In this document: positions 1 to 41,233 of the stretch, in pieces
Layout: each line of letters starts with the position of its first letter
Position numbering within the stretch: the stretch's first letter is position 1
IMG/VR virus record: IMGVR_UViG_3300028777_000007
Location: 1-41,233 of that record
Strand: one strand, 5' to 3'
Length of the DNA stretch: 41,233 bases
Source: a virus
Taxonomy: Duplodnaviria; Caudoviricetes
Program-made: the position numbers and the translations under genes
Notes under the pieces: model-generated
Told to the model about the DNA's origin: nothing
What the model saw: only the letters and a program-made list of their open reading frames with translations
Database searches by the model: none

Positions 1-127
1 TGGCGTTCCTCTAGAAAGTGATTATTTGCCTATTCCGTCTAGAGGGTTAGCCTGATGTAGAGGCCGGTTAGCGGCGTACAAAGGAGGTAGGTGGCATTAG
101 TATATAGCAGTTGCGCAGAACATACAA
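1..127. repeat. 127-bp exact overlap with 40127-40253 (assembly k-mer overlap; circular or permuted genome)
   Basis: 1-127 is identical to 40127-40253; the copies diverge at 128 vs 40254. Confidence 0.95.
99..127 (-). promoter_or_regulatory. sigma70-like promoter for the major capsid operon (second copy at 40225-40253)
   Basis: Minus strand TTGTAT-17nt-TATACT, about 100 nt upstream of the MCP ATG at 40124. Confidence 0.6.
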
Positions 128-139
128 GCACGTTATGGT
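111..139 (+). promoter_or_regulatory. possible sigma70 promoter for HNH allele A
   Basis: TTGCGC-17nt-TATGGT upstream of ATG 167. Confidence 0.45.
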
Positions 140-166
140 GGTTTACCGCATAAACAGGGTTTTACC

Positions 167-652
167 ATGAAGCGCCAATATCCTAGCCAAGATGAACTAT
201 TAGAAATGTTTCATGATATGGGGACACATCTAGTATGGAAGATGCCGTCTAGGGGTAGATCCGTGGGAAAGGAAGCTGGTTCTAATGCTGGGAAGGGGTA
301 TTTAAGGGTTTCCATTAATGATAAGAGCTATATGCTACATATAGTAATGTGGATAATGAGACATGGCTCTATACCTGAAGGATACGAAATAGACCATAAA
401 GATACAAATGGTCTAAATAATATAGATGATAATATGAGATTAGCCACTAGATCACAGAATAGTATGAATAGATCTATGTGCTCATTGGCTGGAGTGTATT
501 TCAGATCGGATAGAAATAAGTGGTATGCCCGCATAAAAGTCAATGCAGAATCAATACACTTAGGGAGTTTCGAAAACGAAGAAGCCGCTCTAAAAGCTAG
601 GGCGGCTGCCGAAGAAAAATACTTCGGGGAATTTACTTTCCAGGATTCTTAG
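167..652 (+). CDS. HNH homing endonuclease with C-terminal AP2-like DNA-binding domain (allele A)
   Basis: EIDHKDTNGLNNIDDNMRLATRSQN HNH_3 motif; KWYARIKVN..IHLGSFENEEAALKAR AP2-like tail; AT-rich and opposite strand to its neighbours. Confidence 0.9.
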   Translation: MKRQYPSQDELLEMFHDMGTHLVWKMPSRGRSVGKEAGSNAGKGYLRVSINDKSYMLHIVMWIMRHGSIPEGYEIDHKDTNGLNNIDDNMRLATRSQNSMNRSMCSLAGVYFRSDRNKWYARIKVNAESIHLGSFENEEAALKARAAAEEKYFGEFTFQDS

Positions 653-1067
653 CCCCCTTAGTCTGTTCGTAAGTTTTACTAGCAGAATATCCTACATACC
701 CTATAGTGAATGTGGTCCATAATTCACTGGGGATGGCATTGAACCCCTTACTCACATTTGTAAAAAACATATCCATTGATAGAGGAAACCATATGCCCAC
801 CATAGGAGCTATGACTACCATAGCTAAAATTACTATGTAGAATAGATACATGAATGATGGTCTAGCACGTGAAGTCCATGGGTCAGTGCTGTTAGCTTCT
901 GCCAGAATAGCGGACATCTGAAGCTGTAGCTGCGTCAACTGACCATTCTGGTCCAAGCGCATGAGCTCAAGTTGGGCCGCAGCATTCGCCGCTGGGTCCG
1001 GTATTAGCTTATCGATCAGGTTCTTACCTATGTCAAACAGACCGCTGACGATCGCGATGGGAATCAT
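633..1067 (-). CDS. holin, 3TM/GTA-type (allele A)
   Basis: LIDKLIPDP...AEANS.DPWTSRARP motif, hydrophobic segments, GY..SKT.E tail; lies in the endolysin cassette. Confidence 0.8.
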   Translation of the reverse strand: MIPIAIVSGLFDIGKNLIDKLIPDPAANAAAQLELMRLDQNGQLTQLQLQMSAILAEANSTDPWTSRARPSFMYLFYIVILAMVVIAPMVGIWFPLSMDMFFTNVSKGFNAIPSELWTTFTIGYVGYSASKTYEQTKGAKNPGK

Positions 1068-1096
1068 ATATCACCCTATATTCTTTGCAGGATTGA
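868..1096. repeat. near-identical copy of 41005-41233; the last 127 bp are exact
   Basis: Three synonymous SNPs within 868-969; 970-1096 equals 41107-41233 exactly. Confidence 0.95.
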
Positions 1097-1643
1097 TTTT
1101 GAAGGTGTATCCCTTCGGCTGTTCGTCAGTGCCCACCAAATCCGGGCTTATCTTGAAGCCCAGACGAATGACGAATGCGTGAGTTGCGCTCAGCTGTTTG
1201 ACTAAATAGAAGCCATACCTAGAGAATTTATCCGGGTAGGAGAAGGTAACGAACTGCCAACCACCACGCCCAGGACTATCCGCTACGGCTGCGTCTCCCT
1301 TGAATGAGCAAGTTGCTCCGGCCACTGGGGCCGACCAGCACGAAAACATGCGCATGTTATTAGCTGGATTGCGTATTGCTAGCCACCACCACTGAGCCAT
1401 AAATGAATCAACTTTCCATCCGAAGGGGGTATTGGCTGCCCACCATCCATGCTTGTCCCCAAGGCTGCCATCGAAGTCATTTCCCCAGAAATACGCCCAC
1501 TTTGGCAGGTTTCTGATGACTCTGTGATCACTAACACTGAAGTCATCCTTGGCGAAAGGTAGCGCTAGCGCGACCATAATAGGGCCCAGAGTGACGAATA
1601 TTACGTCACTTAGGAAGAGAAATAACCACTGGAAGATGAACAT
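1071..1643 (-). CDS. lysis-cassette membrane protein of unknown function
   Basis: Hydrophobic N-terminus, Trp-rich, WLAIRNP motif; coupled to the endolysin stop codon. Confidence 0.7.
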   Translation of the reverse strand: MFIFQWLFLFLSDVIFVTLGPIMVALALPFAKDDFSVSDHRVIRNLPKWAYFWGNDFDGSLGDKHGWWAANTPFGWKVDSFMAQWWWLAIRNPANNMRMFSCWSAPVAGATCSFKGDAAVADSPGRGGWQFVTFSYPDKFSRYGFYLVKQLSATHAFVIRLGFKISPDLVGTDEQPKGYTFKINPAKNIG

Positions 1644-2233
1644 TATGCCCCCTGGAATTTCCTGTACGCTGTAGCGAGTTTAGTGTCGTACTTGTTCTTC
1701 GCGTAGTCGGGGCCATTGTAGCCCTGAGCGAACGTCGACCAAGCGAGTTCTTTTAGCGCTCTATGAAGCGTTGGGTTTTCTTCAATGAAGGCCACGAACG
1801 CCTGTAGTTGTGCACCTTCGCTGGCGTACATTGCGTTCACAAACGCCTGCAATGAGATATAACCTAGGTCTTTCCAGTGGTAGCCCATAATCTGGAACAT
1901 TCCCCAGCTAGCCGCCTGCAAAGCGCAGTCACGATCGAGTAACTTCGCAGCACTTTCCATGCGAATCGGCTGGTCAAGGCTGGGGCCATAACCCCCCGGC
2001 TTGGGGTTGCAGATCTCAGGATACATGAATGCAGCCTTGTCCACCGCTGCTTGACCGAACTTGGTCTTATACAACCTATACATGACATGCCTTTCGAATA
2101 GGATCTTCGGCCTACCATCATCGTAATACCCCCCGCCCGGAGCTTCAACCTCGGTCACAGCCCGCACCGCTGCTGTATCAACCCCAAGCGCCACGGCTGC
2201 ATCTTTTATGTCACTATCAGCTAACTTTCTCAT
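1643..2233 (-). CDS. endolysin, N-acetylmuramidase (DUF3380/Muramidase family)
   Basis: AV.EVE..G.G...GRPKILFERH, SWGMFQIMG.H and FA.GYNGP.Y..N.YD.KL motifs. Confidence 0.93.
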   Translation of the reverse strand: MRKLADSDIKDAAVALGVDTAAVRAVTEVEAPGGGYYDDGRPKILFERHVMYRLYKTKFGQAAVDKAAFMYPEICNPKPGGYGPSLDQPIRMESAAKLLDRDCALQAASWGMFQIMGYHWKDLGYISLQAFVNAMYASEGAQLQAFVAFIEENPTLHRALKELAWSTFAQGYNGPDYAKNKYDTKLATAYRKFQGA

Positions 2234-2571
2234 GATACAAGCGCCTTCAGCATTTCACGTATGACCGGCCAAGCGTTTATCATGGCTAGTGTGGCTATGC
2301 CAAGGCTGACGATCCACTTCATCTGGGCCCGTGATACAGCGGCCTGAGTGTTGAGATCATCTATACCCTTGGTCAACTTCTCCGACATCTCAACACTTAT
2401 CTTTTCCATGCTAAGCAGGTCAGTTGCGATCTGCTTAACAGACATCTCCACCATGCTCAGGCGCTGGATAGGCTTTTCGTTTTCGATAGCATTAAGTTGA
2501 CGGGTCATAGAGTAAGTTTCCTTCTCTAGAGTTGCCAGCCTTCGGAAAATTTCTTCGGTGGCATCTGCCAT
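2230..2571 (-). CDS. coiled-coil protein with a C-terminal TM helix (possible lysis accessory)
   Basis: Heptad-like N-terminal part, WIVSLGIATLAMINAW TM segment; ATGA overlap with the endolysin. Confidence 0.65.
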   Translation of the reverse strand: MADATEEIFRRLATLEKETYSMTRQLNAIENEKPIQRLSMVEMSVKQIATDLLSMEKISVEMSEKLTKGIDDLNTQAAVSRAQMKWIVSLGIATLAMINAWPVIREMLKALVS

Positions 2572-2586
2572 GACCCTATCCCCTAT

Positions 2587-3606
2587 TTAAGTGCGACCGG
2601 CCTGCGCCGCAAATGCTTCTCGAATGTCATCCGCCAAGGACGACTCATCTTCCCCGTCTTTCTTCTTGGTTTTGACGCCGATTGTGTCGTTAGACTTGAT
2701 ACCGGCTGCGGCTGCTGCCTTCTGTTTCTCTTTCAAGTCATTGGTGGCGTTGGTCTTACCTTGACGCCCGAGAAGAACTTCACGGACAGTTGGTACGGCC
2801 CAGATAGCTTGGTCGTACGCATCTTGTAGAGTTGTGGCCGCCCCGGCTTCCATCAGGTTCGCCATATACGGAGCCACGTCATCGAAGAATTCCTTACCAG
2901 ACTTGAACGCTGCGATCTCACGGTTGGTTGATTCCATGGACTGCTGTTCACGCCACTTGCGGGACTCTTCCAGTTCACGCTGGATTTCCGGCGGAACGGA
3001 TGGCTGGCTTGGGGCCGCTTTCTGAAGCACTTCTCGGCCTACCGAGGCGTTGATGACTTCACGAAGGGGTATGCCGTACTGATCTGCAATATTGAGCAGG
3101 GCTGCGAAACGATCATCTTGCGAAGGAGCACGGAGAGCGCGCTCAGCCGCCATGACGTTCCCGATGTATTGCGCTGGATTAGCGCCATTATTGATCGCCT
3201 CTTTGATGAAAGGATCAAGCTGCTGCACGAACCCGCGCATCGGGGCTGTCTCTTCTTGCAGCTTGCGAACCCCCTGAGCCGACGCATCTTCACGGCGTAG
3301 GATTTCATCCCGTACATCTTTCGGGATGGTGGCCCACTGCTCGCGCACTTTAGGAGTCCAGCCGGATGGAGCCTTGTCCTGTACCAGAAGAGGATCTGTC
3401 TTCTCTTCTTCTACAGGCTCTTTGGCTTCGGGCTCTTTGCCCTCTTCCTCAGGCTCTTTGGCTTCAGGCTCTTTGCCCTCTTCCACTACGGGCTCTGGAT
3501 CCTTGACTTCGGGCTCAAGCTTGGCCGCAGTCTCTACGACTGTTTCCTCTTTGCCTTCCAACTCTCTGATGGTGGCTTCCATATCTTCGCGAATACTGTC
3601 AGTCAT
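2587..3606 (-). CDS. capsid scaffolding protein
   Basis: Acidic N-terminus, AP.GW....E.W..IP......I.RRE motif, LQDAYDQAIW; follows the portal. Confidence 0.75.
   Translation of the reverse strand: MTDSIREDMEATIRELEGKEETVVETAAKLEPEVKDPEPVVEEGKEPEAKEPEEEGKEPEAKEPVEEEKTDPLLVQDKAPSGWTPKVREQWATIPKDVRDEILRREDASAQGVRKLQEETAPMRGFVQQLDPFIKEAINNGANPAQYIGNVMAAERALRAPSQDDRFAALLNIADQYGIPLREVINASVGREVLQKAAPSQPSVPPEIQRELEESRKWREQQSMESTNREIAAFKSGKEFFDDVAPYMANLMEAGAATTLQDAYDQAIWAVPTVREVLLGRQGKTNATNDLKEKQKAAAAAGIKSNDTIGVKTKKKDGEDESSLADDIREAFAAQAGRT
3415..3484. repeat. 36-bp tandem duplication inside the scaffold gene
   Basis: aggctctttggcttc(g/a)ggctctttgccctcttcc occurs twice and encodes EEGKEPEAKEP twice. 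Confidence 0.85.
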
Positions 3607-4006
3607 CTTGAGCCTCTATGGTCGGTTTGTATCCGGCCTGCACCTGTTTAATTGATTCAGCGATGTCCGCTGCCACTTCTTTCTTATCTACTTTGGGCGT
3701 ATCTCGCGGGGCGCTCATTTTATCAAACAACTCCCGCTCGCTGTACCCATCGTGAACGTTGACTACGTTATTTCTTTTATTATGCTCGTTGAGGTCGTTC
3801 TGAGTGCTAATCAAAGTCCTATCAACCGAACTAATGAACGGCTCAAACTTACCCTTTACGAACGCTTGTGGCGCTTCCAGCATAACATTGAACGTGGGCC
3901 CGTGGCAAGCCTCGCACTTCGGTGTAGCGCGGTATTCAGCCACGCTACGATACTCGTTGAACCGAAGTCCACACTCTGGGCACTCAGAGGTATAAATGGG
4001 CATCAT
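3599..4006 (-). CDS. FmdB-like zinc-ribbon protein
   Basis: MPIY..ECPECG...F.......CEAC pattern; ATGA overlap with the portal stop. Confidence 0.75.
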   Translation of the reverse strand: MMPIYTSECPECGLRFNEYRSVAEYRATPKCEACHGPTFNVMLEAPQAFVKGKFEPFISSVDRTLISTQNDLNEHNKRNNVVNVHDGYSERELFDKMSAPRDTPKVDKKEVAADIAESIKQVQAGYKPTIEAQDD

Positions 4007-6096
4007 TTATTTCCTGTAGGTTTAGCAGCGGCTTGCTGCATTTTTACATCATGGGATTGTTGGGCGTGCTGGATATCCAGAGTGTTGCTAGCAGCTTGTG
4101 AGGATATGGCCAATTGAGCTTGAGCCTCTTCCACCTTCAGCCGCAACATCTCAATCTGAACTTCTAGCGAGTACATCTGCTCTTTATGAGCTAGCTCAGC
4201 TTGCATCATTTGCAGCTTCATCTCAGCTTCCTGCTGCTTAATGCCCATCTCGGCCTGTAGCTTCTCGCCAGACATCTGCGCTTCAATCTGAGCCATTTGC
4301 TGATCAGACGCGAATTGCTGTTGGGCCATCTGGCCTTCCATCTGGAGCTTCTGCATTTCGCCCTGAGCTTTCTGCTCTTCTGGCGATGGTGGCTTAGGCT
4401 GAGGATTCGCCTTGGCCTGCTGCTGCTCGCGTAGCATGTCGTCAAGGATCTGATCGACGTAACCCTCGAATTCGGAGGCCCCTTTGTACCCGGCGATGGC
4501 GAACTTAATCATTTGCACCGCCAATGGTACAATTTGCGGCGCCTGCGCGGCCATACCTACTGTTGCCTGTAGCATTTGCCCCAGCGTTTGGACTACTTCC
4601 ATGCGCTGTTCCTTCTCCAGGGCCCAGTCTGCTTGCGTCAGGCTGTTCGCTTGGATATCAACGCTGTACATCGTAGCAAAATCGTCACGAATGATGGCAA
4701 GCGCTGGCTCAGCGAACTGCATATCAGGAGGAGGAAGCTGACCTACGATCTTTTGCAGCTTTTCCACGCTATAAAGCTGGCACATGAACTCTGACATGAT
4801 GCGCAGGATGTCACGCACGAAGATCGCGATGTCCCGTTGGTAGCCGTTCATGCGCACAGACGCGAATTGAGCCTTGATTTGCTGGGCCCCCTTGGTCTCA
4901 TACGGGTTGGACGCACCACGAAGGATGTCGCTCATCCCTGTGATCTCATAAAGGATCGATTTAGCGGCTTCGAACTGCTGTTGGAGTTCGCGCAGCACCA
5001 TCACGATCTTTTCTACCGGATACCACTCAATATGGCCCGATACTCCGCCCGTTTCAGCCATCATGGCCCAGTTGTCGCATGGGATCAGGCGGTTTTCAGC
5101 GCCAGACAGCATACGCTGGATTTCCATGGACTGCGAATCGTAGATCCCCGCCACTTTGACCGCTTCAATGATCAAGTTGATGCGGGCGTACAGCACGTTC
5201 AGGACTTCGTACTGGTCCTGGCTGATGTGGTAGTCAGTAACAGGCAAGAATTTGTTCGTGGTGACGTTCGCGATCAACGGCATAGGGCATGGATAGAAGT
5301 CTTTCAGTTTGTACGGATCAGCTGTTTCAGACAATGGCTCTTCACCGCCACCATGGAAGATCACCTTACGAGTGGATTTGTCCCAAATCTCGTAGACGGT
5401 GTATTTATCTTCGTTGATCTCGTCCGGAGTGAGGGTATCGTCAGATTTCTTGTTGACGCTTCCCACCTTAGACATCGCATCTTCGCCCCATTTCTCCTTG
5501 ATCTCAGCTTCTGTGAGATTGAGCTTGCGGGCGATCCAAGTGACCTTAGACCATAGGCGCGCTGGCTGATAGTAGAAGTCTTCCCAGAAGACGTGCTCAA
5601 TGCAGATCTTCTCGGTGCCAGCAATGGGCCCAGATTCCTGCTCGTTCTGCATTTCTACATCAACTTCGTCGCCGCCAGTGTCGTCACCTTCTACGGCTTC
5701 GGCATCCGGAGCCTCCTCTACTTCGAACCGTAGCCAGACTTGGCCCATGCCCGGTACGAGGCGGTCAAGAATGGCCGCTTTGATCGCCTCATCGAAGCTC
5801 TCAGCGCACTTGATTTCGTACGTCAGGCCACGCTGGATGATCAACGCCGCCACGCGACTCGCGTCATCCAGGAAGTTACCCTTCTGCATCCGAGAAACAT
5901 CAGGCTTAGGGAGACTATTGAAAAGCGACTCCTTCAGGATGTTAGCGTTGGCATAGAAGAAGTTCGCCTTCTTGACCCATGCCGCGTTCGTATCGCGTTG
6001 ATCTTCGTACAGCGCGTATACCTTACGACCGTGCGTGACCGACTTAGCCTTGAATTTCTTCGACTTTTCGATCTGGTCCATCCAGTCCTTGCTCAT
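4003..6096 (-). CDS. portal protein
   Basis: 697 aa directly after TerL; ITGMSDILRG..ET..AQ.IK motif; long Q/M-rich C-terminal coiled coil. Confidence 0.85.
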   Translation of the reverse strand: MSKDWMDQIEKSKKFKAKSVTHGRKVYALYEDQRDTNAAWVKKANFFYANANILKESLFNSLPKPDVSRMQKGNFLDDASRVAALIIQRGLTYEIKCAESFDEAIKAAILDRLVPGMGQVWLRFEVEEAPDAEAVEGDDTGGDEVDVEMQNEQESGPIAGTEKICIEHVFWEDFYYQPARLWSKVTWIARKLNLTEAEIKEKWGEDAMSKVGSVNKKSDDTLTPDEINEDKYTVYEIWDKSTRKVIFHGGGEEPLSETADPYKLKDFYPCPMPLIANVTTNKFLPVTDYHISQDQYEVLNVLYARINLIIEAVKVAGIYDSQSMEIQRMLSGAENRLIPCDNWAMMAETGGVSGHIEWYPVEKIVMVLRELQQQFEAAKSILYEITGMSDILRGASNPYETKGAQQIKAQFASVRMNGYQRDIAIFVRDILRIMSEFMCQLYSVEKLQKIVGQLPPPDMQFAEPALAIIRDDFATMYSVDIQANSLTQADWALEKEQRMEVVQTLGQMLQATVGMAAQAPQIVPLAVQMIKFAIAGYKGASEFEGYVDQILDDMLREQQQAKANPQPKPPSPEEQKAQGEMQKLQMEGQMAQQQFASDQQMAQIEAQMSGEKLQAEMGIKQQEAEMKLQMMQAELAHKEQMYSLEVQIEMLRLKVEEAQAQLAISSQAASNTLDIQHAQQSHDVKMQQAAAKPTGNK

Positions 6097-7499
6097 ATCC
6101 TATTGCCCCCAGATTTGGACCGTTCACGGTCAGCAAAAAGAGCCTCGAGGTGCATCACATTACTGACGATCTCGGACTTTGGTTGGTGTGTCTGTAGTGA
6201 TCCTGAGTTACGCTTCGTCGCTGTTGGGTTCATAAAGCACCCGAACATCCGGAAGGCATCCGCAGGGTTGGAGCTCCAATCGTGTTTTGGGGCCTCCTTG
6301 AACTTGCGCGCCTTATCGTCCCATTCGCGCTGATACATGCGCAGAGCGCCTAGACCGACGCGACGAACATCTTCATTATCAGTGTTAAAGAAGACATTTG
6401 GTAGAGTCTTCCGCACAGCTTGGATACCGTCTTGCACGGATAGACGCGCTACGACTCGTATATTCTTCATGCCACGCGCTCGGAATAGCTCTACGGTGGA
6501 CTTACCAGTCTGGAACGACTTGTTCTTGGCGTCATGTGGGAGGGCAAAATCACCGTACATATAGGGTTTCTCTTGGAGAATATCCACTACATCATCAGCG
6601 CTCAGCCCACTAGCCGTGAAAAAGTCAATCACTTTGAACTCTTTACCATTCGTCTGGATAAACCAGATCGAAGTATCATCGCTATAACCAATGTCCCACG
6701 CGGTAATGACCGGAAGTTCTGGATCCCACGGGAATGATCCCATATGCCCCTTGGCTTCCAGCGCATTGAGGATCTGTCCGTAGTAGGCTCCCCGGATAGC
6801 CGCATGGAAATCACATTCAAATTCTTGGCGGAAGGTACTTTCATCAGAACCTGGAAGATTTGCCATCAGCGCTAGTTCATCAGCATCGATGATGCCTGAT
6901 TGCGACGCACGAAGCATCCTTTTGAACCAGCGCAGATCATCTTGCGCGTCGTCCCAAAGCTCCATGAAGTGGTTCGGGCCCTTTGGCGTGCCAATAAAGA
7001 CGCACCAGCCCTTCCGATCCGTTATCGTAGGAGCGATGACCTCACCAAATAGACGCGGGGCCATGTCACCGAATTCGTCTAGTACGATGCCATCGAAATA
7101 AACACCACGGAGGGAGTCCGGATTGTCAGCACCGTACAAGCGAATAAGCGCCCCATTTGTGAGTAGGACGCTGAGTTCGGATTCCATGATCTTTTCAATA
7201 AGCGGCGCCGCGTAGAATTTCAGGTAATTCCACGCGATCTCTTTAGCCTGCTTATAGAATGGAGCCACGTATCCATATCGTGGCATATGCAGTTCGTTTT
7301 GTATCGCTTTATCAATGATGTCGTTGATGCACATCACTGTCTTACCCGCTCGACGGTGCATGACCATCACAGCGAAGCGTTCAGCACGAGCGTGGAAATC
7401 GTAGCACATCGAGTGAGCGAGAGGAAACTCGCGCGCATCACGAAGCTGATAAGGACTCAGAATGAATGACGGACAGTCATCATGAATATCCTCATACAT
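6093..7499 (-). CDS. terL: terminase large subunit
   Basis: HRRAGKT Walker A, IVLDEF Walker B, GTPKG, and RNase H-type nuclease motifs WDIG..D and H.WSS..ADAFR. Confidence 0.95.
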   Translation of the reverse strand: MYEDIHDDCPSFILSPYQLRDAREFPLAHSMCYDFHARAERFAVMVMHRRAGKTVMCINDIIDKAIQNELHMPRYGYVAPFYKQAKEIAWNYLKFYAAPLIEKIMESELSVLLTNGALIRLYGADNPDSLRGVYFDGIVLDEFGDMAPRLFGEVIAPTITDRKGWCVFIGTPKGPNHFMELWDDAQDDLRWFKRMLRASQSGIIDADELALMANLPGSDESTFRQEFECDFHAAIRGAYYGQILNALEAKGHMGSFPWDPELPVITAWDIGYSDDTSIWFIQTNGKEFKVIDFFTASGLSADDVVDILQEKPYMYGDFALPHDAKNKSFQTGKSTVELFRARGMKNIRVVARLSVQDGIQAVRKTLPNVFFNTDNEDVRRVGLGALRMYQREWDDKARKFKEAPKHDWSSNPADAFRMFGCFMNPTATKRNSGSLQTHQPKSEIVSNVMHLEALFADRERSKSGGNRI

Positions 7500-7875
7500 C
7501 GGTGATATCCTCGTCGATCACCGTAAGCGGAGACTTCTTTTTGGTGTTCTGGTTCAGATTAGATGGCGGCACCATACTACGATACTCGATGGTCTTCCCA
7601 CCATCCACTTTGTTATTCGATTCTTTAGGGGCCAATATCATAAGTAGACGAAGGAACGTCTCGTAATTTTCAGGGTCGTTCGCCCATATAGCGAGGCGCG
7701 ACACGCCACCTACTAATTCGAAAGTTTCAAGAAATGCATCCTGGATCATCTTCCGCGTGAACATCTTCGTCACGTTCGGGGCCGTAATCTTCGCCATCTG
7801 ACGTTCCGTCAAACGGGATTGAAGATTCTCCATTAGCCGGAATTTCTCTTCGTCTTGTGGGCCCTGTTTTGCCAT
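7492..7875 (-). CDS. probable terminase small subunit (start refined to ATG 7875)
   Basis: Immediately upstream of and overlapping TerL; AFLETFELVGGVSRLAIWA..PENY.TF..L...APKE pattern; the longer N-terminal extension looks non-coding. Confidence 0.65.
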   Translation of the reverse strand: MAKQGPQDEEKFRLMENLQSRLTERQMAKITAPNVTKMFTRKMIQDAFLETFELVGGVSRLAIWANDPENYETFLRLLMILAPKESNNKVDGGKTIEYRSMVPPSNLNQNTKKKSPLTVIDEDITDV

Positions 7876-7959
7876 GACCGTCTCGCTATATGGGGCGTGG
7901 AGCTTAGATGGTGGGTGCATAGTAGCATGGATATGGGCGCGTGCGCAAGCGGTTTGCGT

Positions 7960-7975
7960 TGGCACGCTTGTTGCA
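7960..7975 (+). promoter_or_regulatory. sigma54 (RpoN) -24/-12 consensus site
   Basis: TGGCACG-CTTG-TTGCA. Confidence 0.6.
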
Positions 7976-8013
7976 TGGTGCGGAGTACTGTATGGGCATA
8001 CAGTGGTATTCAC

Positions 8014-8084
8014 CTCTCAGCACCACTCTCTCAGCTCTCAGCACCACTCTCTCAGCACCAAGCTCTCAGCACCAAGCTCTCAGC
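8014..8084. repeat. CTCTCAGC(ACCA) array with 7/14-bp period
   Basis: Copies at 8014, 8028, 8035, 8049, 8063 and 8077; an extra copy at 8209. Confidence 0.9.
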
Positions 8085-8350
8085 GCGTGGTGGCACTAGT
8101 GATTTGAAACTTCACATTTTGTGCGTGGCGCCTGAGACCCGAGTGCTTGGCCCCCCACTTTTGGTTCATAGGGGGTGGGGGGTTGATTCTGAGCGCCGCG
8201 TGACCACCCTCTCAGCGGTCGTTACATTATAACGTATCGCCCCAGTGCTGAGCGCTGAGCACCAAGTAAGAGCGACCTTGCACTCTAGTGATGCATCTGT
8301 TCATGGCCGGTTATCGAGGAGGGTGCTTGGCTGTAGATGCGTATAGGGCG

Positions 8351-8440
8351 CGCTAGGCGCTAGGCGCTAGGGTTGCCTAGGTGCTTGGCATTGCGTGGCG
8401 TGGCGCTAGGCTCTAGGGGCGTGGAGGCTGGGTGCTAGGT
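8351..8440. repeat. CTAGG / GCGCTAG short-repeat array
   Basis: CTAGG at 8353, 8360, 8367, 8377, 8406, 8413 and 8435. Confidence 0.8.
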
Positions 8441-8834
8441 TCGGTGGGCGTGGCGCGTGGCGCGTTGGGCCCCGCGCCGGGGTGTACCCTAATTGGTGTA
8501 CCCTACAGCCCAGCAAAGTATTATGGCTGGCGCGTAGTGCTACACTACTGGTTATACATACAGTACTATTTTTTACATTATAACTTACTACAAACAAGGG
8601 TACACAAAGGTACACAACACCACGAGCCTTGCGCCACGGCACCTACGCGCTGTACCCCCCATCGGCCCTGCACGGTACACAGTACCCAGCCCCCGGTACA
8701 CCATCATGGGCCCAGCCTATTGGGCCCAACACGACCATAGCAAAAGCCCCGCCACTGTACCGTGGCGCCACGCGCCGGGTACAGTAAAAAAGGTACACCA
8801 CGGTACTGGGCGCCCAGTGCTTAATCCAACACAA

Positions 8835-8858
8835 CAAAAAGCCCCAATAAAGGGGCTT
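8835..8858 (-). terminator. intrinsic terminator after the 9020-9484 gene
   Basis: Minus strand AAGCCCC-tttatt-GGGGCTT followed by TTTG. Confidence 0.7.
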
Positions 8859-9019
8859 GGTGCGACGCGCTGGGCGTCTAGTGTTTATGTCTTGGCCGTT
8901 GCATGTATCCGCGTAGTGCTAGGAACGCAGCCCATAGCACGATGGTGTAGATAGCGACGGCGCCCATTAATTTGCACATTTCACACATCCTTGGGGCCCG
9001 GAGGCCCCGTGCGTAGTGG

Positions 9020-9484
9020 TTAGGCTTGAGCAATGTAGCCGCTAGTGGTGAAAGCCTTCCAATAAGACCGTGGTGTGCCGCTGCCGAGTTTGGCTTTAAT
9101 CTGCGCCAGTGCGGCGAGCGCTTCGCCTTCGGTAAACGTATCGCCAAGTGCTTGCAACTGGGCCAGTGCTACAAGGCGCGTATTAGTAGCTGGGGCGGCC
9201 ACACTGCGCCAAGCCATACCCATACCTGTTTTGGCCCCTGCTTGCATGGTGGCGCGGTCCTGGGCGGCCTTACCGGCCAATTTAAAGGCTGGCACTACAT
9301 GCACATAGGCAGTTGTTTCGCCGCTGCCAAAATCCATGGTGTCCGGGTCGGCCAGCGCGGCGGCAATAATGGCGTTGCTTGGTGCGTGGTCCACAACAAC
9401 CGGGCCGTTAATGCTGCCATCGGCAAATACTGGGCCGATAAATGCGGCAACTTTAGGGGCGCGTGGTGAAGATGCAGTTTTCAT
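9020..9484 (-). CDS. hypothetical protein, stand-alone (pre-)early gene
   Basis: 154-aa ORF with RBS (caggt), its own promoter and terminator. Confidence 0.7.
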   Translation of the reverse strand: MKTASSPRAPKVAAFIGPVFADGSINGPVVVDHAPSNAIIAAALADPDTMDFGSGETTAYVHVVPAFKLAGKAAQDRATMQAGAKTGMGMAWRSVAAPATNTRLVALAQLQALGDTFTEGEALAALAQIKAKLGSGTPRSYWKAFTTSGYIAQA

Positions 9485-9534
9485 GGCGGTGTACCTGTAT
9501 TAGCGGCTAGGCGGTATTGCCTTGGCCTGAGTAA

Positions 9535-9562
9535 ACAATAGCACAGCGGTTGCACCGTGCAA
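9535..9562 (-). promoter_or_regulatory. sigma70-like promoter
   Basis: TTGCAC-16nt-TATTGT with an AT-rich UP-like tract at 9566-9593. Confidence 0.6.
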
Positions 9563-9602
9563 GTCATTTTTTAAACTATTTGCAAATTAATTTGCGCCGA
9601 GT

Positions 9603-9618
9603 TGGCACGGTCCTTGCT
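9603..9618 (+). promoter_or_regulatory. sigma54 (RpoN) -24/-12 consensus site
   Basis: TGGCACG-GTCC-TTGCT. Confidence 0.6.
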
Positions 9619-9820
9619 ACGCGTCTGCGCGCATAATAAAGGGCAGTCGTGTCCTAGCGCTTAGCAATTAGCGTGCCGAGTTCTATCTTGGTGCAGAGTG
9701 CTGAGACCAAAGAAAAGACACATCTCCATTCTCATGCAGATGTGTCCGGGGGTCGCGATCGCAGTTAGGAGACTTTCCCCACCAAGGTTCGTTTCCAGGG
9801 GGTGGGGCTTGGGGGAGAAC

Positions 9821-10060
9821 CTAAGCGCGCTGAATGTACCCCAAGTCGTAGAGCTGATAATAGGCGTAGTGCGCCTGTTGCTCAGTGCAGAGAAGCTGAG
9901 TTTTGATCCAATGAATCGCTGCTGCACGCATGAACGGTTTGGGATACGGAAACTGATCTACCATCACCTCGTATGCCCTGACGTAGCGCGGGCGTCCTGA
10001 TTTAGAGGGCCCAGCATAGACCAGTGGGATGTCGTTGAGTTGCATCGGTACGTTAGCCAT
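9821..10060 (-). CDS. hypothetical protein, 79 aa (start refined)
   Basis: MANVPMQL...; TAATG coupling to the upstream ORF. Confidence 0.6.
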   Translation of the reverse strand: MANVPMQLNDIPLVYAGPSKSGRPRYVRAYEVMVDQFPYPKPFMRAAAIHWIKTQLLCTEQQAHYAYYQLYDLGYIQRA

Positions 10061-10218
10061 TATGTGTTCGCCGCCATCGTTTTGTACAGTTGTAGGAAGG
10101 CTTGGTGGGCATTGGTGCCGCGCCACACCACACTACGCGCTCCGGCGGCCTTGGGGCCCCGTATCAAGAGGTAGTGGTAGCCTGTCATGATGCAATCTAT
10201 GCGCTGAATGCTATACAT
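10060..10218 (-). CDS. hypothetical 52-aa protein (not in the ORF track)
   Basis: MYSIQRIDCIMTGYHYLLIRGP...; RBS ggag; overlaps both neighbours. Confidence 0.6.
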   Translation of the reverse strand: MYSIQRIDCIMTGYHYLLIRGPKAAGARSVVWRGTNAHQAFLQLYKTMAANT

Positions 10219-10309
10219 TATCTTCTCCGCGCTTAGAGGCAGAGATCGACACGCACCAATAGACAGTGGTGATAGCGCTAAGAACGACGTAGATGAGGAT
10301 GTAGATCAT
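10211..10309 (-). CDS. 32-aa single-pass membrane microprotein
   Basis: MIYILIYVVLSAITTVYWCVSISASKRGEDNV, first ORF after the promoter at 10343-10371. Confidence 0.55.
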   Translation of the reverse strand: MIYILIYVVLSAITTVYWCVSISASKRGEDNV

Positions 10310-10342
10310 GACGGGGCCTGCGTTGTTGGTGGGTACAGTGCA

Positions 10343-10371
10343 ACTATAGCCCCTATAGTTGCACCGTGCAA
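10343..10371 (-). promoter_or_regulatory. sigma70-like promoter embedded in a 12-bp inverted repeat
   Basis: TTGCAC-17nt-TATAGT-TGCAC; inverted repeat GTGCAACTATAG-ccc-CTATAGTTGCAC at 10338-10364. Confidence 0.75.
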
Positions 10372-10385
10372 ATATTATTTTATCA

Positions 10386-12554
10386 CTAGAAGCGTGCCAC
10401 CATCGCTTCACAGAACGCGACCCAGTCCTCAATGGACACAACACCCTTCTTGAGAGCGTCAACGCCCTGTATCCTAACTCGGGCTTGGCCGATGTCCTTG
10501 GCCCCGCACTCCTTGATCATAGCAATGAGATCGGCCTTTTCCTGTCTTGGCAACAATCTTCCATCACTAGGCATGAAGGTCTCTACGAGCAGCGACATTT
10601 GCATGCGCCAGTCACCGGTCTTGGCGCGGAATGCTTCCTCCCCCGTCTTCTTAAGCATCTGCCAGATGTCAGCCTTGGCCCAGAATTGTCCCATGCGGCC
10701 CACCACATTAGACTCGCTTATGTATTGCTCGGCGGTGGACTCTGAGTGCTCAGTAGCTGAGCGAGTGTCCCCTGCTCTGAAGAGTTGATACCCGTATCGC
10801 AGGAGGGTAGCGCCGCATTCTTTGATGACATCACGGTTGGAGGTGAGTCTTCCATAGTAGTGATGAACTCCAACAACTTCAAGCGTAATGAATCTACGCT
10901 CTCCGTCGCCTTTTGAAGATCTGATATAGCCTCTGTTAGTGTCGACAGTAGTGAGGAATATTGAGGAATGTCGTGTGCATTCACTCGCATATTCCTTATA
11001 GAGCTCTCGCACATCCGTAGATCGTGTCGTGCTAAGGGTAAAGATGTTCTGCTCAACCTGTTTAGCATTGCCGTCAGCGGGATTGTATTCATCGAAGACT
11101 CCTAATAGATTGTCTCGGCAAGCCTTATACAGCTCGCCGAGTTCGGATTTGGCCCCATCTTTGGCGAGCTTCCCTACTCTCGGTCGGTAGCCCCAGTCGC
11201 CCAGTGCGGCTATAAAGGAATGCGGAAAATTTGACTTCCCACAGCCAGACGGGCCGACAAGTGCGCAGGCCCATTGGACGTCAACATCAGGATCAAGCGA
11301 CCAAAGTGCAACGATATCCCGTGACATGCGTATAATCGTCTCAGCCGTTTGCTCTTGAGTGAGCGGACCGGTGACTTTAATGCCCTCAGTGATAAGTCTA
11401 TTTGCCGCAGCATATGCTTGGTCCTCGGTAACTGGCTCTTGGCGCTCCAATAGCTCCAGCGGTATGCTGGTCTTGCGAGTGCTGAGTAGGTAGTTCAGGG
11501 CATCCTTGGCGAAGGTGTTGCGCACGCTTTCTCCATTGCCACGGTAGGCGCTGGTCTCTAGCCAAGTACGGAAGTCCATAACCAACGAGTCGAAGTCCTT
11601 GGGCCCAGCGTCAATATTGCTCATATCGTAGATCTGGTTACTAATGTCCATGGCTAGTTGGGCCCACTTTGGATAGCGGGTCAATCGCATGTAATTATCC
11701 AGGGTATGGACGGCGCTGATGTTATGAAACTTATCTTCCTTGGTCTCTAACTGGTACTCAGCTATTAGGAAGCCAGGAGGTACGAAGTCAGTTATCTCAA
11801 CGCCGGTCTGCTGTCGTAGTATCTCCATTGCCCAGTTGGCAGCGATCTGCCCTTGGGGCTGCTCCATGCACCAGTCGTCCCAGCCTACACCGCGCTCGTT
11901 CTCTGGTACTTCTAGGAACACAACTTTGATATCGTCTCGAATGAGATTGATCCAGCCTTTAAGTCCTTTAGCTGCTTCTTGAATTCCGGGCTTGTAGGAG
12001 ATATCACCGTCAAAACAAACAAGAAGTTTTGCGCCAAGTGCCATGTTTTTGATGGTGTGTTCGAGTTGCTCACCCATCTTCCCATTCTTTGACCATCCGG
12101 CGCATCCGCTAATAGCCAGCCCCGGTATTTCCAGAAACTTCGTCGCCAGTTCCGCGCTCGTAATCTTCTCATGTAACATCACCACGTTAGCGTGACATAT
12201 AACATCTTTCGGCTTGGTGAAGTGTAGGAACTCGCCCTTGAACATCTGCAAGAACTTGGGGCGGTCGGCGTACACTTGGGCCAGTTTACCCCGCACAAAA
12301 TAAAGGGCCTGCTCGGGGTAGTTGCAGACCCGTAGATGTCGTTTGGTATCGTCTGGTAGGCCGTCCTCGCCCTTGACCATAAAGGCCCAGCCCTGCAATG
12401 GATAGTCAGTACCATCCTTGAGGCTGAGCCCGTGGTTCTTGGTGCAGAATGGAATGATGGGACAATCTTGTATGGTAAGGCACCGAGCTTCTAAATACTC
12501 AGCTGCCTCTTGTAAATAGGTACTTCCGGCATCTGTAAAAAATTTAGTTGCCAT
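10386..12554 (-). CDS. primase-helicase (Toprim/DUF3854-like N-terminus plus VirE/VapE-like P-loop ATPase)
   Basis: HEK..SA, VCFDGD and GWDDW Toprim-like motifs; GPSGCGKS Walker A, VFDE Walker B, GERRF arginine finger. Confidence 0.8.
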   Translation of the reverse strand: MATKFFTDAGSTYLQEAAEYLEARCLTIQDCPIIPFCTKNHGLSLKDGTDYPLQGWAFMVKGEDGLPDDTKRHLRVCNYPEQALYFVRGKLAQVYADRPKFLQMFKGEFLHFTKPKDVICHANVVMLHEKITSAELATKFLEIPGLAISGCAGWSKNGKMGEQLEHTIKNMALGAKLLVCFDGDISYKPGIQEAAKGLKGWINLIRDDIKVVFLEVPENERGVGWDDWCMEQPQGQIAANWAMEILRQQTGVEITDFVPPGFLIAEYQLETKEDKFHNISAVHTLDNYMRLTRYPKWAQLAMDISNQIYDMSNIDAGPKDFDSLVMDFRTWLETSAYRGNGESVRNTFAKDALNYLLSTRKTSIPLELLERQEPVTEDQAYAAANRLITEGIKVTGPLTQEQTAETIIRMSRDIVALWSLDPDVDVQWACALVGPSGCGKSNFPHSFIAALGDWGYRPRVGKLAKDGAKSELGELYKACRDNLLGVFDEYNPADGNAKQVEQNIFTLSTTRSTDVRELYKEYASECTRHSSIFLTTVDTNRGYIRSSKGDGERRFITLEVVGVHHYYGRLTSNRDVIKECGATLLRYGYQLFRAGDTRSATEHSESTAEQYISESNVVGRMGQFWAKADIWQMLKKTGEEAFRAKTGDWRMQMSLLVETFMPSDGRLLPRQEKADLIAMIKECGAKDIGQARVRIQGVDALKKGVVSIEDWVAFCEAMVARF

Positions 12555-12600
12555 TTATGGCTCCAGGGGGTATGCTTGTTGCTCGTTGCTGTACGCCTTC

Positions 12601-12634
12601 GCCCCACTAGTTCGCTCTAGTGGGGCTTTTTATT
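12601..12634 (+). terminator. terminator-like hairpin with the U-tract on the plus strand, antisense to local genes
   Basis: GCCCCACTAG-ttcgct-CTAGTGGGGC-TTTTTATT. Confidence 0.6.
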
Positions 12635-12650
12635 GCGTAACGGGGCGCCC

Positions 12651-12679
12651 AGTATGCGCTAACCAAGCGCCCAGTGCAA
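12651..12679 (-). promoter_or_regulatory. sigma70-like promoter for the primase
   Basis: TTGCAC-17nt-CATACT. Confidence 0.55.
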
Positions 12680-12772
12680 AGCGGTAGCCACTAAGCACAC
12701 AGCGGTCACGGAGAGGCTTAGGCTCAGTATTACGGCAAGGGCCCACACCAACCATTCATCCCCGCTGTTCAT
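12659..12772 (-). CDS. 37-aa membrane microprotein
   Basis: MNSGDEWLVWALAVILSLSLSVTAVCLVATALHWALG; RBS ggagg and ATGA overlap. Confidence 0.6.
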   Translation of the reverse strand: MNSGDEWLVWALAVILSLSLSVTAVCLVATALHWALG

Positions 12773-12846
12773 AGGTCCTCCCAGAACACTTCTATCAGCG
12801 CCAGTAGGAAGATGGACCCCAGTGCGATTGCGATAATATCAGCCAT
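12769..12846 (-). CDS. 25-aa membrane microprotein
   Basis: MADIIAIALGSIFLLALIEVFWEDL; RBS gaggg; overlaps both neighbours. Confidence 0.6.
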   Translation of the reverse strand: MADIIAIALGSIFLLALIEVFWEDL

Positions 12847-12961
12847 TGTTTTGACCCTCATGCAGCCCGCGTTGATAACCACGTTCTTCAACCTTGTTCA
12901 TCATATCAACAATGGCAAGGTCTAGGACGACGAACACAACCACACCGATAATCCACCACAT
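12839..12961 (-). CDS. 40-aa membrane microprotein
   Basis: MWWIIGVVVFVVLDLAIVDMMNKVEERGYQRGLHEGQNNG; RBS gaggag. Confidence 0.65.
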   Translation of the reverse strand: MWWIIGVVVFVVLDLAIVDMMNKVEERGYQRGLHEGQNNG

Positions 12962-12962
12962 T

Positions 12963-13520
12963 TTATTTCTCCTCGATGCCTAGCAGCCTTAGCAGTGTAG
13001 CACGCCCCGGACCTTCACTGGTAGCTGGCACCAACTTCAGCACCTTGGCGATGAACAACAACCGAGCTGCTACGGGCCGATACTTGTGGCGGGCTACGAA
13101 TCTATCGTATAACTCTTGAACAGTGAACTTACGAGATATATCGCCGTTGTGCGTCAGGTGAGTGGTAATGCGATAAGCTAATGCTATGTCGCTTAATTCC
13201 GGCGACGTGTCAGTACCGAACATCTCCACCAGATCCCAAAGGCCGCTAGAGCAGGGCCCAGCCTCCATAATCTGCCCGATAGTGATGTAATGCACCACTG
13301 GATCTGGCTTAGACTTGGCTTCACGGATGAACGCCTTATGCGTGATGATGAATCTACTCCAGTCCCTATCCCGTGCGAGAGATAAGTACCGAGCTTCAGG
13401 ATCCCCGTTGGTAAACAGGTATGCTTGATCCAGGTAGCACACCGCATACCACTCGCCCCGCAGATACCACCTCTGCCCGGGATTGACTTGCTTCCCTTCT
13501 ACGACCAGAGTATCACACAT
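12963..13520 (-). CDS. hypothetical protein, 185 aa (start refined)
   Basis: RBS gagga before ATG 13520; contains an IT...I..AGPC..G motif. Confidence 0.7.
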   Translation of the reverse strand: MCDTLVVEGKQVNPGQRWYLRGEWYAVCYLDQAYLFTNGDPEARYLSLARDRDWSRFIITHKAFIREAKSKPDPVVHYITIGQIMEAGPCSSGLWDLVEMFGTDTSPELSDIALAYRITTHLTHNGDISRKFTVQELYDRFVARHKYRPVAARLLFIAKVLKLVPATSEGPGRATLLRLLGIEEK

Positions 13521-13521
13521 T

Positions 13522-13644
13522 TTATAGATCCTCGAATTTAATGGGGCAGCACCAGCCATCAATGAACTGGTAGTATGGGTCAGTATGGCCTCTGTCTGTA
13601 TAATCCCACAGGACGAGGCCATTAATCCAGTAGCAGGAAATCAT
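13522..13644 (-). CDS. hypothetical 40-aa protein
   Basis: MISCYWINGLVLWDY...; ATGA overlap; fills the gap exactly. Confidence 0.5.
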   Translation of the reverse strand: MISCYWINGLVLWDYTDRGHTDPYYQFIDGWCCPIKFEDL

Positions 13645-13844
13645 TTCAACGCTTCTTCGATGAGAGCATCGACGTTATAAATCACCGCCTCTGGGTCCAG
13701 ATACACGCCGTTGCTTCGGGCCCCGGCTCTGATGATGGCCGCCATTTCGCAGCGTAGCTTGAAGAGTGTAGCTACTGATTCGTTACGGCAGTCGCTCATT
13801 CCATCTAATTGCCGCAGAGCCTCGAGCTTAATTTTGAGTTCCAT
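13641..13844 (-). CDS. hypothetical protein
   Basis: RBS aggag; part of the packed leftward operon. Confidence 0.65.
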   Translation of the reverse strand: MELKIKLEALRQLDGMSDCRNESVATLFKLRCEMAAIIRAGARSNGVYLDPEAVIYNVDALIEEALK

Positions 13845-13855
13845 GTGCTTAGCTC

Positions 13856-14218
13856 CTAGAATGGGATGTCGTCGTCGAAGATATCTTCATCACCAAGGAC
13901 CTGCTCCTTAGAGTGTTCTTCCTCGTCATGCCCGATGGCGAGCATGTTACGGATTTCCTCGTTAATTTTGTCCAGAGCGTGCTGAGCCTCGCCCGCCCTT
14001 TTATACAGGGCCCCCAACTTGATATTATGGTATTGGCCCTGTACGTCTTCAAGTGTCACAGGCCAAGTGACTTCTACCTCAGCAATGAATGGGTATTCTT
14101 TATTAGATTTTGAGTCCCGCATGCAGGGGTCGGTAAAGACAGTCCAGTCCTCACCCCAGCTTTGCAGTGACAGATGGAGGTAGAGCTTAGTGGGTAGAGG
14201 CTTGGTAAACTGTTTCAT
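13856..14218 (-). CDS. hypothetical protein with a bacterial SSB-like C-terminal tip (DDDIPF)
   Basis: Start refined to MKQFTKP; ends GDEDIFDDDIPF. Confidence 0.75.
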   Translation of the reverse strand: MKQFTKPLPTKLYLHLSLQSWGEDWTVFTDPCMRDSKSNKEYPFIAEVEVTWPVTLEDVQGQYHNIKLGALYKRAGEAQHALDKINEEIRNMLAIGHDEEEHSKEQVLGDEDIFDDDIPF

Positions 14219-14256
14219 TTGAGGCACCTTTGCTTGGTTTTGGTTAACGTGGTGCA

Positions 14257-14286
14257 ACTATAGCCCAGCCTATATAAGCAGTGCAA
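14257..14286 (-). promoter_or_regulatory. leftward sigma70-like promoter
   Basis: TTGCAC-18nt-TATAGT-TGCAC. Confidence 0.75.
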
Positions 14287-14318
14287 CCACTATTTTATAA
14301 TTTGATTAAATAAAGCAG

Positions 14319-14347
14319 TTGCACTACTATATAGGCTGGGCTATAGT
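14319..14347 (+). promoter_or_regulatory. rightward sigma70-like promoter
   Basis: TTGCAC-17nt-TATAGT-TGCAC. Confidence 0.8.
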
Positions 14348-14389
14348 TGCACCGTACCAACCAAAACCACTCCAGCAAGGGGCTACAAA

Positions 14390-14581
14390 ATGTCTAAGAC
14401 ACGTGTTAATCGCAAAGTGCCGAGCGTTGAGATCCTGTTCCTGCGCCACTCCAAGGCTAATATAGCCGTGCCGAGCGCTAAGCAGTACGTCCGTGATTTC
14501 AGCAAGCTGGAGTTGAGCCGAGCGCTCAGCACTGAGCACGTCGTGGCACAACTGGCGCGCCGCCAAAGGAACGTAAAATGA
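14390..14581 (+). CDS. hypothetical basic early protein
   Basis: First ORF after the promoter; RBS aagggg. Confidence 0.65.
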   Translation: MSKTRVNRKVPSVEILFLRHSKANIAVPSAKQYVRDFSKLELSRALSTEHVVAQLARRQRNVK

Positions 14582-14697
14582 CACCGCATGACCGCTGGCT
14601 TGAAGAGGGCATGGATGGGGCCGAGGAGGAAGATCCTAAAGCCCCGGTTGATGATGACCCAGCCGAGCCCAACGATTACCCCGAGGAAGATCAATGA
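14578..14697 (+). CDS. 39-aa highly acidic microprotein (not in the ORF track)
   Basis: MTPHDRWLEEGMDGAEEEDPKAPVDDDPAEPNDYPEEDQ; ATGA overlaps at both ends. Confidence 0.65.
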   Translation: MTPHDRWLEEGMDGAEEEDPKAPVDDDPAEPNDYPEEDQ

Positions 14698-14876
14698 AAG
14701 CGTTCAGAGTTATGGTCAACGACCTGCAAAACGGCACGGCTGTCTGGCAAGACAAGCTGACCGAGCGCCAAGCGCGGAACGAAGCCAAGGCCCAGCGTAA
14801 AGCTCAGCCGAAGCGTAACTTCTTTGTTTCTGAGTACGAAGAGGCCCGCGAAGGGGCCAACAAGTTGGAGGCGTAA
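14694..14876 (+). CDS. hypothetical protein
   Basis: RBS gagga; ATGA overlap. Confidence 0.7.
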   Translation: MKAFRVMVNDLQNGTAVWQDKLTERQARNEAKAQRKAQPKRNFFVSEYEEAREGANKLEA

Positions 14877-14877
14877 C

Positions 14878-15069
14878 ATGGCAATGATATCTGCTCGCAC
14901 CATGCAAATCCTCGATTGGCTGATCAAGGAAGCTGCAACGAAACTCGGCACTATGGAAATTGACAGCGGTGAGCGTAAAGAGTTTGCCAGCCGCCTGCGT
15001 GGGGCCCGTGATGCACTGGCTGAAATCCGCACCGTGCGCAAAGAACTCTGTCAGGAGGATCAAGCATGA
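14878..15069 (+). CDS. hypothetical protein (start refined)
   Basis: RBS ggagg before ATG 14878. Confidence 0.65.
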   Translation: MAMISARTMQILDWLIKEAATKLGTMEIDSGERKEFASRLRGARDALAEIRTVRKELCQEDQA

Positions 15070-15257
15070 CCAAGTTTATCGTAACGTGGTGGGACGAAGG
15101 TAACCGCGAGATCATTTCGCAGGAAGTTGAAGCCAAAGATATCTTCAATGCGTACGATGCTGCTGCGCTTCCTATCCTACAGCGGCCAACCGCTCAGCTG
15201 GACTTGGCTAACATCGTATTCGACTCGGTGAAGATCACCATTGAGCGTGTATTATGA
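15066..15257 (+). CDS. hypothetical protein
   Basis: RBS aggagg; ATGA overlap. Confidence 0.7.
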   Translation: MTKFIVTWWDEGNREIISQEVEAKDIFNAYDAAALPILQRPTAQLDLANIVFDSVKITIERVL

Positions 15258-15451
15258 GCTTCCTAAAGGTCATACCATTTAAGGATGACGCCAACTCCCT
15301 AGAAGTAAGGACCGTAACGGGTCAGGTGATTGGGTTCCTAAAGAGATACCACGACGAGTGGGCATTCGTGCCAAACTCAAGCGGTGCGCGCCTCAACCCT
15401 GAGGTTCTTAACGAGTTGTGCGAACTCATACAGAAGGAGATTCTTAAATGA
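15254..15451 (+). CDS. hypothetical protein
   Basis: ATGA overlaps on both sides. Confidence 0.65.
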   Translation: MSFLKVIPFKDDANSLEVRTVTGQVIGFLKRYHDEWAFVPNSSGARLNPEVLNELCELIQKEILK

Positions 15452-15726
15452 GCAAGTGCATAAAGACAGGAGCCAAAGTCTGGTTCACAGAACTGGGCAT
15501 CATCATCAGCGCCGATATCTACGCCGTTGGGCCCGCCGCTCTGGTGGTGCGCATGGCGGCTGAGCCGATCCATAAAGATGTATGGTTCGGGGAAGACGCC
15601 GTAGAGCAGGGCGCGACGCACACCGTTTTCGAATGCAACTTTGACGCCGGTAGTTGGGTGCGCCAGGATCTGGGCGTTGCGGTCGTCATGCGTAGCCACT
15701 TGGTAGGAGATCTCTGTGATGACTAG
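15448..15726 (+). CDS. hypothetical protein
   Basis: RBS aaggag; packed operon. Confidence 0.7.
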   Translation: MSKCIKTGAKVWFTELGIIISADIYAVGPAALVVRMAAEPIHKDVWFGEDAVEQGATHTVFECNFDAGSWVRQDLGVAVVMRSHLVGDLCDD

Positions 15727-15991
15727 TAACGACAAAATCCGCGAACTCACCATGCTCGCCATCGACTCACTAGTGGCCCTGCACGCCGCTATGGACCCGA
15801 CTGCTGCCAAGATCGTGGTCTGCGGCTACGACCCAGAGTCCGACATGACAGCGCTCATTTCCCTCAATCTCATTGAGGGCAAGGTGGACCGGGATCAGTA
15901 CACCAAGAACGCCGACAAGTTGCTCAACCTGGACCCAGAGAAGCCCACGCTGACTCTGGTCCCCAAAACCGACAAGGACACTTTGCAATGA
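15719..15991 (+). CDS. hypothetical protein
   Basis: RBS aggag; packed operon. Confidence 0.7.
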   Translation: MTSNDKIRELTMLAIDSLVALHAAMDPTAAKIVVCGYDPESDMTALISLNLIEGKVDRDQYTKNADKLLNLDPEKPTLTLVPKTDKDTLQ

Positions 15992-16224
15992 ACACCGCCG
16001 AGATGCTCGATTGGATTGCTAAATCATCCTATGAGGATCTGCTTCGTAAGTGGCGCTTTGAGCAGATCGGCTCCCCTTGGTTCAAGGGTGAAGTAGGGGC
16101 CGCCTACCGTAAGCGCATGGAGGCTTGCCGCAAGATCCTCAGCATTGAGGACGCTGTTGCAATCTCCAAGCGCGTCGGGTGGAACCAAGGTATCAATCCC
16201 CGTGATTTCAAGGAGCATGATTGA
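15988..16224 (+). CDS. hypothetical phage protein
   Basis: WI...SYE.LLRKWRF...GSPWF.GE.G pattern; RBS aagga. Confidence 0.75.
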   Translation: MNTAEMLDWIAKSSYEDLLRKWRFEQIGSPWFKGEVGAAYRKRMEACRKILSIEDAVAISKRVGWNQGINPRDFKEHD

Positions 16225-16427
16225 TGAAATCATTTGCTGACTGGACGCAGGAGTTAGCAGAGTCTCAGAACCACGAGCCAGAACCTAAGAGGCCCGTATA
16301 CGCAGAGTTCGCTGAGGAGTTAGATGAAGTTCAGTGCTCGTGCGGGGCAGAGTATGGGCCCCCTAACGCCGACGATGGGCGCCGCTACTGCAATCGGTAC
16401 AATGCAGGGAACCACTGCGCGCCCTAG
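16224..16427 (+). CDS. hypothetical Cys-containing protein
   Basis: CSCG...C...C; RBS aggag. Confidence 0.6.
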   Translation: MKSFADWTQELAESQNHEPEPKRPVYAEFAEELDEVQCSCGAEYGPPNADDGRRYCNRYNAGNHCAP

Positions 16428-16456
16428 TTGCACCCCGGCCACAAGCCTGCTATAGT
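16428..16456 (+). promoter_or_regulatory. sigma70-like promoter
   Basis: TTGCAC-17nt-TATAGT-TGCAC. Confidence 0.8.
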
Positions 16457-16485
16457 TGCACTGTAATTAACCAAGGGCTAGTATC

Positions 16486-16794
16486 ATGAAACCTACATAC
16501 GAAGAGTTACAGTCGGAGAATCTGAGACTGAAACGGGCTATCTCCCCAATGGAAGACCCGATCTACACTGCTGAACTCGAAGCTAAACTGGCAGTGATTG
16601 ATCTGTCTGAGTACAAACGCAACTTCCGTGGTGCTGAGCACTACATCATATACGCTGATCAACTATGGGCCGACATCTACGGTGAGGCCCCAAACAAGCA
16701 CGACGTCACAGTTATGGGCCGCAGTCTGCAGGCCCTGCTCTGGGAACGTAGCGCTCTAAATGGTACTCGCGTATTCGTTAAGAGGGTGGAATAA
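16486..16794 (+). CDS. hypothetical protein
   Basis: First ORF after the promoter; MKPTYEEL start typical of phage ORFs. Confidence 0.7.
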   Translation: MKPTYEELQSENLRLKRAISPMEDPIYTAELEAKLAVIDLSEYKRNFRGAEHYIIYADQLWADIYGEAPNKHDVTVMGRSLQALLWERSALNGTRVFVKRVE

Positions 16795-17150
16795 TGAATC
16801 ATAAAGTGGGTGATGTATGGTATAGATATGAAGCAGTATTGACATCATCTGGTGTAGACGAATTTGATGAGCCGGTGGGGCCGGGATTTATGGCCCTGCA
16901 CTCTCATAAGTATGACGTAGTTAAGGTGACTCCTAAGGGGGTGAGGATCTCATTCTTTGGCGGAGTCGCACGACTTGTCTTACATAATCATGTTAAGAAG
17001 TACGCCCACCCCAGTAGAGAAGAGGCCTTGAAGTCATTTATCTGCAGAAAGAATAGTCAAAAAGGAATTCTTCTATGTCAGATAAGTAGATGTGAAGAGG
17101 CTAAGAGAAACGCCGAAAGACTACTCGCTAAGATGTCGGAGGAGCGATGA
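16794..17150 (+). CDS. hypothetical phage protein, lower GC than neighbours
   Basis: WYRYE...VVKVTPKGV...KKYA.P..EEAL.SF..RK pattern. Confidence 0.75.
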   Translation: MNHKVGDVWYRYEAVLTSSGVDEFDEPVGPGFMALHSHKYDVVKVTPKGVRISFFGGVARLVLHNHVKKYAHPSREEALKSFICRKNSQKGILLCQISRCEEAKRNAERLLAKMSEER

Positions 17151-17506
17151 CAGACCTTAAATATGACAATAGACGGTCGGGCCGTACGTCTAAAATGCTG
17201 CTTGCTGCTGCAAAGCACGCGGCCAGCGCGGGGAGTAAGGCGTACGTCGTGCTATCCACTGGCGATATGTCCCAAATTGGGCCCATACTCGCCAAGATTG
17301 ACCCGCGTGGCGCTTGGTGCCAGCATGACCGCACCTTCTTGCTGAGCGATGGTGGAAAGATGGTATTCTGTACCATGAAGAACCCTAACGTCAAGATGGA
17401 TGGCCTGTTCCTAACTGGGGCCCCAGAGGGTTCAGTGTTCTTTGACCATGAGGCCGTGCGCTTGGCCCATAACCGCATCATCTCGGAGTTTCACCGCTAT
17501 GACTGA
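17147..17506 (+). CDS. hypothetical protein with a degenerate P-loop-like R.SGRT start
   Basis: RBS ggagg; NRRSGRTSKML...FFDH. Confidence 0.7.
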   Translation: MTDLKYDNRRSGRTSKMLLAAAKHAASAGSKAYVVLSTGDMSQIGPILAKIDPRGAWCQHDRTFLLSDGGKMVFCTMKNPNVKMDGLFLTGAPEGSVFFDHEAVRLAHNRIISEFHRYD

Positions 17507-17906
17507 TATCATCAAAGTTCCAGTGCTGGAAGCGACTCGTGCTCAGACAGAAGAAATCATCTCTATGTGGAGGGAGCAGCGCACTAAGCGCTTGGAAGCT
17601 AACCGCATCATGGAAGAGCTGAAGAAGAAGGAGGTCGCTCTAAGCTCCTGGCTCTTGGAAGTATTCAAGCAGCAAAAGTTTGAGGGCATGCTGATCGGGG
17701 GCCGCATTACTGGCCTGTCCAAGAAGGAAGTGCCCATCGTTGAAGACAAGACCGCCTTCATGGACTACATTAAGAAGACCGGTGAACTTGATCTTCTGCA
17801 ATTCCGCCTGTCCAACTCAGCTGTTGAAGAGCGCGAGATGAATGGCGTCGCTGTACCGGGCATCGGCCACACCGATGTATTCGAACTCTTTGATCGGAAA
17901 TCATAA
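17499..17906 (+). CDS. conserved replication-module coiled-coil protein (start refined)
   Basis: DK.AF..YI...G..DLLQ.R.S..AV.E.....VPG pattern seen in PolA phage modules. Confidence 0.7.
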   Translation: MTDIIKVPVLEATRAQTEEIISMWREQRTKRLEANRIMEELKKKEVALSSWLLEVFKQQKFEGMLIGGRITGLSKKEVPIVEDKTAFMDYIKKTGELDLLQFRLSNSAVEEREMNGVAVPGIGHTDVFELFDRKS

Positions 17907-17908
17907 TT

Positions 17909-18244
17909 ATGCGTATGGATGAACTGACAGCTAAAGTCCTGGGGTGGGCCAATGATCGGAACCTTATCATTGGATCTACGGTCGACAAGCAGTTTGTTAA
18001 ACTCGTTGAAGAGGTCGGGGAACTGGCGGCCGGTTTGGCGCGAGGAAAGAGTGAGGTTATTGATGATGCGCTCGGTGACATCATGGTCATCGCCATCATC
18101 ATGTGCGCCCAGCGTGGCAGTACCCCAGCAAACATTCTTGAAGATGTATGGAATATCATCAAGGAACGTAAAGGTAAGATGGTTGACGGCGTCTTCATTA
18201 AAGAAAACGACGCCATGATGGCGACTGGGAGTAATGGGCAGTGA
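17909..18244 (+). CDS. MazG-like all-alpha NTP pyrophosphohydrolase
   Basis: WA.DRNL...KQ..KL.EEVGELA....DALGD.......IK.RKGKM.DG.FIK. Confidence 0.88.
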   Translation: MRMDELTAKVLGWANDRNLIIGSTVDKQFVKLVEEVGELAAGLARGKSEVIDDALGDIMVIAIIMCAQRGSTPANILEDVWNIIKERKGKMVDGVFIKENDAMMATGSNGQ

Positions 18245-18351
18245 CCACGTTCCAAAAACTCGGCCTCTGGTTCGTTGTGGGCCCCCGCTTCAGCGCAAGT
18301 GGGCCCAATCTAGAGACCGTGCTGGCGTTTTACCACCGACACGCTTAGCAG

Positions 18352-18380
18352 TTGCACCATTGTATGCACTGCGCTATAAT
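18352..18380 (+). promoter_or_regulatory. sigma70-like promoter of the replication operon
   Basis: TTGCAC-17nt-TATAAT. Confidence 0.8.
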
Positions 18381-18416
18381 AACAGCGTACCAACTAACAG
18401 CAACGAGGATATAACC

Positions 18417-18764
18417 GTGACTGAACAAACAGAAAACCTGACACTGGAAGGCTGGGCTGCTGCTCAATACGAGCCCTACGAGTTCCCGCAAGAAAAGCTC
18501 CTGGAGTTGCAAGCGCTGTTCGTGCCAGTGGGTGAGTTCTTGGTCGCTAACAAGATCCCCTTCGGCTTCTTGGTGCAGAGCGCGCTGAACCGCGATGGTG
18601 GTGTAGCCATCAACGGCTCTACCTTCATGGGCCCCATTGGCCGCACTGGCGTTGATATGCTCAACTTAGCTATGATCAGCGGCCAAGATCTAAGCGCCGA
18701 GGAAGTGTTCATCATGCTGGCGCAGGCGTTCCAGGCTAAGGCCGAGAACCAAATCGTTATCTAA
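18417..18764 (+). CDS. hypothetical protein (GTG start refined)
   Basis: RBS gagga before GTG 18417; the longer ORF start would run through the promoter. Confidence 0.7.
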   Translation: MTEQTENLTLEGWAAAQYEPYEFPQEKLLELQALFVPVGEFLVANKIPFGFLVQSALNRDGGVAINGSTFMGPIGRTGVDMLNLAMISGQDLSAEEVFIMLAQAFQAKAENQIVI

Positions 18765-18781
18765 TTACTGAGTACTGAGAA

Positions 18782-19528
18782 ATGAGTGATAGCACAGAGA
18801 TTGTAGACTACGAGAAGTTGCTCCAAGGCATGGCGAAAACAGCCGCTGCCACCGAGCGTCCAAGCTCCTCAACACTGGGTTGCAAGGCCGGTATCCTCAC
18901 CATGAACGGCGAGGCTATCAAAGGCAATAAGATCGATATGATCGTCATTGCCAGCACCTACTCCAACCTGTATTACGAGGAGAAGTGGGACCCAGACAAC
19001 CCCACCAACCCTGTCTGCTTTGCCTACTCCCCTGACGGTGAGAACATGGCCCCACACCCGGCTAGCTCCAAGCCTCAGTGCGAGACCTGCGACAAGTGCT
19101 GGGCCAACCAATGGAAGTCTGATCCAGAAGGTGGCAAAGGCAAGGCGTGCAAGAATGGTCGTAAATTGGCCGGTATCCCAGCCGATGTACAGGCTGACGA
19201 AATCGACAAGGCTGAAGTCGCCATCCAAAGTCTTCCAGTCACTTCCATCAAGTTCTGGGGCAACTATGTCAACCTGATCGCGTTGAAGTATGGGCGCCCG
19301 CCGCTTGGCATGGTCACTACGGTGGGGGCCGTACCTGACATGAAGCACCAGTTCCACATCACGTTTGAGCCAGTGCGCCCGGTTGATGTCTCTTACATCA
19401 AGGCGCTCATGGATAAGGGGGCGCTCTGCAAGGACTTGATGGAGAAGGTATACGATCCTAATCCAGAAGTTAGTCCAGAGGAGGCGGAAGCTCGGGTTAA
19501 GGCCGCTGGGAAGAAGTCCAAGTTCTAA
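18782..19528 (+). CDS. putative ssDNA-binding/annealing protein with a Cys cluster
   Basis: YY...DP.....P.C.......P....C..C..N...S...GKGKACK..R pattern directly upstream of PolA; the function is inferred. Confidence 0.55.
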   Translation: MSDSTEIVDYEKLLQGMAKTAAATERPSSSTLGCKAGILTMNGEAIKGNKIDMIVIASTYSNLYYEEKWDPDNPTNPVCFAYSPDGENMAPHPASSKPQCETCDKCWANQWKSDPEGGKGKACKNGRKLAGIPADVQADEIDKAEVAIQSLPVTSIKFWGNYVNLIALKYGRPPLGMVTTVGAVPDMKHQFHITFEPVRPVDVSYIKALMDKGALCKDLMEKVYDPNPEVSPEEAEARVKAAGKKSKF

Positions 19529-19572
19529 GCTCCAGGGGGCCGTAGTGGCCCCCACTTCATTCAGGTGATAAA

Positions 19573-21354
19573 ATGTACGATGGAATTGTGCTCGACTTTG
19601 AGTCGGAGAAGATTGAGAACGGGGCGCCACTGTTACCGATCCCGGTAGGTTGCGCTATCATCGACCCAGATAAATACCCCGAGGGGCATTACTTCTCTTG
19701 GGGCCATCCTGAGGGCAATAACTGCACCAAGGAGGATTTCCGTGAATACCTCGCATCCATCTGGCACCGCCGGATACTCACACAAAACGGCTGCACTTTT
19801 GATATTCCTCTCGCTGCTCACCATTTCAACCTTCCTGAGCGGGATCCTCTGCTCACAGACGACACTCTGTTCGCCAGTTATCTCCATAACCCACACGCAC
19901 GCTCCCTTTCGTTGAAGGATCTGGCTGAGGATTGGCTAGGGATCCCGCCAGATGAACAACAAGATATGTACGATTGGCTCGTTGCAAATGTCGGCTGCAC
20001 TCGTAAAGAGGCCGGTGCCTACATCTCCAAGGCTCCGGTTAGATTTGTGGGCCCATATGCTGTCGGCGACTGTACAAGGACGCTGGCTCTATGGAACCAC
20101 GTTGAGCCCCTCATTGCGGATATGGTCGAACCCTATCAACGGGAAGTCAAACTTGGCCCCATACTTTCCGAAATACGGAACCTTGGAGTGCGGTGCGACG
20201 TTCGTAGACTCGCGACGGACTACCTTGTTGCCATGCGCAAACTGGGTGAACTGGATTCCCTCATTAGGAACCGGCTCTCTGCTCCCACACTTAACGTCAG
20301 TAGTGACGCCGAGCTTGGTGCGGCGTTGGTTGCAAACGGGTTCACGGGATTCCTGAAGACAGCCAAGTCTGGTAAGGACTCCATGTCCAAGCTGAGCCTG
20401 GAGACTGTACTGGCTGGCGACCCAGACCTCCAGCTTATGATTCGCTCTAGAGCCACCTACGCCACGTTTGCCGGCACTTTTATGTGGCCGTGGCTGCAAT
20501 ACGCCAAGGCCAACGGCGGGCGCATACACGCGGCCTATAACCAAGTGCGCAACCCCGAGGGCTACGGTACACGCACTGGGCGCCTGTCCAGCACTGGGCC
20601 CAACTTCCAAAACGTACCAACGGTAGTTGACTTCCTTGACTACTTCGGTGAACCATTCCCAGTGATGCGCTCGTACCTACTGCCAGAAGAGGGGCATGAG
20701 TGGACGACCGGTGACTTTAAGAACCAAGAGCCACGCCTCGCCGCGCATTTTGAAGATGGCAAGTTCATGGCGGCGTTTAACTCCAATCCTGACTTGGACC
20801 CATACATCTTCTTGTGTGACGTGGCTGGCATGCCGCACTCGGAACGGAAGAAGGCCAAGGGTATCTACTTGGGCCTTTTATACGCGATGGGCATCGCCAT
20901 GCTGGCTGACAAGCTGGACATCAGCGAGCAAGAGGCTACTATCTTGCGTAACTGTATCAAGGCTTCCATCCCCGACATCGTAGCGCTGGATAATCAGTGC
21001 AAGAAGCGCTTCAAGTCAGGGCTACCCATCGTAACACTTGGGGGCCGCTTCTACTTCTGCGAGCCACCTACTGGGGCCCGACGCTGGGATTACAAGGCGC
21101 TGAACACTCTGATCCAAGGTAGCGCAGCCGATGAGACCAAAGAGGCTCTTGTGTACGCCCATGCGCAGCTACGTCTCCGCTGTCCAGGCGCTCGGTTACT
21201 CGGCACGGTGCATGATGAATACAGCGTGTCGCACTTGCCCTCTCAGCGCGAAGAAGTGTACAAGATCATCAACGAGTCAGCCAATGCCCTTCCATGCGAC
21301 GTTCCTATGCTCATGGAAATCGCCACTGGGGCCAACTGGTCGGAGGCGAAATGA
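19573..21354 (+). CDS. DNA polymerase family A with 3'-5' exonuclease
   Basis: LDFES ExoI, TRTGRLSS..PNFQN, DFKNQEPR (motif A), R..AK....LLY (motif B), VHDE (motif C). Confidence 0.95.
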   Translation: MYDGIVLDFESEKIENGAPLLPIPVGCAIIDPDKYPEGHYFSWGHPEGNNCTKEDFREYLASIWHRRILTQNGCTFDIPLAAHHFNLPERDPLLTDDTLFASYLHNPHARSLSLKDLAEDWLGIPPDEQQDMYDWLVANVGCTRKEAGAYISKAPVRFVGPYAVGDCTRTLALWNHVEPLIADMVEPYQREVKLGPILSEIRNLGVRCDVRRLATDYLVAMRKLGELDSLIRNRLSAPTLNVSSDAELGAALVANGFTGFLKTAKSGKDSMSKLSLETVLAGDPDLQLMIRSRATYATFAGTFMWPWLQYAKANGGRIHAAYNQVRNPEGYGTRTGRLSSTGPNFQNVPTVVDFLDYFGEPFPVMRSYLLPEEGHEWTTGDFKNQEPRLAAHFEDGKFMAAFNSNPDLDPYIFLCDVAGMPHSERKKAKGIYLGLLYAMGIAMLADKLDISEQEATILRNCIKASIPDIVALDNQCKKRFKSGLPIVTLGGRFYFCEPPTGARRWDYKALNTLIQGSAADETKEALVYAHAQLRLRCPGARLLGTVHDEYSVSHLPSQREEVYKIINESANALPCDVPMLMEIATGANWSEAK

Positions 21355-22013
21355 GCATCTACAACAAAGCACTATCACCATCGGGCTTAAAGCTGTTCAA
21401 GGAGTGCCCGTTCAAGTGGGCTGACCGCTACGTCGCTGGGAACTACCCCCCAGCGCGGGCAGCTAGCGACCGAGGCACTGAGTTGCACTTGGAGCTTGAA
21501 CTGTTCTTCACTGGGGCCCAGCCATACCCAGCGGCGAACAAGACTCTACGTCCTTGGCAGCGCTTTATGGAAGGGCTGAGCATTAAGCCCCACACCGCTG
21601 AGGGCGAAGTGGCAGTACTAAGCGATTGGTCCCAAACCACGTTCAACGATCCAAACGCCAACTACCGGGGGAAATATGATCTTAAGCTGGACGGGAACCC
21701 TAAAGTGCTCGACATCTTCGACTGGAAGTCTGGCAAGATATACCCTGACCATGAGTTCCAGGGTCTTTCATACTGCGCGATGGAGCCGGGTAGATATCTA
21801 GTCTACCGCACGCACTTCGTATACCTAGACATCCCTACCCACGTTGAGACACGGGATTACCTTGCTCCAAAAATTGTGGTCGAAAGAATTAAGCTGACGG
21901 AAGAGATTGACTTCTTACGCAACTCTATGGTCTACCCACCTAAGCCTGGATCTGGCTGCTATTACTGCCATCTAAGCTGGAGGAAAGGAGGAACTTGCCG
22001 TGCTGCTAGATAA
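21351..22013 (+). CDS. PD-(D/E)XK / Cas4-like exonuclease (start refined)
   Basis: LSPS.LK.F..CP, RGT.LH, GKYD...IFDWKSGK, and C-terminal C..C....C. Confidence 0.85.
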   Translation: MSIYNKALSPSGLKLFKECPFKWADRYVAGNYPPARAASDRGTELHLELELFFTGAQPYPAANKTLRPWQRFMEGLSIKPHTAEGEVAVLSDWSQTTFNDPNANYRGKYDLKLDGNPKVLDIFDWKSGKIYPDHEFQGLSYCAMEPGRYLVYRTHFVYLDIPTHVETRDYLAPKIVVERIKLTEEIDFLRNSMVYPPKPGSGCYYCHLSWRKGGTCRAAR

Positions 22014-22182
22014 ACAATACCCCGGATGGTGGGCCCCGAACAAGAAGGCTCACTACTTTGTAGATAGCGAATCGTTGTGCGGAAAGTGGGCCCACACTGG
22101 CATGACCATGACTTGGTCTGCCAGCGGGAAGTATTGCAAGCAGTGCTGCAAGACTGGGAGTAAGATGTATGGAACGCGCTGA
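22000..22182 (+). CDS. small zinc-finger-like protein
   Basis: HYF....SLCGKW...CKQC; RBS aaggagg. Confidence 0.65.
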   Translation: MLLDKQYPGWWAPNKKAHYFVDSESLCGKWAHTGMTMTWSASGKYCKQCCKTGSKMYGTR

Positions 22183-22753
22183 GTCTAAGATCGAAGTTGG
22201 GGTCAAGGAAGACCTCAAGAAATGGTGCCGAGAGAATGGCATTTGGCACGAGTTTCTTAAATTAAACGTGCTAGGCTTTAGGGGCTGGCCCGACCGTCTG
22301 CTGCTATGGGAGGGAGGTAACTGCCTATTCATAGAGTATAAAACGCTGACTGGGGCCCCAGAGCCGCTTCAGCCCTATATTCACAAAGTCATTAAGAAGC
22401 TAGGCTTCCGAGTTGAGGTACACAATGACCGCACCAAATCTTTGGAGTCGATCAAGGCAAAAATTCTTGCCACGGCCAGAACAGATCCGTGGTATGAAGC
22501 TAATAGTGCAGAACAAAGGATCTCGACTATTTCTGCCGCCCGGGAAAGGAAAGACTGCGACTGTCTTGAAGGCATTTTCCGTGTTGAAGAAGATGGGGCT
22601 CATAGATGTACTTCTTGTCATCGCACCGTTACGAGTGATCGCAACATCCTGGCCCTCCCAACTGGAACGATGGGAAGATTTCGAACATCTTTCATACGTG
22701 ACTATACATGGCGGGAAGACGGCGCGCTTGGAGGCGATGGACACGGCGGCTGA
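22169..22753 (+). CDS. VRR-NUC nuclease
   Basis: ES.IE...G.PDRL.......FIE.K......Q..........GF.V.V; its C-terminal half overlaps the helicase gene. Confidence 0.8.
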   Translation: MERAESKIEVGVKEDLKKWCRENGIWHEFLKLNVLGFRGWPDRLLLWEGGNCLFIEYKTLTGAPEPLQPYIHKVIKKLGFRVEVHNDRTKSLESIKAKILATARTDPWYEANSAEQRISTISAARERKDCDCLEGIFRVEEDGAHRCTSCHRTVTSDRNILALPTGTMGRFRTSFIRDYTWREDGALGGDGHGG

Positions 22754-23909
22754 TGTCTACTTGATGAACGTTGAGGGCCTACTGTCAAGCGAGTGGAAGC
22801 TGAGCAAGGTGCGTGGTTGCTACGTCATGAACGACGAAGCACTACGCTGGCTGAAAGACAAGCGAGTGATGGTGGCTATTGACGAATCCACCAAGTTCAA
22901 GAACCCCCAGTCGGCGCGCTTCAACACCATCAAGCGGTATCTACCATTTATTCACCGTAGTGTGATTATGACCGGCACCCCTAAGCCGAACAAGTTGGAG
23001 GACATCTTTGCGCAGTGCTTCCTGACGGACTTGGGTGAGGATTTGGGGGCCTACATCACGCACTTCCGCAACGAGTTCATGTATAAGGGATTCGACGACA
23101 AGATCTACCCGTTGCCTGGAGCCTTGGAGAAGATAGCCGAGATCATCGCACCAACCACTCTGCAACTGGAGGACGATGAGTCTATCCCTATGCAGATAGT
23201 TGATCTCTGGGTTAAGATGCCCCCAGAGGCTCAGGCTATTTACGATGAGCTAGCCGCTCAGTTCATGGTTATGATCGAGGGCGAGACAATATTGGCCCCA
23301 ACCTCGGCGGCATTGCTTGGCAAGCTGCGGCAAATTGCGCAGGGGGCCATCTATTATGAGCCTGATATGTTTGCCAAGGACGTACCAGTGTCTATTGACC
23401 ACTTCGGGCATGAAGTACGCCCGTATGTGAAGGCCCATGACCTGAAACTGGACGTATTGGAGAACTTACTGGAGGAATTAAACGGTGATCCTCTCTTCTT
23501 GCTATACGCCTTTAAGCACGACGTCGCCCGTATTGCTGAGCGCTTGGGGCATAGTATCCCGTGGATCGGCTCGGGTGTCAGTAAGGACCAAGGCTCGGCG
23601 TGGTGTCAGTCCTTCGGCGCTGGCGGTATGCCCCTTCTGGCAGGACATCCCCAATCAGTGGCTCATGGAGTCGACGGTCTGCAGGACAACTGCCGAAACA
23701 TTTGCTGGTTCGGCATGGATTGGTCATGGGAAAACTATTACCAAGCTAATAAGAGGATTGCCCGTGATGGTACGAAGGCTGAATCTGTCATGGTCTACCG
23801 CATACTCGTTGACTGCCCGACAGAGCATGCAATGCTGGAAGCTGTTGAGAGCAAGCGTAGCAGCGAGGCGCAATTTTTAGCATATTTGCGTAAATATTTG
23901 CTTGCATAG
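22425..23909 (+). CDS. SNF2-family helicase
   Basis: PRPEQ Q-motif, PGKGKT, IDEST, MTGTP, HGVDGLQ, YYQA..RIAR.G; RBS gagg before ATG 22425. Confidence 0.9.
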   Translation: MTAPNLWSRSRQKFLPRPEQIRGMKLIVQNKGSRLFLPPGKGKTATVLKAFSVLKKMGLIDVLLVIAPLRVIATSWPSQLERWEDFEHLSYVTIHGGKTARLEAMDTAADVYLMNVEGLLSSEWKLSKVRGCYVMNDEALRWLKDKRVMVAIDESTKFKNPQSARFNTIKRYLPFIHRSVIMTGTPKPNKLEDIFAQCFLTDLGEDLGAYITHFRNEFMYKGFDDKIYPLPGALEKIAEIIAPTTLQLEDDESIPMQIVDLWVKMPPEAQAIYDELAAQFMVMIEGETILAPTSAALLGKLRQIAQGAIYYEPDMFAKDVPVSIDHFGHEVRPYVKAHDLKLDVLENLLEELNGDPLFLLYAFKHDVARIAERLGHSIPWIGSGVSKDQGSAWCQSFGAGGMPLLAGHPQSVAHGVDGLQDNCRNICWFGMDWSWENYYQANKRIARDGTKAESVMVYRILVDCPTEHAMLEAVESKRSSEAQFLAYLRKYLLA

Positions 23910-23930
23910 GATGGTCCACGGTGCTATAGT
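23902..23930 (+). promoter_or_regulatory. sigma70-like promoter
   Basis: TTGCAT-17nt-TATAGT-TGCAC. Confidence 0.75.
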
Positions 23931-23990
23931 TGCACCGTAGCCAATAAATACAGAGCTACTCCTTATTCTAAAACACGTTGGAGATTCAAA

Positions 23991-24629
23991 ATGACTGATG
24001 GTGCCGTTGAACCTACCGTAGAAGAACTCCTGGCCGCTGCTGCTGTCGCCACTGAAGCCAACGCTGCCCCCAAGGCCAAGAAACCCCGCACTCCGAAACT
24101 GGATGCTGAAGGCAACGCGGTCGTCAAGCCGCCTCGGGCCCCCAAATTGTACGCTCAAGTGAACGCCGATGGCACCCCGATCCTGGACGAAGCTGGCAAT
24201 CCAGTGATGGGCGAAGGCAAGCCGACCAAGGCTCCGAAAGAAGCCAAGCTGTACCCGCAGGCTGCTGAAGACGGCACTCCTGCGCTGTTTGACACTGGCG
24301 AGCCGGTTATGGGCCCGTATCTCACTCGCTACAAAGAGCCGAAAGCCGCCAAGGCCCCGCGCCTGGACGCTGATGGCAACCCAATCGTGCGTCAATCCAA
24401 TGTCTTCCCCCTCGACGCGAAGTTGTTCAAGGTTGAGGGCAAGGGCACCGGCTACCGTGAAGGCAGCAAGCGCAAACAGAACTTCGACCTCATCCCGGCC
24501 GAGGGTATCACTGTCGGCGACTACTACGCCGCTGGCGGTGGCAAGTCCGTAGTTCACACGTTTGCTGTTTGGTACGTGAACGAAGATGAGTCTGTTCGTA
24601 TCGAAGTTGGCGAGCCCGCTGCTGAGTAA
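23991..24629 (+). CDS. hypothetical protein with internal D.(D/E)G(N/T)P repeats
   Basis: RBS ggag; codon usage resembles highly expressed genes; has its own promoter and a 3' hairpin. Confidence 0.8.
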   Translation: MTDGAVEPTVEELLAAAAVATEANAAPKAKKPRTPKLDAEGNAVVKPPRAPKLYAQVNADGTPILDEAGNPVMGEGKPTKAPKEAKLYPQAAEDGTPALFDTGEPVMGPYLTRYKEPKAAKAPRLDADGNPIVRQSNVFPLDAKLFKVEGKGTGYREGSKRKQNFDLIPAEGITVGDYYAAGGGKSVVHTFAVWYVNEDESVRIEVGEPAAE

Positions 24630-24646
24630 GCCCTCCACCTGCACTG

Positions 24647-24674
24647 CGAAAACCCGGCTTAGGTCGGGTTTTCG
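24647..24674 (+). terminator. hairpin/terminator after the 23991-24629 gene
   Basis: CGAAAACCCG-gcttaggt-CGGGTTTTCG. Confidence 0.6.
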
Positions 24675-24696
24675 ACCCTTCGAGGACTGAAAAGAC

Positions 24697-24864
24697 ATGA
24701 CTAAACAATACAGTGAAGATGATTGCTGGCGGAAGGCCAACCAAGAGTGGGAGATGGCTGGGATGGCCCGCCGAGATGGCGATCATAAGGACGCTGAGAA
24801 GCGTATGGAAGCGGCGCGTCGCTGGGAAATCAAGGCTAGGCGCATAGCGCGAGGTGAAGAATGA
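24697..24864 (+). CDS. 55-aa helical hypothetical protein (not in the ORF track)
   Basis: MTKQYSEDDCWRKANQEWEMAG...; RBS gagga; ATGA overlap with the glycosyltransferase. Confidence 0.65.
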   Translation: MTKQYSEDDCWRKANQEWEMAGMARRDGDHKDAEKRMEAARRWEIKARRIARGEE

Positions 24865-26108
24865 AGATTTTAATAACCTTTTTCCCGATAGATGATTTCG
24901 GGGGAATAACTAATCATAACGAGCAGCTATGCGCTGGGCTCAAAGAGCTCGGCCATGATGTCACCGTTAAGCTTCTCATGTGGCGTGATACGGCCCCCAG
25001 GACGGTAGCTGGGGGCCATGACGGATGGGAGCACGCTGGTCTGTCGTTTGATCAGCGCAAGGGCTACAGCTGGATAGCGCGTGACATCATCCCGTACAAA
25101 GGCGCTGAGAACTTGGCGCGTTGGAAGGAGTACGCAAGTGGCTACGACCTTATCATCTGGCAAGTGGCAGTTCCGACTAAACGAGCCGAGAATCGCGGCA
25201 ATACGGATTGGATTGAATTGTACAGGACATCTGTTCCTCAGGTCGCGGTCATTCATGACGGTAACTTCCTCGATTCTTACCCGTGGCTATCTCTTATCCG
25301 CGCCCGTCTGTCAGGACTCGCGTGTGTTCATACTTGCGCGTTTAATTCTGCGAAGAGCATTGACGTCAAGTCAGCTCTTATCGTTAACCCCCAGGAAATC
25401 GGTGCTGGGCCGGATCTAAGCCGAGAGGCATTCTTCCGGCGTCGTAAGGGCTTCCTCAGCTTGCAAACGTTTAAAGCCTGGAAGCGTGTACCCGAGCTCG
25501 CACAGGCCGTGCCGCATATGGGAGTAGGTATGACCAAGCTCCTAGCTGGCAAGGGCATTGACTACTATTATTTGACCAGCAAGGACAAATGCAAGTGGCC
25601 CGGTGCGTGGGACTCAGCGCTAAGTGCTGGCATGGAGTACCTTGATGTAGTTAATAACGGCCAACGAGACACCCTGCTGAGCAGCGTGACGACACTCATT
25701 GACGCCAGTTGGTCCAAGAAGTACGCCGGGATCGGGGGCCACTTCAACCGAGTATCCATTGACGCCATCAAGATGGGGGCCATGCCGGTCGTCCGTGATC
25801 TGGCGATAGGTACAGGCGATGACGAATTATTCAAAGATAATATTAACTGTCTGGTTATACCTTGGGACGCCACGAGCGGAGAGTTCGGCCACTTGGCAAC
25901 GGAGTACGCCAATCTACCATATGAGCAGTACCTGCGAATTATGGAGAAGGCTGTTGATCTGCTACCTCTTTTCGAGCGCAAGGCCATCGCCCAGCAATTC
26001 ATCGATCTGGGTACTGGGCGTGGTGCATCTAGTGTAGGCATCATGGACCCAGCGGTGTACACTAACAGCTTAGTGGCACTAAACAATTTCTTCGGGGATA
26101 GGACATGA
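24861..26108 (+). CDS. GT-B fold glycosyltransferase, putatively DNA-modifying
   Basis: MKILI......GG......L..GL.ELGHDV.V N-terminus; K.V..L..A; DAI.MGA.PVV C-terminal domain motif. Confidence 0.75.
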   Translation: MKILITFFPIDDFGGITNHNEQLCAGLKELGHDVTVKLLMWRDTAPRTVAGGHDGWEHAGLSFDQRKGYSWIARDIIPYKGAENLARWKEYASGYDLIIWQVAVPTKRAENRGNTDWIELYRTSVPQVAVIHDGNFLDSYPWLSLIRARLSGLACVHTCAFNSAKSIDVKSALIVNPQEIGAGPDLSREAFFRRRKGFLSLQTFKAWKRVPELAQAVPHMGVGMTKLLAGKGIDYYYLTSKDKCKWPGAWDSALSAGMEYLDVVNNGQRDTLLSSVTTLIDASWSKKYAGIGGHFNRVSIDAIKMGAMPVVRDLAIGTGDDELFKDNINCLVIPWDATSGEFGHLATEYANLPYEQYLRIMEKAVDLLPLFERKAIAQQFIDLGTGRGASSVGIMDPAVYTNSLVALNNFFGDRT

Positions 26109-26893
26109 GCAATGAATCGGCCGCCATCTACTTCAATTACATACGCGAGCGACAAGCTATATTTGACCTCCGTCGTGCTGGGGGCCCAGCTCCTTGGACC
26201 AAGGATCCAATTCTACAGGCGCATCACTTCTGTAATAACCGCCGCGAGGACGACCGCGTCACCAAGGAGTTGCGTAAAGTTGTTGTAGACGCCAATACGC
26301 CCTTTAACGCGCTGCCCTATGCCTATGCATTGGCACGGCTGTTTAACCGCGCCAGCACGCTCTCCAACGCGCTGGCGGGGCATGTTGAAGCGGTAAAGGC
26401 CCAGCGCGCACGGGGCGAACTGGTATTCCATGTCGCGTATGTGGTTAGCACTTGCGGCAAGTCAATGGACAAGGTGGACTATGTTTTCGACGTCGCTAAT
26501 GAGGTCTCTGGATTATTTGTACCGACAAACTCCCTCGCTGCTGCATTCAAGGCGTTGCGCTCCGTGGATGGTCTCGGCTCCTTCATGGCTGGTCAGATTG
26601 TGGCGGATCTCAAGAATGATCGATATCTGGCGGAAGCATATGATTGGAAGACTTGGTCTTGTCCAGGGCCAGGCAGCAAGAAAGGACTTGAATACATCTT
26701 CGACCAGCAGATCACCGACGGCAACTACGATCTCTTTATGGGGTTTCTGCAGCAAGCATTGCCGGAAGACATACGCGCCATGAAGCTCCATGCGCAGGAT
26801 CTTCAAAACACTCTATGCGAGTTCAGTAAATACTGGCGGTATCTGAACAAGATGGGGGGACGCCGCCGTGTCTTCAATCCGCGAGTGGTATGA
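26105..26893 (+). CDS. aGPT-Pplase1 family helical protein (thymine-hypermodification associated)
   Basis: ER..I...R..G...PWT.DPIL....F.N..RE.DR; G.G.F.A.Q...DL; GPG...GL; D.QN.LCEF.KY. Confidence 0.85.
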   Translation: MSNESAAIYFNYIRERQAIFDLRRAGGPAPWTKDPILQAHHFCNNRREDDRVTKELRKVVVDANTPFNALPYAYALARLFNRASTLSNALAGHVEAVKAQRARGELVFHVAYVVSTCGKSMDKVDYVFDVANEVSGLFVPTNSLAAAFKALRSVDGLGSFMAGQIVADLKNDRYLAEAYDWKTWSCPGPGSKKGLEYIFDQQITDGNYDLFMGFLQQALPEDIRAMKLHAQDLQNTLCEFSKYWRYLNKMGGRRRVFNPRVV

Positions 26894-26933
26894 CAAAAAG
26901 GTTAAAGACTCTAACGAGATGGGAGATGGTCTT

Positions 26934-27899
26934 ATGTTTACAGTTGAAGTTAACGGTGTGAATGATGCGTACGACAAAATCGTGCGCATGGTTGACCGCA
27001 TGGGCAGTGTATCCTCCAGCCGCAACGGAGCGGTTAAGGCGCTACCGGGCCCCCTACTCATGCGCTGCAATTGGCCCAAACGTAGAGTGCTATTCGATGA
27101 AAAACGTGATGCCAACCCGGTCTTCCATCTTATGGAGTCTCTTTGGATGCTTGCTGGGCGCAATGATACAGCGTTCGTTCAGCAATTCAACTCCAATATT
27201 GCCTCGTACAGCGATGACGGTACGTCGTTTAACGCGGCGTATGGATTCCGCTGGGCCAACCACTTCGGATACGATCAACTAGATATCGCGGTCGCAATGC
27301 TACGCGCCAACCCGGATGACCGGCGCGTAGTAATTAGCATGTGGGACGCAACACAAGACCTGAACTCGGCCAGCAAGGACATTCCCTGTAATACTCAGAT
27401 CATGCTGCGCTGCATCATGCAGGCCAAGACGCCAGTGCTGCACATGACCACGGTGAACCGCTCCAACGACATGGTGTGGGGCCTCTGCGGCGCCAACTTC
27501 GTACACCTCACCATTCTGCACGAATGGCTAGCCTCGGCGTGCGACATGCACCTTGGTCAGTGGAACCATATGTCCAACAACGCCCACCTCTATGAGCGGC
27601 ATTGGAAACTCGCCAAGGGCATACAGGCTAACCCCCACTTGTCCTATGCCCCTTATGAGGCGTATAGTACAATTTGCGAGGGTGGGGCCCAACTGTTCCG
27701 CAAGGAGTGCAACGCTCTCGTAGATGGGCAGGAAGATGACTTTGACGACCTGTTCATGTATAACACCGTGGCCCCCATGCTGAGTTCATGGAGGGCGTAC
27801 AAAGCAGGGGACAAGGCCACTGCGCTCTACGAGGCATCGTGCATTGATGCTTGGGACTGGCGCAAGGCAACCATTGAATGGTATAAACGTAGGAAGTGA
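26934..27899 (+). CDS. thymidylate synthase homologue, dUMP hydroxymethylase-like (start refined)
   Basis: SRNG, RDANP.FHL.E.LW, DIPCN (catalytic Cys), RSND..WG..GAN, H.YE.H; RBS gggag before ATG 26934. Confidence 0.85.
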   Translation: MFTVEVNGVNDAYDKIVRMVDRMGSVSSSRNGAVKALPGPLLMRCNWPKRRVLFDEKRDANPVFHLMESLWMLAGRNDTAFVQQFNSNIASYSDDGTSFNAAYGFRWANHFGYDQLDIAVAMLRANPDDRRVVISMWDATQDLNSASKDIPCNTQIMLRCIMQAKTPVLHMTTVNRSNDMVWGLCGANFVHLTILHEWLASACDMHLGQWNHMSNNAHLYERHWKLAKGIQANPHLSYAPYEAYSTICEGGAQLFRKECNALVDGQEDDFDDLFMYNTVAPMLSSWRAYKAGDKATALYEASCIDAWDWRKATIEWYKRRK

Positions 27900-27901
27900 T
27901 T

Positions 27902-28414
27902 ATGCTCAAACATATTAAAGTGGCCCGCATCGCCGGTAACGTCAAGCGCTACCACACCAGCGAGTTGCTGAAAGAAGAGAAGGTGGGCCAGCATACGTTC
28001 AATATGCTGAATATTCTGATGATACTTACAGACCGGCAAATGACCAACAAGTTGATGATGGCCTGCATTACGCACGACATGGGCGAGTACATGACCGGCG
28101 ACATCCCAAGCCCGGTTAAGAAGCTGGCCCCAGAGCTGAGAGCCACGCTCAACGAGCTTGAAGACAAGGCCATGCGCGAAGCCCATGTCGGCTGGTTCCC
28201 AGAACTAAGCGAGTGGGAGTACAAATTGCTCAAATTCGCCGATAACCTTGACGGGCTACTGAAATGCACCGAAGAGATGCGAATGGGCAACAAAACGGTG
28301 CAGTGGGTTGGAGAGAATTATTTGGCCTATCTGCGCAAAATGCCCGATCTGGGCCCAACCATGAATGACCTCATTAACGAAGCCGAAGTGGAGTTCAACC
28401 AAAATGCCTACTGA
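27902..28414 (+). CDS. HD-domain deoxynucleotide phosphohydrolase (YfbR/DatZ-like)
   Basis: VKRYH...E.VGQH, HD.GE..TGDIPSPVK, LK.AD.LD. Confidence 0.85.
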   Translation: MLKHIKVARIAGNVKRYHTSELLKEEKVGQHTFNMLNILMILTDRQMTNKLMMACITHDMGEYMTGDIPSPVKKLAPELRATLNELEDKAMREAHVGWFPELSEWEYKLLKFADNLDGLLKCTEEMRMGNKTVQWVGENYLAYLRKMPDLGPTMNDLINEAEVEFNQNAY

Positions 28415-28712
28415 GAACTACGAACAGATCAGCCTAATTGCTCAGAGCGATGTAGCTACGCTCCAAGAGAAGGGCAAGACATACGGCTCCAGCTGGAGCA
28501 ACCGGGGTGGGGTGGGAGCCTTCATGATGGCGGCCCGCAAATGGGACCGCATTGAGAACCAATGTAAGGCCAAAGGTTACGACATCTTCGAGGCGTGCCA
28601 TGATAGTGCTGAAGACGGTATTCTTGATGATATTGCTGATTTGCGTGCTTACTTGCTTCTTATTGAGTCGAAAGTGATGGATCTGTATTCCCCCGGCGCC
28701 AATAAGATCTAA
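28404..28712 (+). CDS. Nmad1/DUF1599-like nucleotide-modification-associated protein (start refined)
   Basis: L..K...YG.SW...G..G......K.DR......D.I.DL..Y..L. Confidence 0.75.
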   Translation: MPTENYEQISLIAQSDVATLQEKGKTYGSSWSNRGGVGAFMMAARKWDRIENQCKAKGYDIFEACHDSAEDGILDDIADLRAYLLLIESKVMDLYSPGANKI

Positions 28713-28717
28713 GAACT

Positions 28718-28744
28718 AGGCCCCTAATTAGGGGCCTTTTCTTT
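28718..28744 (+). terminator. terminator between the convergent genome arms
   Basis: Palindrome AGGCCCCTAATTAGGGGCCT followed by TTTCTTT. Confidence 0.8.
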
Positions 28745-28745
28745 G

Positions 28746-29966
28746 TCAGACTACATACCTCGCGTCGGCCGCGAAGGCCCCAGACCAAATGGCCGCCCCG
28801 GTGCCAGTAGCCGTCAGAGATAGTTCTGTGCCCCAAGGGCTAGATGTCCCCGTGCCAGTAGCTAAGTTCGCAGTCCCGAACTGAACGTATACCATGCTAG
28901 GCGTTGTCCTCATTTGAGCCGGAAAAATGCTATGACAATAGTACAGCTGACCGCTTGTGACGTTACCAGAGAAGATCAGAGGCTGGAAGCCAGAGGAACT
29001 CTCACGGTTGACAAGGAAGCGATAGCACCGTAGCTGCTCCAAGTATACATCAGGTATTGTGAACGCAGTCATTACGGACCCCGCCTCCAGTTTAACCCCC
29101 CAGAAACGATAGGTTCCAGAGTGCTGGCCAAGGGCCCCAGTAAGCGAGGACGTGCCAGTGTTGGAGTCCATCCAAATCCGTATGCAGGTGAAGTCAGACG
29201 ATGAGTCAGTGCCAAGAGTCTTACCGGAGACAGAAGGCATGGTGAACGTGCAAGAATATCGTGCCCAACCTGAAGCGGCCACCAAAGATATCTGCTGAAT
29301 GTATGTCTCAACTGCTGTTGATGGTGAACCAGTGGTGCCGAAGTTCTGCAATACACTGACCGCTATGGCGTTGTTCACACTCACGTTGGCCCAGAATGAG
29401 AACGTCACACTTTGCCCAGCAAGAGTTCTGACACTCTCAATGGGGAAATTCAGGTTGCAGTAGTTAGCCGCCGAGTTAACAGAAGTGACTACTGTCTCAA
29501 TATACGCCTGAGCATCCTGCACTGGCGGCGAAGTGCCCGGAGTGAACGCGATACGGTTGCAGGTATAAGTAGTCCCAACACTCTTCTCGCACACTTGGTC
29601 AGCGACGTATCGGGCCCCCGTGCCAGAGGTGAACGTGATGCCACCTTGGTACCATTGCATGGCGCCGTTTACCAGATAGTTGGGGTTCGAAATCCCCTGC
29701 ATCAAGTTCTGATCAATCTTAGGAAGCGTGACATTAGCGTCCAAGATATCCGTGGTGGTCACGGCATTGGCGGCTAGTTTGTTGGTCGTAACCGAGTTAT
29801 CCGCCAGCTTGGCGGTAGTAACAGAGCCATCAATGGACAGGCTGGCAGTTAGCGCCGTAGCGATGTCATTTAGCGTGTTATTAGCCCACGCGCTGGAAAT
29901 AGTGGTGCCTGTTACCACGGGGTTAAGCGCTGGCAATGTATAGTTGCCGAAAATATCACGAGGCAT
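28746..29966 (-). CDS. tail fibre/spike
   Basis: MPR...G.Y.LP..NPVV.GTTIS..WAN.TL.DIA.ALT.S anchor; VTTAKLA 10-aa repeats; carbohydrate-binding-like domain starting NYLVNG. Confidence 0.85.
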   Translation of the reverse strand: MPRDIFGNYTLPALNPVVTGTTISSAWANNTLNDIATALTASLSIDGSVTTAKLADNSVTTNKLAANAVTTTDILDANVTLPKIDQNLMQGISNPNYLVNGAMQWYQGGITFTSGTGARYVADQVCEKSVGTTYTCNRIAFTPGTSPPVQDAQAYIETVVTSVNSAANYCNLNFPIESVRTLAGQSVTFSFWANVSVNNAIAVSVLQNFGTTGSPSTAVETYIQQISLVAASGWARYSCTFTMPSVSGKTLGTDSSSDFTCIRIWMDSNTGTSSLTGALGQHSGTYRFWGVKLEAGSVMTAFTIPDVYLEQLRCYRFLVNRESSSGFQPLIFSGNVTSGQLYYCHSIFPAQMRTTPSMVYVQFGTANLATGTGTSSPWGTELSLTATGTGAAIWSGAFAADARYVV

Positions 29967-29967
29967 G

Positions 29968-32100
29968 TTATTCTCCAGAATTCATACGCAAGAGGATTGG
30001 AAGAAGGGCATTACGGGTTGAGTCAGTGGCCGCTTTGCCCACCGCTGGCGAGTTTACTACTGATTGAGGAATGCCCCGGCGTGTCAGCAAGTTGCCCGCC
30101 TCTGGAAGAGACCGCAGGATAGCCTCTATGATCCCGCGAGAACCAATGGCTCGGGCCCCATAGTTAGCAGCCGATTCATCCACTCCCACCTTAGCGCGTG
30201 GTGCTACGCTCGCAGCATTCTGCAAGAGCTCGCGGGTCGCGGCATCCACGCCGCCTTTGTTGGCAGCCGTTTCGATCTTGGCGCTCAGCGCGTTAACACC
30301 CATGCCCTCGGATCCAACACCTTTGCCGCCGCGCAGAACCTTGGCAAGACGATACTGAGCATTCAGCCCAGCACGGGCCCCCTGCTGATCAGCTGGGATC
30401 TCTGCGCCGATGTGAGCGTCTATGGCGTCGCGCATGGTGCGATAAGCCGTCTTCTCCTGGGGTGTGCCTTTGGTGGCAAGCCCGCTGAGCTGAGAGCGTA
30501 GCGCTTGTGCCTCTTCACCGGTCATAGGAGCCTGAGAGCGGCGCAGTAGATCATCAGCCGCCTTCATCACAGGATCGTTGGGGCTAGTATCCAGGCCCTT
30601 GCTCAAGTACTCTTGCCCAGCATCTAGGATCTTATTACGGAAATCCTTGCTAGGGGCCGCTGTGAGGCCTTTGGTCAAATCCCCAATCTTTCCACCGATG
30701 TTAGAGAGTTGGTTCTCAATTACATCGTTGGACAGTGTCTTACCGGGCGCGCCGATATTGGCAGCCAAGTTGCTGCTGACCCCAGCTCCAACCTCTGGCA
30801 GTGTGTCACCAGCGCCGCGCTGTAGAATGTTTGGGAGAACGCCGTCGTACTTAGCGCCCTGAGGGACATCTATGCCCTGAGTGCGCAGCTTATTCACAAT
30901 GGATTCACGCGCCGGGTCAAGCTTCCCTATGACCTTTTGCACAGCCGCCCCAGCGAGCGGCAGGGCGGCGCCAACCGCCCCACCTATGGCGGCATTAGCC
31001 CCTTGGCTCTCGGTTGCCGTGGTGGGCTGCACAAGCCCTTGCACAGCGCCCGTGCCTGCACCCGCTAGCACCTTACCCCCCAGCGTAGCGCCACCACCTG
31101 GAGCCGCACCAAATATAGCAGAATCCGCCAAGAAACGCCCGATATCAGATTCGCTCACGCCGCTACCGGGCGCGTCGGTCTTATTCCAATAATCATTAGC
31201 GTGCTGGTTCTCGGCGTTGATTTGATCAACTGTGCCCTTATCACCAGTAGCCTGATTGTATAACTTGCGAATTCCCTGTACAGTGCCGAGCAGGCTGCGG
31301 CCCATGCCAGCGGCGTCGGGCTGAGTATTATGCACTTGCTCAATATCATTCTGGAGTTTCTGCGTCCAGGTTGGATCCTGCGGCTGGGCCCCCTGCTGAG
31401 GAGGCATAGGCGCTTGCTGCTGAGGGTCAGTTTGCTGGGGCATAGGCGCTTGCTGGGCCTGCTGCGGCGCCTGTACTGGCGCTGGGCGCTTGCCAAAGGC
31501 ATTATCTAGTGCTGCGCGTAGGTCTTCCTGCGAGCCGCCAGCCTCTTGGACTTTTTGATAGATGGCCTTGATCTGGTCATTCTTGGTCATCTTTGCGGGC
31601 TCCGATGGCGCCTGTTCAGTATAGCCGTGATCAGCTATACTTTTGATGTAATTGCGTGTTTCATCAGGGAGAGTGGCGTTACCCGCCAGAACTTGTCGTA
31701 CTCTACCGGGGCCAGCGTTATAAGCTGCGAGCGCCGCGTTAGTGTTCCCGCCGAAGTCGTCCATCTGTTTGCGCATATAGGCGCGACCAATTGCTTCATT
31801 GTACGCCGCATCGTTCTTGAATGCAACTGGATCCCACTTTAAACCTGCTAGATCAGCGGCTTCTGGGCCCGTTGCTGGCATTACCTGAGCGATGCCAGTG
31901 GCGCCCTTAGAGGACACTGCTGATTGCTTGCCGCCCGACTCTTGGTTGATCTGGCGACCCCATACCTTTTCGGTAGGATCAGGCTGGATCTCGCCAGTTT
32001 TAACGTAATAGCCGACTCGCGCCTTGGCAGCATCCGGGTGATATCCAGCCGCGATAGACGACTCATAAAGATCAGCTGCCTTGGCGCGATCGAAGCTCAT
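29968..32100 (-). CDS. internal virion/ejection protein with an SLT lytic transglycosylase domain
   Basis: QESGG...AVS.KGA.G.AQVMP.T, ALAAYNAGPG, ETRNY. Confidence 0.88.
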   Translation of the reverse strand: MSFDRAKAADLYESSIAAGYHPDAAKARVGYYVKTGEIQPDPTEKVWGRQINQESGGKQSAVSSKGATGIAQVMPATGPEAADLAGLKWDPVAFKNDAAYNEAIGRAYMRKQMDDFGGNTNAALAAYNAGPGRVRQVLAGNATLPDETRNYIKSIADHGYTEQAPSEPAKMTKNDQIKAIYQKVQEAGGSQEDLRAALDNAFGKRPAPVQAPQQAQQAPMPQQTDPQQQAPMPPQQGAQPQDPTWTQKLQNDIEQVHNTQPDAAGMGRSLLGTVQGIRKLYNQATGDKGTVDQINAENQHANDYWNKTDAPGSGVSESDIGRFLADSAIFGAAPGGGATLGGKVLAGAGTGAVQGLVQPTTATESQGANAAIGGAVGAALPLAGAAVQKVIGKLDPARESIVNKLRTQGIDVPQGAKYDGVLPNILQRGAGDTLPEVGAGVSSNLAANIGAPGKTLSNDVIENQLSNIGGKIGDLTKGLTAAPSKDFRNKILDAGQEYLSKGLDTSPNDPVMKAADDLLRRSQAPMTGEEAQALRSQLSGLATKGTPQEKTAYRTMRDAIDAHIGAEIPADQQGARAGLNAQYRLAKVLRGGKGVGSEGMGVNALSAKIETAANKGGVDAATRELLQNAASVAPRAKVGVDESAANYGARAIGSRGIIEAILRSLPEAGNLLTRRGIPQSVVNSPAVGKAATDSTRNALLPILLRMNSGE

Positions 32101-33305
32101 TCCCCGTACTCCTTAATGATATCATCAAGAGGCGGAAGAGGCTGCTTGCCGTACTTCTGCTGGAGGTTCTTAGAACTAGGGTAGTCATACTGAGATTTAG
32201 GCGCGTTGGTCATATCAGGGGCCCCCTGCGCTGGGTCCTGGCCGCTGAGGCGCATATTCTTCTCACGCTCACGGTTAAGACGTGTCAGAACTTGGTTCAG
32301 CTGAGCAGTGGCTGTCTCTACATTGCCCTTGTCAAAGTTGACCTGAGCAGCCTGCATAAAGTCACGGTCGGCGTTGGAAATACCGGCGCCGAGCTTATTG
32401 CCCATAGCCTTCAGAGTCAAGCCACTAAGCGCCTGCTTCGCCATGACACCGTTAGGGTTGATGGCATCGGGTGCCAGACCCATGTTCAGCGGATTCCACT
32501 TGGCGTTGCGCGCCATTTCAATGACGTGCTTAACGTCCTCAATGTCACCCTGAGACCCCAGAAGATCTTCCTTAGCTTTAGCCTGCTGACGCGCTGTAAG
32601 CTTAGATTGTTCGGTCTCACGCACTGGCTTGTTAGCCGCGTTGATCCCTGCGATCTTCTCTTGCTGCGATCCTTTGAGTAGTTGCAGATCAGTTTGTTGC
32701 TGGCCCTTTTGAGTGAGCAGATCAGACTTCTGAGCAACTGTATTATCCCGCTTCTGCTGAGCGAAGGTGTTCTGCATCTCGCTGGCTTTGCGGGCCATAG
32801 CAGGATCTACACCGAACTTCGTGGCTACCTGCTCAGCGATGTCTGGGCTAGGGTTTTCGCTTTGCAGGTATTGCAGGAACGATCCCATAGCCTCTTTCTT
32901 TGGGGCCAGATGGGTAGTGAGAGCCTGTGCCATCCCTGGGATGCCAGCTTGGGCCCCCGCGAACAACTTCTGCGCTACGTCGTCACCCTGCAACGAGCTA
33001 GTCATGAACTGAGTGTTCAGATCCTTGACCGCAGCCTCTTTGGAGATAGCGTCTTTGCCAGCCTTGGCGGACATGTAGTTCGCCACGCCGCGCCCTACGA
33101 TATCACCGTAGTTAACCTGAGTTTCTCCCGGCATCTGGGCCATATGGCCCCCGATATTCGTGGTGAAGCCAGGCGATCCAACCACTGGCTGAGAGTTCTG
33201 GGGCATCGTGTTAGCGTAAGTCTGCTGATCAGCTCGGGCCTGAGTAGCCTGCTGCTGTAGCTGATTGCGCTGACGCAATTGATCAATGAGCATTTGGTTA
33301 TCCAC
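32097..33305 (-). CDS. internal virion/ejection protein
   Basis: Q/A-rich helical protein with a G.ISNAD motif; position in the tail cluster. Confidence 0.7.
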   Translation of the reverse strand: MDNQMLIDQLRQRNQLQQQATQARADQQTYANTMPQNSQPVVGSPGFTTNIGGHMAQMPGETQVNYGDIVGRGVANYMSAKAGKDAISKEAAVKDLNTQFMTSSLQGDDVAQKLFAGAQAGIPGMAQALTTHLAPKKEAMGSFLQYLQSENPSPDIAEQVATKFGVDPAMARKASEMQNTFAQQKRDNTVAQKSDLLTQKGQQQTDLQLLKGSQQEKIAGINAANKPVRETEQSKLTARQQAKAKEDLLGSQGDIEDVKHVIEMARNAKWNPLNMGLAPDAINPNGVMAKQALSGLTLKAMGNKLGAGISNADRDFMQAAQVNFDKGNVETATAQLNQVLTRLNREREKNMRLSGQDPAQGAPDMTNAPKSQYDYPSSKNLQQKYGKQPLPPLDDIIKEYGE

Positions 33306-33315
33306 GATATACCCC

Positions 33316-34161
33316 TTAGAAGATCTTATCCCAGAAGCCTAAAGTGAACCCATTGAGAAGGCCATTGGCGCCCTTCTTAGGATCACTCAGCCAAGTGGCT
33401 GGGTTGAAGCCGTTAGCAAAGTCTCCCATACGGAATCCTATGCCGCTATTGCCTATAGAGCCAGCATCATTGAGCTTATCAGCATTGATGATACTACCCT
33501 TGTTCTCGTTCATTTCCTTGTCGCCAAGGTAGCCCAGAGCAGCCAGACCCCCCAGCATGCCAGCTGAGCCCATAAGGCCAGCCCCCGCTGTGCTGCCACC
33601 AGCCGCCGCGCTACTGCCCCCTAGGGTTGCCCCGCCTGCTGCGCCTTCGCCCGCTAGCAAGCCTCCAGTGCCTCCTGCGGTGGTGCTTCCCAGTGTGCCA
33701 AAGGTGGCCGGGGCCGCACTGGCCGCTCCTTGATACCCGCCATAGGTTCCCAAAGACGACCCCAGACCTTCAGTGGCCCCGCCAGACGTCAGGGCCCCGC
33801 CGAGTTGATACCCAGTGCCTGGAGCCCCAGAACCAGCGTACGACGTGCCAAGCGCGCCGGAGCTATCTCCAGCCGAACCATTGATCATTCTGTTAAGGCC
33901 TCCGCGAGAGACGTTATTGTACGTCTTAGCGAGATCCATGGCGCTGTTCGCCATGCTAGGCTGAGACGTCTGGCCTTGATCTTGGTATGGCGATGCGCTG
34001 AATCCGCTATGGGTAGTGGAGTTACCCCCCATGCCCGAAACTCCCAGCATACCGGGGTTCGCCACTGCGGCCCCTCCTTGAGAAGCTTGTTGGCGGCGCT
34101 GCATATCTGCATTGACGCGCTGCGCGCGAAGCGCATTCGCCATCTGAGTATAGTCGGCCAT
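33316..34161 (-). CDS. Gly/Ala-rich internal virion protein
   Basis: Low-complexity G/A/S sequence with a hydrophobic stretch; position. Confidence 0.65.
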   Translation of the reverse strand: MADYTQMANALRAQRVNADMQRRQQASQGGAAVANPGMLGVSGMGGNSTTHSGFSASPYQDQGQTSQPSMANSAMDLAKTYNNVSRGGLNRMINGSAGDSSGALGTSYAGSGAPGTGYQLGGALTSGGATEGLGSSLGTYGGYQGAASAAPATFGTLGSTTAGGTGGLLAGEGAAGGATLGGSSAAAGGSTAGAGLMGSAGMLGGLAALGYLGDKEMNENKGSIINADKLNDAGSIGNSGIGFRMGDFANGFNPATWLSDPKKGANGLLNGFTLGFWDKIF

Positions 34162-35183
34162 TATTTGCTCCCCAAGTACGAACCACCGAGGCTAGACGCC
34201 GCGCCGAGTGTGCTACCCTTCTTAGAGTTACTAGAGTTCCGGCTTGATTGGTTAGCCGCAGTCGTAGCCTGAGCAGCCCCCACCAGATCAGTCGGATTGT
34301 AGCCCGTAGCGCTGCTGAAGCCAGTATAGGTTGGGGTATACGGCGTGCCGCCAGCAATACCGGCCATCCCGCTGAGTTGCTGTAGCGGGGTATTCTGGTT
34401 GACCTGATAAGTATTCTGATCTTGCCCGTACTGGGCCGAGTTACCGCTAAGATACGAGGCATATTTGGCCCGAGCATCTTGGTTTCCAGCGATAGTAGCG
34501 TTCTGAGAGGCCAGCGTTGTTACATCACCTTGAGCCTTCATCAAGTTCTGCATGGAGTTGTTATATGCTTCAGTACCTGGAGTAAGCCCTTGTTGACGCA
34601 GCTGAGTATCCAGCGCGGCGCTATCCTTTTGCTGTTGGGGCAGGGCCCTATCCATAACAGAGTTATAGGTAGCATCCGCGACATCTTTACCGTTGAACTC
34701 TGGGTCGTTATACGCCTTGACATTTTGGGCGCTAGAACTGAATGGGGTTGAGTTATAGTTCTTCAGATAGTTGTTTAGAATGTCACCGTACTTGGACGTC
34801 GCAGCATTTGTATCTGAGTTATATTTGTCCCACGCCGCTTTGGTCTCTGGATTCAGATTCTGATTCTGGGTCCAAGTACCCTGTAGGCCAGACAAGTCAG
34901 ACTGAGTCTTGGCTATGGCATCATCAATGCCTCCGCTCCACCCATTATCAGACTTCAGCTTTTGCTGCGCTGCCAACTGAGCAGTAAGAGAGTCCTTCTG
35001 CGCCTGCTGCTCAGGAGATAGGTTCTGGGACCAAGTGATGGAGTTGCCAAAGGCGTCCACCTGATTAGGTCGGTTGGCCGCTGTTAGCTGCTGAGCCGTT
35101 TGTTGGTTTATCTGGCCCTGCTGCTGCGCTAGCGAAGCATAGTCAGGGGTACTAGCCTTGGACCCACTCTTTCCGCCGCCCAT
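34161..35183 (-). CDS. DNA pilot/ejection protein
   Basis: MGGGK....PDY..LA...ANRPNQ..FG start; Q/N-rich; QG..PG.EAY motif. Confidence 0.7.
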   Translation of the reverse strand: MGGGKSGSKASTPDYASLAQQQGQINQQTAQQLTAANRPNQVDAFGNSITWSQNLSPEQQAQKDSLTAQLAAQQKLKSDNGWSGGIDDAIAKTQSDLSGLQGTWTQNQNLNPETKAAWDKYNSDTNAATSKYGDILNNYLKNYNSTPFSSSAQNVKAYNDPEFNGKDVADATYNSVMDRALPQQQKDSAALDTQLRQQGLTPGTEAYNNSMQNLMKAQGDVTTLASQNATIAGNQDARAKYASYLSGNSAQYGQDQNTYQVNQNTPLQQLSGMAGIAGGTPYTPTYTGFSSATGYNPTDLVGAAQATTAANQSSRNSSNSKKGSTLGAASSLGGSYLGSK

Positions 35184-35185
35184 GA

Positions 35186-35632
35186 TTATGCTCCAGAAAC
35201 TAGTTTAATAACTTTGCGCCAAGCTGGCGAATTAAGGACTCTGCACTGCTCTTTGCGCATACTGTAGACTCTTAGAGACTCACCCTCTTCATAGTAGTCT
35301 TCTATGATCGCTTCAAGGATGAACCCGAAATGCTCGTCTAGGGCAATAGCCTCTAGATTATTGCTCCGAACTTGCCCGATAATCTTCTTTACTTTAAGCT
35401 GATTAAACGGGTAGTCGAAAATTGCTGCGAACCATTCTTTAGATGGGGTATGGTCAGCATCCATCCAGATATGCGCCTGGATGCTGCCCCCATTATAGCA
35501 GTCATATATCACGCCTGCAATAACATCCCCATTTTCAATGCAAGTAATTGCCTGCGCGGCATTACTGGGCATAACACCAAGCGCCTTCGATAGAAGGGGG
35601 ATAGCCATTGTTGAACAATGAATCATTTTCAT
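35186..35632 (-). CDS. GNAT-fold virion assembly protein
   Basis: IAGV.Y..YNG, F.YPF.QL.V..I...V...N..A.....FGF..E. Confidence 0.75.
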   Translation of the reverse strand: MKMIHCSTMAIPLLSKALGVMPSNAAQAITCIENGDVIAGVIYDCYNGGSIQAHIWMDADHTPSKEWFAAIFDYPFNQLKVKKIIGQVRSNNLEAIALDEHFGFILEAIIEDYYEEGESLRVYSMRKEQCRVLNSPAWRKVIKLVSGA

Positions 35633-37221
35633 AGCGCGGTTCCAGGTTCGAAGGCCCAGTTACAAGCGACAAATTCAGTATCAGATGACGTGCGCATCTT
35701 TAAGAGCAGGGCGGCACTATACCCCACACCACTGACACCGACCCATTCATAGAAACTTACTTGACCCTCTGCCCACACTCCAGAGTCCCATATCGCGTTA
35801 TCCCAGACGTTAGTGGCCTGAGTTGTTACTGGGCCCGGAGTCTGTAATGACGCTAGGCGTGTGGGGCCATAATCGGCGTTAGCTTTGACTGTATATGATG
35901 GACGCACCGAGCATGTGAAGATAGGACGTACCACTTTGTAATGCTTATCAGTACCAAGATCACCGAAGTCACTATACGCCTGCATGAAGCCAGATACGAT
36001 GGGCGTGCCGCCAGTGCCGTTCAGCAGAATACCGTCCTGGAACACGTTACCGTATAGGTATACACGACCAGTTGTGTCGCTGAAGTACAGACGCTCATGG
36101 AACTGCACACACGTCAGCATAGGCAGATTATAGGTAGTCCAAGAGCCATTCAGCATATTCATCACATACTGTATAGCAGGGGCGTTGGCCGTAGCCGGAA
36201 CGGAAAGAACAAGATATTGCAACGCCGGGACTGATGTTAGTTCCCATCCAGGCTGCAAATTAGTTGCCTGACCCAATTCGTTAATCGTTCGGCTTATTCG
36301 CTTAGACAGCGTATCGTTGGTATCCCCAGCCGAGGAAGTACCACCAACGATCTTCGACATACTCATCACGCCGTAGATATTGAGAAGAGCTATATCCCCA
36401 CCAAGGTCAGTAAAGGTACGATCGCCCAGTGGGGCCCCGATGAAGAACACCGCCTCTAGGGACCAAGTGGTGGCCGAAGACGGGTCGCTGCCAGAGTACC
36501 CGGCCAGCTCACCATTGGACGACTGGAACACCAAGATATCTTCAATACCGTTACCGGCGCCGCGTGTCCAGCTGAATATATTCAACAAGTACCCACCGAG
36601 CTTGAAGATAGATCCCATAAGGAACTGGGTCGCAGCTCCAGCCACGGCGTCTGTAGGTAGATACCATGCGTTTGTAGAGTTCTTTTCAACGAACCATAGA
36701 CGACGCTTATGAGAGCATACCTGAGTAAAGTTCTGGGGCGAAGTCATCCCACCAATCTGTCCGGGTGTGGTAGGTGTGGCATTGTAGACGATAGGATAGT
36801 AAGTCGTACCGTCGTACATGAAGTTCTCGCTGGATCCGTTCACTACCACCATGAACTGGGCCGCAGTATTAGCGAACATGACATAGTCTACGCGCCCGTT
36901 GGTCAGAGTCCTTACGCTGGCCCCCGCCACTCCTTGGGCAGTAACATCGAACATGCCCGCGTCTGTACAGGCGAATAATTTGTCAGTAGAAGAGTTCTGG
37001 CTTGAGTATTGCAGCAAGCTCTTCGCACTGGATGGGAGTCCTGTAGTCCATTCTTTGTACCCAGCGCGCACCCGCAATGACGAGTTCTGAGGGAAGATGT
37101 TTGTCATCTCTATGGCGTAATGAGGATCCATGCCAGCGATGGGGTTAGTATCGTCAATGCCGCCTGTAGGGGCGGCAAGAGTGGCAATGCGGGAAACTCG
37201 CTGCTTAGGACGAGTAGCCAT
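35629..37221 (-). CDS. tail nozzle / packaged-DNA stabilisation protein (tubular protein B-like)
   Basis: APTGG......A....N.FP....R.GY start; beta-propeller-like repeats; WD.A.WD...W tail. Confidence 0.78.
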   Translation of the reverse strand: MATRPKQRVSRIATLAAPTGGIDDTNPIAGMDPHYAIEMTNIFPQNSSLRVRAGYKEWTTGLPSSAKSLLQYSSQNSSTDKLFACTDAGMFDVTAQGVAGASVRTLTNGRVDYVMFANTAAQFMVVVNGSSENFMYDGTTYYPIVYNATPTTPGQIGGMTSPQNFTQVCSHKRRLWFVEKNSTNAWYLPTDAVAGAATQFLMGSIFKLGGYLLNIFSWTRGAGNGIEDILVFQSSNGELAGYSGSDPSSATTWSLEAVFFIGAPLGDRTFTDLGGDIALLNIYGVMSMSKIVGGTSSAGDTNDTLSKRISRTINELGQATNLQPGWELTSVPALQYLVLSVPATANAPAIQYVMNMLNGSWTTYNLPMLTCVQFHERLYFSDTTGRVYLYGNVFQDGILLNGTGGTPIVSGFMQAYSDFGDLGTDKHYKVVRPIFTCSVRPSYTVKANADYGPTRLASLQTPGPVTTQATNVWDNAIWDSGVWAEGQVSFYEWVGVSGVGYSAALLLKMRTSSDTEFVACNWAFEPGTAL

Positions 37222-37937
37222 TAGTTCCACCCCCCATCCATGACGTTATTGAGCGGGTTTAGGTAGAACGTGTCGATATTGCCAGCCAAGGCGATCTCAG
37301 AAGCACCCTGATTCTGGCCCTTTTCGGCCGCCAATTGGTAGTCAAACTCAGCGCTCAGCACGCTCGTATCAAACCCTTTTTGGGCCCATAGGCGCTGTTT
37401 GAGGCCAGTAATCATCAGGCTACGATCGAATACTGGCACGTCAGTCCCAAGAGTGATAGCGTCCTTGTACACCAGCCCGATAGGATCATAGACCCAGTTC
37501 TTGCTGATATAGAAGAAGCTGAACTTCTCAGTCGCGGATGGCGTAGGGAAGATGGTGAATTTGCCCTGGAGAATACGGTAGCGGAAGAACACCCCAACGC
37601 TAACTATTCCGTACTGAGTCCATCCCCACTGTTGTGGAGTCAATGGGCCCTGCATCGGGCGCTTCATATTCTTGGCCCACTCTGTCTGGTTGACAATGCG
37701 GCCGAAATCCGTGGGCATGGCAAAGGCAGATGTTACCCCGTCGCCCTGGATATCTTTGGTGAACATGAGGAATTGCCAGTCGTAGACCTTTACAAGATCG
37801 TCGCCTAGGCTGTTAAGAAGGGCCAGAGCCTGATCGCCAGTCTGGCCAGTTTGAAGCGTGCCGATTGTACCGACCTCCAGCCCCAACTGCTGACCAGCGG
37901 CTGTTAGAATCTGCTGCGCAGTGGCTGTGATTGGCAT
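37221..37937 (-). CDS. head-tail adaptor (tubular protein A-like)
   Basis: Position; W..L, P.DF.R....TW, Y.SK.W and KGFD patterns. Confidence 0.72.
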   Translation of the reverse strand: MPITATAQQILTAAGQQLGLEVGTIGTLQTGQTGDQALALLNSLGDDLVKVYDWQFLMFTKDIQGDGVTSAFAMPTDFGRIVNQTEWAKNMKRPMQGPLTPQQWGWTQYGIVSVGVFFRYRILQGKFTIFPTPSATEKFSFFYISKNWVYDPIGLVYKDAITLGTDVPVFDRSLMITGLKQRLWAQKGFDTSVLSAEFDYQLAAEKGQNQGASEIALAGNIDTFYLNPLNNVMDGGWN

Positions 37938-38005
37938 GGTACTCTCCTAGAAATCCTGGACTACGGGGGTGCCTCCCTATAGCCCAGTGGGCAAAGCGCC
38001 CGAAA

Positions 38006-38572
38006 TCACTTCTTGGCTTTCAGCTCGGCTAACGACGTGACCATGTCACTCATACTCTGCTTCATAGCCGCTAACTGTTCCTTGAGATCGGCGTTCTCTT
38101 TGGACAGTTGTTCGATTGGGGCCGCTGCATCAGCCTTTTGGACGTGCTCGTTGGCTTTCTTCTTCAGGCTATACAAGCCGGGAATACGGCCGCAAACTTC
38201 GTCGTTAAGGCCCGCCAATGCTTCCAGAGTGCGCACCTTGTGATACAGCAATTCTTCACACTGCGACTTGGTGATCCACGGCACTTCTGTCAGTGGAGTA
38301 CCAATGGTTTGCTCTTCAGCACCAGACATGAAGCGTTCATAAACTTTGGCAAAGCGATCAATATCGAGATTGCTTGCCTCACGACGGATGACGTTATTCG
38401 CATCACCAGCCACCATGATTTCAACGAATACCACGTCTTTGAAAATGGGCCGCCCAGCCTGCGCTGAAGCTTCCTCATCCTTACGAGGCATATAATAAAA
38501 CTTTGCGAACACACTGCGATCACCAGCGTAGCGAGACTCGAAGTGGTCGACATTACCATCATATACGTCCAT
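38006..38572 (-). CDS. conserved hypothetical head-region protein
   Basis: S...GRPIF.D..FV.I..GD, GTPL...P, TLE.LA.L.D. Confidence 0.75.
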   Translation of the reverse strand: MDVYDGNVDHFESRYAGDRSVFAKFYYMPRKDEEASAQAGRPIFKDVVFVEIMVAGDANNVIRREASNLDIDRFAKVYERFMSGAEEQTIGTPLTEVPWITKSQCEELLYHKVRTLEALAGLNDEVCGRIPGLYSLKKKANEHVQKADAAAPIEQLSKENADLKEQLAAMKQSMSDMVTSLAELKAKK

Positions 38573-38604
38573 CTCAGCACCTATAGTTGATTAACGATCT
38601 AGTT

Positions 38605-38631
38605 ATAAAAGATGGCCCCATCCTTGGGGCC
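38605..38631 (-). terminator. terminator after the capsid genes
   Basis: Minus strand GGCCCCA-agga-TGGGGCC followed by ATCTTTTAT. Confidence 0.65.
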
Positions 38632-38647
38632 TTGGCGTTGGTTGATC

Positions 38648-39148
38648 TTATTGCTGCGCTTTCAACACAATTGGATAGTTGAGCCAAGCAGTGGTGGTGC
38701 CCGCCGCGCCGGTGAGGGTAGTAACGCCAACCCCCGAGATCTGCGCAGTGGTGGCGGCTGTCAAAGTGCTGCTGACCCCGCCCGCTGTTGCGGTGGTGTT
38801 GGTCTGCGCGCCGAGGGCGATAGCCGCCGTTGCACGAACCTGACTACGACCGTAGATTTGGATCCAACCAAAACCACCAGCCAATGGCAGAGACACCGCA
38901 GAACCGATAGGGAAGCCCACCGCCAACAAGGCGTTAGTGGAAGTCACCATAGTGCAGGTGAATGTCAACGGGTTGACGAGTTCCAGGTAGCCCACACCAG
39001 TAGGCTGCTCTGTGAACTTGACGAACATGTAGACACGTTCTTCACCAGTGGAGTTGTCGGTGACGCAGCCTGTTTGACCCAACTTGAACGCAGGAATCTC
39101 AGTGGATGCCTGGATTTGGGTTGGGTTGATGCCAATAATAAAGTCCAT
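38648..39148 (-). CDS. capsid decoration/cement protein
   Basis: Follows the MCP; T/A/G-rich; FGWIQIYG motif. Confidence 0.7.
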   Translation of the reverse strand: MDFIIGINPTQIQASTEIPAFKLGQTGCVTDNSTGEERVYMFVKFTEQPTGVGYLELVNPLTFTCTMVTSTNALLAVGFPIGSAVSLPLAGGFGWIQIYGRSQVRATAAIALGAQTNTTATAGGVSSTLTAATTAQISGVGVTTLTGAAGTTTAWLNYPIVLKAQQ

Positions 39149-39158
39149 GACAGCCCCC

Positions 39159-40124
39159 TTATGCGATAGCCTGATAACGACCTTGGAACTGGTTACCGGA
39201 CGAAGTCAGGTTGCCAGCCCAGCCCAGAATCTGGACCTCGGCGTCTTGGTTGATCGAGTAGCGCTTGTTCGGCGACAGAGCGACGAAGTTGCGTTGTGCG
39301 TGTGGGCGGAACTTCATGAACTTAGTGTTCAGGAAGAACGCGGTGTTCGCTGGGCAGAAGCCGCCGATACCACCATCCAGGACCACATCAGCGTCCATAT
39401 ACTTGATGGAAGGGAAGCCGAAGCCAGCCGAGCCAGCGCCGTCAGCTGCGGTAAAGCGCTGAATAGATTGCAGCGCGGCGACGTAAGCGCCCCACACCAA
39501 GCTGTCCACCATGATTAGATCAGGACGGTCCATACCGCGTTGGAGCTTGGCCCACAAAGTGTTCCAGTCAGCAAGCAAGGTGGTCTTGTTGGCTGGGTTG
39601 GACACTTGGTTCTGCCAGAAGGTCCAAGTACCACGGTCGATGCCGCCGTATGTGCCGGTCTGGGTGACAGGAAGCGCGGCATTCAAGCCGGTGATTTCCT
39701 TGCCGCCGTAGCCAGTGCCGTCGCCGTAGAGCGAGCCGCAGACCAAGTTCATCATGGTCGCTTCAGCCACGTCCATACGAGCAGTCAGCAAGTCGATCAT
39801 CTGTTCTGGGCCGCTGTTTTGCAGCATTTCCAGGCCAGAGATAACGACTGGGCAGGCAGCCTGCTTGATGTCGAATTGAGCAGCGGAGATCACGTCTTGA
39901 GCCGTCACTGGGAGCAAGTCGTAGCCGCTGTAGAAACCAGCGTTACCGTTCTGCGCGAAGGACAGTTCTTCGTAGATCAAACGACCGCCGGAGAAAGTGT
40001 TGGTGCGACCTTTCTGTTTCAGACGCGACAGAAGGGCGTTGTTTTTGGTGACGTTATCAGCGATCTTACGAGAGCGTTTCTCGATAGTTGTCGCGATGAT
40101 GTCCGAGACGTTAGCGAAGGCCAT
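39159..40124 (-). CDS. major capsid protein
   Basis: IIATT...S..IADNV..NNALL..L, YSGYD.L, G.GG.CP....FLNT, WAGNLT.S...QG; RBS gagga. Confidence 0.9.
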   Translation of the reverse strand: MAFANVSDIIATTIEKRSRKIADNVTKNNALLSRLKQKGRTNTFSGGRLIYEELSFAQNGNAGFYSGYDLLPVTAQDVISAAQFDIKQAACPVVISGLEMLQNSGPEQMIDLLTARMDVAEATMMNLVCGSLYGDGTGYGGKEITGLNAALPVTQTGTYGGIDRGTWTFWQNQVSNPANKTTLLADWNTLWAKLQRGMDRPDLIMVDSLVWGAYVAALQSIQRFTAADGAGSAGFGFPSIKYMDADVVLDGGIGGFCPANTAFFLNTKFMKFRPHAQRNFVALSPNKRYSINQDAEVQILGWAGNLTSSGNQFQGRYQAIA

Positions 40125-40291
40125 AATGGCGTTCCTCTAGAAAGTGATTATTTGCCTATTCCGTCTAGAGGGTTAGCCTGATGTAGAGGCCGGTTAGCGG
40201 CGTACAAAGGAGGTAGGTGGCATTAGTATATAGCAGTTGCGCAGAACATACAACACCGTATAAACTAATATTTTAGCATTGGTAAATAATC

Positions 40292-40789
40292 ATGTCTAAA
40301 GTAAAGCCCCACCCAAGTCAAGAATTACTTCAAGAATGGTTTACAGATATGGGATCATATCTAAAGTGGAAGAAGAGAGGGAAAGGTATAAAAATAGATA
40401 GAGCAGGTAGCCTAGGAAGTGACGGGTATATTCAGCTCACATTTCAAAGATCAAACTATAAAGCCCACAGACTAATGTGGATACTTAGGAACGGGCCCAT
40501 ACCAGATGGTCTAGAAGTTGACCATATAGACGGTGACAGATCTAATAATCTTGATTCTAATCATAGATTAGGAACAAGATCACAAAACGCTAGAAATATA
40601 ATAGCGATGAAATCTAATACTAGTGGTCATACTGGCATAAGCCCTCACTGCGGCAAATGGGTGGTGCATATACGTCTCAATAAAAAGCCCACTCACGTGG
40701 GCTATTACGAAACTATTGAAGAGGCTATTGAGGCTAGGGATGAAGCATGGGCTCTTCACTATGGTGAGTTCACTTGCCGGGGTTATTAA
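40292..40789 (+). CDS. HNH homing endonuclease with an AP2-like C-terminus (allele B)
   Basis: YKAHRLMW, EVDHIDGDRSNN..N.R..TRSQN..N, NTSG..G, KW...I....VG.Y.TIEEA. Confidence 0.9.
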   Translation: MSKVKPHPSQELLQEWFTDMGSYLKWKKRGKGIKIDRAGSLGSDGYIQLTFQRSNYKAHRLMWILRNGPIPDGLEVDHIDGDRSNNLDSNHRLGTRSQNARNIIAMKSNTSGHTGISPHCGKWVVHIRLNKKPTHVGYYETIEEAIEARDEAWALHYGEFTCRGY

Positions 40790-41204
40790 CTCCTTTAACG
40801 CGCTCAATGGTCTTAGAGCCACTGTACCCCAGATAGCCAGCGGTGAAGGTATACCAGAGTTCTACAGGAATTGCGCTGAAGCCTTTGTTCACATTCATGA
40901 ACAAAAGGTCCATCTTCGTTGGGAAGAAGAGGCCCAGGATAGGGGCCCCCACCACCATGAAGACCACGATGCCGTAGAACAAGTAGAGGAAGCTAGGGCG
41001 CGCCCGTGAAGTCCATGGGTCAGTGCTGTTAGCTTCTGCCAGAATAGCGGACATCTGAAGCTGTAGTTGCGTCAGCTGACCATTCTGGTCCAAGCGCATG
41101 AGCTCCAGTTGGGCCGCAGCATTCGCCGCTGGGTCCGGTATTAGCTTATCGATCAGGTTCTTACCTATGTCAAACAGACCGCTGACGATCGCGATGGGAA
41201 TCAT
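40770..41204 (-). CDS. holin (allele B): same N-terminal half as allele A, different C-terminal half
   Basis: Protein identical to 633-1067 through RARPSF, then diverged; also 144 aa and also ends NPGK. Confidence 0.8.
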   Translation of the reverse strand: MIPIAIVSGLFDIGKNLIDKLIPDPAANAAAQLELMRLDQNGQLTQLQLQMSAILAEANSTDPWTSRARPSFLYLFYGIVVFMVVGAPILGLFFPTKMDLLFMNVNKGFSAIPVELWYTFTAGYLGYSGSKTIERVKGVNNPGK

Positions 41205-41233
41205 ATATCACCCTATATTCTTTGCAGGATTGA

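What the first reader, a model, noticed from the sequence alone, without database searches (positions are those of the whole stretch)
8341..24000. GA/TC dinucleotides are purged from every promoter: possible footprint of a sequence-specific DNA hypermodification
Seen (hand counts of GA plus TC): 0 in 10311-10383 (73 bp), 0 in 12617-12706 (90 bp), 1 in 14222-14371 (150 bp), 0 in 16410-16484 (75 bp), 0 in 18339-18405 (67 bp), 2 in 23866-23953 and 2 in 61-169. About 1 per 8 bp is expected at uniform composition; for example 9721-9780 has 12 in 60 bp. Each clean window coincides with a promoter and often ends at the RBS or start codon. The -35 boxes are TTGCAC, TTGCAT or TTGTAT, never the GA-containing consensus TTGACA. 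Inference: the cluster at 24861-28712 installs a bulky adduct in the 5'-TC-3' (GA) context, and the phage, which has no RNA polymerase, keeps its promoters free of adduct so host sigma70 holoenzyme can use them. The genome would then reveal the target motif of an uncharacterised modification system.
Basis: partly seen in the sequence, partly recalled or inferred. Interest (0 to 1): 0.9.

Follow-up and report, generated by a model that had tools for sequence, protein, structure and literature searches.

The report
Phage promoters purged of modification target
This phage keeps the dinucleotide TC out of its promoters and out of one small gene beside the packaging genes, while relatives with another version of the same gene cluster avoid TG instead, so the genome likely reveals where a predicted sugar is added to thymine and where that sugar would block the host's RNA polymerase.

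Summary
The depletion is real: all hand counts reproduce, and 12 GA/TC-free runs of 75 bp or more occur against 0.4 expected, reached by 0 of 400 protein-preserving shuffles. It is wider than claimed: it also covers a 1.3-kb zone beside the terminase gene, a small gene within it, and some coding stretches. The cluster encodes an Asn-type dUMP hydroxymethylase, an aGPT-PPlase1-type helical protein (HEL) and a GT-B glycosyltransferase, predicting glycosylated hydroxymethyluracil. The footprint swaps among relatives. In the window's HEL clade, promoter windows lose GA/TC (O/E 0.69, CA/TG 1.03; -35 TTGC/TTGT in 64 of 72). In a kinase clade they lose CA/TG (0.62, GA/TC 0.90; -35 TTTA/TAGA in 22 of 24), the context reported for M6 kinase. 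Clusterless BUCT555 keeps TTGAC in 9 of 9. Between two strains, 0 of 56 substitutions in clean zones give GA/TC. Against: no modification was measured, clusterless G003 is partly depleted, and characterised phages (M6, ViI, CAjan) show weak or no footprints. Verdict: likely a selection footprint of a TC-context thymine hypermodification; not found in print.

The parts
8337..9660 (.). GA/TC-poor zone between the terminase small-subunit candidate and the leftward early genes; includes the longest clean run 8442-8624
   Evidence: 47 GA/TC in 1324 bp against about 160 at the genome rate; lowest 400-bp window 5 against mean 48
9020..9484 (-). Small Ala/Thr/Gly-rich protein gene (154 aa) purged of GA/TC at synonymous sites; C-terminal part weakly winged-helix-like; function unknown
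   Evidence: 21 GA/TC against 46.4 under synonymous resampling, minimum 33 in 2000; homologs in G001, G006, G026, G028, G043; Atlas rows under the naming bar
9535..9562 (-). Promoter-like site TTGCAC-16-TATTGT ahead of the small gene
10311..10383 (-). Clean run with promoter-like TTGCAC-17-TATAGT (10371-10343)
12617..12706 (-). Clean run with promoter-like TTGCAC-17-CATACT (12679-12651) ahead of the primase-like gene; terminator-like hairpin at 12601-12626
   Evidence: boxes read by eye from the sequence (missed by scans requiring TA); hairpin
14222..14371 (.). Divergent promoter pair in inverted repeat: 14286-14257 (-) and 14319-14347 (+), both TTGCAC/TATAGT
16410..16484 (+). Clean run with TTGCAC-17-TATAGT (16428-16456)
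18339..18405 (+). Clean run with TTGCAC-17-TATAAT (18352-18380)
23866..23953 (+). TTGCAT-17-TATAGT (23902-23930) ahead of the 212-aa gene and the modification cluster
40225..40253 (-). TTGTAT-17-TATACT ahead of the major capsid gene (duplicated at 99-127)
20451..20557 (+). Clean run inside the DNA polymerase gene; similar intragenic runs at 4510-4591, 26289-26361, 31011-31101, 31428-31505, 33567-33647; role unexplained
   Evidence: five coding windows below P 0.002 given the protein sequence, against 0-1 for three control classes
24861..26108 (+). GT-B fold glycosyltransferase (415 aa)
   Evidence: AF2 pLDDT 93; Foldseek best hits all GT-B glycosyltransferases, E about 1e-13, T4 alpha-glucosyltransferase 1y6f at E 1.5e-10; weak PF13439
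26105..26893 (+). HEL: aGPT-PPlase1-type helical protein (PF18723), not the P-loop kinase
   Evidence: PF18723 E 5e-37; matches M6 ORF055 and PhiW-14 gp72; model resembles HhH glycosylases only below significance, E 0.11
26868..27899 (+). Thymidylate-synthase-family protein, predicted dUMP hydroxymethylase
   Evidence: 40% to YuA/M6 enzymes; Asn at the position where dCMP enzymes have Asp
27896..28414 (+). HD-domain nucleotidase (YfbR-like)
28365..28712 (+). Small conserved cluster gene, no family match
19573..21354 (+). Family A DNA polymerase; no RNA polymerase or sigma factor family among 55 proteins scanned

Best explanation
GA/TC is purged from this phage's promoter-like sites, from a 1.3-kb zone beside the terminase genes and from a small gene in that zone, likely because the phage puts a predicted sugar on hydroxymethyluracil at the T of 5'-TC-3' and host RNA polymerase would fail to initiate on DNA that carries it. 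Shown: the depletion; the three enzyme folds; no kinase or RNA polymerase gene found; the switch to TG avoidance in relatives with another HEL clade. Inferred: (1) the hydroxymethylase and HD nucleotidase supply hmdUTP, which the phage polymerase uses in place of dTTP; (2) after replication the GT-B enzyme glycosylates hmU at TC, about one site per 8 bp counting both strands, a base J-like mark that would block restriction; (3) HEL likely sets the context, either as the base-flipping partner of an exchangeable catalyst (GT-B, GT-A or kinase) or by returning hmU in other contexts to T; (4) selection removes TC wherever a host protein must read incoming modified DNA, so TTGACA becomes TTGCAC, and TTTACT or TAGACT where TG is the target; (5) the small purged gene is probably the first one read from virion DNA.
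For: Significance. Ongoing maintenance: 0 of 56 substitutions to a second strain give GA/TC in clean zones (11 expected), 116 of 628 elsewhere. Synonymous purge of the small gene in 6 of 6 genes tested. Promoter windows picked blind to the -35: HEL clade I, 54 loci, 157 sites, GA/TC 637/929, CA/TG 1142/1106, GA below CA in 32 of 34 loci; by partner GT-B 0.55, GT-A 0.71, kinase 0.78. Clade II (kinase), 33 loci, 79 sites, CA/TG 324/521, GA/TC 456/508. Clade III (60-kb GT-B phages) GA/TC 287/382. Clade IV (M6-like) CA/TG 225/286. An unrelated 62-65 kb family is enriched in GA/TC overall (rho 1.19-1.35) yet has 6-8 clean islands in each of 5 genomes. Mirror zones with 0, 1 and 4 CA/TG per 400 bp near terminase genes in 3 of 11 clade II genomes. 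BUCT555: TTGAC in 9 of 9. M6, whose kinase is reported to modify TG (PMC6449724, an unpublished remark), has TTTACT in 2 of 3 scored -35 boxes. Bulky or phosphorylated hmU cuts E. coli RNA polymerase output in vitro (PMC6457204); bulky major-groove groups probably act at initiation (PMC4838386 abstract).
Against: No modified base, context or transcript was measured. G003 has no cluster in a 39.9-kb contig yet shows rho 0.85, three synonymous islands and a TTGCAT box; it sits beside G005 in the polymerase tree, so recent loss is possible but unproven. Clusterless controls are thin: 27 sites in 10 genomes, only BUCT555 with many clear boxes. Characterised phages show little: M6 CA/TG 22/23 and no island, ViI 0.86, CAjan (known GA mark) 43/52 with one island, phiJL001 and LuckyBarnes no GA/TC island. 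G017 (clade I) has CA/TG 6/14 on two sites. The large clean zone is distinct in only 4 of 12 glycosyltransferase podoviruses. PMC6449724 infers TG or TC for M6, ViI and PhiW-14, and purified M6 kinase works without HEL (PMC8989533), so partners may carry their own specificity; partner trees fit the footprint about as well as HEL (4 against 2 and 2 against 2 changes). Loci are related, so Poisson P values overstate independence.
Confidence: 0.7

Rival explanations
1. The modification is at TC, but the clean DNA hides the first-entering part of the genome from a host defence that recognises the modified base, until the small gene's product inhibits it; promoter purging is a second, separate pressure.
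For: The largest clean zones cover whole small genes near terminase genes in two unrelated families, with Asp/Glu nearly lost (0-2 in 124-131 aa in four genes), more than initiation alone needs. PMC8989533 discussion expects modification-specific nucleases.
Against: Does not explain the -35 swap or clean promoters deep in the genome. Genome ends are unknown.
Confidence: 0.12
2. The depletion avoids a host-made lesion or cut (DarT-type thymidine ADP-ribosylation or restriction), unrelated to the phage cluster.
For: G003 is partly depleted without a cluster. Melted promoters expose single strands.
Against: All TC contexts are lost alike: TNTC (the DarT2 motif, recalled) is 11 of 47 remaining sites in the zone and 1018 of 4861 genome-wide; GATC O/E is 1.07. 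Genome-wide level is normal or raised. The avoided dinucleotide follows the phage's HEL clade.
Confidence: 0.06
3. Modified T at TC mutates faster, so unconstrained DNA loses TC without selection on promoters.
For: Many clean runs lie in non-coding or low-complexity stretches.
Against: Codon-junction T|C is 0.98 and G|A 0.90, like controls; some non-coding gaps are normal (24630-24860: 33 against 29.8); the 62-65 kb family is enriched overall; erosion would not fix one -35 variant.
Confidence: 0.05
4. TTGC and TTTA boxes reflect the host's sigma factor or a phage activator, and the pattern is lineage history.
For: Hosts are unknown; HEL clades partly follow genome lineage; a TATAGTTGCAC repeat suggests an operator.
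Against: G012/G013 share a capsid clade with TG-type G016/G021/G023 but carry clade I HEL and TTGC boxes; the footprint needs 7 changes on the HEL tree and 11 on the hydroxymethylase tree; it cannot explain purged coding sequence.
Confidence: 0.07

Closest known systems
5-hmdU-derived thymidine hypermodification of M6/YuA, ViI, PhiW-14, SP10, PaMx11 (PMC5889632, PMC8989533, PMC6449724)
   Same: dUMP hydroxymethylase and aGPT-PPlase1 homologs; post-replicative, context-dependent change of hmU.
   Different: No P-loop 5-HMUDK found in the window; a GT-B enzyme fills that slot; M6, PaMx11 and ViI lack clean islands.
Base J (glucosyl-hydroxymethyluracil) of kinetoplastids (PMC7055916 abstract)
   Same: Predicted sugar on hmU that affects transcription.
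   Different: hmU here would come from the nucleotide pool; the enzyme is GT-B whereas JGT resembles GT-A enzymes (bioRxiv 2023.12.21.572611); sugar and linkage unknown; here the mark is excluded from promoters.
Phage DNA glycosyltransferase clusters on 5hmC, and T4 alpha-glucosyltransferase (bioRxiv 2023.12.21.572611)
   Same: GT-B or GT-A next to a thymidylate-synthase homolog; that paper finds about 28% of GT-B pathways beside ThyS.
   Different: Asn-type enzyme points to hmU; HEL partner; no footprint described in the passages seen.
Oligosaccharide-thymidines of SP-15, YerA41, Carin-5 (PMC9023294, PMC12686479)
   Same: Sugar-bearing thymine in phage DNA.
   Different: Those use an alkyl linker; no dinucleotide context in the passages seen.
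preQ0 at GA in CAjan and iggy (PMC7544227, PMC10484667)
   Same: A dinucleotide-specific mark at the same base pairs, on the G.
   Different: No deazaguanine family among the 55 proteins scanned; CAjan's promoter depletion is weak (43/52).

Membership tests
5-hmdU thymidine hypermodification (M6/ViI type) | dUMP-specific hydroxymethylase | tested here: met
   40% to YuA/M6 enzymes; Asn at the specificity position, also in 117 of 121 cluster homologs; activity itself not assayed
5-hmdU thymidine hypermodification (M6/ViI type) | P-loop 5-hmdU DNA kinase | tested here: not met
   No PF18748 hit; kinase profile finds nothing in six frames
5-hmdU thymidine hypermodification (M6/ViI type) | aGPT-PPlase1 helical protein | tested here: met
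   PF18723 E 5e-37; M6 ORF055, PhiW-14 gp72
5-hmdU thymidine hypermodification (M6/ViI type) | Clade 2 amino acid:DNA transferase | tested here: not met
   No such Pfam match among 55 proteins
Base J-like glycosyl-hmU | Glycosyltransferase beside the hmU source | tested here: met
   GT-B model and Foldseek; gene order
Base J-like glycosyl-hmU | Glucosyl-hmU present in DNA | not testable with these tools
   Needs LC-MS of nucleosides
7-deazaguanine GA modification | DpdA and Que-pathway genes | tested here: not met
   No such family in Pfam or PHROGs scans
Sigma70 promoters | -35 and -10 boxes 16-18 bp apart ahead of genes | tested here: met
Sigma70 promoters | Transcript starts | not testable with these tools
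   No RNA data available
DarT target avoidance | Selective loss of TNTC (motif recalled) | tested here: not met
   11 of 47 against 1018 of 4861

The most novel reading that the evidence does not exclude
A widespread family of uncultured phages makes a base J-like glycosylated thymine whose dinucleotide target is chosen by the orphan aGPT-PPlase1 protein, with kinase, GT-A and GT-B as swappable catalysts; the target can be read from raw genome sequence because promoters and the first-expressed gene are recoded to exclude it, down to losing acidic residues or replacing ATG with ATT.
Probability: 0.4. Interest if true: 0.9.

Novelty: new variant of a known kind. Interest (0 to 1): 0.8.

Why it matters
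It offers a way to read the target context of a DNA hypermodification from sequence alone, for phages that nobody has cultured. It gives a testable role to aGPT-PPlase1, which is shared by all thymidine-hypermodifying phages examined in PMC5889632 yet was not needed for group transfer in lysates (PMC8989533). It addresses how a phage without its own RNA polymerase expresses densely modified DNA. It also points to a probable bacterial-virus counterpart of base J and to a context-specific DNA glycosylation enzyme pair.

Tried and rejected
TC-dense tracts beside the clean zones looked designed, but no significant dense tract exists in the window and only 2 in 42 genomes. A 10-11 bp periodicity (gyrase-site idea): band power above all 200 shuffles for S in both families, with a peak at 10-10.5 bp only in the second, whose islands are homologous; lead only. 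Upstream windows of -110 to -15 were too diluted, and BUCT555 also scored 0.75. The stock promoter scan misses TTGCAC boxes. Trinucleotide refinement found no further avoided motif in islands and no spared TC context. No cultured phage matches either GT-B tested or the small protein of the second family. No HEL-glycosyltransferase fusion among 12 longer HEL proteins; fusions were to polymerase, primase, methylase and kinase, weak evidence either way. No solved relative of HEL. No RNA holder listed. No complex prediction or wide fold search result was obtained for HEL, so binding to the glycosyltransferase is untested. The scan's earlier findings held nothing. Iyer et al. 2013 was not held.
Full report
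Observation. GA/TC is at normal frequency genome-wide (rho 0.97) and in genes (O/E 1.01) but at 0.61 in non-coding DNA. Runs free of it are far too long: 28, 17 and 12 runs of at least 45, 60 and 75 bp, against 7.2, 1.4 and 0.4 in 400 shuffles that keep every protein; none of the 400 reached these values. Eight other dinucleotide classes are unremarkable and CG is mildly clumped. Seven sigma70-like sites ahead of genes carry 0-2 GA/TC in about 59 bp and have TTGCAC, TTGCAT or TTGTAT; four matches inside structural genes carry 4-7. The clean DNA is not only promoters. The zone 8337-9660 beside the terminase genes holds 47 sites where about 160 are expected. The gene 9020-9484 in it has 21 sites against 46 expected from its own protein. 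Five coding windows are clean beyond what their proteins require. A second strain (loci L328, L003) differs at 56 scored positions in clean zones and none gives GA/TC (11 expected), against 116 of 628 elsewhere. One run's contig covers 7900-9770 without a difference (it may be the same campaign).

The genome and cluster. This is a 40-kb podovirus-like phage with a family A polymerase and no RNA polymerase family among 55 proteins scanned; the sequencing runs that hold it are labelled peat metagenome. The cluster reads GT-B glycosyltransferase, PF18723 helical protein, here HEL (homolog of M6 ORF055 and PhiW-14 gp72), thymidylate-synthase homolog 40% identical to the YuA/M6 enzyme with Asn at the position that established knowledge ties to dUMP, HD nucleotidase and a small gene. 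No P-loop kinase was found. So the modifiable base is most likely T, and in a GA/TC pair that is the T of TC.

Relatives. Of 20 capsid relatives at least 90% complete, 14 have the hydroxymethylase. The slot ahead of HEL holds GT-B, a GT-A (TAGT family) or a P-loop kinase. GA/TC islands number 12 in the window, 3-6 in G001, G005, G006, G026, G028, 0-1 in G027, G004, G025, and 0-1 in ten genomes or fragments without the cluster. BUCT555 has TTGAC in 9 of 9 strict sites, the window in 0 of 10. With windows anchored only on non-coding -10 boxes, 24 glycosyltransferase genomes have a median GA/TC O/E of 0.75 and 10 kinase or clusterless genomes 0.98 (Mann-Whitney P 2.7e-4; genomes with under three sites dropped). 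An unrelated 62-65 kb family with HEL, GT-B and hydroxymethylase is enriched in GA/TC yet has 6-8 clean islands in each of five genomes; three other 61-65 kb GT-B genomes have 0-1. Their largest island covers a small basic gene near the terminase genes with almost no Asp or Glu.

The swap. Kinase-type relatives G009, G016, G021, G023 lose CA/TG, not GA/TC, and use TTTACT or TAGAC boxes. I added 67 new dereplicated loci out of 101 of at least 10 kb and built a HEL tree of 120 sequences. By clade: I, with the window, GA/TC 0.69 and CA/TG 1.03, -35 TTGC 52, TTGT 12, TTTA 4, TTGG 2, TTGA 2, and depleted whether the partner is GT-B (0.55), GT-A (0.71) or kinase (0.78); II, kinase, CA/TG 0.62 and GA/TC 0.90, -35 TTTA 12, TAGA 10, TTGA 2; III, GA/TC 0.75; IV, M6-like and mostly GT-B, CA/TG 0.79 and GA/TC 0.93. 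Three of 11 clade II genomes have 400-bp zones with 0, 1 and 4 CA/TG near terminase genes; the other eight do not. For 72 labelled loci the footprint needs 7 changes on the HEL tree, 11 on the hydroxymethylase tree and 23 when shuffled; 46 of the 120 loci had no label. A careful tree of 31 hand-picked rows puts 20 TC-type rows with all three partners in one 99/97 clade. Partner trees fit about as well within each partner type, so HEL as selector is the simplest reading, not a proven one.

Mechanism. Most likely the phage replicates with hmdUTP and then glycosylates hmU at TC. Bulky or phosphorylated hmU cuts E. coli RNA polymerase output in vitro (PMC6457204, results section), and bulky major-groove groups probably act at initiation (PMC4838386, abstract). 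TTGACA contains both TG and GA, so a TC-modifying phage would shift to TTGC and a TG-modifying one to TTTA or TAGA, as seen. Ordinary genes keep normal TC density, so elongation seems to tolerate the mark. The purged small gene needs a further reason: it may be the first gene read from virion DNA, or lie at the end that meets modification-dependent defences. The intragenic islands remain unexplained.

Against. Nothing was measured at the bench. G003 lacks the cluster but is partly depleted. Clusterless controls offer few clear promoters. M6, PaMx11, ViI, CAjan and 9g have at most one GA/TC or CA/TG island; M6 shows only the TTTACT boxes; phiJL001 and LuckyBarnes have no GA/TC island, though LuckyBarnes has TTGC or TTGT in 4 of 4 strict sites. 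The big clean zone stands out in 4 of 12 glycosyltransferase podoviruses; controls reach 18-35 per 400 bp. DarT-type, restriction and mutational explanations fit worse.

Literature. Seen: passages of PMC6449724 (TG or TC contexts inferred; TG for M6 kinase is an unpublished remark), passages and sections 15 and 23 of PMC8989533, passages of PMC5889632, bioRxiv 2023.12.21.572611, PMC10484667, PMC12686479 and PMC9023294, the results section of PMC6457204, abstracts of PMC4838386 and PMC7055916, and a term search of PMC7544227 that found no 'promoter' or 'depleted'. Ten searches listed no paper on promoter avoidance of a hypermodification target, nor on aGPT-PPlase1 with a glycosyltransferase. 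The library lacks most subscription papers and Iyer et al. 2013, which may have predicted such clusters; no supplements were read.

Verdict. A real and selected pattern, likely the footprint of a TC-context thymine hypermodification (0.7). The chemistry is a new variant of a known kind; the readable, swappable footprint is the new part. Interest 0.8.

Noticed in passing
window 1-1067 and 40128-41233: The contig ends duplicate the capsid-promoter region and the holin gene, with two different HNH genes between them; looks like a two-strain assembly bubble or an HNH swap.
   Followed up: partly
L279:14431-15250 (G018) and L549 near 16701 (G050): CA/TG-free zones (3 in 820 bp in G018) hold 129- and 136-aa frames with one CA/TG each that appear to start at ATT behind a ribosome-binding motif; ATG, GTG and TTG all contain TG.
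   Followed up: partly
L362:1036-1410, L342:1979-2368, L336:19042-19437, L334:16338-16721: Small basic genes of 60-65 kb phages with 0, 3, 5 and 11 GA/TC and 0-2 Asp/Glu; no match in cultured phages for the one tested.
   Followed up: partly
L001:13954-15033 (BUCT555): In place of the cluster this relative has an annotated adenylosuccinate synthetase and an HD protein, suggesting a PurZ-type Z-DNA module (my inference); TA rho 0.54.
   Followed up: no
G003 (L262, L263): No cluster, but GA/TC depleted genome-wide (0.85); possible relic of recent loss or an unrecognised system.
   Followed up: partly
window, whole: CG-free runs are also in mild excess (124/53/22 against 101/35/12).
   Followed up: no
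window 8014-8090: Short tandem CTCTCAG-type repeats just ahead of the terminase small-subunit candidate and beside the clean zone.
   Followed up: partly
window 10336-10362: Perfect 12-bp inverted repeat with a 3-bp centre spanning the promoter; the TATAGTTGCAC motif recurs at most early promoters and may be an operator.
   Followed up: no
helicase genes of G001, G005, G006, G026, G007, L169, L330: A clean run recurs at the same place near the helicase gene's 3' end, 400-600 bp ahead of the cluster promoter.
   Followed up: no
P0125-P0133: HEL domains fused to family A polymerase, primase-helicase or adenine methylase, hinting that it travels with the replication machinery.
   Followed up: no
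L372 (RSL1 165261-171498): RSL1's HEL-hydroxymethylase cluster adds three glycosyltransferases, a sulfotransferase and APS kinase, suggesting a sulfated sugar; three GA/TC islands in 171 of 231 kb examined.
   Followed up: partly

Follow-up and report, generated by a model that had tools for sequence, protein, structure and literature searches.

The bacteriophages M6, ViI, PhiW-14 and SP10 replicate with 5-hydroxymethyluracil (hmU) and package virion DNA that contains thymine and no hmU. Each of them encodes one or both of the aGPT-Pplase paralogues, and our literature search found no paper that names their hmU-to-T enzyme. A sequence-only reading of the locus described here had assumed that in such pathways the kinase pyrophosphorylates hmdU and that aGPT-Pplase-family transferases then substitute the base. 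The kinase adds one phosphate, not pyrophosphate (PMC8989533); there are proven transferases in the family, but only in clade 2, and the clade 1 protein of M6, gp55, is dispensable for the transfer step and the glycine adduct (PMC8989533). Kinetoplastid base J is a β-glucosyl modification found on ~1% of T, and its synthesis takes a thymine dioxygenase plus a GT-A enzyme. Glucosylated 5-hmdU was stated in 2019 to be unreported in phage genomes (PMC6449724), and no later chemical report of glycosyl-hmU in phage was found in the literature. According to PMC4111573, T4 β-glucosyltransferase (BGT) can glucosylate hmU, though only where the hmU lies in single-stranded DNA or faces G. The T4 α-glucosyltransferase (AGT) structure has been solved with hmU-containing DNA. 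An enzyme that glycosylates hmU in the normal hmU:A duplex would be a useful tag.

The window, that is the whole 41,233-nucleotide stretch of DNA that was analysed, contains the circular, apparently complete ~40.1 kb genome of an uncultured phage with a GT-B/aGPT-Pplase1/TS/HD/Nmad1-like cluster. The six ORFs of the cluster all lie on the + strand where the sequence-only reading had placed them: a 55-aa ORF coupled to the glycosyltransferase gene (24697..24864), the 415-aa GT-B glycosyltransferase (24861..26108), an aGPT-Pplase of clade 1 (aGPT-Pplase1; 26105..26893), a thymidylate synthase (TS) homologue (26934..27899), an HD-domain nucleotidase of YfbR/DatZ type (27896..28414) and a small Nmad1/DUF1599-like protein (28404..28712). 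The cluster had been described as tightly packed and mostly overlapping. ATGA or GTGA overlaps do join the 55-aa ORF to GT-B, GT-B to aGPT-Pplase1, and TS to HD; the TS/aGPT-Pplase1 overlap does not stand, since the TS start is more likely at 26934 than at 26868, where the longest ORF begins (the part homologous to M6 begins at residue 23, and a GGAGA lies upstream). The Nmad1-like ORF probably starts at 28404, compared with 28365 for the longest ORF. The 55-aa ORF is not conserved, has no homologue in six-frame translations of the loci searched, and is probably a passenger. Upstream, a repeated motif, GCTATAGTTGCACCGT (23923..23938, + strand; 6 copies with ≤2 mismatches, 0.02 expected), is probably the phage promoter or operator at the head of a 212-aa ORF and the cluster. 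An intrinsic-terminator-like hairpin with an 8-pair stem and a T tail (28718..28747, + strand) closes the cluster; terminator-like sites number 4 in the scan and 4.7 in shuffles, so that position is the sole support for this one. Family searches of the 63 window ORFs, ~40 of which have no family assignment, bear out the initial impression that PLP, radical-SAM and DHFR families are absent. No dCMP deaminase or dNMP kinase turned up in the window either, which counts against the pathway proposed below.

The TS homologue matches PF00303 (E 3e-24) and is 39.5% identical to M6 gp58. Its RSND and GAN motifs are as originally read: the Asn of GAN aligns with N177 of E. coli ThyA, and the one-residue shift at this motif also occurs in the M6 enzyme. 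D171, C174, D201 and N210 (numbered from 26868) correspond to L143D, C146, D169 and N177, and are present in 75 of 75 homologues; the 5-hydroxy-dCMP synthase signature of RB69/DLP3 type (D169N, N177D) is not in this enzyme, which keeps the D and the N. Under published residue rules (PMC13326640), the acidic residue at the L143 position, together with Cys146 and Asn177, predicts a dUMP hydroxymethylase. The HD protein is YfbR-like (PF12917, E 1.2e-19; phrog_7076, E 8.3e-17) and is the orthologue of PaMx11 gp52 (E 4e-16); it would drain dTMP or dTTP. A MazG-like pyrophosphatase encoded outside the cluster (17909..18244, + strand; PF12643, E 3.3e-4; phrog_1992, E 6.1e-36) is a candidate dUTPase/dTTPase supplying the pathway. 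The family of the Nmad1-like protein occurs in 41 loci. In Atlas the protein scores 0.96 against a viral cluster in which 11% of the members carry PF07659; Pfam finds PF07659 in 0 of 16 family members, and the Nmad1 label is an Atlas lead only.

No kinase had been noticed in the cluster, and a search for a missed one across the window ORFs with four different queries found none. In six frames of the window, M6 gp54 and PaMx11 gp49 gave a best E of 0.018, in the polymerase frame; PF18748, a relative's kinase and a custom kinase profile were also negative there, and the same queries detect controls. Among the real genes of the window, a Walker A motif occurs just once, in a primase-like ORF (10386-12554). 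A 176-aa ORF (18234-18764) with a weak kinase score (E 0.36) was rejected, having neither a P-loop nor a family. The clade 2 transferase (AADT, PF18724) has no match in the window and none above cut-off in 21 GT-B records. Over whole records, PF18748, a profile of limited sensitivity in that it puts the true PaMx11 kinase below its cut-off, finds a kinase in 0 of 48 GT records (0 of 22 at ≥90% completeness) and matches both controls; with the relative's kinase as query the count is 0 of 35 GT-bearing records and 5 of 5 kinase controls.

The slot next to aGPT-Pplase1 takes a kinase, a GT-A or a GT-B gene interchangeably across colinear phages. A GT-B locus and a GT-A locus (L001, L088) are colinear on both flanks of the slot, with aGPT-Pplase1 75% and TS 84% identical; aGPT-Pplase1 is 78% identical in a second such pair (L128, L120) and 90% identical between a kinase locus and a GT-A locus (L099, L101). 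Counted over loci that include near-duplicate phages and so overstate independence, 80 loci found through aGPT-Pplase1 hold GT-A (49), the kinase (16), GT-B (4) or none of these (11), and never two together; at 80 GT-B viral loci, aGPT-Pplase1 and TS are both present at 69, which extends to other neighbourhoods the trio first seen in the window, and a kinase, GT-A or ADDT is present at none. Among 80 metagenome loci, 54 have both aGPT-Pplase1 and TS, and again none has a kinase, GT-A or ADDT. This interchangeability is an observation absent from the sequence-only reading. The whole-record kinase searches and the slot swaps support what that reading did propose, that aGPT-Pplase1 has a role independent of the kinase. 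Of five near-complete kinase genomes, four encode aGPT-Pplase1 without ADDT, and in SP10 the kinase is fused to a clade 1 domain, the only aGPT detected there, with no clade 2 detected; both suggest that an activated base can be a substrate for clade 1, a point against the reading preferred below.

The glycosyltransferase occupies the kinase slot, and its AlphaFold model (pLDDT 96.3) has a GT-B fold. The model superimposes on T4 AGT (1ya6) with Z 26.5 and rmsd 3.9 over 341 aligned residues at 13% identity, a tie with GT4 enzymes for LPS, teichoic acid and small molecules (Z 24-27). It has no PF11440 match, and a profile search of PDB sequences yields none; hhalign gives 2% against AGT and 0.1% against BGT, neither significant, so that the weak alignment of the invariant H132-D133 with AGT H114-D115 is a lead only. 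Its Atlas neighbours are viral and include PF11440 AGT clusters. The 351 homologues form a nearly virus-only family (1 locus among 185,579 species genomes), and tblastn with two different queries finds no GT-B match in cultured phages. Its neighbours in relatives include second glycosyltransferase, radical SAM/SPASM or FkbM methyltransferase genes, as would be expected for sugar tailoring. The enzyme is most plausibly a DNA hmU glycosyltransferase, as predicted from these comparisons; because the fold, T4 AGT/GT4-like, is closest to retaining α-type enzymes, the linkage would be α and the product J-like, not base J.

aGPT-Pplase1 matches PF18723 (E 5.3e-37, above cut-off). Its fold is HhH-glycosylase-like, with PaMx11 gp46 (8z2m; Z 9.4, rmsd 4.3, 201 aligned) the best structural match and Z 6-8 for Ogg, AlkA and EndoIII structures; Foldseek gives no match at E 0.001. 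Cys238 is kept in 69 of 69 sequences and aligns with the catalytic Cys247 of PaMx11 gp46, in a weak hhalign alignment (0.6%, not significant) that makes this equivalence too a lead only. The aGPT-Pplase1 tree is a quick version; no active-site residues were found to track the slot partner, and those just before the Cys do not.

These components compose a thymine-replacement module in which incorporation of hmU into phage DNA is predicted and its direct glycosylation likely. The TS homologue would convert dUMP to 5-hm-dUMP, as its active-site residues and orthology suggest, while HD, probably also MazG and the Nmad1-like protein, would drain thymine nucleotides; host kinases would generate hm-dUTP for incorporation by the phage PolA. 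After replication the glycosyltransferase, judging from its fold and the slot exchange, would use a host NDP-sugar, probably UDP-glucose, to glycosylate part of the hmU at its hydroxymethyl oxygen, probably in α linkage, and the glycoside would be the final mark, blocking restriction enzymes. Whatever modifier fills the slot, aGPT-Pplase1 would use Cys238 to act on hmU itself and most likely convert unclaimed hmU to thymine, which is the weakest step. It is the constant partner that fits phages replicating with hmU and packaging T. The idea of a kinase-less hmU pathway whose glycosyltransferase sugars hmU emerges as the most plausible, on the TS residues, the kinase searches and the slot swaps. 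We consider the chances somewhat better than even that the glycosyltransferase gives the hmU of DNA a stable sugar beside a partner-independent aGPT-Pplase1 that perhaps turns leftover hmU into thymine. A bolder formulation is offered tentatively, as possible rather than probable: that the GT-B family, widespread in phages, writes an α-linked base J analogue in hmU-containing DNA, that aGPT-Pplase1 is the enzyme changing hmU to thymine within DNA and needs no prior phosphorylation, and that a fixed core is served by one slot.

Against the module just proposed, the window still avoids several T-containing palindromes (TGGCCA, for example, occurs 6 times against 33.5 expected), and the mean log2 observed/expected of its 6-mer palindromes is -1.41, -0.78, -0.46 and -0.09 for 0-3 T. 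T-free 4-mers are strongly avoided in three of six larger GT-B genomes, and not in the other three or in three module-free controls. The avoidance pattern is suggestive only. Selective sparing of TpC-containing restriction sites is unsupported (p 0.083 in the window, seven contexts tested).

The glycosyltransferase might instead be an activator, installing on hmU a sugar or sugar-phosphate leaving group for Cys238 of aGPT-Pplase1 to displace; the outcome would be thymine or else an adduct with an amine or amino acid, and mature DNA would hold little sugar. The mutual exclusion of kinase and glycosyltransferases in one slot, the kinase genomes with aGPT-Pplase1 and no ADDT, and the invariant Cys238 with its weak alignment to Cys247 all speak for this. 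Glycosides, however, are poor leaving groups; a pocket that takes phosphate as well as sugar is difficult to reconcile with an aGPT-Pplase1 that is 90% identical across a kinase to GT-A change; and second glycosyltransferases and methyltransferases next to the gene fit a lasting glycan. We regard this reading as unlikely. Alternatively, the stable glycosyl-hmU may be real and aGPT-Pplase1 may add a second substituent at other hmU sites, or serve the modified base as its reader or repair glycosylase, and not make thymine. The HhH-glycosylase-like fold and the SP10 clade 1 domain, standing as the only aGPT detected, are compatible with such roles, but the invariant Cys lies at the AADT catalytic position and not that of glycosylases, and M6 gp55 is unneeded for the glycine adduct; we think such a role distinctly improbable.

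That the acceptor is something other than polymeric DNA (free hm-dUMP or hm-dUTP, host LPS or a virion protein), leaving hmU or T in the DNA, would agree with the best Foldseek matches, which are envelope and small-molecule GT4 enzymes, and with a complete 81-kb genome (G036) that has GT-B without TS and without aGPT-Pplase1. This has little probability, given that the gene is exchanged one for one with the DNA kinase and with DNA glycosyltransferases of the TAGT family (PF20691), that its neighbours at the examined loci are DNA metabolism genes, and that it is near-absent from cellular genomes. Slighter still is the chance that a divergent kinase was overlooked or that the TS simply makes dTMP or hm-dCMP. 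The PF18748 cut-off that excludes the PaMx11 kinase and the ORFs without a family leave some room for the former; against it stand the negative queries with detected controls and the lack of a spare Walker A, and against the latter the TS residues at the L143 (D) and N177 (N) positions.

If the bolder formulation above is true, thymidine hypermodification consists of a fixed core (hydroxymethylase, aGPT-Pplase1 and pool enzymes) and one slot into which either phosphate or sugar chemistry is plugged. The swap data make the old hmU-to-T question testable. The Alphaproteobacteria phage phiJL001 carries the GT-A version and, being cultured, offers virions for a direct test. Its gp19, gp22, gp24 and gp25 bring together aGPT-Pplase1, a glycosyltransferase, a dUMP-hydroxymethylase-like TS and HD with no kinase match, but gp22 is a TAGT/GT-A enzyme (PF20691) unrelated to the GT-B enzyme here. 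The GT-A version was noted in HTVC023P-type pelagiphage clusters in PMC9599517, whose available text mentions no kinase loss or swapping and reports no chemistry. The DNA of phages SP-15 (Bacillus) and Carin-5 (Cobetia) also has sugars on a base that codes as T (PMC12686479); the dihydroxypentyl-uracil scaffold with phosphoglucuronolactone of the one and the nucleotide-sugar gene block of the other are missing from the window. The T4 dCMP hydroxymethylase and α-glucosyltransferase (PF11440) work on the same plan, with a hydroxymethylase of the TS family and then a GT-B enzyme acting on DNA, and the GT-B folds tie structurally (Z 26.5), but the acceptor here would be hmU (N177), not hmC, identity is 13%, and T4 has no aGPT-Pplase1 in the region examined. 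With base J (JBP1/2 and JGT) the predicted end product is shared, a sugar on the hydroxymethyl of hmU in DNA, and to that extent the proposed likeness to base J holds as an analogy. It fails for the enzymes: JGT aligns with GT-A enzymes, whereas the one here is GT-B and closest to α-type enzymes, hmU here would come from the nucleotide pool, no TET/JBP family occurs among the 63 ORFs, and the window has no match to a GT-A profile. The thymidine hypermodification clusters of the Pseudomonas phages M6 and PaMx11 (PMC5889632, PMC8989533) have orthologues in the same order of slot gene, aGPT-Pplase1, TS and HD, with the TS ~40% identical; compared with them the window is without kinase, AADT, PLP, radical SAM and FAD enzymes, GT-B stands in the kinase position, and an O-glycoside is predicted in place of an amine.

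The gene position beside the clade 1 aGPT-Pplase (aGPT1; PF18723, 26105..26893 (+) in the window), here called the slot, is filled by enzymes of unlike kinds. Among the best 80 of at least 544 confirmed loci seeded with aGPT1, the slot carries a GT-A glycosyltransferase in 49, a kinase (5-HMUDK, PF18748) in 16, a GT-B glycosyltransferase in four (two of them contigs already in the viral GT-B set considered below) and none of these in 11; no locus of these 80 carries two of the three kinds. The slot GT-A is TAGT (PF20691), of which phiJL001 gp22 is a member. Five of the 11 remaining loci hold another slot ORF of 300-370 residues that is GT-like by eye (L090 4594-5502, L103 6902-8020, L137 383-1345, L155 7012-7968 and L159 6977-7978), with no Pfam match for any of the three scanned; in L159 a radical SAM/SPASM gene accompanies it.

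The slot swaps are recent and clean. A GT-B locus (L001) and a GT-A locus (L088) share 73-76% DNA identity flanking the slot on both sides, and aGPT1 is 90% identical between a kinase locus (L099) and one with two GT-like genes, one of them TAGT (L101); in another GT-B/GT-A pair (L128 and L120) the swap site lies 4-7 kb downstream of aGPT1. A quick aGPT1 tree was drawn from 157 hits, less rows with <75% coverage and same-label rows >90% identical, which left 117 rows; on it the partner label must change 8 times for GT-B, 16 times for GT-A and 8 times for the kinase, with well-supported branches forcing at least 6, 11 and 6 of these changes, respectively. The residue pairs ahead of the aGPT1 cysteine (E-H, Q-N and Q-F) are each seen with different partners. 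Because two unrelated GT folds interchange with a kinase of the 5-hydroxymethyluracil (hmU) hydroxyl, the simplest interpretation has all three slot enzymes acting on that hydroxyl.

Positions 1-127 of the window are an exact repeat of 40127-40253, which gives a unit genome of about 40.1 kb; since the record is also rated 100% complete, the absence of a gene from the window is meaningful. All six ORFs of the cluster are present as the sequence-only reading described them, and its claim that no kinase accompanies them withstands the search for a missed one: queries with the M6 and PaMx11 proteins, PF18748, a profile of 19 kinases and the kinase of a relative find no kinase in the window. Its suggested survey of gene neighborhoods likewise recovers the trio, with aGPT1 in 70, the thymidylate synthase homologue (TS) in 75 and both in 69 of the 80 best of 106 viral GT-B loci, near-duplicates included; kinase, GT-A and the clade 2 amino acid:DNA transferase (ADDT, PF18724) occur in none of these 80. 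Metagenome loci behave similarly. Here the best 80 of 273 were taken, near-duplicates included; three of them are the contig of the window itself or close copies of it. Of these 80, 54 carry both aGPT1 and TS, as do 41 of the 48 with a length of 7 kb or more, and kinase, GT-A and ADDT are absent from all 80. For 48 of the viral GT-B loci, the larger parent record was searched whole: PF18748 matches none of these records, 22 of which are near-complete, and matches both controls. The relative's kinase as query matches all 5 controls and none of 24 GT-B and 11 GT-A records.

A search of 185,579 species genomes finds the GT-B family a single time, with aGPT1 and TS on the same contig; the family was not found in cultured phages. 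One complete genome (G036) has GT-B with neither TS nor aGPT1, possibly a TS-free route to a modified base; a second, incomplete genome (G039) has GT-B and TS, with no aGPT1 in the 82% of the genome present. In L053 (6716-11395) and L040 (6960-11359) a family member follows radical SAM and B12-binding radical SAM genes, beside a long replicative-polymerase-like gene. FkbM-type methyltransferases and cytidylyltransferase-like genes lie near the GT-B cluster (e.g., L007 9294-10004, L043 7067-7774, L078 15500-15928), the former in 25 of the 80 viral loci and the latter in 20 loci. A radical SAM/SPASM gene, a candidate sugar-tailoring enzyme, adjoins the GT in GT-A and GT-B loci alike (L095 1411-2532, L098 6925-7983, L048 11835-12794, L057 11326-12309).

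The window's GT (24861..26108 (+)) matches only GT4 families in Pfam, all below threshold. Its model, built from 117 sequences (pLDDT 96.3), has the GT-B fold and aligns with T4 alpha-glucosyltransferase over 341 residues (Z 26.5, rmsd 3.9), though GT4 enzymes, HepE and TarM among them, score equally well; its Atlas neighbors are mainly viral clusters, the AGT family supplying 7 of 30 hits. From these structural neighbors we infer that GT would be a retaining, alpha-linking enzyme. The window has no sugar-nucleotide genes, so the sugar donor is presumably the host's. At ThyA positions 143, 146, 169 and 177, TS (26934..27899 (+)) carries D, C, D and N, as do 75 of 75 aligned homologues (TS itself counted); by the residue rules for TS-family hydroxymethylases in the accessible part of PMC13326640, this sequence means a predicted hydroxymethylase of dUMP, rather than an enzyme of dCMP or 5-hydroxy-dCMP.

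The best structural match of aGPT1 is PaMx11 gp46 (Z 9.4, a moderate score for a helical fold), and its invariant cysteine falls, in a weak alignment, in the motif with that protein's catalytic Cys247. The substrate of aGPT1 is read as hmU itself because the protein barely changes when its partner does; its likeliest job would then be conversion of hmU to T. Counting against this, ADDT is missing from four of five near-complete kinase genomes, as would be expected if clade 1 acted on an activated base. Four complete phage genomes of 38-47 kb (G050, G054, G056 and G063; loci L094, L104, L106 and L161) carry kinase, aGPT1 and TS and no ADDT; these phages may package phospho-hmU, or clade 1 may be their transferase. 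Action on hmU itself remains our preferred reading, within an overall account, somewhat better than even in our judgment, in which TS makes hm-dUMP and GT sugars hmU in DNA. A divergent aGPT1 is found in about 37-39 Microbacterium phage records (e.g., Pikmin, L166 1798-2676); in Pikmin, ThyX lies nearby and the stretch examined contains no classical TS.

In the window and its five close relatives, depletion is stronger for T-free than for T-rich 6-base palindromes; several T-containing sites are likewise depleted in the window, where a test for TpC-linked sparing of restriction sites failed. The 4-mer palindrome pattern appears in only three of six larger GT-B genomes. CCGG and GCGC are nearly absent (log2 -4 to -7) from the GT-B genomes G046, G030 and G009; module-free psg01 lacks CATG instead. 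Palindrome depletion would fit partial modification and is given little weight.

The window also encodes portal, terminase, capsid, lysis and replication genes. Its ends (1-1096 and 40127-41233) are two variants of an HNH-holin region, with 127 identical bases, differing HNH alleles (161 and 165 aa) and 94% identity beyond them; two strains present together probably gave rise to a bubble in the assembly. The nearest cultured capsid (74%) is that of Stenotrophomonas phage BUCT555, which lacks the hmU module and has in its place adenylosuccinate synthetase and DUF550 (L194 13954-15328), which we take to be a 2-aminoadenine module; base-modification modules thus seem to be exchanged within this virion lineage. 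A 16-base motif (10335-10367, 14249-14264, 14340-14355, 16449-16464 and 23923-23938; six copies, 0.02 expected), twice a divergent pair where gene blocks switch, is likely a phage promoter or operator. A Lys/Ala/Pro-rich protein of 212 aa (23991-24629), possibly a DNA-binding partner, precedes the slot; similar proteins do so in close relatives, and phiJL001 gp18-like ones in many GT-A loci.

The sequence-only reading had the kinase of the known hmU pathway pyrophosphorylate 5-hmdU; according to the accessible part of PMC8989533, it adds one phosphate. The same reading's substitution of the base by aGPT-Pplase-family transferases holds there for clade 2; M6 gp55, which belongs to clade 1, is not needed for the glycine adduct. 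By the same account SP10, PhiW-14, M6 and ViI virions lack hmU, which becomes the hypermodified base or thymine; the accessible part of PMC5889632 lists SP10 gp186 as a fusion of kinase and clade 1, clade 2 not being detected. According to the accessible part of PMC6449724 (2019), glucosylated 5hmdU was at that time unreported from phage, and literature searches found no chemical report of it; the accessible portions of PMC13458397, PMC11472151, PMC13229309, PMC7824862, PMC10201439, PMC11946847, PMC12686479 and PMC4111573 describe neither the GT-B family nor a clade 1 activity. Overall, the sequence-only reading's observation holds and its interpretation is borne out in part. The window's system is a member of neither the kinase/AADT pathway nor the base J system. 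Gene order in M6 and PaMx11 is kinase, aGPT1, (gp56-57 in M6), TS and HD, whereas in the window it is GT, aGPT1, TS and HD. The predicted pathway works like T4-style glycosylation on an M6-style hmU core.
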